A stretch of 64,000 nt of DNA from Octopus bimaculoides (GCF_001194135.2 NC_069004.1:8393942-8457941), one strand, 5' to 3'. Shown: positions 1 to 64,000, counted from the first letter of the stretch. Notes: generated by a model from the letters alone, not told the origin. Translations and numbers: made by a program.

Positions 1-347
1 GTTAGTCTATCACTTCGGGCGAATGATTTACCACAGATATCACAGTGATATGGTTTTTCACCTGTATGAGTACGTTTGTGACTGTTTAGGTGACTTGTTA
101 CAGAGAATGATTTACCACAGATATTACAGGTATATGGCCTTTCTCCTGTATGTAAGCGTTTGTGAGTAATTAAGTGATCCATTCGAGAGAGAGTTTTACC
201 ACAGATACCACAGTTGTATCGTTTCTCTTTTCTGTGAATACATTTATGTTTGGAAAGGCTACTCTCTAGAGAGAATGTCTTTTGACAGATCTCACAGCGA
301 TATGATGATTTTCCCTCCTCCTTTGGCAGTTCCTCAGAAAAATCCAT
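1..347 (-). CDS. G1: C2H2 zinc-finger protein, N-terminal part (runs off the left edge)
   Basis: Hand translation from the ATG at 347: [72 protein letters not shown]..., open to base 1. Absent from the ORF track because its stop lies outside the window. Confidence 0.93.
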
Positions 348-725
348 TCTTTTCTTTTTTTCTTCCACACAATAGTTATATTGATATTTTTCCTCCTATT
401 TATTTATGTCAACGCTTTCTACTGCATTACCTCCCTCAACTGTTATCTTTGTTGTTATCAGTAAATGGTAGCAAACTACTAATTTGTAAAATAGTCCAAA
501 TTCAATTAGAATACAAAATGCTTTCATACACCTCCCAGACAATGGGGAGAAATGTTTCACTTGAAAGAATTGTCAGGAACTAAAAAGATACATTCATAGA
601 AGTTGTAGTGCTTCAGTGTAAAATCTTTCCTTTCTTTGTAAATGGTGAGAAATATTGATGTTATATCTTTGACGCCAATCTGATCTGTTATTCTGAAATG
701 ATAGGAAAACAGTGTAAGATATTAA

Positions 726-942
726 CCCTTTAGCATTCAGATTAATTTGTCAAAAGTAATCCTTATTTATTCACATTTTAAAAATTTATCTGATATTATT
801 TTGTAGCTTCAAGATAGGAAAGATGTAATTGCTTATTTTGAATGACATTGCAGGGTAGGTGTGAGATGCTGGTTCTGGCCAGTTCAAGCATAAAATGTGT
901 AGAATATTTGGGCCGGATACAGCCGGTTTAAACACTAAAGGG
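726..942. mobile_element. piggyBac-like MITE (217 bp)
   Basis: TTAA TSD (722-725, 943-946); CCCTTTAG...CTAAAGGG termini; empty site visible in the G2 unit (agatattaaagataatt). Confidence 0.85.
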
Positions 943-1084
943 TTAAACATTATTAATAAGTAGGGCTTTGACAGTGAAATTTTACGTTAATTCCATATTG
1001 AATAACCCTGGTTCATTTACTTTAAAAACTGCTTCTTCATCTGTTATTTAAATTATGTATACGGACAGCAATTCTACATGGTAG

Positions 1085-1278
1085 TGAAATGTAGGCCTTG
1101 AATGCAGAGGACTTGTGAAGATTAAAGAGGAATGAGGCTAGGATGCTCTGCTGGATGTGTAATGTAAGTGTATATGTTCATCAGAATGCTAGTGTATTGA
1201 GAAAGAAGTTAGGCATCAGAGGAATTAGGTGCAGTGTGCAAGAGAGAAGACTGCACTAGTTTGGTCATGTGATGCGCA
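1085..1278 (+). mobile_element. RTE-like LINE fragment (ORF C-terminus)
   Basis: Translates ...RNEARMLCWMCNVS...VLRKKLGIRGIRCSVQERRLH*FGHVMR-like (with frameshifts). Confidence 0.65.
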
Positions 1279-1850
1279 AATGGGGGTGGGGAGAGGACAG
1301 TTGAAAAATTCACAAGATCCGATTTTTCCCTAATAGCTTTCAGGAAAAAATATATATATATTAATTAAATTTTATAGAAATACCGTTCAAATGACACAAA
1401 TTACGATTATATAGAAATTCCTGGGGGAGAAATGTTTGCCGAAAGGGTTAGGGAGAGGATTTCAGAAAACTCACACGATCCGTTTTTTTCCCCCACCTCA
1501 TAACTTTCAGGAAAATGGATATCCTCAGATGAAATTTTACAGAAACACCTTTTAAACAGCATAGATGATGATTATAAAGAAATTTGTGGGGGGGGGGGAA
1601 TGCTTTCCGAAAGGGTGGGGAGAGGACTGTCGGAAAGTACACACGATTCGCTTTTTTCCCTGATAACTTTCAGAATCTAGTTTAGTGCCCGGTCACTAAA
1701 ACTAAAAATGACCAGTCTAATAAGAGTTTAAAAAAAAAAACGTAGAAAGAGAATATGAAAACAAAAATGTGCGCAAACTAACGGGAAGGGGGAACTTTCG
1801 GAAAATTTACACGATCCGATCTTTTCCCTCATAACTTTCAGGTTTTTTAT
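1279..1850 (+). repeat. ~165-bp tandem unit (about 3 copies plus a partial); probably internal to a DNA transposon
   Basis: Unit starts at ~1281, ~1444, ~1611; related copies at 11590-11720 and inverted at 45215-45510. Confidence 0.75.
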
Positions 1851-2732
1851 GTTTTTTTTTTTACCGGGATTTATTCTGTACATTGACCGAAATTTGTGGG
1901 GAAAACTTGGTTCATGACCTTTATAAACATTAACCAACAAGTTTATTAAAATATATTTCTTAGGACTTACTTTTTTTAACACGCATCCAAGTATTAATTC
2001 AAAAACTGAGACAAAGACTACCACCTGTTAATTTCGGAGGTAGAATTTTGGTTTCAGCACCCCATATAACGCCCCCCATACGTTGTTTTTTTATCTTTTG
2101 GAATGATCAGAAAGATTTTGCAAATTTAGAGCTTACACCAGGATTCCAACTACAGACATTTTATACAATGCTGGGGTTTATCTATAGCGATTTTTAAAAC
2201 ATGTACGTAAAAGTCATAGTATTTTAATAACATACTTGTTAGAAACTGTGCGTCTTCTTACACAAATACTTATGCAGACTCGCTCGGTGCAGATCAAATA
2301 AAAACACGTTTATGCGCAAAATTATTTAAAATTTTTATTTTAAAGTCACAAAATGAGGTAGATTTATAATGCCCATATTTTAAAACCCTGATTTAAAAAA
2401 AAATTAGCTGTTTACAATATTACCAGCAACCGAAAATCATACAGAAAAAATAGGGCGACGGGCGGAAAAATTTTTTGACATAAGTTCAATGTTGTAATGT
2501 GGGGACGGGTGTGTGTAAAAATTTCAATTACAATTTTTATCATTTATTTAATCGTATAATATAGAGTTTGTGGAACAGAAAGTCGGAAAATTTATCTGCA
2601 AATACCAAAAACTAAAAATGTTACAAGTACAAAATGTTCCCTTCAATATAATCACCTCATCAGCCAAGTGAAACACGATTCGATTATTTACATACATTAT
2701 TACAATATTAAAACAGACGTTTATCAACTTAC

Positions 2733-2940
2733 CGTCTTTAGATGTAAACAGTGAATCAATGTGTTGTATGTTTTTTTCTACCAATGTAAATATCTGATAG
2801 AATGAAGTTCGTTGATGTTTCATTATATAACTTTATCCTACCATCAACATCCAACTTCCTAACACAATAAAATCCTAACTACTAACAATGAGCAAGTAAA
2901 GCTGACTTTACGTCTGCAGCCGAACTTTCGATACGAAATA
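2733..2940 (-). promoter_or_regulatory. G1 non-coding exon 1 + conserved promoter/5' motif
   Basis: Donor G|GTAAGT (intron 693-2732); acceptor polyY-TTTCAG at 693-694; motif aagtaaagctgac...cagccgaactttcgata at ~2893-2932. Confidence 0.75.
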
Positions 2941-3537
2941 TCATAAGCTAAATGGTAGTGTCCCCTGTCAGCTACCAATGCGATGCTAGTACGTTTCCAG
3001 TAGACATTTTATTTTAAAATAAAATGTTTATAAAACGTATGTATACAATACATACGTCTTGTGTTTCAAGATTTTTTTTTTTATTATTCCAGGTATAAAA
3101 AAAATCACAGAGCAACTATTCAAAATGTTTCATCACTGTTTCACTGAAGCAGTGACAAACACTACAGGCTTTCTACATTTTCTGTCAACAAATCGAAACA
3201 TTACAGTGGTATGGTTTCTCAACCATATGAAAAAGTATGAGCTTAATTAGGCCAGAATTATTTACCACACATACAACAGACTGGAGCCCGGGACAGCTCT
3301 CCAGCTAACCAACTCTTGTCAAACCGTCTTACCCATGCTAGCATGGAGAAAAGAACACTAAATGGTAACGATAACACTATATGGTTTCTGACCTGTACAA
3401 ATACATTTTTGACCAGTTAAGATACTTCCATCAATGAATGATTTACCAGATACTGTCATCACGATTTCTCTTTTGTATGAATGCATCTCATCTGTATCAA
3501 TAAATGACTTATTCCGTTGAATAATTTATCAAAGATA

Positions 3538-4518
3538 TCAGTTATATGGTTTTTCATTTGAATGATTCCGTTTATGAGCAGTTAACGACTTTCTACTTGT
3601 GAATGAGCTACCACAGTTGTTGCAGTGATATGGTTTCTCTCCAGTATGAATACGTCTCTTATGTTTCGTTAACTGATTTGTTAGACGGAATGATATGCCA
3701 CAGATATCACATGAATATGGTTTCTCACCAGTATGAGTACGTCTGTGAACAGTTAGTGAACCTCCAACAATGAATGATTTACCACAGATATCACAGTGAT
3801 ATGGCTTCTCACTTGTATGAATGCGTCTCCTGTGTACTATTAACTGACTCGAGTGAGAGAATAATTTACCACATATATCACAGGGATAAGGCTTTTCTCC
3901 TGTGTGAGTACGTTTGTGTTTAGTTAATTTACCAGCATCAATGAATGACTTACCACAGATATCACAGTGATATGGTTTCTCTCCTGTATGAATACGTATG
4001 TGAGAATTTAAGTGTACTTTTTGAAAGAATGATTTTCCACAGATATCACAGCGATATGACTTCTCTCCTGTATGAATGTTTTTGTGTTTAGTCAAATTAC
4101 CCCTTTCAGAGAAAAATTCACCACAAGTGTTACACTGATACGGTTTCTCTCCTGTATGAGTACGTATATGTCGTGTTAAATCATAAGTCTGAGAGAATGA
4201 TTTACCACAAGTATCACAGTGAAATGGTGTTTCACCTGTATGTGTACGTTTATGTCTGTTTAAGCTACTTGCTACAGAGAATGAATTACCACAGATATTA
4301 CAGGTATATGGCCTTTCTCCTGTATGTAAACGTCTGTGATTGTTTAAGTAATCCGTACGAGAGAATGATTTACCACAGATATGACAGTTATATCGTTTCT
4401 CTTTTCTGTGAATACATTTATGGTTGGAAAGGCGACTCTCAAGAGAGAATGTCTTTTGACAGACATCACAGTGATATGATGATTTTCCCTCCTTTAGCAA
4501 TTCTTCAGAAAAATCCAT
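3538..4518 (-). CDS. G2: C2H2 zinc-finger protein, 326 aa, 11 fingers
   Basis: CX2CX12HX3-4H repeats with TGEKPY linkers; MDFSEEL leader. Confidence 0.96.
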
Positions 4519-6660
4519 TTTATTTTTTTAAATTTCACACAATAGTTATATTGATATTTTCCATTCTATTGATTCATTACAGCACTGATGAAAAGACTGC
4601 AATACTGCCATCAACTATTATATTTGTTGTTATCAGAAAGTGGTAGCAAACTACTTCTTTGTCAATCAGTCCAAATTGAATTAGAATACAAAATCCTCTT
4701 ATAGGCCTTTTAGACAATGAGGAAATATGTTTCACTTGAAAGAACTCTCAGTAACTCAAGCAATAAATTTACAGAAGAGTCGTAACTTATCTGTATAAAA
4801 TCTTCCATTTCTCTTGTAAATGGTGACAAATATTAAGAATATATCTTTAACGCCAATCTCATCCGATACTCTGAAATGATAGTAAAAGAGTGTAAGATAT
4901 TAAAGATAATTAAAAAGTAGGAATTTGACAAGCGAAATTTTACATCAATTACATATTGATAAACCCATGAAATAGGTAGAGTTTCAGATCAGTAAGCCCA
5001 GATAGGTTGGATTTTCTCCGTTCGGATAGGGATGTTTCGATTACACCCACCTATGGCTTTGGATAAGACAGAGGAAGCTTTTTTTGAAAATATATGATGT
5101 TTATCACTCCTATCTGGACAAAGTTTAGCCAATCTTTTTTACAGTACACACTTAACATCGATGAGAGAAGCTTTTTAGTAAAAGAAAAATTTCAGAAAAT
5201 GTTTCGCATATTTAATTAATGAATGGTATTGAACCAGTGTGTGTGTTAATTATATTGGCATAATGGATCGCCCTAGACACAATAAAGTCTTGTTTTTATT
5301 ATTGCAACAACGCCAATTAAACCTGTCTTTTGCATGCTGGAATGCATCAATGTTTGCTAACGGCAAATACTTGTTTCTACTCCACTGTTTCTTTGAAAAA
5401 CTGGAGAAAAGAATCTCATTGTACCTGATTTCACAAATCTACTCTGAGCAAAGGATATTACATGTTGCTTCCAACCTTCACATACAGCGTATAATTCCAA
5501 AATTTCAATTCAATTGTGATATGCTTGCTGAAGGGTATTTAAATTTTGCAGCCAGAATAGATTTGTTCTTAAAAAACATATTTTTACGTCAACAGATTAT
5601 TTTGAAATTATAAACTGAAACGGATTATCTGTGTTTTAAAAAGTATGATCTAAAAAAGTTTTCTAGAAAGAGTAGAAACCAGGATTTATGTAGGTTTAAA
5701 AATTAAATTTTTCCTTTGTTTTTTGTTGCATAATCCTATGATTTCCCGTGTTCTGAACACAAATTCGCAAAAGTTTTCCTAAAACTAAAAAACAAAAACA
5801 AAAAAAAACAACGAAGTGATTAGGCGTTGACTCTAAGATGAAGCAACAGGTCAAATAAAAGTTTTCTTAACGACTTACTTTTGACATGGATTCAAATATT
5901 GGCTGGAGAATTCGGAGACTAAGACAAATGATGACTACTTGTTCATTTCGAAGGATTTTGGTTTGAGCACTCCATATAACCCCTCATGCGTTTCCTTATT
6001 TTTTTGGAATTGTCAGAAAATGTTTGCCAATTTGGTGCTTAAACAAGGATTCCACTTACGAGACATTGCTGGGGTTTAACCACACTAATTTATAAAAAAA
6101 TCTACGTAAAAGACGACGTATTTTAATAACATACTTTTCTGTGAGTAACTGTTTTTTTATAACACGGATACACATGCAGACTCGCCTGGTGCAGATCAAA
6201 TAAAATTATGCTCAAGCGCAATATTTTGGCTCAACTTTTTCAATTTTTATTTTGAAATGAAAAGAAGTGGGGAAATTCGTAATGTCCGCATTATAAATCC
6301 TTAGTTAAAAAAATTCCGACAGTTCTTAGTTGTAATGCGGGGAGGAAAGAGTAAAAATTTCAATTACAAATTGGTTTTTTGTTTTTGTTTTTTTTTTGGC
6401 TTAATCGTGCGAGATAGTTTGTAGAACACAGAGTCGTAAAATTTTTCTGAAAATACCAAAGACTAAAAATGGGTAAATGTTATGACAAGCTACAAAGTGT
6501 GCTTCGATCCAGAATCTATAATAGCCCGACAGGTTTAAATGGTTCTTCGATTAGAACTGCGCTATTCACTTCAATATAATCACCTTATCAGCCAAGTGAA
6601 ACAAGATTCTATTACTTACATACATTATTACAGCATTAAAACAGACGTTTATCAACTTAC

Positions 6661-6850
6661 CGTTTTCAGATGTAAACAGTATATCAGTGCGTTATATATC
6701 AATGTAAATATCTGACGGTTAGAATGAAATTCTTTGATGTTTCACTTTAGAACTTTACCATCAAAATTCAGCTTCCTACAGCAATAAAATCCTAACTTGT
6801 GACAATGAGCAAGTGAAGCTGACTTTACGTCTGCAGCCGAACTTTCGATC
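6661..6850 (-). promoter_or_regulatory. G2 non-coding exon 1 + promoter motif
   Basis: Donor at 6659-6660, acceptor at 4871-4872; same motif at 6803-6850. Confidence 0.75.
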
Positions 6851-6882
6851 CCAAGAAATATAACCTTCTGTTGCCGAGTTAT

Positions 6883-7534
6883 NNNNNNNNNNNNNNNNNN
6901 NNNNNNNNNNNNNNNNNNNNNNNNNNNNNNNNNNNNNNNNNNNNNNNNNNNNNNNNNNNNNNNNNNNNNNNNNNNNNNNNNNNNNNNNNNNNNNNNNNNN
7001 NNNNNNNNNNNNNNNNNNNNNNNNNNNNNNNNNNNNNNNNNNNNNNNNNNNNNNNNNNNNNNNNNNNNNNNNNNNNNNNNNNNNNNNNNNNNNNNNNNNN
7101 NNNNNNNNNNNNNNNNNNNNNNNNNNNNNNNNNNNNNNNNNNNNNNNNNNNNNNNNNNNNNNNNNNNNNNNNNNNNNNNNNNNNNNNNNNNNNNNNNNNN
7201 NNNNNNNNNNNNNNNNNNNNNNNNNNNNNNNNNNNNNNNNNNNNNNNNNNNNNNNNNNNNNNNNNNNNNNNNNNNNNNNNNNNNNNNNNNNNNNNNNNNN
7301 NNNNNNNNNNNNNNNNNNNNNNNNNNNNNNNNNNNNNNNNNNNNNNNNNNNNNNNNNNNNNNNNNNNNNNNNNNNNNNNNNNNNNNNNNNNNNNNNNNNN
7401 NNNNNNNNNNNNNNNNNNNNNNNNNNNNNNNNNNNNNNNNNNNNNNNNNNNNNNNNNNNNNNNNNNNNNNNNNNNNNNNNNNNNNNNNNNNNNNNNNNNN
7501 NNNNNNNNNNNNNNNNNNNNNNNNNNNNNNNNNN
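6883..7534. other. Assembly gap (652 N)
   Basis: N run. Confidence 1.
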
Positions 7535-7572
7535 CATGCTAGAAATAACAGCCAAATCTCACAAAACTAGTG

Positions 7573-7662
7573 TTAGGGTTAGGGTTAGGGTTAGGGTCAT
7601 GGTTAGGGTTAGGGTTAGGGTTACGGTCAGGGTTAGGGTTAGGGTTTGAGTTAGGGTTAGGT
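7573..7662 (+). repeat. Interstitial (TTAGGG)n tract with variant units
   Basis: About 14 hexamers including TCATGG, TTACGG, TCAGGG and TTTGAG variants. Confidence 0.92.
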
Positions 7663-8569
7663 TTACCCTGTGGATCTATATAAAAACCGGTGGGGGGGGG
7701 ATCGAAATTTTGAAATTGAGATTTTTGAAAATTTTTTTCCAGAATCGGATTCTCCATGGTCTGAAACATAGGATTCCGTAAAAAAAAACAAAATTTAAAA
7801 GTTGGGGTATACCCAGATTACATATACTCCATCTCCACCCCAATGTCCACCAAATGTTTTTAAAACGTTATAGAGGTTTAAAGTTTGATCATTTTCACGC
7901 AGTCAGGAAACAGGGTTTGGAGGCTGTCAATCCGTGCGTTACTCCACATGTTGTTCTAAACATCCGGAAAATAGCACGTGTTGTCAAGAAAGCGTAAATA
8001 ACACGTCGTTTATAGTTTAAGTTATTGCGACAGTTAAAAGATTTATCCAAAAAAGTTATGTAGCTGTTATTTTTAGCACACCTCAATGACAAAAAGGAAT
8101 TGAGTAAACAACACATATTTCGTAGTTTTTTGCATTCAACCTGCATTTAATGAATCAGATTGCAAAGTATAACAAGAATGGACAAAATGATTAATCTGAA
8201 ACACAATTCATTCTCAAAACACTGCATGAATCAGTAACTAATGCAATACAATATTTATAATAAACAAAGAATTATTAACACCAGAAAAGAAAACCAAAAA
8301 AAAAAAAATAAATAAATTGAAATTAGGCTGTATTCCAGGTTTCATAGACAGGGAAAAACATTTGAATTCTATGCACCATTTTGAGGAATAATTTTCATAG
8401 CTAGCTTCCCTACACATCACTGTCTCTTTGAAAGTGTACTGGATGTATTTTTGTGTGGAGCCAGCACTACAGAGGCTGTCATGTGCTTGGCAACATTACA
8501 ATGCTGATATCTCTGTTCATTTGCCACTCACTTCACAGTGTGCGTTTCTAAGTAAATGAGTGATTTCAT

Positions 8570-9533
8570 ACAGAAAGTGATCTGCCACAGATAGATATCT
8601 GTCGTATAGATTTTCTTTGGAACGAATACATTTGTGTTTGGTTAAATGACTTTTTGGAGAAAATGATTTACCACCGATATCACAGTAGTATGATTTTTCC
8701 TTCTGTATGAATGCATTTGTGAGTAATTAAAGCAAACCAATTTACCAGATATCAGTGATATGATTATTCCCCTTGTATAAGTTTGTGCTTAATTGCAAGA
8801 CTATCTTAAGGCGGCGAGCTGGCAGAATGATTAGTGGTATTTCGTCTGTCTTTATGTTTTGAGTTCAAATTCTGCCAAAGTTGACTTTGCCTTTCATCCT
8901 TTTGGGGTCAATAAATTAAGTACTAGTTGCGTACTGGCGTTAATCTAATCGACTGGCCCCCTCCCCCAAAATTTCGGAACTTGTGCCAAGAGTAGAAAAG
9001 AATTACATCACTATTTTGGAAGAGAGATTTACCACAAATATCACACTGAAGGGTTTCTTCTCCAATATTGATACATCTGTGAATAGTTAAATGATTTGTC
9101 TAAGAGAATAATGTACCACAACATCCCAGTAATATAAGTTCTCTCCTGTGAGAGTGTATTTGTCTTTAGTTAAATAACACCTTTCATAGTCATTCACTAC
9201 AGATATTACAGTGGTATGTTTTCTCACCTGTATGAAAAGTATCAGCTTCATTAGGCCAGACCAATTTACTGTATATACAACAGACTGGAGCCTGGTGCAG
9301 CTCTCTAGCTTACCAGTTCTAGTTAAATAGTCTTACCCATGCTAGCCTGGAAAAAAGAACACTAAATGAGGATGATAACATTATATGGCTTCTGACCTGT
9401 ATGAATACATTTTTGACCAGTTAATGTACTTCCATCAATGAAAGATTTACCAAAGATATTGTAATCACTTCATTTCTCTTTTGTATGAATGCATCCCAGC
9501 TGTATCAATACATGACTTGTTCCACTGAAGATA
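8570..9533 (-). pseudogene. Decayed zinc-finger repeats in the G3 3' region
   Basis: Recurrent tgatttaccacagatatcacagt-like units with stops and indels; interrupted by a SINE and an RTE-like tail. Confidence 0.85.
8808..9000 (+). mobile_element. tRNA-derived SINE, family A (aaggcggcgagctggcaga head)
   Basis: Same family at 12288, 39407, 51021, 59222, 59664; diverged ~17-bp TSD. Confidence 0.88.
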
Positions 9534-10430
9534 TCAGTTATATGGTTTCTCATTTGAATGATTCCGTTTATGAGCAGTTAATGACCTTCTACTTGTGAAT
9601 GATCTACCACAGTTATTGCAGTGATATGATTTCTCTCCTGTATGAATGCGCCTTTTATGTACTGTCAACTGATTGGTTCGACAGAATGATATGCCACAGA
9701 TATCACATGGATATGGTCTTTCGCCTGTATGTATACGTCTGTGAACAGTTAGTGAACCTCCTTCAATGAAAGATTTACCACAAGTATCACAGCAATATGG
9801 CTTTTCTCCTGTGTGAATACGTTTGTGTTTTTTCAATGTATCAGCATAAATGAATGAAGTACCACAGACATCACAGTGATACGGTCTCTCACCTGTATGA
9901 GTACGTTTGTGAGAATTTAAATGTACTTTTTGAAAGAAGGATTTTCCACAGATGTCACAGCAATATGACTTCTCTCCTGTATGAATGTTTTTGTGTTTAG
10001 CCAAGTTACCTCTTTCAGAGAATGATTCACCACAAGTATTACACTGATATGGTTTCTCTCCTGTATGAGTACGTACGTGGCTAGTTAAGCCATTAGTCTG
10101 AGAGAATGACTTACCACAGATATCACAGTGATATGGTTTTTCACCTGTATGAGTACGTTTGTGACTGCTTAGGTGACTTGCTACAGTGAATGAATTACCA
10201 CAGATATTACAGGTATATGGCCTTTCTCCTGTATGTAAGCGTTTGTGTGTATATAAGTGATCCAGTCGAGAGAATGATTTACCACAGGTATCACAGTTGT
10301 ATGGTTTCTCGTCTGTGTGCACACATTTATGGTTGGTAAGTCTACTTTTTAGAAAAAATGTTCTTTGACAGATATCACAGCAATATGATGATTTTCCCTC
10401 CTTCTTTGGCAATTGTTCAGGAGAATCCAT
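9534..10430 (-). CDS. G3: C2H2 zinc-finger protein, 298 aa, 10 fingers
   Basis: Close paralogue of G2 lacking one internal finger (HSSQLIV). Confidence 0.96.
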   Translation of the reverse strand: MDSPEQLPKKEGKSSYCCDICQRTFFLKSRLTNHKCVHTDEKPYNCDTCGKSFSRLDHLYTHKRLHTGERPYTCNICGNSFTVASHLSSHKRTHTGEKPYHCDICGKSFSQTNGLTSHVRTHTGEKPYQCNTCGESFSERGNLAKHKNIHTGEKSYCCDICGKSFFQKVHLNSHKRTHTGERPYHCDVCGTSFIYADTLKKHKRIHTGEKPYCCDTCGKSFIEGGSLTVHRRIHTGERPYPCDICGISFCRTNQLTVHKRRIHTGEKSYHCNNCGRSFTSRRSLTAHKRNHSNEKPYN

Positions 10431-11511
10431 TGTTCTTAAATTTTTCTTACTTCAAATGTTATCTCTGTTGTTCTCAGTAAGTGGTAGCAAACTACTTTGT
10501 AAGTCAGTCAAAATTTAAGTAGAATACAAAATCATCTCATACAAATTTTATACAATGAAGAGAAATGTCTCGCTCAGAAGAACCAACTTTCAGTAACGCA
10601 TGGAGAAATTTATAGAAACAAGAGTTGTAGCTCATCTGTATAAAATCTTCCTCTTCTCTGTAAATGACGATATATATTGATTATATATCCTTAATGGCAA
10701 TGTCTCTCATATCCTGAAATGATAGAGAAATAGTTTAAGATATTAAAGATAATTAAAAAGTAGAGATTCAATAGTAAAATTCTACTAGAATTGTATATTG
10801 TTGAACTATCGATATATTCTTTTACCTCAAAAACTGAACCATATATTTTTATTTGTCATTTAGATTACATTATACGAAGTTGTACAAAATTTATTCACAG
10901 ACTACATCTTCAGATTGTGTAACATTATATATATTAAACAATAATTATTATACATTATACTTGGATGAAGGTCTTCGGTCATTCAGAATGTCTTCAGGTG
11001 AATCTCATAACACTGCGATTATATACCTAGGAATACATTATTTAGCGTGTCCAACCCTACACTCTGTAATCCTTTCTAAGATGATAAAGTGTAATCTAAA
11101 AGAAATTAGTCTCCCATTTCAAGATGGTCAAGAAGCCCCAGTGACTCATTGCAGTTTTGACCCTGAATCAATCGTGACTGACGAAACCTCCAATCAAATT
11201 AAATTTCCTTTCATCGATGCGTCGGGTTTCGTGAGTGAATGAAGAGTGAATGAAGAAATAAGTTTTTAAAATTTCTCAAAATGGAAACCTATGTACTAGT
11301 AGATGCATTCATATTGGAAAGAAAGAATATTCTCAGAATGATGTAGTCTTAGTACCCATGTACCTTGTCATACACGAGAGAAGCTGTATCATTATATCTG
11401 TGGCAAATTGCTATTCAATTTTTTTGTACTACTTAAAAATAATTGGAAAAGCCTTTTCGATAAAAACAAAAAAAGTTTCGAAAATTTCAGACGAAAAGGT
11501 GTGCGATTTAA

Positions 11512-11742
11512 AGGGTCAATATAAAGTTTAATATCCCAACGAAAAAGAAAAAAACAACAGCCGAATACGAAAAAAAAAATTGTGCAAACGAACGTGGAGA
11601 AGGAGAGTTTCGGAAAATTCACAAGATCCGATTTTTCCCTCATAACTTTCAGGAAAATTGATATTTATTGATGAAATTAAACAGAAATACTGTTCAAATG
11701 GCACAAATTATAAAGAAATTTCGGTCAATATAAATTGACCTT
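11512..11742. mobile_element. Kolobok-like MITE (231 bp)
   Basis: TTAA flanks (11508-11511, 11743-11746); AGGGTCAAT / ATTGACCTT termini; contains one 165-bp unit. Confidence 0.5.
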
Positions 11743-11959
11743 TTAAAGGAGATTTAGCTATTGTTTCTAGTACATCCTACGATCTTCCTGATACCTTCTT
11801 CGATTCTTTGTCACTTTGACGTGTATTCATGTTCTTCAATATTTTTCTACCCATAAACAAATGGAAAGGTAGTCCTTCTCTCCCACCAAGTGAGTGTGTG
11901 TGTGTAAGAAAAACACTTACAAACAAACAAGCATGTTATTAAAATAAGTTACATTTTCC

Positions 11960-12287
11960 NNNNNNNNNNNNNNNNNNNNNNNNNNNNNNNNNNNNNNNNN
12001 NNNNNNNNNNNNNNNNNNNNNNNNNNNNNNNNNNNNNNNNNNNNNNNNNNNNNNNNNNNNNNNNNNNNNNNNNNNNNNNNNNNNNNNNNNNNNNNNNNNN
12101 NNNNNNNNNNNNNNNNNNNNNNNNNNNNNNNNNNNNNNNNNNNNNNNNNNNNNNNNNNNNNNNNNNNNNNNNNNNNNNNNNNNNNNNNNNNNNNNNNNNN
12201 NNNNNNNNNNNNNNNNNNNNNNNNNNNNNNNNNNNNNNNNNNNNNNNNNNNNNNNNNNNNNNNNNNNNNNNNNNNNNNNNNNNNNNN
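11960..12287. other. Assembly gap (328 N); predicted to hide G3 exon 1 and its promoter
   Basis: No donor motif is found for G3. Sequence right of the gap and SINE matches the promoter-upstream flank of other units. Confidence 0.9.
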
Positions 12288-12432
12288 CCTCAGTACACAA
12301 CTGGTACTTAATTTATCGACCCCCCCGAAAGGATGAAAAGCAAACTCGACCTCGGCGGAATTTGAACTCAGAATGTAAAGACAGACGAAATACCGCTAAG
12401 CATTTCGCCCGGCGCGCTAACGTCTCTGCCAG
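12288..12432 (-). mobile_element. SINE family A at the G3 promoter position
   Basis: Matches family A; followed by gtcaaatattataacc, the post-motif flank of other units. Confidence 0.88.
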
Positions 12433-12769
12433 ATGTCAAATATTATAACCTGAATTGTAGTGTCCAGTTGGACATGTCAGCTCCCAATGAGGGTACGGGA
12501 TGTTTCCATCAGAGTTTTATAAACATTTTCAGAAAGACATCTCTCTGATCTTTAGAATATGAATAAAACACATTAGTCGTAGGTGGAAACGTTAAGAAAC
12601 CAGTGGACAAAATTAGTGTCGGTTTCATCAAATAATTACCGTTTTTTCCCTGCCTCTACTGTTTAATATTATTGTCAAACATACTGTGAGTGTTATTTTT
12701 CAATGAAAGATGTTCATTGACGAAAGTTGGATAACCACTGTTCTAAAGTATGACAATCATTCCTTATTT

Positions 12770-14445
12770 TTATAAATGCACACATACATCATTTTGTGGG
12801 CATGGTAAACTTTTACCATCGCTTCATCCCTTCTGCAGCAAAAGTGATGAGATCCCCTATACAAGGCACTGTCAAAAGAAGGTGCAAAAAGGCTGGTGGA
12901 GTGGGATAGTACAATGACTTCAGCCTTCAAATCCACAAAACAAGCCCTGGCCCAAGCAACCATGCTGTCACATCCTCACATGTCAGCTCGAACTGCACTC
13001 ACAGTTGACACATCAGTGACAACTACGACCCCCTGAACAGAAATACAGTGCTTTCGACAGGGAACTACTGGCTGTCCATCTAGGTGTCTGCCACTTATGG
13101 TATTTCCTTGAAGGCCGCACGTTTACAGTATTCACGGATCACAAACCACTCACCTTTGCTATGAGCAAGCTCTCTGAGCCTTGGTTTGCATGCCAACAAC
13201 GACAGCTATCGGCAATTTCTGAGTACACCACAGACATCCAACACATAACCGGCAAGGGCAACCCAGTTGCCGATGCACTCGCTTGTGCTCCTACCTGCTC
13301 TCACACCTACCTAGCACCAATAACGGAAGGCTTGGATTATGAAGCTATGGCTGCAACTTAACAGACAGATGACGAGATCAGGGCCTACCGCACTGCCATC
13401 ACATCACTTTCTTAGCAGGGTGTACACTTTGACTCTAACGGCACAACCCTGCTGTGTGACGTATCCACTGGCAACCCACGACCAATCGTCCCATCAGCCT
13501 GGCACGAGAAAGTTTTCGACATCATTCACGAACTTTCCCACCCAGGTACTAAAGCCACATGGTGGCTGCTGTCAAGTAAATTTATCTAGCATGGTATGGC
13601 CAAGCAAATCGGGGATTGGACCAGGTCCTGCATCCCCTGTCAATAAGCCAAAGTCCATCAACACACCAAAGCACCTCTCGGCAACTGATTCAGTCATGCC
13701 AACATTGACCTTGTCAGCCCCCTACTACCTTCAAGGGGTTGCTTGTATCTACTGACCTTGGTGGACTGCTACACTCGTTGGCCTGAAGCCATCTCTCTCC
13801 GCAGTGCAGAAATGCAAGAGGTCAGCTGAGCTTTCATCGCAAACTGGGTCGCCCGTTTCGGTGTCCCAGATAGCATCTCATCCGATCAGGGTCCACAATT
13901 CACCTCAAAGCTGTGGAATAATGTGTGACCTTTTCGGAATCACAATGAACCGCACAACAGCCTACCACCCACAGGCCAACGGATTAGTGGAGAGATTTCA
14001 CCGCCGCCTGAAGGAATCACTGACAACCAGACTTAACGGGCCAAATTGGATCGACCAAGTCCCATGGGTGATGCTGGGAATCCACACTGCCCCAAAAGAA
14101 AATCTCAACCCTTTCTCTGCGGGAATGGTGTATGTTGCTCCCCTTACAGTGCCAGGAGAGTTCTTTATGAATACGAATTTAGACTTGGATGTCAAAAGGT
14201 ACCTCGCTCAACTGAGAGACAGCGTGGGCCAGTTGCGCCCTGTTCCCATGTCGACATATGGTACACCCAGATCATCCGTACCAAATGACCTCCGCACGGC
14301 TAACTTTGTGTTTGTTCGACGTGACACACGACGAAGACCCTCCAGCCAACCTACGATGGTCCATATCAAGTCATACATCCGGGAGATAAAACATTCCAAC
14401 TCCTAATTGGTGGACGACAAGACACAGTCTCCATCGATAGATTGA
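12770..14445 (+). mobile_element. Ty3/Gypsy pol relic (RT end, RNase H, integrase); no LTRs seen
   Basis: [52 protein letters not shown] and TTAYHPQANGLVERFHRRLK motifs; multiple frameshifts and stops. Confidence 0.93.
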
Positions 14446-14519
14446 AATGCAATAAAATAGGCAAACAAAAACGAACAATTTGGTCCTGCTAAAACACAAT
14501 TCCTTTTCATAACCCCTGA

Positions 14520-14563
14520 TCAATTAATAACCAATACAATGCAATATATTTAATGAATTTATT
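14520..14563 (-). terminator. G4 poly(A) signal + GU-rich downstream element
   Basis: AATAAA (14558-14563), a CA ~17 nt later, then ttgtattggttatt; homologous block in most units. Confidence 0.6.
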
Positions 14564-14819
14564 ATTACTTCCATAGTAAACAGAAAAGTTCTACTCCATG
14601 TCTTAGATGAGTCAAGAAAAGTACTTGACTTCCAATTTCCCTTTTACATGAATGGTTTTACTGGCTATTTGTTGTATTTGTCAACATCAATTTCACATTG
14701 TACAAGATATATTTTATTGTGCAGCCAGCACCAGAGAGGTTGTCATGCCTCTGACAACATTAGAGTGCTGATGTTTCTGTTCATTTGCCACTTAGTTCAC
14801 AGAGTGTATATTCCAATAT

Positions 14820-15230
14820 GAATCATTCGTTACAGAGAATGATCTGTCATAGATATTGCCGTGATATAACTTTCCTTTGAAATGAGTACATTTGTTTAGT
14901 TAAATGATTACTTTCAGAAAATGGTTTCCCAAAGGCATCAATCATATGGTTTTCTTCCTGTATCAATGCATTTGTGAGTAGTTACAGCACTTCTAATACA
15001 GAATGATACAATACAGATATTACAGTGATATGGTTTTTCTCCTGCCTCAATGTGATTATGTTTATTTATATCACTATTTTGTAAGAAAGGTTTACCACAA
15101 ATATCACTCTGACAGGGTTTTCTCTTCTGTATGTAAACATCTGAAAATAGTTAAATGACTGGTTTGATAGAAGGATTTATAACAGGCATCACAGTGGCAC
15201 AGCTATTGTCCTGTATGAACATATTTGTGT
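14820..15230 (-). pseudogene. Decayed zinc-finger repeats in the G4 3' region
   Basis: Frameshifted finger-like units continue past the stop. Confidence 0.8.
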
Positions 15231-16487
15231 TTATTTAACCGATCTGTTACTGATATTGCAGTGATTTGGTTTCTTTCTCGTGTGACTATATTTGTGAGTA
15301 GTTAAGGAACTACTTCCAGAGAATGACTTACCACATAAATTACAGTGATATGGCTTCTCACCTGTATGAATACGTACATGCTTAATTAGGCCAGAACTTT
15401 GAGAAAACGATTTACCACAGGTACCGCAATGGTATGGCTCCTCTCCCGTGTGAATACGCTTGTGAACAGTTAAACCTCTTCTGTCAGAGAATGATTTCCC
15501 ACAGATGTCACAGTGATATGGTTTCTCTTTTGTATGAATGCGTCTTCTGTGTCCCATCAAAAGACTTGTTTTAGAGAACGGCTTACTGCAAACATCACAC
15601 TGATATGGTTTTTCCCCTGTGTGAATTCGTTTGTGAACAGTTAATGGACCACCAGCACTGAATGATTTACCACAGATGTCACACTGATATGGTTTCTCTC
15701 CTGTGTGAATACGTTTGTGAGTATTTAAGGCATTTCCATGAGAGAATGATTTACCACAGATATCACAGTGATATGGCTTCTCTCCAGTATGAATGCGTTT
15801 GTGAGAATTTAAATGTACTTTTTGAAAGAATGATTTTCCACAGATATCACAGTGATATGACTTCTCTCCTGTATGAAGGTACTTGTGTTTAGCTAAATTA
15901 CCTCTGTCAGAGAATGACTCGCCACAAATGCTACACTGATATGGTTTCTCTCCTGTATGAGTACGTATGTGGCGAGTTAGGCTATGATTCTGAGAAAATG
16001 ATTTACCACAGATATCACAGTGATATGGTTTTTCACCTGTATGAGTTCGTACATGATCGGCTAAGTGACTTCTTAGAGAGAATGAATTACCACAGATATT
16101 ACATCTATGTGGCCGTTCTCCTGTATGGATGCGTTTGTGAATATTCAAGTTATGCATTCGAGAGAATGATTTACTGCAGATATCACAGTTATGCGGTTTC
16201 TTTCCCATATGTATATGTCTATGTTCAGTTAATGTGCCTTTTACAGTGAATGATTTACCACAGATATCGCATTCATAAGGCTTTTCTCCAGTGTGGATGC
16301 GTTTATGAGTAATTAAGGTTTGTAATCGTGGGAATGACTTACCACAGATATCACAGTTATGTGGTTTCTCTCCTGAGTGAATAATTTTATGATTAGTAAG
16401 ACTACTTTTTAGAGAAAATGTCTTTTGACAGATATCACAGGGATATGATTTTCTCACCTCCTTTGGCAAGTCTTCAGCAGAATCCAT
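15231..16487 (-). CDS. G4: C2H2 zinc-finger protein, 418 aa, 14 fingers
   Basis: Tandem C2H2 repeats; MDSAEDL leader. Confidence 0.96.
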
Positions 16488-17182
16488 TCTTCAATGAAAT
16501 TTCTTATCTCACAACAATAATAAATGTTTGTTTCCTGAATTTATTTTATACTACTGCTGCAATATTTTCATCAAATATTATAATGGGTACCAAACTGCTT
16601 TGTAACTATATCCAAATTTAATTGTAATACAAAAATCAATTTATACGTGTTCTATACAATGAAGAGAAATGTTTCACTCAGAAGAATAACTCTCAGAAAC
16701 TTGAAGATAAATTTATAGAAACGAAAATGTAGATCTCCTGTATAAAATCTGCCTTCTGTCTGTAAATGTCGATAAATATTGATGATATATCCTCAATGCC
16801 AATATCATCTGACACTCTGAAATGACAGGGAAATAGTATAAGATATTGAAGAAGAAGGGATTCAATGGGAGGAATTTGACAACAATTCTATATTAATAAA
16901 CAAGTGACAAACTTTTACCTCAACAACTGAACTTCACATTTTAAGTTGTTATTTAAATTGCATGATACAAGTTGTCAGAAGCTTATGTAAGCTTATACAC
17001 TATATCTATACTTTTGGATTGTATAACAGTACCAATATTACAATAAACAACAGTGATTTTACATTATATCTGGACTACTGTCTCCAGTTGTTGTATCATC
17101 AGGTCTTCTTCAGGTACTGCTCATTTTCAGTGATGTTCTCAGAATTTGAAACTGAACCCTTTACTAAAACTGCAGGTATGTA

Positions 17183-17213
<31 letters not shown>

Positions 17214-17640
17214 AACAAATAATAAATGAGTATATGCATATATACGTACAAGTATGTGCATACCTACATCTACCTGTATATATAGGTGCATATCTGGGTA
17301 CAGGACGTTGCAAACAAAACGTAGACAAAAAAAAATAATAATAACCAGAGTACAGAAAACACACAGAACATTTTCCTTCATCAGCTGCCACCATTCTAAC
17401 ACAGGCGTTGGGGCGGGGATTGATAAATTATATGTAATTTACAATAGCAAAAGAAAATTTAGTTTTATTTTGATTAAATTACCAGCGACTGCAGAGCGAA
17501 ACCTCTAATTTCGTTTGCATTTAGCGTTTTCTCGCCGTCAGTCTCCCACTCCCTTTGTTGTTTTAGTTCCCACCCCCAGCGTCACAGACGTTTTATTATA
17601 TGTAAAATTTCAATATCAAAACGAATGTTGCTCAACTTAC

Positions 17641-17820
17641 CGTTTCGAGATGTAAACAGTAAATCATTTTGTGTTACCTTTTCACTTAACTACCTAAGAA
17701 AATATTTCATTGTTAGCTTGAGGTTTATAAATGGTGTCTACGGAGCACTGTCTATTCCTAGCTTATAACACAGAACAAGAGAATCTGATTGTGGGCCTTT
17801 AGCCGCAGTTTCGCTATGAA
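17641..17820 (-). promoter_or_regulatory. G4 non-coding exon 1 + promoter motif (diverged)
   Basis: Donor at 17639-17640, acceptor at 16817-16818. Confidence 0.68.
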
Positions 17821-18699
17821 ATATTTAGAAAACCATATTTAACGTACAATAGTTATGTTATGAACACATTTTGAAAATATTTAAAAAAAAGCCTTTGTCA
17901 GGCATAGAATATTATACAGTAGAGGAAAACAGTTGACGAAATTTTATAAAGAAAAAATATATAGAAACAGCCTTCGATAAAATATAGTGTACTCTTAGAG
18001 AGATTAAGACAATCGAAGCTGAGCGAACATTACAGCAGAAAAATCGTTCTCTCTCTTCATTAATTTTTCACAACATACGCATAACACTCTACCTAGCTAC
18101 TTACTTTAAACTACAAGCTAAATAGGACTCTGTCGAGACCAAGTAACTTTGCAAGACAAACAATGACCCCTTTATTGGGAGATGGGGGTGGTATTGAGGG
18201 AGTTGTGACTTCTGAATGAGAATAAATAGTGACTCAGCTTGGAGTGTGCCCGTTGATGAGAGGTTAGTTAACCAGAATAGAGAGAAAGAGATAGCTTGCT
18301 ATAGATGACATACACGGATACCCAACTGGAAAGAGAAAGATAGAGAGGGAGAGATAGTGATGGATATGTGCCAGGACTTACCTTCAATATACTGGGGTAC
18401 AGAGAATTTAGACTGCGTGAGGGAGCAGTGGCTGAAGGGGGAAGTTTCATAAGAGTGTGAGGAGAGATGCTTAGAGGCGGGATAGAGTGACTGTAGCAAT
18501 TGATGTGAGTGATATAGGTGTAGCTCAGGGATTTAGGGAATGTAGGCAATGTTTCGATAGTATGTGACGTCAGTCATGAGTAAGTGTGGTTGAGTGTGTT
18601 TGAGTAGCTCTGCTGATCAGACGAAGCACATTACCACACACTCGCTCATAGACTATTACCGACAGATTGCCGGAATAGAATAAGAGGGGACAAACATTC

Positions 18700-18975
18700 T
18701 AGTGGCAGAAACGATAGAAATCGTAATAACGAACATATATAAATATCCAAAAATAAAGCCACCCGTGATACCAGTAAGCTTTACAACACTCTCGTAAGCA
18801 TACTATGGATTTATAAGGAAATCACAACATACACACTACAAAATAAAGTTTAGAAAACAAGACTAGCGGATAATATTTACATATTCCATAAAATTCTTAC
18901 CAAAATTAAACGATTATTCCTGGAAGCCATATTCATGGCACAACACAATACCAAAATAAACACAAACAACACACA
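18700..18975 (+). mobile_element. Possible Penelope-like GIY-YIG C-terminal relic
   Basis: TTLS/KHTMDL...KRLFLEAIFMAQHNTKIN after frameshifts; weak. Confidence 0.35.
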
Positions 18976-19299
18976 CATGTAAAAAATTAAAAAGTAACTA
19001 CTGACACGAAGACAGTCAAAATTTAGGCAGTAAAGCTTTACATGAATTTGACTGAAATAAAGTAAATTATCACTTGACTACTGGCATGAAAGCCTGAGGA
19101 TCAAAAGTTCGACTACTGTTCTAAGATAAGACTGTGAAGGTCTGAAAATGTTAAACATGGACCTAGGAACACATTCTCACCCCTTACCACAAGCAAATAG
19201 AACATGGCCTGGTATGGCAGAAACAACACCAAGTTTTCCAAGCTGAATTCCAGTCAGAAGAACTAAGGATCTCTGTATAATGACAACTAATTCTCTTTT

Positions 19300-20170
19300 T
19301 GGCATTTCAAATAATTAATAATCATTAATATGTAAACTTGTTACACTGAGCTCAATTTCTAATCTAGCTACATTACGACAAGCAAACAATAGAAGTTTAT
19401 ATTCAATTATTCTTTTGTTCCAATAAATCTCACAGTAGAAATATATCATATCATGTTTGCATCTGATCATTATGGTTAAACACACAGACCAGCTTACATC
19501 AACAAGTAAGAACATACATAAACCACAAATTTCTTTTAGTGTGACAATGGTCACCCTGACACTGAAAGGCCAAGCTCGAAAATGGCAGAACTGCATTCTA
19601 ACTGGATGGAACAGGAATGTGCATGTTTAACTGCATAATTACGATAAGCATTCCGCTCCAAGAGATATAAGACAAATTCAGAATGGTCAGCATTTGAAGC
19701 ATTTAATTATGGTGTCTACAGTCCACTTTGGTTACCAATTTGTTGCTAAATACATGAGTCTAATTAACTGTGCTAGTGTTATACAATCACAAGCAGAGTG
19801 CAGCAACAATCTTTAAAGCAACAGAAGCTGTCAGCCTTACAGTTTTACAGCTCAATATCAACACTGTCATCACATAATATTGTATAATAACAAAACGACC
19901 GGGACAATCATTTTCCAACCATTGGATTGCCTCGTTCATGCAAAATAGCAATCAACACCAACAATATTAGAATGGATTTTATTCAGAACCTTTTCAGAGT
20001 AATTGCAGTAACAACCTGTATTTAATGCTTTGTATTATTATAAATAAGTGTATATAAATCTTGAAGATAGTTTTTCTATCATTTCCAAATTAGCATTAAT
20101 TCTTTAAATGGACATTCACTGCAACAAACAGTTAGATGTGTCTCTTCTCCGAAATATGAAAATATAACAA
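19300..20170 (-). mobile_element. hAT (SPIN/Buster-like) transposase fossil, copy 1
   Basis: Nucleotide match to 32870-32985; FLLVDVS...KLLLF resembles the hAT C-terminal region. Confidence 0.5.
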
Positions 20171-20620
20171 TATCATTTCTTATAGAAATGTTCAGAAGCT
20201 TTTAAATTTGTTATTTTTTAACTTTTGCCAGAATAAATAAATGTGTGTGTGTGTGTGTGTGTGTAAGAATGTCTGTTCATATAGAAGTGAAGGTAGGACA
20301 AGAATGAAAGACCCTTATACCCTGACGATAAGCAATAGCATGTCACCACTATCTCCTTCTGACTAGGGTAACCATGTAGCTCCTCTACAACAAAACACTT
20401 GTTTCTGTTCTAACATAGTTTAACCTCTCACCACTTGGCACAAACCCACCTCCCTCAGTTGAGGGTTATTTGTCTTGCATGTTGCTTGGTAACCTTGTTG
20501 GTGCTGGAACCCTCGCAGAAAAGTGAATACAAATGCTTTAATTTCTTAAGGTAGAAGGGTTTAAATACCAGAATGTGAGGCTGAACGTTTTCTTAATTGG
20601 ATTCTTCTCATAAATGGTAT

Positions 20621-20972
20621 TTATTACCTCCACCTTTGCTAAGGTAGAGGTATTGTTTTCAATCATGTTTGTTTGCTTGTCCATGGACAAGATATCTCAA
20701 GAACCACTGGATAGATTCAAATGAAACTTACAGGGATGTTTGGACTCATGACTGGCATGAACAGATTAGATTTTGGGATTGATCTGGTACTGCACAAGGA
20801 TTCTGGATTATTTTTCCTATTTTTTTTACTTAATCTTTGAGAGCAGTCAGGTTCATTTTTAGCATTTGCAAGAGCAGTCGAGTTTATTTCAGATATTCTC
20901 ATTTAAAAAAAATCATCTCTGGCTAATTGTTGAGAAGACGTTGGTGTTACCTTGACAGAGGAAGTTTGTGCT
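20621..20972 (+). mobile_element. Helentron-associated non-autonomous element (DINE-1/HINE-like)
   Basis: 5' hairpin tacctccacctttgctaaggtagaggta, tgtttgtttg microsatellite, core block, degenerate 3' stem-loop. Confidence 0.6.
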
Positions 20973-21295
20973 CTTGTTATGAATTGTATTATGTTGGAAT
21001 AAAATGCATCATAAGTTTTATTCATTTTGATTTGAATTTTTCTCAATTTCAGTTGAAATTTTAATCTGAAAACAGCCGGAATGTTTTTGAACGTACTTTT
21101 TTTCTCAATGACAGTTGACCTGGGGCTAAATATGTTAGCTTTACATTTAGACAAGCATATTTGAAGTGAACATGCAAAACCCAGAATGAATCAGTATGGG
21201 ATAACCAAAATGATTTTTGTAAAAGTTAATCAACCACAATAAACAAAAATGAAAAACAATTTGATCCTTCTAAAACACAATTTATTTTCATTACC

Positions 21296-21338
21296 CCAAA
21301 TCAATAACCAATGCAATATTTTTAATGAATCATTTATT
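21296..21338 (-). terminator. G5 poly(A) signal + GU-rich element
   Basis: AATAAA at 21333-21338 in the same conserved block. Confidence 0.6.
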
Positions 21339-21833
21339 ACTACCATAAAAAAACCCAAAACAAGTCCATTCCATGTTAGATGAGCCAGGAGGAACATTTC
21401 ACCAATATCTTTCATTTCGTGCATGCTTCTTAAGACTGCCAGCCCTACCTACCACAATCAATTTCTGTGTACTGGATAGATTACATTGTGGAGCCAGCAC
21501 TAGAGATGCAGTCATATCCCTGATGACATGAGTGCTGATGACTGTCCATTTGCCACTAACTTCACAAAGTGTATGTTTCTGAGTAGGGGAGTCATTTGTT
21601 ACAGAGAATGAGTTACCAGAATAGATATTTTTTTTAATCAATACTTATGTGTAGTTAGATCACTATTTTGAGAAAATTTACCCCAGATTTCACAGTGATA
21701 CAATTTCCTGTCAGCATCGAAGTGTTGGTGAGTATATACAGAGATGCTACTGACAGGAGTACCACAGATATTACAGTGATATGAATTCTAGCATGAATGA
21801 TTTACTACAAATATCACAGTGACATGGATTTCA

Positions 21834-23048
21834 TCATGTATGTGTGTATTTGTGTTTAGTTAATTTACATGATTCATAGAATGATTTACTGCAAATATTA
21901 CACTGATATGGCTTCTCACCTGTATGATAACGTACATGTCTAGTTAGGTCGTAACTACGAGAGAATGACTTACCACAGTTATCACAGTGATATGGTTTTT
22001 CCCCTGTATGTATACGTTTATGAGAAGCTAATGCACTTCCATCAGTGAAGGATTTACCACAGATCTCACAGTGACATGGTTTCTCTTTTGTATGAATACG
22101 CCTGTGAACAGTTAATGTACCTGTATAAGTGAATGATTTACCACAGATATCACAATGATATCGCTTCTCCCCTGAATGAATACGCTTGTGAATACCTAAT
22201 GTACCTCCAGCAGTGAACGATTTACCACAGATATCACACTGATATGGTTTTTCTCCTGTATGAATGCGTCTGTTGTGTATTGTCAATTGACTTGTGTGAG
22301 AAAATGATTTACCACAGGTATCACAGTTGTATGGCTCTTCTCCTGTGTGAATACGTTTGTGAACAGTTAATCCTGTTCCATAAGAGAATGATTTACCACA
22401 GATATCACAGTGATATGGTTTTTTACGTGTATGAATACGTTTGTGAGAATTTACCTGAGATCTTTGAAAAAATGCTCTTCCACAGATGTCACAGTAATAA
22501 GACTTCTCTCCAGTATGAATGTATTTGTGTTTAGTCAAATTACCCGTTTCAGAGAATGAGTCACCACAAATATTACACTGATATGGCTTCTCTCCTGTAT
22601 GGATACGTATATGGCGAGTTAGGCTACTAGTACAAGAGAATGATTTATTGCAGATATCACAGTGATACGGTTTTTCACCTGTATGAGTACGTACATGATC
22701 AGCTAAATGACTTCTGACAGAGAATGACTTACCACAGGTATCACATTCATATGGTTTTTCTCCAGTGTGGACACGTTTATGGGTAATTAAAGTACGAATT
22801 CTAGAGAATGATTTACCACAGATATCACAGTTATGTGGTTTCTCTCCTGTATGTATATGGCTATGTTCAGTAAAGTTCCTTCTCACAGTGAATGATTTAC
22901 CACAGATATCACAGTTGTATGGTTTCTCTCCTGTGTGAATACATTTATGAGTAGCAAGTCTACCTTTTTGAGAGAATGTCCTGTGACAGATATCACAGGA
23001 ATATGATGATTTTCCCACTTCCTTTGACAATTCATCAGGAAAATTCAT
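21834..23048 (-). CDS. G5: C2H2 zinc-finger protein, 14 fingers
   Basis: The ORF track starts at 23123. The start homologous to the other paralogues (MNFPDEL) is at 23048. Confidence 0.95.
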   Translation of the reverse strand: MNFPDELSKEVGKSSYSCDICHRTFSQKGRLATHKCIHTGEKPYNCDICGKSFTVRRNFTEHSHIHTGEKPHNCDICGKSFSRIRTLITHKRVHTGEKPYECDTCGKSFSVRSHLADHVRTHTGEKPYHCDICNKSFSCTSSLTRHIRIHTGEKPYQCNICGDSFSETGNLTKHKYIHTGEKSYYCDICGRAFFQRSQVNSHKRIHTRKKPYHCDICGKSFSYGTGLTVHKRIHTGEEPYNCDTCGKSFSHTSQLTIHNRRIHTGEKPYQCDICGKSFTAGGTLGIHKRIHSGEKRYHCDICGKSFTYTGTLTVHRRIHTKEKPCHCEICGKSFTDGSALASHKRIHTGEKPYHCDNCGKSFSRSYDLTRHVRYHTGEKPYQCNICSKSFYESCKLTKHKYTHT

Positions 23049-23458
23049 TCTTCTATAAGTTTTCTTTTCTAATGACAATATGGATATTTTTACTGCTTTG
23101 CGATCAAAATATTTATACTGCAATATTTCCAGTGAAGAACAAAATATTTACACTGCAATATTTCCAGATTAGCAAACTCCTTTGTAAATCTGTCCACATT
23201 TAACTGGAATACAAAATCATCTTGTATACCTTCCAGACATTGAAGGGAAATGTCTCACTCAGAAGAAATATTTTGCACAAGCTCAATGACGAATTTATAG
23301 AAACAGAGTTGTAATTCTTCTGTATAACAGCTTTCTGTCGTCTGTAAACGATAAATATTGACGATATTATTTTTAATGGCAATCTTATTTGAAATACAGA
23401 AATAGAGAAAAAGTAAGATACCAAAAATAATTAAATAAAATAGAGGTTCAACAGAGAA

Positions 23459-23608
23459 GCTTCTTTCAGTTTCCGTCTACCAAATCCACTCACAAGGCTT
23501 TGGTCGGCCCGAGGCTATAGTAGAAGACACTTGCCCAAGGTGCCACGCAGTGGGACTGAACCCGGAACCATGTGGTTGGTAAGCAAGCTACTTACCACAC
23601 AGCCAGTG
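23459..23608 (-). mobile_element. tRNA-derived SINE, family B (tail lost)
   Basis: A box TGGCTGTGTGG and B box GGTTCAGTCC; CORE-like gcaccttgggcaagtgtctt segment. Confidence 0.88.
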
Positions 23609-24858
23609 ATCTCATTTCATTGTCCACACTAGGGATATTCTACTCATTTGTTATTCTACTACTTGTGATGCCATTAGTTTGCTACGCTTCAACCAGAATA
23701 TATCGTGACTTACCCAGCGATTGACCTCCCTACTACTTAACAGTTGACACTTAACCTATACATATGCTCACTATACCAAAATTTACAGAACGTTGGACAT
23801 TTATCTCTCACTAGAAACATCCGTGTTCACTGTTACTTAATCAATGGGCAATCCTTACTAAGCAAACCTATTATCAAACACATTCCAGTCACGACACTGT
23901 CATCGTATATCTAGGGATGCATTATCTTGAGTGTCCAATCACCACGCCCTGACATCCTTTCTAAGACGGCTAGGTGTAATTTGTGAGAAATTTAGCTCTT
24001 ATTTCAAGAAGGTTGAGTAATCGCATAGTTTCCACCCCAGTGGCCTCATTGTTGCTATTTTGTCCCAAAGTCAGCCGTAACTAAAAAAATATTATGAATG
24101 AAGGAACGAACATTGAATGACGGGGGAAAAAAATGATCAAAAAACGAAGTACTTCTTAAAAAGGGTGACCTAACTCCTAATACGTCCATTCATATGGAGA
24201 TGAAACAATATCATGTCATCTATTGTGAACTATTATTTACAGAAAGCAGAGAGAAGCCAAATCACTGATATCTGACATAAATACGTCCGGATAATTTTGC
24301 AGCTGTGTTTCGTAGCTTCAAAATTTAAATGAGATTCACAATGTTAGGGAAAATGTTGATACTTTATATATATATGCTATCTTATACCGTTCAATTCGTT
24401 TCTGTTATTGTAAGTTAATTTTTAGAGGATTTTTTAAAGAACAGAGATTAACATGAAAGACTGTCGAAGTATTATCTTCTACATAAAAATCAAGAGGTGG
24501 GAGTAAAGAATACGTACACCACCCGTTTTCGGCGTAACAAAATAAAAACCCTAACCTTAAACACCGGGTGTACATATTCTTTACTTTCGCCAAATCAAGA
24601 TATGTAAATATTTTCTATAAATTTATTATTTTCAATTCAATGTAATTATTATATTCTTGTAGGAAATATCTTTTACCAATGTCGCTATGAGTTTTTACAT
24701 TTATATAATTTATATAATTACTGCATCTGAAAGCAATATCTTTTCCCACTGTTATATGTTTTAACTTCAATATAATTAACATCCTCCAATTAATTAAAAA
24801 ATAATTCTATTATTTACATACATAATTACAGCATTAAAATAAACGTTTATCAGCTTAC

Positions 24859-25070
24859 CTTTTCCAGATGTAAACAGTGAATCGTTGTGTTAAGCGTCTT
24901 CACTAAACTACCAAAGTAAACATCTGATTGTTAGAATGAGGTTTTACCAATGATTTATCAACTTTATCCGACACCAACATTCAAAGAACACCAAGTTACT
25001 TCCTCAATAAAATCCAAACTGAACACTAGTAAAGCTGACTTTATGTCTGCGGCCGCATTTTCGATATCAA
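24859..25070 (-). promoter_or_regulatory. G5 non-coding exon 1 + promoter motif
   Basis: Donor AG|GTAAGC at 24857-24858; the homologous acceptor is mutated to TG (23397-23398). Confidence 0.7.
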
Positions 25071-26757
25071 GTTCAACAACCTCAATGGTAATGTCGTGGT
25101 TCATCAGGGGACGTTGGGTATTTCTAGTGATATGAATTTTCTTGGAAATAAAATGCGTAATGTTTTAAAAACATTTTCAAGATAACTTTTTAATTTTTGT
25201 TGTATCTGGGGAGAATCAAACTACCTCAATATCTAACACATTAGTTCGATTTCCCCTCATTTATTTATTTATTTTTATTTGTGTCTTCCAAAAATTTTCG
25301 TTACTTTTTAAATTATGAATAAGAACATTATGTTATTAGTAGGTGGAAAATTTGATAATAAACCACTGGAGCTATTTAGCTTCTGTTTGATGAAATAATT
25401 ATTGTTTTTCACTGCTTTTCTTATTGCCAAGAGCGTCCTTATCTATAAAAATTTGACAACCACTATTTTAGACTATTATAATCATAGCTTGGTTTCACAC
25501 ACACACACATCATCGTCTTCGCCATTTAGCATTCACTTCCCATTCTGACAGGAGCCACTAAGGCAGAGGTCGGCACCCAGTAAACAGCTAGCTTCATATA
25601 TTTAATGTGCATTTTCCTACACTAGCACAGGTTGGAAGAGCATTTTTCCTCACAACAACACTTGTATTTTAAGATTTTTTTTCTTCATTTTAGATCTTCA
25701 AAAGCACAGAGCAACCAGTTAAAATGTCAGCATCACTACTTCACTCAAATAGAGGCAACTATTGAATATCAAGTCCCACACACACATATGATGGGATTTC
25801 TAGTTTTGCTCTCATGGCATCATTTGGGCCAGTGACGTTGCAGAAATACCCAGGTGCTGCATAGTAGGATGAAACCAAAAATAGACAGTTGCAAAGCCAA
25901 CTTCGAAGCCATATACCTAGGCCTGCATCTATGTTAGTTGAATTAGCCATTGCGTACTCAATACCACATGGCAAAGCAGGACTCCTTCTTGTCTGGCTCC
26001 TGTTGTATATATTAAACTGTCACCAAGACCCATTTGCATCTTGTACATATTTATTGAGAAGTTGACAAGAAAGACTCTTGATGCAGATCTGATGACTGAT
26101 TTCATCATTTAGAGACAGCTGAACCTACTTTTAACAATTTCATTAATTTTGATTACAAGTTTTCTCAGTTTCATTGTGTGAGCTTAATGTTGAAATAAGC
26201 ATATTTTTAATGAAAGTACATAAAAATTGCAAAGTACGGGGTAACCAAAGTGTTATGTTAAAACTTTATCAAATGCAATATAATGAAAAACAAAAACAGA
26301 TGATCAGATACTTCAAAATCACAATTTATTTTCATGAACCTGAATCAATCAATAACAAATGTAATACAATATATTCAACTCGTACAAAAAACAAAACAAA
26401 AATCTTTTTCATGAGTTTGGTGAATCAGGAAATATATTTCACTTTCAAGTTCCATTTTAGGGGCATGATGTTTATAGCTGGCTGCCCTACTTGTCACCAT
26501 CAATTTGACAGTGTGTTGGATGTATTTTATTGTGGAACCAGGCAGTCATGTCACACAGTAGATTTCAGAATCCTGATACCTCTGTTACAATTTCTCAACC
26601 ACTCCACATTGCACATATTATTAAATAGAGGAGTGATTTGTAACAGAGAATGATTTACCACATATAAATGTGCTATTTATTCTTCAGAATGAATATATTT
26701 GTGTTCAGTTAAATCATAGTTTTCAGAAAATTATTTACTGCAGATATAGCGATGTGG

Positions 26758-28728
26758 TTATTCTCCTGGTTGAATGCATTTGTGAATTGTTAAGGAAGTA
26801 CTCCCAGAGAATGATTTACCACAGATATTACAGTGGTAAGGCCTTTCCCCTGTATGAATGCGTTTGTGCTTAGTTACATCACTATTTTGGAAGAATGATT
26901 TACCACAAATATCACACTGATAGGGTTTCTCTCCTGTGTGGATACGTCGGTGAATTGTTAAATGGCCTGTCTGAGAGAAAGATTTACCACAGATATCACA
27001 ATGATACAGTTTCTCACCTGTATGAGTACGTTTATGAATTGTTAGATGAGCTGTTTGAGAAAAGGATTTATTACAGATGTCACAGTGATAAGGTTTCTCG
27101 CCTGTGTGAGTACGACTGTGAACAGTTAAATGACTTGTCTGAGAGAAGGATTTACCGCAGATATCACAGTGATATAGCTTTTCTCCTGTATGGGTGTATT
27201 TGTGTTTAGTTAAATTATATGTTTCAGAGAATGACATGCCACAGATATCACAGTGATATGGTTTTTCCCCTGTATGCATACGTTTATGAGAAGTTAACGT
27301 ACGTCCATCAGTAAAAGACTTGCCACAAGTGTCACAGTGATATGGTTTCTCTCCTGTATGAATACGTATGTGCCTAATTAGGCCAGAACTTTGGGAAAAT
27401 GATTTACCACAGGTATTACAGTGATATGGTTTCTCTCCTGTATGAATACGTTTGTGAACACTTAACACACTTCCATCAGTGAATGATTTACCACAAGTAT
27501 CACATTGATAGGTTTTCTTTCTTTTACGAATGTGCCTCTTATGTCTCATTAAACGACTTGCTCCAGAGAATGATTTAGCAGGGTGATACAGTTTTTCTCC
27601 TGAATGACTATGTTTGTGAACAGTTAATGCACTACCATATGTGAAGGATTTACCACAAATATCACAATGATATGGTTTTTCACCTGAATGAATACGTTTG
27701 TGAACAGTTAATGCACTACCATATGTGAAGGATTTACCACAAATATCACAATGATATGGTTTTTCACCTGAATGAATACGTTTGTGAACAGTTAAGGTAC
27801 CTCCACATGTGAATGACTTACCACAGATATCACAACGATATGGTTTTTCCCCTGTGTGAATACGCTTGTGAACAGTTAATCCAGTTCCGTCAGTGAAGGA
27901 TTTCCCACAGATATCACAGTAATATGGCTTTTCTCTTGTATGAATACGTCTCTTGTGTAAAGTCAATTGACTTGTTTGTGAGAATGATTTATCACAGATA
28001 TCACAGTGGTATGGTTTATTTCCTGTATGAATACGTTTATGAACATTTAATGTACTTCTGTTACTGAATGACTTACCACAGATATCGCAAGGGTATGGTC
28101 TCTCTCCTGTATGAATGTGTTGGTGCTTAATTAAAGTATTTCTATCAGCGAACGATTTGCCACAGACATCACAGTGATATGGTTTCTCTCCAGTATGAAC
28201 ATATTTGTGAGAATTTAAATGAACTTTCTGAAAGAATGATTTTCCACAGATATCACAGTGGTACAACTTTTCACCTGTATGAATGTATTTGTGCTTAGTT
28301 AAATTACCTTTTTCAGAGAATGATTCACCACAAATATTACACAGATATGGCTTCTCACCTGTGTGAATACGAATGTGCCTAGTCAGGCCATTACTTCGAG
28401 AGAAGGACTTACCACAGATATCACAATGATATGGCTTTTCACCTGTATGAGTACGTATGTGATCAGCTAAATGACTTCTGACAGAGAATGATTTACCACA
28501 GATATTACATTCATAAGGCTTTTCTCCAGTATGGATACGTTTATGAGTAATTAAGGTTTGTAATCTAGAGAATGCTTTACCACAGATATCACAGTTATGT
28601 GGTTTCTCTCCTGAGTGAATAATTTTATGATTTGTAAGGCTGCTTTTTAAAGAGAATGTCTTTTGACAGATATCACAGGAATATGATGATTTTCCCACCT
28701 TCTTCAACAATTCTTCAGGAAAATCCAT
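26758..28728 (-). CDS. G6: C2H2 zinc-finger protein, 21 intact fingers + 1 internal broken + 1 degenerate terminal finger
   Basis: Homologous start MDFPEEL at 28728 (ORF extends to 28758); in-frame loss of one Cys pair (YHPAKSF). Confidence 0.96.
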   Translation of the reverse strand: MDFPEELLKKVGKSSYSCDICQKTFSLKSSLTNHKIIHSGEKPHNCDICGKAFSRLQTLITHKRIHTGEKPYECNICGKSFSVRSHLADHIRTHTGEKPYHCDICGKSFSRSNGLTRHIRIHTGEKPYLCNICGESFSEKGNLTKHKYIHTGEKLYHCDICGKSFFQKVHLNSHKYVHTGEKPYHCDVCGKSFADRNTLIKHQHIHTGERPYPCDICGKSFSNRSTLNVHKRIHTGNKPYHCDICDKSFSQTSQLTLHKRRIHTREKPYYCDICGKSFTDGTGLTVHKRIHTGEKPYRCDICGKSFTCGGTLTVHKRIHSGEKPYHCDICGKSFTYGSALTVHKRIHSGEKPYHCDICGKSFTYGSALTVHKHSHSGEKLYHPAKSFSGASRLMRHKRHIRKRKKTYQCDTCGKSFTDGSVLSVHKRIHTGEKPYHCNTCGKSFSQSSGLIRHIRIHTGEKPYHCDTCGKSFTDGRTLTSHKRMHTGEKPYHCDICGMSFSETYNLTKHKYTHTGEKLYHCDICGKSFSQTSHLTVHSRTHTGEKPYHCDICNKSFSQTAHLTIHKRTHTGEKLYHCDICGKSFSQTGHLTIHRRIHTGEKPYQCDICGKSFFQNSDVTKHKRIHTGERPYHCNICGKSFSGSTSLTIHKCIQPGE

Positions 28729-28868
28729 TCTTCTATAAATTTTCTTTTCTGACGACAACTACATTGATATTTTCTGCTCTATTATTGTATTGATCACAAC
28801 TTTTCTCCTGTAATATTTGCAATCAACTGTTATCAGAAAAGAGAGGCAAACTTGTATACCTTCCAGAC

Positions 28869-29002
28869 CAGTGGCCCATGGGACCTTCTTAATGACATGC
28901 CTAACAAAAAACATTACCATTATTTTTCTTAGTAGTGCAGCCCACTAGATGGAAAACCATGTTTCATGTTGCCTGCTTCTCAAAAAAGTTTGCCCATGCC
29001 TG
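28869..29002. mobile_element. hAT-like MITE in the G6 5' leader
   Basis: CAG termini (right TIR caggcatgggcaaa); 8-bp flanks ttccagac/ttctggat resembling nTCTAGAn; absent from paralogous leaders. Confidence 0.65.
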
Positions 29003-30657
29003 TTCTGGATGTTGAAGAGAACTGTATTACTTGGAAGAAATAACTCTCAGATAAATTGATACAAAGAGAGTTGCAGCTCTTCATTATGAAATCTCTCTTT
29101 TGTCTGTAAATGGTGATAAATATTAATGATATATCTTCAATGCCAATGTCATTTGATATTCTGAAATTATAGAGAAATAGTGTAAGATATTGAAGATAAT
29201 TAAAAAATACAGATTCAACAGTCAAATTTTACTATAGTCATAAACTAGAAACTTTTACCTCAGCAACTGAACTTAACATTTTAATTTGTTAAATTACATC
29301 ATAAAAAGTTGTGTTAAATTTACACATTTACAAACTACAGATACACTTCCAGATTGTGTAACATTAACATATATTACAATAAACAATAATGAGTATATAT
29401 GATACATGGTTTAGTGTCTTTGGTTGTCCAGGACTTCTTCAGGTCCTTCTCATATTCAGTAATATTCTCAGAATTTGGAACTGAATCCTTATTAAATCCA
29501 TGGGGGTATATTGCTCTCAATCTATTGTCCATAACAACGATGTTATTCTTATTAGTTATTTCATTACTTGTTCTCATTCCAATGTCCAAACCAGAGATAT
29601 TCTCCACATTTGGTGTTCTATTTGTAATGTCACTGCTTCGTTACAATTCTGGCAGAGTATATATAAATGTTCTGGCTTACGGAGACAGGTTCAATCCTAG
29701 GATAAGATCAACTATTACACCTAACAATCTACACTTATAGTCATAACAAAATTTCCAGAATAGTAGACAATAACGGTCCTCTCTCTCTCTCTCTCTTTCT
29801 CTCTGGAAACATTTTTTGTCTAAGCAGACCAATGATCAAACACATAAGTCATGACATTGCCGTTCTTCACTCTGTGACAGTCTAACTAGGAATACATTGT
29901 CTAGTATGTCTCTCACGTATCACGCTGGTAAGGTGCAATTTATACATCTGGCTCCTATTTCAAGGGAATCGACTGACCACATAGTTTCCATCCCGGTGGC
30001 TCACCGTTGTTCTATATCCCCTAGATCTATAACCAAAGTGAAAATGCTTTCTTGGGTATCATGAATTGAATAACAGATTTAAAAGAAAAAGAAAAAAGAA
30101 ACAATCTGGATGAATGAAGAAGGGAAAATTGAATTGAACATTAAGAACACAATACCTCAAAATGCGGCCTACTCAACGAATAACAGTATTCATTACAAGG
30201 GAAGAAACCCTATCACAGAGACATCTATCGTAAATCATTCTCAGCTGGAAGTGGCTCAATAATTACTAGCAAACCTATTCATACAGGAGAAGCGATATCA
30301 CTATCTGCGGGGAAATCGTTCTAGATGACTTTAACGCTTGTCTTAACTTCATCAAATATTTAGGGAAGTTTACCCGATGTGGAACCTATCTTTGAATGAG
30401 CTTGTATGTTTTCAAAGCCATATTTTAAAACAAACAGGCGACATTAACATACAAAACGAAGCGTGTTAAACATAGTATTCCTGTAACTTATTTCATGTCT
30501 GGGCTCTACATCCATATAATTACTATTTTCCTGAAGAAAACATCTTTTACCATCGAAATAGTTTCATTTTTATATAACTACAATAACCTCCAATTGGAAC
30601 ACAGTTCTACTATTCATATACATTATTACAGCATTAAACAAACGTTGGTCAACTTAC

Positions 30658-30780
30658 CGTTTACCGAAGAAATTATTTCATTAGATTCAGGGTTTAACAA
30701 ATGATTTTTAGTCTTGCCACATAGAACAAGTGAAGCTGACTGTAGGACTTACGCCGCAGTTTCGATAAGAAACATTTATA
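30658..30780 (-). promoter_or_regulatory. G6 non-coding exon 1 (internally shortened) + promoter motif
   Basis: Donor at 30656-30657, acceptor at 29161-29162. Confidence 0.68.
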
Positions 30781-30913
30781 AGGGTATAATTGTTATCAAC
30801 ACATTTTAAAAACGAAAGAGAAAAGCTTTCTTCAATCTTAGAATATTAATAGGATATTATACAATAGAAGGAAGCAATTGATGAAATTTTATTTTAAAAG
30901 AAAATAAATAAAA

Positions 30914-32265
30914 GGGTGTGATTGTGAGGTAAGAAACTTGATTCCGGTCATACAACGTGGTCGTTTTTTTTTTTTTTTTTGGTGCTGATGAGCGTTTTGC
31001 TATAGTTGGATTCCATTTATTTTGGATTATTACCTTTGTTGAACTGTATTTGTTTTTACTATTCCTCGGTATATTACTGTGGCCATTGTGGCATTGCTTT
31101 TTTTTTTTTATTTTGTGTAAAAATTCGAACTGCTTGAAGTCGTTTCAGAACTTTGTTCTTGTGCCCCGCCTCTAGCGGGGGGGAGGGATTGGTACTAGTC
31201 TGGGAGTGATTGGCACCAAGTGAGTGAAGCCCCGGAAAAGACGCAAAAGTTCTACCCTGGTGGTCGGGTGCCTTTCCTTCAGGAGATACACTGCATGTGG
31301 CAATGTGATATCATCGTACTTTAAAATTTTTACTGTAATTTTAATCGTAATTTATCATTAATAATAATAAAAAAAAGAACTTGTAAATTATAGCAGCTTT
31401 TTCACCATTTTACGTGTCCCCTCTTTGTAATGCTTGTATACCAAATATTTATCAAATAAAGAAGCTTAGCTTCCGGTTTTTGGATTGCTTCCGTTAAAGA
31501 CGAATATTTTGTTTGCTGCAAGTTGGAATTTATCTTTTGTGGACTGTGTTTTTCTTATTGGATTAATTTTACGCTTATTGGATTGTAGAACCTTTGCTTT
31601 TTGTAACGACCTCACTTAACCTTGGTTTAAATGTGCGTGGTCTGAGTTAGAAGTGGAAGCAAGCTGAGAGTGATTGGCACCATGTAAATGGGGTCAGTGG
31701 AAGAAAGCAAAGGTTCTATCCAGGTGGTCAGAGGTCTTTCCTTTTGACGTTATTTATTGCGAATCGCAATTAGATATTTAATTATATTTTTAACTATTGG
31801 TCATTGTAAATTTTCATTCGAACTGTAATTTTTAATTATTAAGCAACTACTACACCTTTTTGGTGTTTTGTCTGTCCTTGTTCATCCCATCTATGTACTG
31901 TCTTATGGCAAATATTATGAAATAAAGAAGCTTGCTTCAGTCCCACTGCGTCTTGGCACCTTGGACAAGTGTCTTCTATAGTCTCAGGCTGACTAATGCA
32001 TTGTGAGTGGATTTGGTAGATGGAAACTGAAAGAAACCTGTAGTATATATGTCTATGCGTGTGTACCTTTGTGTCTGTCTCTCCCAGCCACTACAGCTTG
32101 GTGTGTTTACGTCCCCGTAACCTAGCAGTTTGGCAAAAGTACCCGACAGAATAAGTACCAAGTTTTAAAAAGATAAGTACTGGGGGGTCGATTCATTCGA
32201 CTAAAATTTCTTCAAGGCGGTGCCCTAGCATAACCGCAGTCTAATGATTGGAACAAGTAAAAGAT
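30914..32265 (+). mobile_element. SINE family B interrupted by two stacked ~0.5-kb inserts (30945-31458, 31474-31924)
   Basis: SINE head at 30914-30944; body resumes at 31939; a 14-15 bp target sequence is present three times. Confidence 0.75.
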
Positions 32266-32559
32266 AGAAAAAGAAACAGCCCTCGATAAATTACAGAGTT
32301 CACCTTTAGACATGTTAGACATAAGGTGATGAAGTTAAGCCAACACTGCAAAGGAAAAATTGCTCACCTTACACAAGGAGATAAGTTTATTTAACTTATC
32401 ACAACATGCAAATAACACTAACCAAATTACAGTCCTCCATCTCGATATTAACTTTCACCTACAACACAAATTGAACTAGAAACAAGAAAATAGTTGAAAT
32501 GAAACTACTAAACGAAGACTTGTAAAACCCTAAGGAGAAATGAATCATTTAAGCATCAG

Positions 32560-33200
32560 CAACAAGCTAGAAAATCTATTTTGTGTTCACTGTAACAAAG
32601 CCTCACTGTGACAAATTGCTCCAAAGTCATAGATACAATGTAATCAAAAATTTATTGAAGCTGGTATGTCTACCACATATGATGGATGTAAAAGTTATTC
32701 TTGATATGCTTTTTGGTGAATGGTGTTGTGGTTCCCTACAGCCCATACAATCACATATTCTGTGGTCTTGCCCAACAAAACCTTTTCTAACATCACTGAT
32801 AGTTTTTCCCAGAATCAGAAGACACTGAAGATATTTCAAAACCAAATTGTATTCAATGTTTTCTCTACCTCTTTGAAAATATCATCACCAGTTGTTCTCC
32901 CATCACTTTAAAATTAGCATTAATTCTTCAAATGAGCCCTAGTAACACCAAATTGTTAGATGTATCTCTTTGCAGAAATATGATAATACAAATTAAATAT
33001 TAGTGATGGAAGCAGTATTATAGATGTATAGTGCTATTGGCACAGAACTATTGGTAGCAGTTGTGAATTGTCCAGCAACATTGATGGAACTGCTAAATAA
33101 ACTGATTTCATCAAATTTGTGCTTCATCAGCCCCAGACATCCTTTCAGTGCATGCCAGCCAAATCTCACTGTTACTAATATACTGATATATTTCTGTGCT
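32560..33200 (-). mobile_element. hAT (SPIN/Buster-like) transposase fossil, copy 2
   Basis: GRTTGDDIFKEVEKTL and IHQKA...SINF motifs with stops and frameshifts. Confidence 0.65.
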
Positions 33201-33914
33201 TCTTAGCAGTATAAATCTACATGAGAGGATTTCTCAAAGCAAATACTGCAGTAATAGTATTCTAACAATGCATCTATGTTAAGCAGGATATAAAGATTGC
33301 TGTGAAAATACAAGAGTATTGTTTCTTATGGAGGTATCCAGTAGAAATTTTTACATTTTACTTCTTTAACATATACCACAAGATACATATATATAGAGAT
33401 ATGTATGTGTGTATATATATATATATACATACACAAAGGAGGTTCAGGATGGGAATGTGCTATATAAAAGTTCAGACTGCAAAGTATAACCAAAACATTA
33501 CGCAAATAAAGCTTTATTAAATACAATAAACTGAGGAAACAAAAATCAACAACTTGATCATTCTAAAACTCCATTTTTACATCAAATCAATCAGTAACCA
33601 ATACAATACATGTAATAATTTACATATTGTTATAACAACAAAAAAAATCTATATCGGGTTCCTTTCCATGTCTTAGATGAGTCAAAGAAAAATGTTTCAA
33701 TTCTATGCTTCATTTCTGGGAATGTTTCTTATGGCTGGTTGCCCTATCTGTCATTGTGTCTTTGACAGTGTATTTTGCTGTGGAACCAGCACTAGAGAGG
33801 CTGTTGTGTTGCTGGCAACACTAGAGTGCTGATGTCTCTGTTCATTTGTCACTCACTTCACAGAGTGCAGGTTTCTAAGTATATATGAGTGATTTCATAA
33901 AGAGAATAGCGTTG

Positions 33915-34241
33915 CCTTCTAGCACTTGTGCTGATGGCATGTTAGAAAATCATTCGAGCGAGGTTGTTGCCAGTGCCACTGGACTTGCTCCTGCACAAGT
34001 GGCATGTAAAAAACACCTTTTTGAGCATGGCCGTTGCCAGTACCGTGTGACTGGCCCTCGTGCCAGTGGCATGTAAAAGCACCCTCTACACTCTTGGATT
34101 GGTTGGCTTTAGGAAGGGCATCCAGCTGTAGAAACCCTGCCAAATCAGATTGGAGCCTGGTGCAGCCTTCTGGCTTGCCAGCCCTCAGTCAAATCGTCCA
34201 ACCCATCCTAGCATGGAAAGCGGATGTTAAACGTTGATGAG
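33915..34241 (+). mobile_element. RTE-like retroposon 3' end, (GAT)n tail
   Basis: Same family at 53586-54005 (-) and 54168-54433 (+), with short relics at 3277, 9281 and 48059. Confidence 0.8.
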
Positions 34242-34745
34242 GAATGATTTATCACAGCTACCACAGTGATATAATTTCTCACCTGTTTGTATACAACTGA
34301 GAACATTTAACACATTTGTCCATGTCCATGTCCATGTCAAAATAATCTACCTGCTTTATCTTCCAACAGGTCAGATCCAGCCTCTCACAATTACCCTACA
34401 ATAATTATTCTAAAAGTAAACAATCATGTCACTGAAATCTCAAAGCTATGAGATAAATCATGACTAATTCATATCGATGTGAATAAATAAGCATTACGTT
34501 TTACAGAGAATAGGTTAAATAGTTGCATAGATTTACCCCATGTATCAAAGTGATATGGCTTTTGCTCTACATTTGCCAGCAGTTAATTTACTTCGATCAG
34601 TGAAGGAGTTATCACAGATATCACAATAATATGGTTTCTCTCTTATATAATGGTCTTGTGTATCTTCATCTCATTTGTTTGCAGCATGACTGATTTATCA
34701 GACATATCACAGTAAAACACTTTTTCTCCTGAATAAATACGATTA
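34242..34745 (-). pseudogene. Decayed zinc-finger repeats in the G7 3' region
   Basis: RIYSGEKVFYCDMSDKS-type relics. Confidence 0.75.
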
Positions 34746-34756
34746 TGTATAGTTAA

Positions 34757-35068
34757 GGCGCATGGTTCAGTGGTTAGAGCATCGAGCTTACAATCGTGAG
34801 GTTGTGAGTTCGATTCCCGGACCGGGCTGCGTGTTGTGTTCTTGAGCAAGACACTTTATTTTACGTTGCTCCAGTTAACTCAGCTGTAGAAATGAGTTGC
34901 GACATCACTGGTGCCAAGCTGTATCGGCCTTTGCTTTTCCTTTGGATAACATTGGTGGCGTGGGCAACTGCTGGTCTTCCATAAACAACCTCGCCCGGAC
35001 TCGTGCCTCGGAGGGTAACTTTCTAGGTGCAATCCCATGGTCATTCATGACCAAAAGGGGTCTCCTTG
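34757..35068 (+). mobile_element. tRNA-derived CORE-type SINE, family C, in the G7 3' UTR
   Basis: A box TGGTTCAGTGG and B box GAGTTCGATTCC; ATAGTTAA TSD; lies 32 bp past the G7 stop. Confidence 0.88.
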
Positions 35069-35100
35069 AATAGTTAATACTCACACAAGGGAAAGATGCA

Positions 35101-36597
35101 TCAAAAGGATCCCAGTGATGTGGTTTTTTCCTTTGTATGAATACGTTTGTGTTTAGTTAATGTACTTCCATCAATGAATGATTTACCACAGATATCACAG
35201 CGATATGGTCTTTCCCCTGTGTGAGTACGTTTGTGAATGGTTAATTTACTTCCATCTGTGTATGATTTACCACAGATATCACACCAATATGGTTTTTCCC
35301 CTGTATGAGTTCGTTTATGAACAGTTAGTCCTCTTCCACTGCTGAACGAATTACCACAGATATCACAGTGATAAGGTTTCTCTCTTGCATGTATACGCTT
35401 GTGCTTAGTTACATCACTACTTTGGAAGAAAGATTTTCCACAAATATCACACTGGTAGGGTTTCTCTCCTGTATGAATACGTCTGTGAATTTTTAAATGA
35501 CCTGTCTGTGAGAAGGATTTACCACAAATATCACAGTCATATGGTTTCTCACCTGTATGAGTACGAACATGAACAGTTAAATGAGGTCTTTGAGAGAAGG
35601 ATTTACCACAGATATTACAGTGATGTAGTTTTTCCCCTGAATGAATACATTTGTGAATAATTAATTTCCTTCCCTCAGTGAATGGTTTACTACAGATATC
35701 ACAGGGATAAAGTTTTTCCCCCGAATGAATACGTTTGTGGATAGTCAATTTACTACACTCATTGAAAGATTTACCACAGATGTCACACTGATACGGTTTT
35801 TCGCCTGTATGAATACGTTTATGAACAGTTAATAAACTTGGATTAATAAATGATTTACCACAGATTTCACAGTGATATGGTTTCTCATTTGTATGAATGC
35901 GTCTCTTGTGTATCGATAAATGAGCTTCTTCTCTAAATGATTTACCACAGACGTCGCACTGATATGGTTTCTCTCCTGCGTGAATGTGTTTGTGTCTGTT
36001 TAATCTATTTCCATCAGCAAATGATTTCAAACAGATATCACATTGATAAGGCTTCTCCCCAGTATGAACATACATGTGACTATTTAAATGAACTTTCTGA
36101 AAGAATGATTTACCACAGATATCACAGTGATATGACTTCTCTCCTGTATGAGTGTATTTGTGTGTAGTTAAATTACATCTTTCAGAGAAAGATTTTCCAC
36201 AAATATTACACTGATACGGCTTCTCACCTGTGTGAATTCGAATGTGGCTAGTTAGGGCATCTCTTTCAGGGAAGGATTTACCACAGATATCACAGTGATA
36301 TGGCTTTTCTCCTGTATGAACTCGTATGTGTTTAGTTAAATATCTTCTAAAGGCAAATGATTTACCACAGTTTTCGCATTTATATGGTTTTTCTCCAGTA
36401 TGAATGTGTTTGTGAATAGTTAAGGTACGTATTTGAGAGAATGATTTACCACAGATATCACAGTTATGTGATTTCTCTCCTGTGTGAATCTGTTTATGAA
36501 TAGCAAGGCTATCTTTTAGAGAGAATGTCTGTTCACAGAGATCACAAGGATATGATGATTTTCCTACATCTTCTGGCAATTCTTCAGGAAAATCCAT
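35101..36597 (-). CDS. G7: C2H2 zinc-finger protein, 498 aa, 17 fingers
   Basis: Tandem C2H2 repeats; closest paralogue of G8. Confidence 0.96.
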   Translation of the reverse strand: MDFPEELPEDVGKSSYPCDLCEQTFSLKDSLAIHKQIHTGEKSHNCDICGKSFSQIRTLTIHKHIHTGEKPYKCENCGKSFAFRRYLTKHIRVHTGEKPYHCDICGKSFPERDALTSHIRIHTGEKPYQCNICGKSFSERCNLTTHKYTHTGEKSYHCDICGKSFFQKVHLNSHMYVHTGEKPYQCDICLKSFADGNRLNRHKHIHAGEKPYQCDVCGKSFREEAHLSIHKRRIHTNEKPYHCEICGKSFINPSLLTVHKRIHTGEKPYQCDICGKSFNECSKLTIHKRIHSGEKLYPCDICSKPFTEGRKLIIHKCIHSGEKLHHCNICGKSFSQRPHLTVHVRTHTGEKPYDCDICGKSFSQTGHLKIHRRIHTGEKPYQCDICGKSFFQSSDVTKHKRIHAREKPYHCDICGNSFSSGRGLTVHKRTHTGEKPYWCDICGKSYTDGSKLTIHKRTHTGERPYRCDICGKSFIDGSTLTKHKRIHTKEKTTSLGSF

Positions 36598-37854
36598 TTT
36601 ATCAGTAAATTTAATTTTTTGAAAACACTATGAATATTTTTACTTCTTTTTATACATTCCCTTGTAGATCAAAACGTTTATAGTGCAGTAGTGAGATCCT
36701 TCTGTAAATTTGTCCAAATTTAATGGAAACTCAAAAGCACTTTGCATACACTTCAGACAATGGAAGAGAGAAATGTCTCACTCAGATGAAATATTTCACA
36801 GTAATTCAATGATAACTTTATAGAAACAGAGTTGTAATTATTCTGTATAACTGCTTCCTTTTGTCTGTAAATGATAAGTATTGATATACCTTTAATGCCA
36901 ATGTCTCTGATATTCTGAAATGACAGAGAAATATTGTAAGATATTGAAGATAATTAAAATGATTCAACAGTGCCATTTTACTACAATTCAACTTTGATAA
37001 CCTTCACCCCAACAAATTTACAAATGAATTTATTAAAATTACATGTAAGTTGCATAAAGTTTACATAGTTACAGTCCATATCTACACTTTCAGATTGTGT
37101 AATATCAAATATATTTCAATGAACAATAATGGGTATACATTATACCTGGACTAGTGTCTTCAGTCATCATACCTTCTCATATATTCTCAGAATTTGAAGC
37201 TGAATTCTTTATTAAATACACAGGAATACATTGTTTTCATTCCATTCTGCATATCAGGACATTTTCCTCATTAGGTATACTACAACTTGCGATGCACTAG
37301 AATATTACAATCCAACCAGATTATATAGTTATCATTATTTACCTGGGGACTGAACTTACTCACACAACATAAACTATTACACTTAACAGTTGATAGTCTA
37401 TATTTATAGTCATCGTACCAAAACTAACAGAAGAATAGACATTTTTCTCTCCCTAGAAACGTGTTGTTACTGTTATATAATCCCTGGTCATTCCTTATTA
37501 AACAAACATATGATCAAACACATTCTATCATGATATTGCCATTGTATATCGAGGAATACACCGTCTGGTGTGTCCAACTCCAAAACCCTGCCAACTCATG
37601 TAAGTGGATTTTGTAAGGAATTTGGCTCCTATTTCAAGAAGGTTGAGTGACCAGTTTTCATACCAGTGGCTCAATGTTGCTGTTTTGTTATCAAATTAAC
37701 CATAACTTACCAACCCTATAATCAACGTAAAGATTTCATCGATGCTACGAGTTTTGTAACAGAACAAATAGCGAAATTATGGATGAAGAAAAAAACATTA
37801 ACAAAAAAGAAAATAGTCTGAAAAAGGTTAATCTCGTTACTAATAAATACATTT

Positions 37855-38242
37855 GTTGTTGTTGGCACTCCGTCGCTTACGACGTCGAGGGTTCCAGTTG
37901 ATCCGATCAACGGAACAGCCTGCTCGTGAAATTAACGTGCAAGTGGCTGAGCACTCCACAAACACGTGTACCCTTAACGTAGTTCTCGGGGATATTCAGC
38001 GTGACACAGTGTGACAAGGCTGACCCTTTGAATTACAGGCACAACAGAAACAGGAAGTAAGAATGAGAGAAAGTTGTGGTGAAAGAGTACAGCAGGGTTT
38101 GCCACCATCCCCTGCCGGAGCTTCGTGGAGCTTTTAGGTGTTTTCGCTCAATAAACACTCACAACGCCCGGTCTGGGAATCGAAACCGCGATCCTATGAC
38201 CGCGAGTCCGCTGTCCTAACCACTGGGCCATTGCGCTTCCAC
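37855..38242 (-). mobile_element. tRNA-Arg-like SINE, family D, (CAA)n tail
   Basis: Head tggcccagtgg...gactcgcggtc...ggtttcgattcc; 13-bp TSD aataaat[a/g]cattt; a 3' fragment also at 53155-53183. Confidence 0.9.
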
Positions 38243-38812
38243 AATAAATGCATTTGCACAGCCAAGAAACAATATCATACAGTTATTTGTTCTAAATATT
38301 CTTTATAGGTTGTAACCTCACTACTTATGAATACAGCCATAAACGACAGAAGCTGTATCACTGCGATATCTGTGGTAAATTGTTCTCACTGATATCCTAG
38401 AAATATCTTTCCAGATGCTTTTATAATTGTTGTTCGTAACTTCATCAAACCTTGAAGGCAAGTTTCAATGTTCAACACTTATTCGATGTAGCAACTCTAT
38501 TTTGAATGATCCCAAATATACATACACGCACAGAGTCTGGGATTCGTTCCTCTCTCATGTAAGCAATTTTCTTTCTGAATTAAATCAAAATCACTCATTC
38601 ATTTTTTTTTTTACGATTCATTTAATGTGTGTGTTTCTTTTGCGAACGTTGCTATAAGTTTTCGTGTTTATATAATGACTGTATCTGAAGCACATATCTT
38701 TTTTCATTGTTACATGTTTTCACTCCAATATAATTACCATATCCTCCAAGTGAAACACGATTCTTATTTACATACTTTATTACAGTATTAAAACAAACAT
38801 CTATCAACTTAC

Positions 38813-39030
38813 CATTTTCAGATGTAAACAGTGAATCAGTGTGTTATAGGTCTTCACCAAACAACCAAAGTAAGTATCTGACTGTTAAAATGAGGTTTAC
38901 CGATGTTTTATCAACTTTATCCCGCACCAACATTCAAAGAGCTCCTATTTACTCCGATGTTAAAATCATAAGTTGTCACAATGAACGAGTGAAGCTGACT
39001 TTATGTCTTCAGCCGTACTTTCGATATCAC
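38813..39030 (-). promoter_or_regulatory. G7 non-coding exon 1 + promoter motif
   Basis: Donor at 38811-38812, acceptor at 36915-36916. Confidence 0.75.
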
Positions 39031-39406
39031 ATATGACAAGATCAATGGCAGCGTCTCCTTGGAGACGTCTTGGGCTGACGGAGGGGGGGGGGGCGTTAGG
39101 TGTTTCTAGACCAAATATGTTCTTAGAAAGTAAAAAAAAAAAACTTTAAGGAAATGTAATAATTACGTTTTAAAAACATTTCCAAGAAAAATCTTTTTAA
39201 TCACTGGAACTTGAATAGAATATTATGTTATTAGCTGGTGCAAATACTCAGTAAAACACTGGACAAAATTTGGTTCTCAAGAAATAATTGTGGTGTTTAC
39301 CTGCCCCTCCTCATTAATTTTATTGCTAACAAATGAAGGTTTTTATTACTAGCAGAGATAATTACATATATAATACGTATGTATATGACAGATATATTGT
39401 ACAAAA

Positions 39407-39610
39407 GACGGCGAGCTGGCAGAAACGTTAGCACTCCGGGCAAAATGCTTAGCAGTATTTCTTCTGCCGTTACGTTCTGAGTTCAAATTCCGCCGTGGTC
39501 GACAAATTAAGTACCAGTTACGCACTGGTGTCGATGTAATCGACTTAATCCCTTTATGTATTCTTGTTTGTCCCCTGTATGTTTAGCCTCTTGTGGGCAA
39601 TAAAGAAATA
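39407..39610 (+). mobile_element. SINE family A with an internal deletion
   Basis: Perfect 17-bp TSD agatatattgtacaaaa (39390-39406, 39611-39627). Confidence 0.92.
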
Positions 39611-40564
39611 AGATATATTGTACAAAACCACATTGGAAAACAAATCCAAAATCGAAGTAAACACAAACACGAGCAAAGAACGAAAAATAAGAGAAGAGGA
39701 AAAAGAGTAAGAAAGAGAAAAGCATCAATTGAACACCAATTCTGTCATTATTAAGCCATTCTTTTACATCTTGTTGCAAATCACTTAACTAAATCATCTT
39801 CTCATCATGATGAAGGCCTTTCAGTTTCACCTTTTCTATCTCTTGGACACCACTCACCATCTGTGCAAGTTTACTTGTTGTCTGTCAGGCTTGTGAAATA
39901 TCCAGTGGAACTTGTCCTTTCAGTATTCTGTGATTACATCATTCACTCTACTCCATTCTCAAATTTATCTCATTTCAAATATGCTCTCGTAATGATATTC
40001 TGCTCAGCAATCCTTCCAAGGCCCTTTGCATCATAGCCATATTCCATTTGTAGTGTCTCACGTCTCACTAGCATATAAGAATAAATGTAGGACAATGTTA
40101 CTGAAAATATTGGTACATATGGCAGTGTCTATCTTTCTTTTCAGCACATCCTTTATTGACATAAATGTCTTCTGTCATACCTTTATTCTCTGAAATTTCA
40201 GCATCTACTTTGGTGCATAATCAAATTATATGTGCATGCATTCCAAAAGCTTGAGGACTATTTTTGCAGTCAAAGCTGTTCAAGATTATTGTAGTTTTTG
40301 TATATCATTACTATAAACAGATCTGTCAACTTTCTTTTATTTCAGATTGAAGGAGACAGCTATGAGAACATTTTGAACCAATTCCTACCAAACATTGCTT
40401 GTCACAGCTGACTAAGTTGTGGAATGTAGTCAGGACATAAGAACAATTTAGAATCCTGCTATGAAATAAAACTTTAATTTAAACTGTGCATAAATGCTAA
40501 TGAAACCAACGAAATACTCCAGACTGTTTATGGATTAACTTTTATAAGCAAACCTCTTAGCTCA

Positions 40565-40905
40565 TAAAAGTTAATCCATAAGCACTGGCACCAAAGGTTC
40601 AAAGATGGTAGAGTGGAAGAGGAAGATAAGAGGTGTGGCAGAGAGACAGAACTTCATAAAATCTGAGGGGTTAGTTTCAAAATGAAGGCCATTACATATC
40701 AATAAAGATGAGTGTACAGTTTGGAGTTGGTGAGGCAACTGTACACAAATTATTCATGAAAGATCTGAATATGTAAATTTGTGCAAAGTTTGTTCCCAGC
40801 ATGTCAGTGGCAAACACAAAGAAAGATGTGTTGGTGTTGAATAAAATCATAATTAACTAATCCTCCTGTATTTTCTTTTACCCAAAGCCAGGAACTTTTC
40901 AGCTT
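40565..40905. mobile_element. Mariner transposase N-terminal relic (+) abutting half of a mariner MITE (-)
   Basis: WHQRFKDG...VGEATVHK...DLNM...CAKFVP; aaagccaggaacttttcagc TIR. Confidence 0.6.
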
Positions 40906-41473
40906 AAGACCTCAGTCAACAAATATGATTCTTAATTATCTTAAATTGCATTATTTTTATAAATGGAATCTAATTTGAATGATATTATGTTGGAATACAA
41001 TGCATCAAAAAATTTATTAATTTTGATCTGAAATTTTCTCAATTTCAGTTGAAATTTGTATTTGAAAACAATTGGAATACTTCTGGCCAGACATTTTCTG
41101 CATTAAAAGCTGCCCTGCAGTTATCTGTATTAGCTGTCTTTATGTTGAAATAAGAATATTTTTATTGAATGGGTAAAACCCAGAATGAATCAGACTTGCA
41201 AAGTAAAGAATAACTGAAAGATGTTATGTAAAGCTTTATCAAATGCAATGAAATGGGCAAAGAAAAATGAACAACATGATCATTCTAAAAAACACTTCAT
41301 TTTCATAACACCAAATCAATCTGTAACCAATACAATACATATAATAATTATTACCACAAAAGGTCAAAAAGCAAAAAAAAAAAACCGTCAAAATTTGGTT
41401 CTATTATATATCTTAGTAAATACATTTATGAATTGTTAATGCACTTGCATAAAAGAAAGATACACCAAAAGAA

Positions 41474-43129
41474 TCACAGGGATGTAGTTTTTACCCCTGT
41501 ATGAATACATTTGTGTTTAGTTAATGTACGTCCATCAATGAATGATTTACCACAGATATCACAGTGATATGGTCTTTCCCCTGTATGGATACGTATGTGC
41601 TTAGTTAATGTACTTCTATCTGTGTATGATTTACCACAGATATCACAGTGATATGGTTTTTCCCCTGTATGAGTACGTTTGTGTTTAGTTAATTTACTAG
41701 TATCAGTGAATGCTTTACCACAGATGTCACACTGATATGGTCTCTCCCCTGTATGAATACGTTTGTGTTTGGTTAATGTACTTCCATCAGTGAATGATTT
41801 ACCACAGATATCACATCGATATGGTTTTTCCCCTGTATGAATACGCTCATGTACAGTTAGTCCTCTTCCACTGCTAAAGGAATTACCACAGATATCGCAG
41901 TGATAAGGTTTCTCCCTTGCATGTAAACGTTTGTGCTTAGTTACATCACTATTTTGGAAGAAAGATTTACCACAAATATCACACTGATAGGGTTTCTCTC
42001 CTGTATGAATACGTCTGTGAATTTTTAAATGACCTGTCTGTGAGAATGATTTACCACAGATATCACAGTCATATGGTTTCTCACCTGTATGAGTACGAAT
42101 GTGAACAGTCAAATGAGCTCTTTGAGAGAATGACTGACCACAGATATTACAGTGATGGAGCTTTTCCCCTGAATGAATACGCTTGTGAACATTTAATTTA
42201 TTTCCCCTTATGAATGCTTTACCACAAATATCACAGCGGTATGGCCTCTCTCCAGTATGAATACGTTTGTGAACAGTTAATGCACTTCTCTCAATGAATG
42301 ATTTACCACAGATGTCACACTGATACGGTTTTTCGCCTGTATGAATACGTTTATGAACAGTTAATAAACTTGGATTAATGAATGATTTACCACAGATTTC
42401 ACAGTGATATGGTTTCTCATTTGTATGAATGCGTCTCTTGTGTATCGATAAATGAGCTTCTTCTCTAAATGATTTACCACAGACGTCACACTGATATGGT
42501 TTCTCTCCTGCGTGAATGTGTTTGTGTCTGTTTAATCTATTTCCATCAGCAAATGATTTCAAGCAGATATCACATTGATAAGGCTTCTCCCCAGTATGAA
42601 CATACATGTGACTATTTAAATGAACTTTCTGAAAGAATGATTTACCACAGATATCACAGTGATATGACTTCTCTCCTGTATGAGTGTATTTGTGTGTAGT
42701 TAAATTACATCTTTCAGAGAAAGATTTTCCACAAATATTACACTGATATGGTTTCTCTCCTGTGTGAATTCGAATGTGGCTAGTTAGGGCATCACTTTCA
42801 GGGAAGGATTTACCACAGATATCACAGTGATATGGCTTTTCTCCTGTATGAACTCGTATGTGTTTGGTTAAATATCTTCTAAAGGCAAATGATTTACCAC
42901 AGTTTTCACATTTATATGGTTTTTCTCCAGTATGAATGTGTTTGTGAATAGTTAAAGTACGTATTAGAGAAAATGATTTACCACAGATATCACAGTTATG
43001 TGGTTTCTCTCCTGTGTGAATCTGTTTATGAATAGCAAGGCTGTCTTTTAGAGAGAATGTTTGTTCACAGAGATCACAAGGATATGATGATTTTCCTACA
43101 TCCTCTGGCAATTCTGCAGGAAAATCCAT
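41474..43129 (-). CDS. G8: C2H2 zinc-finger protein, 19 fingers
   Basis: Homologous start MDFPAEL at 43129 (ORF extends to 43159). Confidence 0.96.
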   Translation of the reverse strand: MDFPAELPEDVGKSSYPCDLCEQTFSLKDSLAIHKQIHTGEKPHNCDICGKSFSLIRTLTIHKHIHTGEKPYKCENCGKSFAFRRYLTKHIRVHTGEKPYHCDICGKSFPESDALTSHIRIHTGEKPYQCNICGKSFSERCNLTTHKYTHTGEKSYHCDICGKSFFQKVHLNSHMYVHTGEKPYQCDICLKSFADGNRLNRHKHIHAGEKPYQCDVCGKSFREEAHLSIHKRRIHTNEKPYHCEICGKSFINPSLLTVHKRIHTGEKPYQCDICGKSFIERSALTVHKRIHTGERPYRCDICGKAFIRGNKLNVHKRIHSGEKLHHCNICGQSFSQRAHLTVHIRTHTGEKPYDCDICGKSFSQTGHLKIHRRIHTGEKPYQCDICGKSFFQNSDVTKHKRLHAREKPYHCDICGNSFSSGRGLTVHERIHTGEKPYRCDICGKSFTDGSTLTKHKRIHTGERPYQCDICGKAFTDTSKLTKHKRTHTGEKPYHCDICGKSYTDRSTLTKHIRIHTGERPYHCDICGKSFIDGRTLTKHKCIHTGVKTTSL

Positions 43130-44160
43130 TCTTCTGTAAATTTTGTTCTTAGAAAACAATATGAATGCTTTTATTGCTGTCTATATATTTCCGTGATGAT
43201 CAAACCATTTGTATTGCAGTAGTGAATCCTTTGTGAATTTGTCCAAACTTAATGGAAACACAAAACCATCTTGTAAATCCTCCAGACAATGAAAGATAGA
43301 AATATCTTAGAGGAAATATTTCACAGTAATTTAATGATATATTTATAGGAATGAGGTTCTAATTCTTCTGTAAAATTACCTCTTTTTGTCTGACAGATAT
43401 TGATGATATATCTTTAATGCCAATGTCTTTGATATTCTGAAATGATGGAGAAATACTGTGAGACATTGAAGATATCAAAAAGTAAAGATTCAACAGAGAA
43501 ATTTTACTACAATAAACTTCATCCCAACAACATTACATTTGAATTTATTAAAGTTACAAGGAAGTTGTGTAAAGTTTACATATTTACAGTCTAGATCTAC
43601 ACTTTCAGATTATGTAATATTAAATATATTACAAATAAACAATAATTAGTATACAATTATATCTGGATTAATGTCTTCAGTCGTCACACCTTCTGGACTT
43701 CTTCAGATGCCTCTCATATCTAGTAATGTTCTCAGAATTTGAAACTGAACCCTTTATTAAATCCACAGGGGTACATTGTTCTCATTCCATTCTCCATATC
43801 AGGGATATTGCCATCATTAGTTATTCTACTACATGTGATGTACTAGTAGTATATTACACTTCTTATCATGATTTACCCAGGAATTGAACTTACTCCCACA
43901 ACATAAACTATTACAATTAACAGTTGACAGTCTATGCTTATATTCATCATAACCAAAATTTACAGAAGAGCAGACAATAACATTCTTTAGAAAGATTCTT
44001 TGTCAGTATTGTGTAATCCCTTGTCATTCCTTACTAAACAGATCTGAGATCAAACACATTCCATCACAATACTGCCATTGTATATCAAGGGATACATCAT
44101 CTAGTGTGTCCAAGCCCAACACCCTGCCAACCAATGTAAGTGGAATTTGAAAGAAATTTG

Positions 44161-44308
44161 AGTAATTTTTCAGATTAACACCCGCACGATCTTCACTAGG
44201 GGGTTAGGGTTAGGGAATTCCATCCGTAACCGTAACAGTCACCCTAACTCAAACCCTAACCCTAACACCGTAGTGAAGATCGTGCGGGTGTTAATCTGAA
44301 AAATTACC
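44161..44308. mobile_element. Foldback MITE with telomere repeats (Merlin-like ends)
   Basis: Perfect 37-bp TIR (44162-44198 / 44271-44307); 8-bp TSD gaaatttg/gaaatttt; empty site in the G7 and G10 introns. Confidence 0.85.
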
Positions 44309-44853
44309 GAAATTTTGCTCCTATTTCAAGAAGCTCGAGTGACCACATAACTTCTACCCCAGTGACTCATTGCAGCTGTTTTATCCCCAATCAACCATAA
44401 TTAACAGCTCTGTTATCAATTATAAAGTTTTTCATCGATGCTACGAGTTTTTTTTAACAGATCAAACAGCGACATCATGAACGAATAAAAAACATTCCCA
44501 AAAAAGAAAATATGTCTGAAGAAAGAAACCTAACTATTGGTAAATACATTCATACGAGCTAGAAACAATATCATACTGTTATCTGTTCTGAAAATTCTCT
44601 ATAGGATGTAACCTCTTTACTTATGAACATAAACATAAACGACAGAAGCTGTATCATTGCAATCGATATTTGTGGCAAATTGCTCTCTGCAAGACATGGA
44701 GATAAAAGCTTTCACACTTATGTAATTACTGTATCTGAAGGAAATGCCTTTGCCCATTGTTATATGTTTTCACTTCATTATAATTTCCTTATCCGCCAAG
44801 TGAAACAGAATTTTATTATTTACAGACATTAAAACAAACGTTTATCAACTTAC

Positions 44854-45040
44854 CGTTTTCAGATGTAAATAGTGAATCAATGATTTCACTAAAGTAAATA
44901 TCTGGACTCTTAGAATGAGGTTTGCCAATGTTTAATCAACATTCAGCAGGTTCTACTTTAATTAACAATAAAACAGTAACTTATCAAAATGTACCAGTGA
45001 AGCGGACTTCGTGTCTCCAGCCGCACTTTCGATATCAAAT
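44854..45040 (-). promoter_or_regulatory. G8 non-coding exon 1 + promoter motif
   Basis: Donor at 44852-44853, acceptor at 43437-43438. Confidence 0.75.
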
Positions 45041-45565
45041 ATTACAAATTCAATGGTAGTGTCCCCTTGAAAATTCCGTGAGCTGATAAGGAATCGTTGA
45101 GTGTTTCTAGTGCAGATAGGATTTTTCGTAGGAAGAGAATACTAAAGCGACGTGCAATAATTACGTTTTAAAGTATTTTCTGCCTGATCCGAAACTCCGT
45201 TTTTTTTTTTTTCGAAATTCCTCTCCCCATTCCCTCAGAAAAAATATTTTCCACACAAATTTCTTTATAATCGTAATCTATGCCGTTTGAATGGTATTTG
45301 TATAAAATTTCACTAAAAGATATCCATTTTCCTGAAAGTTATGAAGGAAACAATTTGGATCGCCTCAATTTTCTGAAACTCATCTCCCCACCCCCTCGGA
45401 ATAATTCTTTTCCCTAAATCCCTATATACTCTGAAAGCGCAGCATCTTAGCGATATTTGTTGAAAATTTCGTTACAAAGTATCCATTTCTCTGGAAGTTA
45501 TGAGGCAACAAAGTCGGCGGGATGGGTACACATCTATAGTTATGCCGGATATTTATAGTTCGGTA

Positions 45566-45735
45566 CTACTAAAGCAGCGCGGACCGTCCGCGCTAGCTAG
45601 TCGTAAGTGGTCGATCCTAACCCTAACCCTAAACACGTATTCATTTTCACACGCGGGATAGGGTTAGGATCGACCACTCAAGACGAGCTAGCGCGGACGC
45701 GCGACTGCGCGTTCGGGTCCGCGCTGCTTTAGTAG
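45566..45735. mobile_element. TA-flanked foldback MITE with telomere repeats
   Basis: 20-bp perfect TIR ctactaaagcagcgcggacc plus a ~40-bp inner inverted repeat ending in CCCTAA/TTAGGG; TA at 45564 and 45736. Confidence 0.8.
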
Positions 45736-46063
45736 TACATAAACATTATTATACTCACTTGACCATTATCACTTGGGGTCGGCAACGGCGGGGTTACGTG
45801 TTATTAGTACACCTCACCTGTTATATTCTATATTTCCTCTACTTTCTTCTCCCGAATCGGTTTCTCTTTTTCCTCCTTCCTCTTCTAACGTAAATATATG
45901 CTTACCTGTTTTGGTTTTAACTTTCTATATGGCTTGTCTGTCTTCGCAGAATTTCATTTTTATTTTAATCTTTATTTATACTTCTTGTTTCCCCCTAATA
46001 TAAAGCATGGTAGACTCACAATGTAAGAGTGCACCTTGATGCAAATCTGATGAAGTACCACTC

Positions 46064-46416
46064 TTATGTACATTCGACGGATATTTGTCCTCATCTTGTT
46101 TGTTGTTAACCCGTTTCGACTGATATACCCTCCAGCCTTCTTCAGGTGTCTTGGGGAAATTTCGAACCTGGGTTCTCATTCCTAAGGTATTTTTCGATGT
46201 TGTTGTTATTATCATTGTTCAGGTCACTGCTTGGAATCGAACTCGGATTCTTGGGGTTAGTAACCCGTGTCCTTAACCACTATGCCATATGCCCATGGGC
46301 ATTAGAGCACAGGTTATATCAGCCGAAACGTTGTGTTAACAACAAAAAAAGATGAGGACAAATATCCGTTGAATCTAAATAATGTACATAATTCCTCATC
46401 TCTTAAATATAGAACT
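46064..46416 (-). mobile_element. tRNA-headed retroposon with hammerhead-ribozyme motif (46064-46300, -) plus an inverted 5'-truncated copy (46315-46416, +)
   Basis: A box at 46277-46287, B box at 46233-46244; CUGAAGA-stemII-GAAAC at 46113-46145; the inverted copy keeps GAAACGUU-GUGUU. Confidence 0.7.
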
Positions 46417-47492
46417 GCCACTCTAATGTTGAAAACAATGGGAAAAGCCTTTCAGGTAAAAAAAAAAAAAAAAGAAAGAAAATAAAAGAAAAATGAATTT
46501 TTTTCAAACTTCCTTCTTCCACTCAGTTTTGATGTTGGCTTATTTCTTTCTTTTTTGTTTTTGAAAATGATGGGAGAAGCCTTAAAATAAAAGTTTGGAA
46601 ATCGGCAACTACCGTTACAGTTCTCCACTTCCTTTGTTTTCAAACAAAAAATGAAACAATTTACAAGCAATAAAGAAATTTTAAAACTTTCTAATTTACC
46701 ATGTACCCTACCATAAATTCTAAAATTTCAACTTTTTTTTTTTTCTGATTTTTTTTTTTTTAATCATAGTTTTGAAACATGGACAGTCTGAATCGGCAAT
46801 TTGTCTCTGTTTATAATTTTAAAATACTTTTCAAATGAAAAGACATGTGATTTTAAGAGAGGTTGAGCTGCTGTTTCTGACACATCCCATGACTACCTGT
46901 TACCTTCCACGTTTCATCACTCTTTGGGACATAGATTTCAAAAATAAAATTCGTTTTTCTCAAGAATATACCATTTCAGAGCCTTTCGGGGCTAAACACA
47001 CACATATCCACGTATAGTTACATTTATATAGTGGATATATAAAGAGGTAAGAGGTTTATTCCCATGCAAGAAAGAATACAGGAGGAAACAAAAATGAACA
47101 ACTACTCAATCATTCTAAAACATAATTCATTTTCAGTACACCAAATCATTGAATAATCAATACAATACATTAAAAAAATCATAGGGAAAGTGATTTGCCA
47201 CAGATATCAATGTGGTATAGATTGTCTTTGGAATGAATACATTTGTTTTTAGTTAAATGACTATTTTGATAAAATGATTTACCACAGATATCATAGTAAC
47301 ATGTTTTTATTTCTGTATGAATGCATTCATGAGTAATTAACGCAGAGCAATGGGCCACAGATATTACAGTGATATGATTATTCCCCTGTATAAGTTTATG
47401 CTTAATTACATCACTGTTTGGGAAGATAGATTTACCACAAATACCACACTGATTGGGTTCCTTTCCAGTATCAATACATCTGTGAATAGTTA

Positions 47493-47871
47493 CAAACGAG
47501 CGCTGAAATGTTCCTGGCTTTGGATAAAAGAAAATACAGAAGGATCAGCTATTAATATTTTATTCAACATTCACCTCTGATTCTGTTGTGTTGACACCCA
47601 TAAGCGAAGAAGTAGGATCGCCCAAGACATATAAATAGAGGTAGTCTGGCCGTAGTAGGGGAGTTGAGTAGCCAACGAGGAGCAGTCGTGTAGCGGTTGA
47701 GCAGAGATCATCCGAAGGTGCTAGATAGCAGTAGCTTGAGACATAACAGATACACACATTTATTGCAGTGGTCTTTCAGTTTTTCTAAGTCCAGAAAAAG
47801 AACTCAGAAGGTGGGGCCTCCAACCAGGCCCTTTGCAACACCCTTAAAGCCTTTACAGCACCCCACCCTCA
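47493..47871. mobile_element. Mariner-derived MITE (TA TSD) containing a nested insert
   Basis: TA duplication confirmed by the empty site in the G3 paralogue (gaatagttaaatga); a deleted copy lies at ~58000-58135. Confidence 0.8.
47584..47748. mobile_element. Probable solo LTR (165 bp)
   Basis: TGTTGTG...CATAACA termini; 5-bp TSD gattc/gatac; empty site agattcacacac at ~58030. Confidence 0.6.
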
Positions 47872-48318
47872 TAAATGACATCTCAGAGAATGGTGTAACA
47901 TTTCAGTAATATAACTTCTTTCCTGTGAGAGCGTAATTGTCTTTAGTTAAATAATACCTTTCATAGTCATTCACCACAGATATTACTGTAGTATGATTTC
48001 TCACCTGTATGAAAAAGTACGAGCCTAATCAAGCCAGAACAATTTACCATAGATACAACAGACTGGAACCTGGTACAGCTCCACAGTTTACCAGCTCTAG
48101 TCAAACTGTCCCACCCATGCTAGCATGGAATAAAGAACACCACATGATGATAACATTATACAGCTTCTGACCTGTATGAATACATTTTTGACCAGTTAAT
48201 GTACTTCGATCTACAAAAATTTACCACAAACATTGTAATCACGATTTCTCTTTTGTATGAATGCATCTCAGCTGAATCAGTAAATGACTTTTTTCCATTG
48301 AATGATTTATCAAAGATA

Positions 48319-50409
48319 TCAGTGATATGGTTTCTCGTTCGAATGATTCCGTTTATGAGCAGTTAACGAGCTCCTGTCAGTGAATGATCTACCACAGTTA
48401 TCGCAGTAAAATGGTTTCTCTCCTGTATGAATGCGTCGCTTGTGTATTGTTAACTGACTTGTTCGACAGAATGATATACCACAGATATCACATGAATATG
48501 GCTTTTCACCTGTATGAATACGTCTGTGAACAGTTAATGAACTTCCGTCAGTGAATGATTTACCACAGATATCACAATGATATGGTTTCTCGCTTGTATG
48601 GATGCGTCTCTTGTGAACTGTTAACTGACTTGTTTGAGAGAATGATTTTCCACAGATATCACAGTGATATGGTTTTTCTCCAGAATGAATTCGTTTGTGA
48701 ACAGTTAATGTGCTTCGATATGTAAATGATCTGCCACAGATATCACAATGATATAGTTTTTCTCCTGAATGAATACGTTTATGAAGAGTTAATGCACTTG
48801 CATAAGGGAATGATTTATCACAAGTATCGCAGTGATGTGGTTTTTTCCCTGTATGAATACGTTTGTGAACAGGTAATGTACTGCCATATGAGAAAGATTT
48901 ACCACAGATATCACAGTGATATGGTTTTTCCCCTGTGTGACTACGTTTATGAACAGTTAATGCACTTGAATAAGTGAATGATTTACCACAGATATCACAG
49001 GGATGTGGTTTCTCTCTTGAATGAATGCGTCTCTTGTGTATCATTAATTCACTTGTTCCAGAGAATGTTTTACCACAAATATCACAGCGATATTGTTTTT
49101 CGCCTGAATGAATATATTTGTGAATATTTAATGCAGTTGCATAAGTGAACGTTTTATCACAGCTATCACACTGATATGGTTTTTCCCCTGTGTGAATACG
49201 TTTGTGAACAGTTAATCCACCTCTATCAATAAATGATTTACCACAGATATCACAGGGATATGGTTTCTCACCTGTATGAACGCGCCTCTTGTGTATTGTT
49301 AACTGGCTTGTCCGAGAGAATGATTTACCACAGATATCACAGTGATATGGTTTTTCCCCTGTATGAATACGTTTGTGAACAGTTAAAGTACTTCCATCTG
49401 TGAATGATTTACCACAGATATCACAGGGATATGGTTTCTCTCCTGTGTGAGTACGTTTGTGTTTAGTTAATTTACTAGCATCAGTGAATGATTTATCACA
49501 GATATCACAGGGATAGGGCTTCTCCCCAGTATGAATACGTTTGTGAGAAGTTACTGCACTTCCATCATAAAATGATTTACCACAGATATCACAGTGATAT
49601 GGCTTCTCTCCTGTATGAATACGTCTGTGAGTATTTAAATGAACTCTTTGAAAGAATGATTTTCCACAGATATCACAGTGATATGACTTCTCTCCTGTAT
49701 GAATATACTTATGTTTAGTCAAATTACCCCTTTCAGAGAATGACTCACCACAAATATTACACTGATATGGTTTCTCTCCTGTATGAATACGTATATGGTT
49801 GGTTAGGCTATTAGTCTGAGAGAATGATTTACCACAGATATCACAGTGATATGGCTTTTCACCTGTATGAGTACGTTTGTGACAGGCTAAGTGACCTCTT
49901 AGGGAAAAGGATTTACCACAAATATCACAGCTGTGAGGTTTCTCTCCAGTATGGAGATGTTTGTGAGTAATTAACGTACGTATTCGAGCAAATGATTTAC
50001 CGCAGATATCACAGTTGTGTGGTTTCTCTCCTGTATGTATATGTTTATGTTCTGTTAAGTTAATTTTTACAGTGAATGATTTACCACAAATATCACAGCT
50101 GTGAGGTTTCTCTCCAGTATGGAGATGTTTGTGAGTAATTAACGTACATATTCGAGCGAATGATTTACCGCAGACATCACAGTTGTGTGGTTTCTCTCCT
50201 GTATGTATATGTTTATGTTCAGTTAAGTTCATTTTTACAGTGAACGATTTCCCACAGATATCACAATGATATCGTATCTCTGCTTTCTCTTCTTTGTCAA
50301 TACATTTATGAGTAGCAAGGTTACCTTTCAGAGAGAATGACTTTTTACAGATATCACAGTGGTATGATGTTTCCTCTATCTCTTTTGACAATTCTTCAGG
50401 AAAATTCAT
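48319..50409 (-). CDS. G9: C2H2 zinc-finger protein, 696 aa, 24 finger units (the first lacks its last His)
   Basis: Tandem C2H2 repeats; internal 168-bp two-finger duplication. Confidence 0.96.
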
Positions 50410-50982
50410 CCTTGTATAATATTTTCTTTACTCACAACAATATATGGATACCTTTTACTATTTTTACTTTATTCCTGTGTTGATAAAAACTTTTCCATTG
50501 TAGTATTTCCACTAGCTTTTATTTCCGTATATCTCAGAAAAGGATTGCAATGTTGATAGTTTTTGCAAATTTAATTGGAACAAAATCATTTTGTACATAT
50601 TCCAGGTAAAGAAGGAAAGAAATGTCACTCATAAGGAATAATTCTCATTTTTCTGTGAAACCTTTTCTAAGATCATAAAACATGATAGATATTGATGATA
50701 TATCTTTAATGCCAATGGCATCTGGTATTCTGAAACGATAGAGAAACAGGGTAAGGTATTGGAGATAATTAAAAAATAGAGCTACAACAGTGAAATTTTC
50801 CTACAGTTCTATATTGATAAACTATAAACTTTTATCTCAATGACTGAATTTTAATTTTAAGTTGTTAAATTAAATCATACAAAATTGTGTGAAGCTTACA
50901 TATTTACAGACTACATCCATACCTTTAGATTGTGTAACATTACCTATATCACAATAAAAAACAGTGAGTATACATTATATCT

Positions 50983-51020
<38 letters not shown>

Positions 51021-51024
<4 letters not shown>

Positions 51025-51250
51025 TCTTTACTGCCGACAAGGGGCTACACACAGAGGGGACAAACAAGGACAGACAACCGGATTAAGTCGATTATATCCA
51101 CCCCAGTGTGTAACTGGTACTTATTTAATCGACCCCTGAAAGGATGAAAGGCAAAGTCGACCTCAGCGGAATTTGAATTCAGAACGTAGCGGCAGACAAA
51201 ATACCGCTAAGCATTTCACCCGGCGTGCTAACGTTTCTGCCAGCTCGTCG
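51021..51250 (-). mobile_element. SINE family A next to a (TA)18 microsatellite
   Basis: Near full-length match to the family. Confidence 0.9.
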
Positions 51251-52180
51251 ATGCATGTATGTGTATACACAGACTAACATATTCTGGGACTGAACTTCCA
51301 CAAAATAAACAATTGATACCTAATTTATACTTATATTCACTATACCAGAATTTACAGAATAGTTGATAATAACATTTCTCTCTCCAGAAACATCCTTTGT
51401 CACTGTTGTGCTTGGTCATTCCTGACTAAGCAGACCTATGGTCAAATATTCCAGTAACAGTACTGCCATTGTACATCCAGGACTATATGATCCAGGGTGC
51501 CCCACCTCATGCCATTCTTAGAGGATTAGATGTAATATAAGAGGAATTTGGATCCTATTTCAAGATTAATATGGCTACATAGTTTTCACTGTAGTAGCTC
51601 GTTGTTTCTGTTTTGTCCTGAAATCAACTGTTTTGTCCTGAAATCAACCATGTTTCGTGGTCTGCTACCACAACAGCTCCTTTATAGGATCCAGTTAGCT
51701 CAAGACATCATCAGGAGGAACCACGTCCGGTTTCGGCCCCTACTCCTCTACCGTTTTGACGTCACTGATAACTGACCAGCTATGATCACCCAACCAGAAC
51801 GACAGGCCTATATCAACAGAAACAACAAAGAAACATCCCAAGCGATGAAATTTTTCAGATACAGCAAATTTTTCTTTTTCTTTTGTCAGTGAACTGATCG
51901 AAGTTTCGAGCGATAAAAATTTTGACACGATATTACTAGTAAATGTTAATGAAACTGCCGGTCTTTGTGTGTCACTAAATAGCTAGCTGGCAATCATTCG
52001 TTATTGCCAGCAAACTTATGTCTTCCACGCTTCAATCGCTAAAATATTTGAATCACGACAAAAAGTCGTTCAATTTGTTTCTAATCATAGTTTCAAAGTG
52101 AATTTTCTGAAGGATATTTTACAGAAATAGAGATTAACATTTCAGTTTTGAAGTATTGTGTACGTAAAAGTCGGGACATG

Positions 52181-52556
52181 GAAACATTGCCGGAATTCCG
52201 CTTTACGCACGCCATATAACCCCACGTAACTCTTTTTTTTTTTTTTTGGAACTTTCAGAAAATTTTTGCAAATTTGTATTCTACACAGAGGAATTCACGG
52301 CGAAGGCAAAGAATACGCACACCACCCGTTCCAGGATCTACATAAGGATTATTATGTAGATCACAGGATCTACATAAGGAATTCCTCGGTGCATATTCCA
52401 GGCGGTTAGGGTTAAGCTGTAAATTGTTGGTGTAAGTGTTCTTTACCTCCGCCGGAATTCACATGACTGTGAAAAGAATTTTCTGAAAATTCAAAAAAAT
52501 AAAGTTATGAGGCGTTATATGTCGCGCGTAAAGCAGAACTCTGCCAAAATATTTTC
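52181..52556. mobile_element. Old foldback element with ~140-bp imperfect inverted arms in the G9 intron
   Basis: The arms match by eye; a shorter palindromic relic is at 24501-24590 and one-arm relics are at ~2040-2150 and ~5950-6060. Confidence 0.7.
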
Positions 52557-52746
52557 AGTTCAATCACGAAGGAAATATCTTTTAGTAATGACGCTATGAG
52601 TTTTCATATTTATATAATTACTGTATCTGAAAGTAATGTTTAAGATCGCCGTTTTCACTCCAATATAATTACCTTATCCTCCAAGTGAAACACAATTCTA
52701 TTAGCTTACATTATTACAACATTAAAACAAACGTTTATCAACTTAC

Positions 52747-52970
52747 CGTTTTCAGACACAAACAGTGAATCAATGTGTTATGTGTTTCTACCAAACTACT
52801 TAAGTAAATATCTGTTTGTTAAAATGAGATTTACCGTTGTTTAATCAACGTTAATCTACGCCAACGTTCTACTAAATCCTAATTACTTCGACAATAAAAT
52901 ACTCAATTATCACAATGAACAAGTGAAGCCGACCTCATGTCTCCAGCCGCACATTCGATATCAAATATTA
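52747..52970 (-). promoter_or_regulatory. G9 non-coding exon 1 + promoter motif
   Basis: Donor at 52745-52746, acceptor at 50730-50731. Confidence 0.75.
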
Positions 52971-53585
52971 CAAACTCAATGGTGGTGTGTCTCCTGCAGA
53001 ATAATATCATGACATTATTACTATGACTGACAATCGTTTGCAGCTATCACACTATTTCACGACAAGGAGGCAGAGACGCGCGCGCATACACACATACACA
53101 CGAAGGATGCGCGATATATACAGGTTATATTAAAAATTAAAGTTTAGAAGTAATGTCGTAAGCGACGGAGTGCCAACAACAACATAAGCTTAAAGCTTAT
53201 AGCGATCACCGTGCAATGACTAAAAAAATAGTTTTAATAATGGGGTGTATAAGGGGGTATTCACTTCTCTTCCTGTCTTTGATTTCACTACACCTTCTGA
53301 GCCCAACAGTTTATGCTGAATATAATCTATGGAATTTCTACATACTACTTTCCTGTCTCATAAGCATCACCCATTCCCTGATGTCAAAATGCTGTCTTCA
53401 TTTTTACTTACCAAAACTTTGTTACTCTACCAGTAACTGATTCAATATATACAACCGATTGTTTCAGTTGTATATATTCCACATTCGTTGAGACCCACCT
53501 ACATCCTGTGCATATTTATTGAGAGGTTGACAAGTATTTCACTTGTCGCAGACTTGATGATTGATTTCATCATTTATTGACATTT

Positions 53586-54005
53586 CATCATCATCATCAT
53601 TTAACGTCCGCTTTCCATGCTAGCATGGGTTGGACGATTTGACTGGGGACTGGCGAACCAGATAGCTACACCAGACTTCAATCTGATCTGGCAGAGTTTC
53701 TACAGCTGGATGCCCTTCCTAACGCCAACCACTCTGAGAATGTAGTGGGTGCTTTTTACGTGCCACCAGCACGAGGGCCAGTCCGGCGGTACTGGCAACG
53801 GCCACGCTCAAATGGTGTTTTTTATGTGCCACCTGCACAGAAGTCAGTTCAATGTTTTGTTCACATGCCACCGGCACAAGTGCGAGGAAGGAGAAACTGG
53901 TAACAATCATGCTCAAATGGTGTTTTTTACGTGCCACCGGCATGGGAGCAAGACCACTGCTCTGGCAGTGATCCCAGTTGGATGATGCTGTTAGCACTCC
54001 ACTGG
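53586..54005 (-). mobile_element. RTE-like retroposon 3' end
   Basis: (CAT)n tail at 53586; internal repeated subunits. Confidence 0.82.
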
Positions 54006-54167
54006 CATTTTTAATTTCCAATATCGCCATATGACAAAACTTTGATCCTTGATATTGTTCAAATATTGGGATATTTGACAAGGATATAACCAGACTATTA
54101 TGCCTGTTCGGACTTGATTGATATTAGAGAGAACTATATTAAAGTAAATACAAATACTTATTTTCTT

Positions 54168-54433
54168 GGTGTGGCTCCCGTGCAGGTGGCACGTAAATAA
54201 CACCATTTGAGCATGGCTGTTGCCAGTACCGTGTGACTGGCCCTTGTGCCGGTGGCACGTAAAAACACCCACTACACTCTCGGAGTGGTTGGTGTTAGGA
54301 AGGGCATCCAGCTGTAGAAACTCTACCAGATCAGATTGGAGCCTGGTGTAGCCACCTGGTCCACCAGTCCTCAGTCAAATCGTCCAACCCATACTAGCAT
54401 GGAAAGCGGACGTTAAATGATGATGATGATGAT
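54168..54433 (+). mobile_element. RTE-like retroposon 3' end (inverted relative to the previous copy)
   Basis: (GAT)n tail at 54418-54433. Confidence 0.82.
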
Positions 54434-54869
54434 ATGTACTCATACACCAGGTGAGGCTGCACACTATTCAGGTTAAGATATGATTCTTAAGTATCTTAAA
54501 TTGCATTATTCTTACAAATAGATTTATTTTTAATCAGATTATATTGGAATAAAATGCATTTTAAGTTTTATCAATTTTGATCTGAATTTTTCTCAATTTC
54601 AGTTGAAATGTGAATTTAGAAAAAACTGGAATAGTTTAGATCTTTTTTTTTTCTCATTCAGATCTAACCTGGAGCTAAATGTATTCCCTCTATTAATATT
54701 TAAATAAGCATCATTTTAGACAATGTGCAAATCCCCAAATGAATAACATTGCAAAGTAAATGATAACCAATATTTGTTATGTAAAAAACTATCTTAAATG
54801 CAATGAAATGTGCAAACAAATATGAACAACAATGTGATCCTTCTAAAATACTATTTCTTTCCACAACCC

Positions 54870-54915
54870 CAAACCAATCAATAACCAATGCAATATCTTT
54901 AAGGAATCATTTATT
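54870..54915 (-). terminator. G10 poly(A) signal + GU-rich element
   Basis: AATAAA at 54910-54915 in the same conserved block. Confidence 0.6.
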
Positions 54916-55194
54916 ACTACCACAAAATAACAGAAAAAGATCCATTCTGCATGTTAGATGAGTCAGGAAAAGCATTTCATTTCTATTTTCCAGGGACAAG
55001 GTTATCATATCTGTCTGCCCTACTTATGATTCTTTTTGAAGGCGTATTAGATGTACTATCATAAAGCCAGAAGTGGAGACGCCCTCATATCCCTGGCAAC
55101 ATTAGAGTGCTGATGTCTCTGTTCATTTGCCACCCACTTCACAAAGGGTATCTTTCAATGTTGATGAGTGATTTGCTACAGAAAATGATGCTTT

Positions 55195-57549
55195 TTAACA
55201 GATGTCATCGTGATGTAGTTTTTCTTCAGAATGAACACATGTATGTTTAGTTAATAAACTATTTTTGGAAAATGATTTGCCACAGATATCACAGTGATAT
55301 GGTTTTTCTCCTGTATGAATGTATTTGTGACTACTTAAAGCAGTACTTAAAGAGAATGATATACCACAGATATTACACTGGTAAGGTTTTTCCCCTGTAT
55401 GAATGCGGTAGTGTTTAGTCACATCACTATTTTGGGAGAAAGATTTACCACAAATATTACACTTATAGGGTCTATCTCCTGTATGAATACGTCTATGAAT
55501 TGTTAAATGAGCTGTTTGAGAAAATGATTTATCACACATCTCACAATGATATGGTTTCTCGCCTGTATGAATACGTCTATGAACAGTTAAATGGCTTGTC
55601 TGAGAGAAGGATTTACCACAGATATCACAGTGGTATAGTTTTTCACCTGTATGAGTATATTTGTGTTTAGTTAAATGATATTTTTCAGAGAATGGTTTAC
55701 CACAGATATCACAGCGATAAGGTTTTACTCCTGTATGGATACGTTTATGAACAGTTAACGCACTCGCATAAGCAAACAATTTACCACAGATATCGCAGTG
55801 ATAAGGTTTCTCTCCTGTATGAATACGTCTATGAACAGTTAATGGACTTTGGTCAGTGAATGATTTACCACAGATATTACAGTGATATGTTTTCTCTTTT
55901 GTATGAATACGTCTTTTGTGCATTGTTAATTTAATGGTTGCAGAATATGATTTGCCACAGATATCACAGTGATATGGTTTGTCTCCTGAATGAATACGTT
56001 TGTGAGCAATTAATGCATTTTTATAAATAAACGCCTTACTACATACATCACAGTTATATGGTTTCTCCCCTGTATGAATACATTTATGAAGATTTAGTGG
56101 TCTTTGATCATTGAATGATTTACCACAGATATCACAATGATATTGTTTCTCTTTGGTATGAAAGCGTCTTTTGTGTAATGTTAATTGCTTTTTTAGAGAG
56201 AATGCTTTTCCACAAGCTTCACAGTAATATGGTATTTCTCCTGAATGAATACGCTTGTGGAAAGTTAGTTTACTTCCAGCAGGGAATGATTTTCCACAGA
56301 TATCACAATCATATGGTTTTTCCTTTGTATCATTGTGTCTCTTAAGTATTGTTAATTCACGTGTTCTGGAAAATGATTTACCATAGATATGACAGTCATA
56401 AAGTTTTTCCCCTGCATGAATACGTTTGTGAACAGTTAATCCACTTCCATCAGTGAAAGATTCACCACAGATGTTGCACAAATAGGGTTTCTCTCCCGTA
56501 TGCATGCATCTCCTGTGTATAGTTAATTGGCTTGTTTGAGTGAATGATTTACCACAGATATCACAGTGATAAGGCTTTTCCCCTGTATGAATACGTTTGT
56601 GAACGGCTACTCCTCTTCCATGAGAGAATGATTTACCACAGATATCACACTGATATAGTTTCCCTCCTGTGTGAGTATGTTTGTGTTTAGTCAAGGTACG
56701 TCCATCAATGAATGATTTACCACAGACTTCACAGGGATATGGCCTCTCTTCTGTATGAATACGTTTGTGAACAGTTAACTTACTTCCATCAGAGAATGAC
56801 TTACTACAGATATCACAGTGATATGGTTTCTCTCCTGTATGAATACGCTTATGAGAAGTTACTGCACTTCCTTTATTGAAAGATTTACCACATATATCAC
56901 ATTGATATGGTTTCTCTCCTGTATGAATACGCATGTGAAAATTTAAATGTACTTTTTGAAAGAATGATTTTCCACAGATATCACAGTGATATGACTTCTC
57001 TCCTGTATGAATGTATTTGTGTTTAGTTAAATTTCCTGTTTCAGAGAATGATTCACCACAAATATTACACTTATATGGCTTCTCTCCTGTATGAATACGT
57101 ATGTGTCGAGTTAGGCCATTTGTCTGAGAGAATGATTTACCACATACATCACAGCGATATGGTTTTTCGCCTGTATGGGTACGTATGTGATCAGCTAAGT
57201 GGCTTCTTAGAGAGAATGATTTACCACAGATATCACAGCTGTATGGTTTTTTACCAGTATGAATATGTTTATGAGTAATTAACGTACGTATTCGAGCAAA
57301 TGATTTACCACAGATATCACAGTTGTGTGGTTTCTCTCCTGTATGTATATGTTTATGTTCAGTTAAGTAAATTTTTACATTGTATGATTTACCACAGATA
57401 TCACAATGATACCGTTTCTCTGGTATCTTACTTGTATTAATACATTTATGAGTAGTAAGCTTGCTTTTCAGGGAGAATGACTTTTTACAGGTATCACAGT
57501 GGTATGATGATTCCCCCATCTCTTTTGGCATTTCTTCGTGGAAATTCAT
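55195..57549 (-). CDS. G10: C2H2 zinc-finger protein, 784 aa, 27 finger units (unit 14 dead; the first lacks its last His)
   Basis: Tandem C2H2 repeats; unit 14 reads [24 protein letters not shown]. Confidence 0.96.
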
Positions 57550-59221
57550 TGCTCTATAACATTTAATTTTCTCACGACAGTATATGGATACTTTTCATTT
57601 GTTTTTTTCCTTTCTTCTGCAATATTTCAATCGACTTTTATAGTTGTTGGTATTAGAAAAGGAGTGTAGTGCCCTTTTGCAAATTTAATTAGAATGCAAA
57701 ATCATTTTGTACATATTCCAGCCAATGAAAGAAATATTTTTCAGTTTTCTGTATAACCATTTTCTTCAGTCTTTAAATGATGATAAACGTTGATGATATA
57801 GCCTTAATGCCAATACCATTTAGTATTCTGAAATGATAGAGAAATAGGGTAAGATATTGAAGATAATTAAAAAGCAGAACTCAGCAATCAACCTCTACAT
57901 TTAATTTGTTATTTAAATTACATTATACAAAATTGACTGCAGTTTATATATTTACAGACTATATTTGCACCTTACATACATTACAATAAACATTGTAACA
58001 TTTGGGTGAAAGAAAATACTCACTTAATTAGATTCACACACTTATTGCAGCAGTCCTTCAGTTTTTCGGAAGGTTGGGCCTCCAATCAGGCCTTTCATGA
58101 TATCCTTAAAGCCAGGAACTTTTCAGCACCACTCATGTGTGTGTATAGATAGATACACATCCTAATTTACCTAAGGATTGAACTCACTCCTACAACATAA
58201 ACTCTTACACTTAATCTGTGTCTATGTTCACTATACCAAAATTTTCTGAATAGTGGACAATAACATTTCTCTCTTTCTAGAAACATCTTTTGTCACTGTT
58301 ACATAATCTCTGGTCTTTCATTCTTTACTAAGCAGACTTGTGATCATATACATTCCGTTCATAACACTGCCATTGTATATCAAAGAATACATTATCTAGA
58401 ACGCCCGGTACACCCTGCCATCCTCTGTAAGATAATTAAGTTGAATTTGAGAGAAATTTGGCTCCTATTTCAAGAAGGCTGAGTGACCACATAGTCTCCA
58501 CTATAGTGGCTCATTGTTGCTGTTCTCTCCCCAAATCAGCCGTAACTGAATAACTCTTTTAATCAACATAAACCAATAATCAACTGATGCTATGAGTTTC
58601 GAAATAGATCAAGGAAGAAGAAACATTATGGACGAAGAAAAGAAAGAAAAAAAGCATTAACGGAAAAGAAAATCTAACGACTAATAAATGCATTTACGTG
58701 GGGAAGGAGCAATGAGAGAGTTATCTGTTCTGAATATTCTTCGCAGGAAGTAGCCTCACTCCTCATGATCGTAATCAAAGAGAAGCCATTTTCACTGATA
58801 TCTGAGATAAATAATTCCAGATGATTCCACAACTGTTTTTCGTAACTTCATTAAATTTTCAATGAGGGTTCCAGAGTTGTACCTTCGCCTTGAAGGACCA
58901 TGTAAACTATTCGAGCAATACTATATATCGAACTAGGAACATTAACAAACGAAATATTTTACGCATGCTAATAGTAATTTCAGTTCATTTCTAGAACTGG
59001 CCGTGAAGTTAATTTTCTAAAGGATGCTTTGAAAAATACATATCAACATTTCGGTTTGAAAGTATCGTCGTGTACGTAAAAGCCAAGGCATAGAAATATT
59101 TTCTGCAAATTTATTATTATTTTCAGTTTAATATAATCACTGTATTCTTACGAAATATCTTTTCCCATTATAATATAATTACCTTATCCTCCAAGTGAAA
59201 CCAATTTATTTTCTCCATGCA

Positions 59222-59420
59222 TAAGGGTGTGAGCTCGCAGAACTGTTAGCACACCAGGCAAAATGCCGAGCGGCCTTTACATTCTGAGTTCAAATTCTGC
59301 CGAAGTCGACTTTGCTTTTCATCCTTTAGAAGTCGGTGAGATGAGTAGCAGGCTGACGAAATAAACCAATTCCCTCCGCAACAAAATTTCACTCCTTGCA
59401 ACTATTGAAGAAAGGGTTAT
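59222..59420 (+). mobile_element. Old SINE family A copy in the G10 intron, ~45 nt from the donor
   Basis: Diverged head and body. Confidence 0.75.
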
Positions 59421-59465
59421 TTTCATACTTCGTTACAACATTAAAACAGACATTTATCAACTTAC

Positions 59466-59663
59466 CGTTTTCAAATGTAAACAATCAATCAGTGTGTTAT
59501 ACATTTTCACCAAAGTAAATATCTGATTGTCAGAATGAGGTTAACCAATGTTTTATCAACTTTATTCTACACCAATATTGGAGGTGCTCCTGCTTTCTTC
59601 TTGTCACAATAAACGAGTGAAGCTGACATTATGTCTCCAGCCGTATTTTCGATATTAAATATT
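59466..59663 (-). promoter_or_regulatory. G10 non-coding exon 1 + promoter motif
   Basis: Donor at 59464-59465, acceptor at 57828-57829; a SINE is inserted at the motif edge. Confidence 0.75.
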
Positions 59664-59822
59664 CTTTTCTGCTCTAGGCACAAGGCCCGAAATTTGTGGG
59701 GAGGGAGCCAGTCGATTAGATCGACTCCAGCAGCAACTGGTACTGAATTTATCGACCCCGAAAGGATGAAAGGCAAAGTCGACCACGGTGGAATTTGAAC
59801 TCAAAACGAAAAGACAGACGAC
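59664..59822 (-). mobile_element. 5'-truncated SINE family A in the G10 promoter motif
   Basis: Perfect 17-bp TSD tttcgatattaaatatt (59647-59663, 59823-59839). Confidence 0.93.
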
Positions 59823-60793
59823 TTTCGATATTAAATATTACCTCAATGGTAGCATCTCCTTGGAGATTTCGCGATGTGACAAGGCGGTGCTCGGTGTTTC
59901 GAGCGGAGATTTGATCTATCTTCGAAATAAAATAACTAAACCAGATAAAATACATACGTTTTAAAAATATCAAATTGTTTTTGTTTTTTTTTAATCTTTA
60001 GAAAATAAGACAGTAGATAACAGACAAGACTTCCTTTTGTACCCCGCCCAAAAACACTCCTTTTTAATTTAATTTTTTTTTCGACACAAACCCCTCGTTT
60101 TCGGTTACGATTGAGAATGTGTGAAAGGAGAATGGCTGATTGATAGAAATGAGGGTAGAGGCAAATGCAGTGAACACCAGTGGAGGTGTGGTGAAGGGTG
60201 AATTTCTGTTTAGAGAAGAGAAGGTGAAGGATATAGGATTGGATGAAGGAGGTGACAGGTGGAGCACGTGGGAGGCAAGGGAATTTTAACCATGAAATTG
60301 AGAGAGTGAAGCTTGCTATAGTAAAAATGCACAATTATTTATTACTACCACTGAAAGTATAGCATTTCTGAAGGAAAGATTTGGGTGAGCTGAAACAATG
60401 AATGATAATGAGGTCATACGTTAAAACAAGAGAGAGACTCAATATAATTTAGCTGAAAGCCAAGAATCTATGCATCTGGTTGGACTAGCAGAAAGTGAAA
60501 AGAAAAAGCAGTAAACAGAGGGTGTATTTGAGTGACACTCAGGAAATGGGAAATAGGAAAACAGAAGAAAATGTCTTTTATGTTTTGGGTATTCGGTCTT
60601 CTGAAATATAGGGCAGACAAGGAAAGAAAAGAACAGAGAAGGCAAAATAGAGAGAGAGAAACATACACATAACCAACCATCATGTCAAGCTGGAATATGT
60701 ATGTCCTTTATGTTTGACTTACTTTAGTCTATGGCCTGAAACTATGCTGGAGCACCCCACCTTCAAGGGTATAATTGAACAAATTAGCCCAGT

Positions 60794-61572
60794 GAGGAAA
60801 AATATTGTTCATGTTCACATGCTGATGGATGACCAGCAACTGATTATAAATCAATTAGCAAATCCCATGAGAGTTGAGAATATCCTGTACAAAGATCTTG
60901 ATGACAGGTGTCCATTCAGTGGGTGCCAGGTCATCTGGCACCTGATGAAAAGCACACTAGGCTGATCACATTATGGGAAAACCGGATATTGTTTGAGGCA
61001 ACAAAGCACACACCGGAAACATCCCTCCTCACCTGCTCAAAGGCCAAGGTTGTTTCATCTGCAGGGAAGGTGATGGCCTGCTTTTGGGGATGCAAAATGC
61101 ACTGTTTGTTGACTACCTTCAAAAGGGCCACAGCATCAATGGAGAGTACGATACCAACTTGTTGAGGCAGTCACAAAAATTTCCAAGACCAAACACCTAG
61201 GAAAACTGACAAAAGGGGTCTTGTTTCATCAGGACAATGCTCCAGTACACAAGTCCTTGGTTTCAATGGTGTGATTGTGGTTTTGAACTTGATTACCCTC
61301 CCTATTCTGATTTGACCCAATCTAACTATCATGTTCCCCAACATAATAAAAACATCTGGCTGAGAACAAGTATCAGTGATGATGACATCACATCTGTAGA
61401 CGTTTTTGACCAACAGGATAAAAGCTTTTTCATCAATAGGATTCTTGCACTGCAACACTGATGGAAGAAGTGAGTGAACTGCCAAGGGAACTATGTTGAA
61501 AAATAAACCTCATTTGGTAACATTCCAAAGGAGAATCTTGGTTAGCCTATGTACTTTACAGCCAACCCTTGC
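60794..61572 (+). mobile_element. Mariner (DD34D, irritans-like) transposase relic with right TIR
   Basis: KAKVVSSAGKVMA, GVLFHQDNAPVHKSL, PPYSDL, NYVEK* motifs; internal deletion and frameshifts. Confidence 0.9.
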
Positions 61573-62855
61573 ATATTTTCAGAACACACTGCTGATTAAC
61601 TTACCTCAGTTACAGAAACTATCAACGATTTTGAACATTGCAAACAAACAATTTATTTAGCAGGTGCTCTGACCACTAACTACTTCTTTGTTCAGTTAGT
61701 AGCATGTCCTTGATTCCACAACTTCTGTGCACCAAATAGATCAGAGAGTAAACTGTATTGAATTCCTGCAAAGTAGGCACCACTGTTTCCATGATATTAG
61801 AATGCTGACTGCATTTCTCACTGTTTTATCACCTGTTTTCAACTCAGAGATCATTATGTGCAAAGGCATGTTTATTCACCGAAATTATTTCTTCAATCAT
61901 AAATTTAATGTCTGTTTTCCTCATACTTGAATGGATTGGACAGATGCTTTTCCTGACAATACTTACCTGTGTTTCAAGTAAAAGATTTTTTTTTTTATCC
62001 CAGGTCTTTGAAATCACAGAGCAACCAATCAACAAAATGGTCTCTCACAGGCTTTCCACAGTTTGTCAACCAAATTCAAGCACAATGCATTAGTTGACCC
62101 TAGGAGAAAAAAAACTTACCCAAGGTACTGCATTCTAGGATGAAACCAAAATATATGTTTGTAAACTTCTTAACCACATATTCAGGCCTGCATCTGTGTT
62201 ACTATGTTGGTCGAATTAGACATTGTATACACAAATACCTACTTTGAAACCTGCCATTACTTACTGATTGGATCCCTATGTAGTTTTTCAATTTTTATTG
62301 AGACCATCTACATCCTGACCATATTCATTTAGTGACATTTGAGTTGATTTTTTTAATTTACAGCATCACCATATGGCATAACCTTGATCCCTGATATGGT
62401 TTTAATATTGGGGCTATGACCCCCTGGTGGAAGTTGATAAATTATAGAGGGAATTCTATTAACAAGGTGAATACAAATACTTTAATTTCTTGAGTACCAA
62501 CAGTGAAATGAGGTGTTTGAGAGACAGATTAACCATTGAAATCACAGTAATATACCTTCTCTCCTGAATGTATTTAATTAAACAATAAGCTTTTGCAGAA
62601 TGACTTACTACACACATTACAGTGACATGGCATATCCTTTGTATGAAAACATGAGCCTAATTAGGTCAAAACTGTGAAAGAACAGTTTACAACATACATA
62701 TTACATTATATGGGTTTTTTTCCCCTCTGAATGATTACATTTATGAATAATTTATGTATTTCTGTATGCAAACGGACTAACACAGATATAGTTTTTTCCC
62801 CACTGTTTGAAAATGTTTATAAGTAGTTAATGTACTTGAATAAGGGAAGGATTTA

Positions 62856-64000
62856 TCACAATGATGTTGTTTTTTTCACAGTATGAATACGTTTGTGAAC
62901 AGATAATGTACTTCTGTATGAGAATGGTTTACCACAGATATCACANNNNNNNNNNNNNNNNNNNNNNNNNNNNNNNNNNNNNNNNNNNNNNNNNNNNNNN
63001 NNNNNNNNNNNNNNNNNNNNNNNNNNNNNNNNNNNNNNNNNNNNNAGTGATATGGTTTTTCTCCTGAATGAATACGTTTGTGAACAGTTAATGTGCTTCC
63101 ATCAGTGAAAGATTTACTGCAGATATTGCAGTGATAAGGTTTTTCCCCTGTATGAATACGTTTGTGAGAAATTAATGTACTTCCATCAGAAAATGATTTA
63201 CCACAGATATCACAGCGATACGGTTTTTCCCCTGTGTGAATACGTTTATGTTTAGTTAAGGAACTTCCATCATTGAATGATTTACCACAGATATCACAGG
63301 GACATACCTTCTCCCCTGTATGAATGTATATATGTTTAGTTAAAAGATAAGCTTCAGAAAATGATTTACCACAGATGTTACAGTGACATGGCTTTTCACC
63401 TATATGAAAACATATGTGCCTAATTAAGCTAGACCTCTGAGAGAATGATTTACCACAGGTATCACAGTAGTATGGTTTCTCTCCTGTATGAATACGTTTG
63501 TGTTTAGTTAATGTACTTCCATCAATGAATGATTTACCACAAGTATTACAGTGATATGGCTTCTCTCCTGTATGAATAAGTTTTTTGTGAGAAGTTACTT
63601 CACTTCCATTACTGAAAGATTTACCACAGATATCGCACTGATATGGTTTTTCTCCAGTATGAATGCGTTTGTGGGAATGCAAATGAACTTTTTGAAAGAA
63701 TGATTTTCCACAGATATCACAGTGATATGACTTCTCTCCTGTGTGAATGTTTTTGTGTTTAGTCAAATTACCTCTTTCGGAGAATGACTCACCACAAATA
63801 CTACACTCATATGGTTTCTCACCTGTATGAATACGAATGTGACTGGTGAGGCCATTCGTCTGAGAGAATGATTTACCACAGATATCACAGTGATATGGTT
63901 TTTCACCTGTATGAATACGTTTGTGACCAGTTAAGTGGCCTCTAAGGGAGAATGATTTACCACAGGTATCACATTTATAGGGTTTTACTCCAGTATGGAT
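62856..64000 (-). CDS. G11: C2H2 zinc-finger protein, C-terminal part (start beyond the window; spans a 100-N gap)
   Basis: The frame is open from 64000 ([23 protein letters not shown]...) to the gap. Left of the gap the finger frame reads [29 protein letters not shown] with TGA at 62856-62858. The track's end at 62876 is a placeholder-gap artefact. Continuity across the gap is assumed. Confidence 0.88.
62946..63045. other. Assembly gap (100 N, unknown true length) inside G11
   Basis: N run between finger repeats. Confidence 1.

What the first reader, a model, noticed from the sequence alone, without database searches (positions are those of the whole stretch)
3970..63800. Constant-plus-variable zinc-finger architecture: one invariant finger pair in all ten scorable paralogues
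Seen: G2-G11 each contain CG[ED]SFSE[RKT]GNL[TA]KHK[YN][25 protein letters not shown], as finger 5/6, 6/7, 7/8 or 8/9. G5 drifts to QRSQVNS and G7/G8 read GKSF...ERCNLTT. It is usually preceded by [VL]RSHLAD and QTNGLTR fingers. Conservation includes non-contact oddities (GE for GK, KSY linker, FF). Fingers downstream vary in helix sequence, order and number (4 to 20). Known: vertebrate clustered ZNFs use KRAB as the shared effector; none is visible here. Inference: the pair is a family-wide constant module (cofactor docking, dimerisation or a shared core site) joined to a diversifying recognition array, which could be a KRAB-independent TE-control or regulatory system.
Basis: partly seen in the sequence, partly recalled or inferred. 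Interest (0 to 1): 0.78.

Follow-up and report, generated by a model that had tools for sequence, protein, structure and literature searches.

The report
Conserved finger pair, octopus ZNF cluster
Eleven tandemly duplicated octopus zinc-finger genes all keep the same two DNA-reading fingers while the rest of each finger array has diverged, grown or been truncated; the pattern is real and under selection, but it is fairly ordinary for a fast-evolving zinc-finger gene family.

Summary
The window is CM046624.1:8,393,942-8,457,941 of assembly GCA_001194135.2 (Octopus bimaculoides, by my knowledge of the accession). It holds 11 same-strand, single-exon poly-C2H2 genes spaced 6-7 kb apart. All 11 carry the di-finger ...[42 protein letters not shown]..., including the two genes cut by the window edges. 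It is near-invariant, not invariant: 2-4 of 42 residues differ per gene, 9 in G5.

The pair sits inside a syntenic N-terminal block of 4-7 fingers that shows graded conservation. On a gene tree, the pair's recognition helices took 8 and 11 amino-acid replacements. Neighbouring fingers took 24-31, and the next downstream finger took 42.5. Synonymous divergence is nearly the same everywhere (pS 0.35-0.37 vs 0.39-0.45), so gene conversion alone does not explain the pattern.

The extra constraint lies in the helix, mostly at base-contact positions, and not on other finger surfaces. The likeliest reading is a retained "anchor" specificity for a shared nucleic-acid core. A docking or dimerisation module is less likely. 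No KRAB or other effector domain is present.

KRAB-less, tandem, TE-linked octopus ZNF expansions are already published. No evidence from other clusters or species could be obtained. Interest is modest.

The parts
1..347 (-). G1, 5' part only (ATG at 347). The gene runs off the left edge of the window; its pair lies 34-201 nt outside the window.
   Evidence: the gene call is 352 aa; L004 shows [23 protein letters not shown] / [19 protein letters not shown] as fingers 5/6.
3538..4518 (-). G2, 326 aa, 11 fingers, architecture GMNH-BD-C.TOP. Pair at 3973-4140.
9534..10430 (-). G3, 298 aa, 10 fingers. Pair at 9882-10049.
15231..16487 (-). G4, 418 aa, 14 fingers. Pair at 15774-15941 (fingers 7/8, after an extra J-E unit).
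21834..23048 (-). G5, 404 aa, 14 fingers. Pair at 22416-22583. Its second finger has drifted (FFQRSQVNS), making this the most diverged copy (9 of 42 differences).
26758..28728 (-). G6, 656 aa, 21 fingers. Pair at 28180-28347. It keeps the C-terminal V-F-F-F-L module.
35101..36597 (-). G7, 498 aa, 17 fingers. Pair at 36049-36216 (GKSF...ERCNLTT variant).
41474..43129 (-). G8, 551 aa, 19 fingers. Pair at 42581-42748. It is a recent duplicate of G7 (99% identical over the N-block).
48319..50409 (-). G9, 696 aa, 23 intact fingers plus a degenerate first finger. Pair at 49600-49767.
55195..57549 (-). G10, 784 aa, 25 intact fingers plus degenerate ones. Pair at 56908-57075.
62856..64000 (-). G11, 3' part. 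The ATG is at window-equivalent 64444, outside the window. Pair at 63644-63811 (fingers 8/9). The assembly gap 62946-63045 lies inside its C-terminal array.
29102..29204 (-). Conserved 103-nt non-coding block with TTTCAG/TTTACAG acceptor-like motifs, 219-373 nt 5' of each ATG. The other copies are at 637-723, 4815-4914, 10657-10757, 16758-16852, 23340-23435, 36863-36958, 43391-43479, 50676-50773 and 57769-57871.
   Evidence: 75-96% identity, above third-codon-site identity (0.69-0.79). Likely a promoter, 5'UTR or intron end. It encodes no domain.
14801..15232 (-). Decayed pseudo-fingers directly 3' of the G4 stop codon, remnants of the V-F-L module. Similar remnants lie after G2 (3197-3510), G3 (8520-9529), G5 (21647-21830), G6 (26626-26745), G7 (34242-34759), G9 (47185-48217) and G11 (62499-62875).

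Best explanation
This is a lineage-specific tandem cluster of KRAB-less, single-exon poly-C2H2 zinc-finger genes in Octopus bimaculoides. The genes arose by whole-gene tandem duplication from one long ancestral gene.

Shown here. All copies inherit a short acidic leader (M-D/N-F-P-E-E-L...), an N-terminal block of fingers and, within it, the di-finger E-F (helices S-ERGNLTK and F-QKVHLNS). The array 3' of the pair evolves in three ways: fingers are amplified or lost inside the array (runs such as AAAAA, CCCC, FFF), helix residues are replaced at unconstrained or higher rates, and premature stops truncate the array. The helices of the pair are under purifying selection in every lineage of the cluster.

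Inferred. The pair works as an 'anchor', a conserved nucleic-acid specificity. By the textbook recognition code (my knowledge, low confidence) this is roughly 5'-NGA-GAC-3'. Every paralogue would need it to engage a shared class of targets, while the neighbouring and downstream fingers change and give each paralogue its own extended site. What the targets are (TE families or neural regulatory elements) and which effector is recruited are unknown.
For: Locus and genes: exact gene calls on GCA_001194135.2 CM046624.1; 11 same-strand ORFs; only C2H2 Pfam models; canonical di-finger whose nearest solved relatives are DNA-bound ZNF568, Aart and PRDM9.

Common descent and syntenic N-block: finger-type strings, gene tree, upstream block and 3' flank homology.

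Selection on the pair:
- NG86 helix pN is 0.086 and 0.118, against 0.25-0.32 in the N-terminal neighbours and 0.46 in the next finger. pS is 0.36 against 0.30-0.50.
- Parsimony on the 11-gene tree gives helix replacements of 8 and 11, against 24, 26, 30.8 and 42.5. Whole-finger synonymous counts are 28-30.5 against 36-42.
- Fisher p = 0.0024 against all flanks and 0.017 against the N-terminal flanks.
- Heterogeneity chi-square within the N-block gives p = 0.039. Monte-Carlo for the best adjacent pair gives p = 0.0018.

Not homogenised: third-site identity is 0.79 against 0.69-0.72, and dS is about 0.47.

The constraint is helix-specific. Contact positions (-1, 2, 3, 6) take 5.0 replacements per finger against 19.8 in the flanks. 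Hairpin (7.2 vs 9.5), H-x3-H (7.5 vs 6.2) and linker (2.5 vs 4.2) are not different. Scaffold N/S was 0.80 in both pair and flanks in the 10-gene count.

Natural controls. Downstream V fingers are internal paralogues of pair finger 1 (nt distance 0.20-0.23 vs background 0.33), yet their helices diverged. The equally old V-F-L module was lost to premature stops in at least 3-5 genes.

The genes are functional: ORFs are intact, and scaffold pN is 0.04-0.13 against pS of 0.34-0.50.
Against: The statistics rest on 11 related genes and few events. The strict MK-type test using helix codons only is not significant (p = 0.08 against all flanks, p = 0.32 against the N-terminal flanks). The stronger tests assume a uniform synonymous rate within a finger and treat synonymous counts as error-free.

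Synonymous divergence at the pair is slightly lower than in the flanks, so a small conversion or mutational component is not excluded.

The enrichment of the deficit at contact over non-contact helix positions is only a trend (p = 0.45).

Other finger types (K, L, F, Q) are equally conserved where present.

Glu instead of Lys after the second Cys, and a non-Pro linker, could weaken DNA binding of finger E.

No binding data exist, no target was identified, and no orthologue from another species could be retrieved.
Confidence: 0.55

Rival explanations
1. The pair is a protein-protein module for cofactor docking or homo/hetero-dimerisation. It would stand in for the missing KRAB-type effector domain, and the variable array would provide all DNA recognition.
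For: No effector domain is detectable. Finger E carries Glu where canonical fingers have a phosphate-contacting Lys. The E-F linker is TGEKS rather than TGEKP. Both are kept in most copies. C2H2 di-fingers that dimerise exist, for example in the Ikaros family (my knowledge; Ikaros, Eos and Helios chains appear as weaker hits).
Against: The extra constraint is confined to the recognition helix. It is absent from the hairpin, inter-His and linker surfaces, and scaffold N/S equals that of neighbouring fingers. The 'odd' residues are not fixed: GK in G7/G8, GD in G5, GEKL in G6, GERS in G1. The same GESF/GEKS scaffold occurs with a different helix in an unrelated fragment. The pair is embedded in a continuous array with canonical TGEKP linkers on both sides, unlike separated dimerisation fingers. 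The conserved acidic leader (pN/pS 0.47) is at least as good a candidate for a docking motif.
Confidence: 0.15
2. There is no special function. The apparent constancy is a by-product of duplication history, mutational mechanics and ascertainment. N-terminal fingers cannot be removed by premature stops. Unequal crossing-over acts mainly in the homogeneous downstream repeats. Among about 6 aligned fingers, some two will look most conserved.
For: Truncation bias is real: decayed fingers lie 3' of most stop codons. Downstream arrays are built of amplified A, C and F types. The whole N-block is syntenic, and the finger before the pair has similar overall identity. The helix-only MK test is not significant. 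Other types are equally conserved in subsets.
Against: Mechanics explain whether a finger is present, not whether its helix stays the same. Within the same N-block, at the same age and the same synonymous divergence, the pair's helices took 2.2-3.9 times fewer replacements. This survives correction for choosing the best adjacent pair (p about 0.002) and an unselected heterogeneity test (p = 0.039). J-E unit insertions show that crossing-over does occur in the N-block, yet it never split or removed E-F.
Confidence: 0.2
3. The pair is kept alike by gene conversion, or by a constraint at nucleotide level such as an RNA element, splice enhancer or small-RNA target, rather than by selection on the protein.
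For: Third-codon-site identity is somewhat higher at the pair (0.79 vs 0.69-0.72). The longest identical runs are longer in finger F (median 30 nt vs 15-20).
Against: Synonymous sites are far from homogenised (pS 0.35-0.37, dS about 0.47-0.51). There are 16 synonymous changes in the pair's 16 helix codons on the tree. No Rfam family matches. Pairwise relationships at the pair follow the gene tree.
Confidence: 0.05

Closest known systems
Octopus/coleoid lineage-specific C2H2 zinc-finger expansions (Albertin et al. 2015, cited from memory and via PMC10547256; Holzinger et al. 2025, PMC12513265; Wells et al. 2023, PMC10547256)
   Same: The locus lies in an O. bimaculoides chromosome. It is a tandem same-strand cluster of poly-C2H2 genes with no KRAB. 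The idea that such genes act on TEs is already published as a computational prediction for octopus. Neural expression and octopus-specific duplication waves are described.
   Different: Those papers work at gene-family level. In the text I read, none describes finger-level architecture, a universal di-finger, an N-terminal leader or truncated arrays. Whether this cluster belongs to one of their named expansion clades was not tested.
Vertebrate KRAB-ZFP (KZNF) clusters
   Same: Tandem clusters, and divergence chiefly by finger gain or loss inside the array and by changes at DNA-contacting residues. Paralogues or orthologues are expected to share targets through 'short subsets of conserved fingers' (PMC3126818). 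The nearest solved structure by sequence is the KZFP ZNF568.
   Different: No KRAB domain. The coding region is a single exon starting 15 residues before finger 1. The effector mechanism is unknown.
FiNZ-ZNFs of cyprinid fish (Wells et al. 2023)
   Same: A KRAB-less, lineage-specific, massively duplicated ZNF family defined by a short, acidic, conserved N-terminal sequence. Here too a short acidic leader is conserved in all 11 genes.
   Different: The FiNZ domain is a 28-aa sequence specific to cyprinids. The octopus leader is about 15 aa, and no similarity to FiNZ was tested. Here the family signature also includes specific fingers.
Ikaros-family C-terminal dimerisation di-finger (my knowledge)
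   Same: A pair of C2H2 fingers conserved across paralogues while other parts differ. It serves as a precedent for a finger pair used for protein-protein contacts.
   Different: Ikaros dimerisation fingers are separated from the DNA-binding fingers and have atypical sequences. The octopus pair is canonical, embedded in a continuous TGEKP-linked array, and constrained at base-contact positions.

Membership tests
Krueppel-type poly-C2H2 zinc-finger proteins | Tandem C-x2-C-x12-H-x3-4-H units joined by TGEKP-like linkers | tested here: met
   170 matches on the minus strand and 10-26 per gene. Pfam zf-C2H2 and zf-H2C2_2 score far above their cut-offs.
KRAB-ZFP | N-terminal KRAB domain (PF01352) | tested here: not met
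   No KRAB hit in G3, G6 or G10. Only about 15 residues precede finger 1. No conserved coding block lies upstream, and intergenic ORFs carry no such domain.
SCAN-, BTB- or ZAD-ZNF | The corresponding N-terminal domain | tested here: not met
   No such Pfam hits.
Octopus-specific C2H2 expansion | Encoded in an octopus genome as a tandem cluster of paralogues | tested here: met
   Exact gene calls on GCA_001194135.2 CM046624.1 at about 8.39-8.46 Mb. The species name comes from my knowledge of the accession. 11 paralogues share 67-99% identity over the N-block.
Octopus-specific C2H2 expansion | Phylogenetic placement inside an octopus-only clade, with no squid or non-cephalopod orthologues | not testable with these tools
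   Protein searches were swamped by generic poly-ZNFs. No cephalopod genome collection is searchable.
FiNZ-ZNF | 28-aa FiNZ N-terminal domain, cyprinid-specific | not tested
   The leader here is about 15 aa and the organism is a mollusc. No FiNZ sequence was available for alignment.
Dimerising di-finger (Ikaros type) | The finger pair mediates self-association and does not contact DNA | not testable with these tools
   Indirect evidence only: constraint at base-contact positions and a canonical sequence argue against it.
   Tree-aware helix replacements are 8 and 11 against 24-42.5. p = 0.002-0.04 depending on the test, but the helix-only MK test is not significant. Some other types are equally conserved in subsets.
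   pS is 0.35-0.37 at the pair against 0.39-0.45 in the flanks. Third-site identity is 0.79 against 0.69-0.72.
   None of 402 retrieved database proteins and none of 97 metagenome loci has the pair. However, those searches could not target octopus paralogues or orthologues.

The most novel reading that the evidence does not exclude
The E-F di-finger, possibly together with the acidic leader, is the effector-recruiting or oligomerising element of a previously unrecognised KRAB-independent octopod ZNF subfamily. It would be a finger pair that is repurposed as the constant 'handle' through which dozens of paralogues with different DNA specificities plug into one chromatin-silencing or neural regulatory pathway.
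Probability: 0.1. Interest if true: 0.7.

Novelty: new member of a known kind. Interest (0 to 1): 0.3.

Why it matters
Octopus genomes carry one of the largest C2H2 expansions known, and nobody knows how these KRAB-less proteins work or what they bind. A di-finger kept by selection in every member of a cluster gives a concrete experimental handle. It predicts a shared core motif that could be sought in SELEX or DAP-seq data. It also offers a natural mutant series: G5 and G7/G8 have altered pairs, and several genes are truncated. The conserved acidic leader is a candidate effector motif. As an evolutionary pattern it matches what is known from vertebrate KZNFs, where conserved finger subsets sit beside rapidly changing arrays, so it extends a known principle to molluscs and does not reveal a new one.

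Tried and rejected
(1) Three word-index protein searches were run: the N-block of G6, the 56-aa pair, and full-length G3. Ranking by summed multi-finger score and an apparent length window meant that generic vertebrate and other poly-ZNFs filled the lists. No orthologue or paralogue with the pair was recovered. The octopus hits P0005, P0122, P0124, P0127, P0128 and P0132 lack it.
(2) The exhaustive HMMER search with G10 returned a top 150 made of giant poly-ZNFs, none with the pair or the leader.
(3) A metagenome scan with back-translated FFQKVHLN gave 97 loci, none in a C2H2 context.
(4) Exact-sequence cluster look-up of nine window proteins found none in that collection. The G2 gene is not on record.
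(5) A hidden N-terminal exon or domain was considered and rejected. The 1 kb upstream aligns only as non-coding DNA with indels not in multiples of three. Intergenic ORFs give only a weak integrase-remnant hit.
(6) A link between L-type fingers (FFQNSDVTK) and pair finger 2, as an internal duplicate, is not supported above background.
(7) Rfam and tRNA scans found nothing.
(8) Structure prediction was not run. A canonical di-finger would fold as two beta-beta-alpha units, and partners cannot be modelled with the tool available.

Full report
WHAT IS THERE. The 64-kb window is 35% G+C and contains three N-runs. All 170 matches to the C2H2 pattern lie on the minus strand. They fall into eleven long open frames spaced 6-7 kb apart, G1 to G11 from left to right. 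Exact-product look-ups place G6, G10 and G3 on GCA_001194135.2, record CM046624.1, so the window is 8,393,942-8,457,941 of that record. From my own knowledge, that accession is the chromosome-scale Octopus bimaculoides assembly. The nearest named database hits are also Octopus. The gene calls on record are exactly the ATG-to-stop single-exon ORFs: 298, 418, 656, 696 and 784 aa, plus 352 aa for G1.

Each protein starts with a roughly 15-residue acidic leader (M-D/N-F-P-E-E-L-P-K-E-V-G-K-S-S) and is otherwise made only of fingers. Pfam finds only C2H2-type models and no KRAB, SCAN, BTB or ZAD domain. The 1 kb upstream aligns as non-coding DNA. It contains one well-conserved 103-nt block with acceptor-like TTTCAG/TTTACAG motifs, 219-373 nt 5' of the ATG. 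Intergenic ORFs carry no domain except a weak integrase remnant.

THE OBSERVATION. Using flanking DNA from the same record, I completed the two genes cut by the window. G11 starts with MDSPEELPKKVGKSS and has the pair as fingers 8/9. G1 has it as fingers 5/6, just outside the window. So 11 of 11 genes carry it.

It is near-invariant, not invariant. Each gene differs from the 42-residue consensus at 2-4 positions, and G5 at 9. The helices said to 'usually' precede the pair ([VL]RSHLAD, QTNGLTR) occur in only 4 and 3 genes.

Two gaps (6883-7534 and 11960-12287) are intergenic, with nothing finger-like at their edges. The third (62946-63045) lies in G11's C-terminal array, far 3' of the pair. Its edges are at the same register of the 84-bp repeat to within 1 nt. 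It therefore probably hides whole fingers, and the ORF plausibly runs on to ...KKTTSL*, as in G7/G8. This cannot be proven.

ARCHITECTURE. I clustered all 168 fingers by nucleotide distance to give each gene a string of finger types. Examples are G3 GMNH-BD-.TOP, G6 GEKR-BD-..IAAAAAQ.VFFFL and G9 JEJE.H-BD-ACAIA.ISASAIAOP, where B and D are the pair.

The constant part is therefore a whole syntenic N-terminal block: leader, first finger, zero to two copies of a J-E two-finger unit, two further fingers, then the pair. The pair is its most uniform element. Downstream arrays are built from a few types amplified in tandem (AAAAA, CCCC, FFF).

Directly 3' of most stop codons lie decayed pseudo-fingers. 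After G3, G4 and G9 these include recognisable remnants of a V-F-L module that is intact in G6, G7, G8 and G10. So the ancestor had a longer array, and several copies were shortened by premature stops.

IS THE PAIR SPECIALLY CONSERVED? I indexed fingers relative to the pair.
- Pairwise Nei-Gojobori estimates give whole-finger identity of 0.82-0.83 for the pair, 0.79-0.81 for the finger before it, 0.70-0.72 for the two before that, and 0.62 for the next finger.
- The difference lies in the recognition helix (positions -2 to +6). pN is 0.086 and 0.118 at the pair, 0.25-0.32 in the N-terminal neighbours and 0.46 downstream, at similar pS (0.36 vs 0.30-0.50).
- Parsimony on the 11-gene NJ tree gives helix replacements of 24, 26, 30.8, 8, 11 and 42.5 across the six positions. 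Whole-finger synonymous counts are 41.5, 36, 42.2, 30.5, 28 and 37.
- With whole-finger synonymous counts as the yardstick, Fisher p = 0.0024 against all flanks and 0.017 against the N-terminal flanks.
- The stricter test using helix codons only is not significant (p = 0.08 and 0.32), because synonymous counts are small.
- An unselected heterogeneity test within the N-block gives p = 0.039. A Monte-Carlo test that allows for choosing the best adjacent pair gives p = 0.0018.

Synonymous sites are not homogenised. Third-site identity is 0.79 against 0.69-0.72, and dS is about 0.47.

Two qualifications apply. Other finger types (K, L, F, Q) keep their helices equally well in the subsets of genes that have them, although those clusters are similarity-defined and so biased. 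The pair's distinction is that it is universal.

WHAT KIND OF CONSTRAINT? The deficit is largest at the canonical base-contact positions -1, 2, 3 and 6: 5.0 replacements per finger against 19.8 in the flanks. It is smaller at the other helix positions (4.5 vs 11.0). It is absent from the beta-hairpin (7.2 vs 9.5), the H-x3-H segment (7.5 vs 6.2) and the linker (2.5 vs 4.2). Scaffold N/S was 0.80 in both pair and flanks in the 10-gene count.

By sequence the pair is a canonical di-finger. Its nearest solved relatives are DNA-bound arrays (ZNF568, Aart, PRDM9).

- GE becomes GK in G7/G8 and GD in G5.
- The GEKS linker is GEKL in G6 and GERS in G1.
- A hydrophobic residue at -2 is common in ZNF568 and in this cluster's other fingers.
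- A broken relative from an unrelated metagenome contig carries GESF...GEKS with a different helix.

A natural control exists. V-type fingers in G5, G6, G10 and G11 are the closest relatives of pair finger 1 (nt distance 0.20-0.23 vs background 0.33), but their helices have diverged (ETYNLTK, EKYHLTK, EAYLLTK, ESCKLTK). The constraint therefore belongs to the N-proximal copy, not to the finger lineage.

INTERPRETATION. The best-supported reading has two parts. The first is a tandem cluster derived from one long ancestral gene. The second is a di-finger 'anchor' whose nucleic-acid specificity every paralogue must keep, while neighbouring and downstream fingers change by substitution, finger amplification or loss, and truncation. 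By the textbook recognition code (my knowledge, low confidence) the pair would read about 5'-NGA-GAC-3'.

A docking or dimerisation role is possible but fits the pattern of constraint less well. The conserved acidic leader (pN/pS 0.47) is an equally good candidate for an effector motif. A null explanation, combining mechanical bias and ascertainment, accounts for why N-terminal fingers persist. It does not account for why only these two keep their helices.

COMPARISON WITH WHAT IS KNOWN. Large, tandem, lineage-specific, KRAB-less C2H2 expansions in octopus are well documented and linked to neural expression (PMC12513265). Octopus ZNF motifs were computationally predicted to be enriched in TE consensus sequences, explicitly extending the KZNF-TE idea beyond KRAB (PMC10547256). 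In primate KZNFs, finger gain and loss is the commonest route of divergence, and proteins are expected to share targets through short subsets of conserved fingers (PMC3126818). The present cluster is a clear molluscan instance of that pattern, with a specific di-finger signature that I did not find described.

LIMITS. No evidence from other clusters or species could be obtained. All protein searches were swamped by generic poly-ZNFs, and no cephalopod genome collection is searchable. 'Family-wide' is therefore shown for 11 neighbouring genes only. The other octopus ZNFs I could inspect lack the pair.

VERDICT. This is a new member of a known kind, with interest of about 0.3.

Noticed in passing
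window 3197-3510, 8520-9529, 14801-15232, 21647-21830, 26626-26745, 34242-34759, 47185-48217, 62499-62875 (minus strand): Decayed pseudo-fingers with stops and frameshifts lie directly 3' of most stop codons. After G3, G4 and G9 they are recognisable remnants of the V-F-L module that is intact in G6, G7, G8 and G10. The ancestral gene was therefore longer, and several paralogues were shortened by premature stops.
   Followed up: partly
window 637-723, 4815-4914, 10657-10757, 16758-16852, 23340-23435, 29102-29204, 36863-36958, 43391-43479, 50676-50773, 57769-57871 (minus strand): A 103-nt non-coding block lies 219-373 nt 5' of every ATG and is 75-96% identical between paralogues, above third-codon-site identity. 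It contains a polypyrimidine run plus TTTCAG and TTTACAG, and looks like an intron 3' end, 5'UTR or promoter element. No transcript data were available.
   Followed up: partly
G4 16194-16277, G5 22836-22919, G9 50188-50271 and 50020-50103, G10 57328-57411; G11 in L003: A two-finger unit, J (TVK.NLTEH) plus E (SRIRTLITH), is present in 0, 1 or 2 copies N-terminal to the pair. Unequal crossing-over therefore also acts in the 'constant' block. This explains why the pair's rank shifts between 5/6 and 8/9.
   Followed up: partly
G6 27175-27258, G10 55636-55719, G11 63305-63388, G5 21825-21908: Downstream 'E-like' fingers (SE..LTKHKY.HTGEK[LV]) are the closest relatives of pair finger 1 (nt distance 0.20-0.23 vs background 0.33), but their helices have diverged. 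They are probably old internal duplicates. G5 ends right after such a finger.
   Followed up: yes
window 62946-63045 (G11): The edges of the assembly gap fall at the same register of the 84-bp finger repeat to within 1 nt (...CCA TAT CAC T | TGT GAT ATC TGT...). This suggests a collapsed run of whole fingers, not a random break.
   Followed up: yes
G7 35101-36597 vs G8 41474-43129: G7 and G8 are a very recent duplicate pair, 99% identical over the N-block, yet they already differ in finger number (17 vs 19, CC vs CCCC at the C-terminus). They share the only GK/ERCNLTT variant of pair finger 1.
   Followed up: partly
G9 about 50300-50400, G10 about 57440-57540; G6 between fingers 13 and 14; G10 between fingers 12 and 13: Several fingers are degenerate. 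The first finger of G9 and G10 has lost its His ligands ([17 protein letters not shown]). G6 and G10 each carry one broken internal finger (YHPAKSFSGASRLMRHKRH..., [22 protein letters not shown]...).
   Followed up: no
window 13804-14406 (+): A 200-aa ORF gives a weak hit to an integrase core domain (rve_3, E = 5e-5, below the curated cut-off). It is probably a transposon or retroelement remnant between G3 and G4, and local G+C is higher (0.39-0.40).
   Followed up: no
window 30172-30291, 38314-38397, 44506-44694 (+ strand): Short finger-like fragments lie on the opposite strand in intergenic DNA. They could be remnants of inverted ZNF pieces.
   Followed up: no
G2, window 3538-4518: G2 is an intact 326-aa ORF with a normal architecture, yet no gene with this product is on record in the assembly's gene calls. 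Its neighbours G1, G3 and G4 are called.
   Followed up: no
L002 (ENA metagenome contig, 619 bp): This stray fragment is 72-79% identical to the 5' ends of the window genes. It has a related leader (FHEEMAKEIGKSS), broken zinc ligands, an in-frame stop, and the GESF...GEKS scaffold with a different helix (EGSTLIT). It is a diverged or pseudogenised relative of unknown source.
   Followed up: partly
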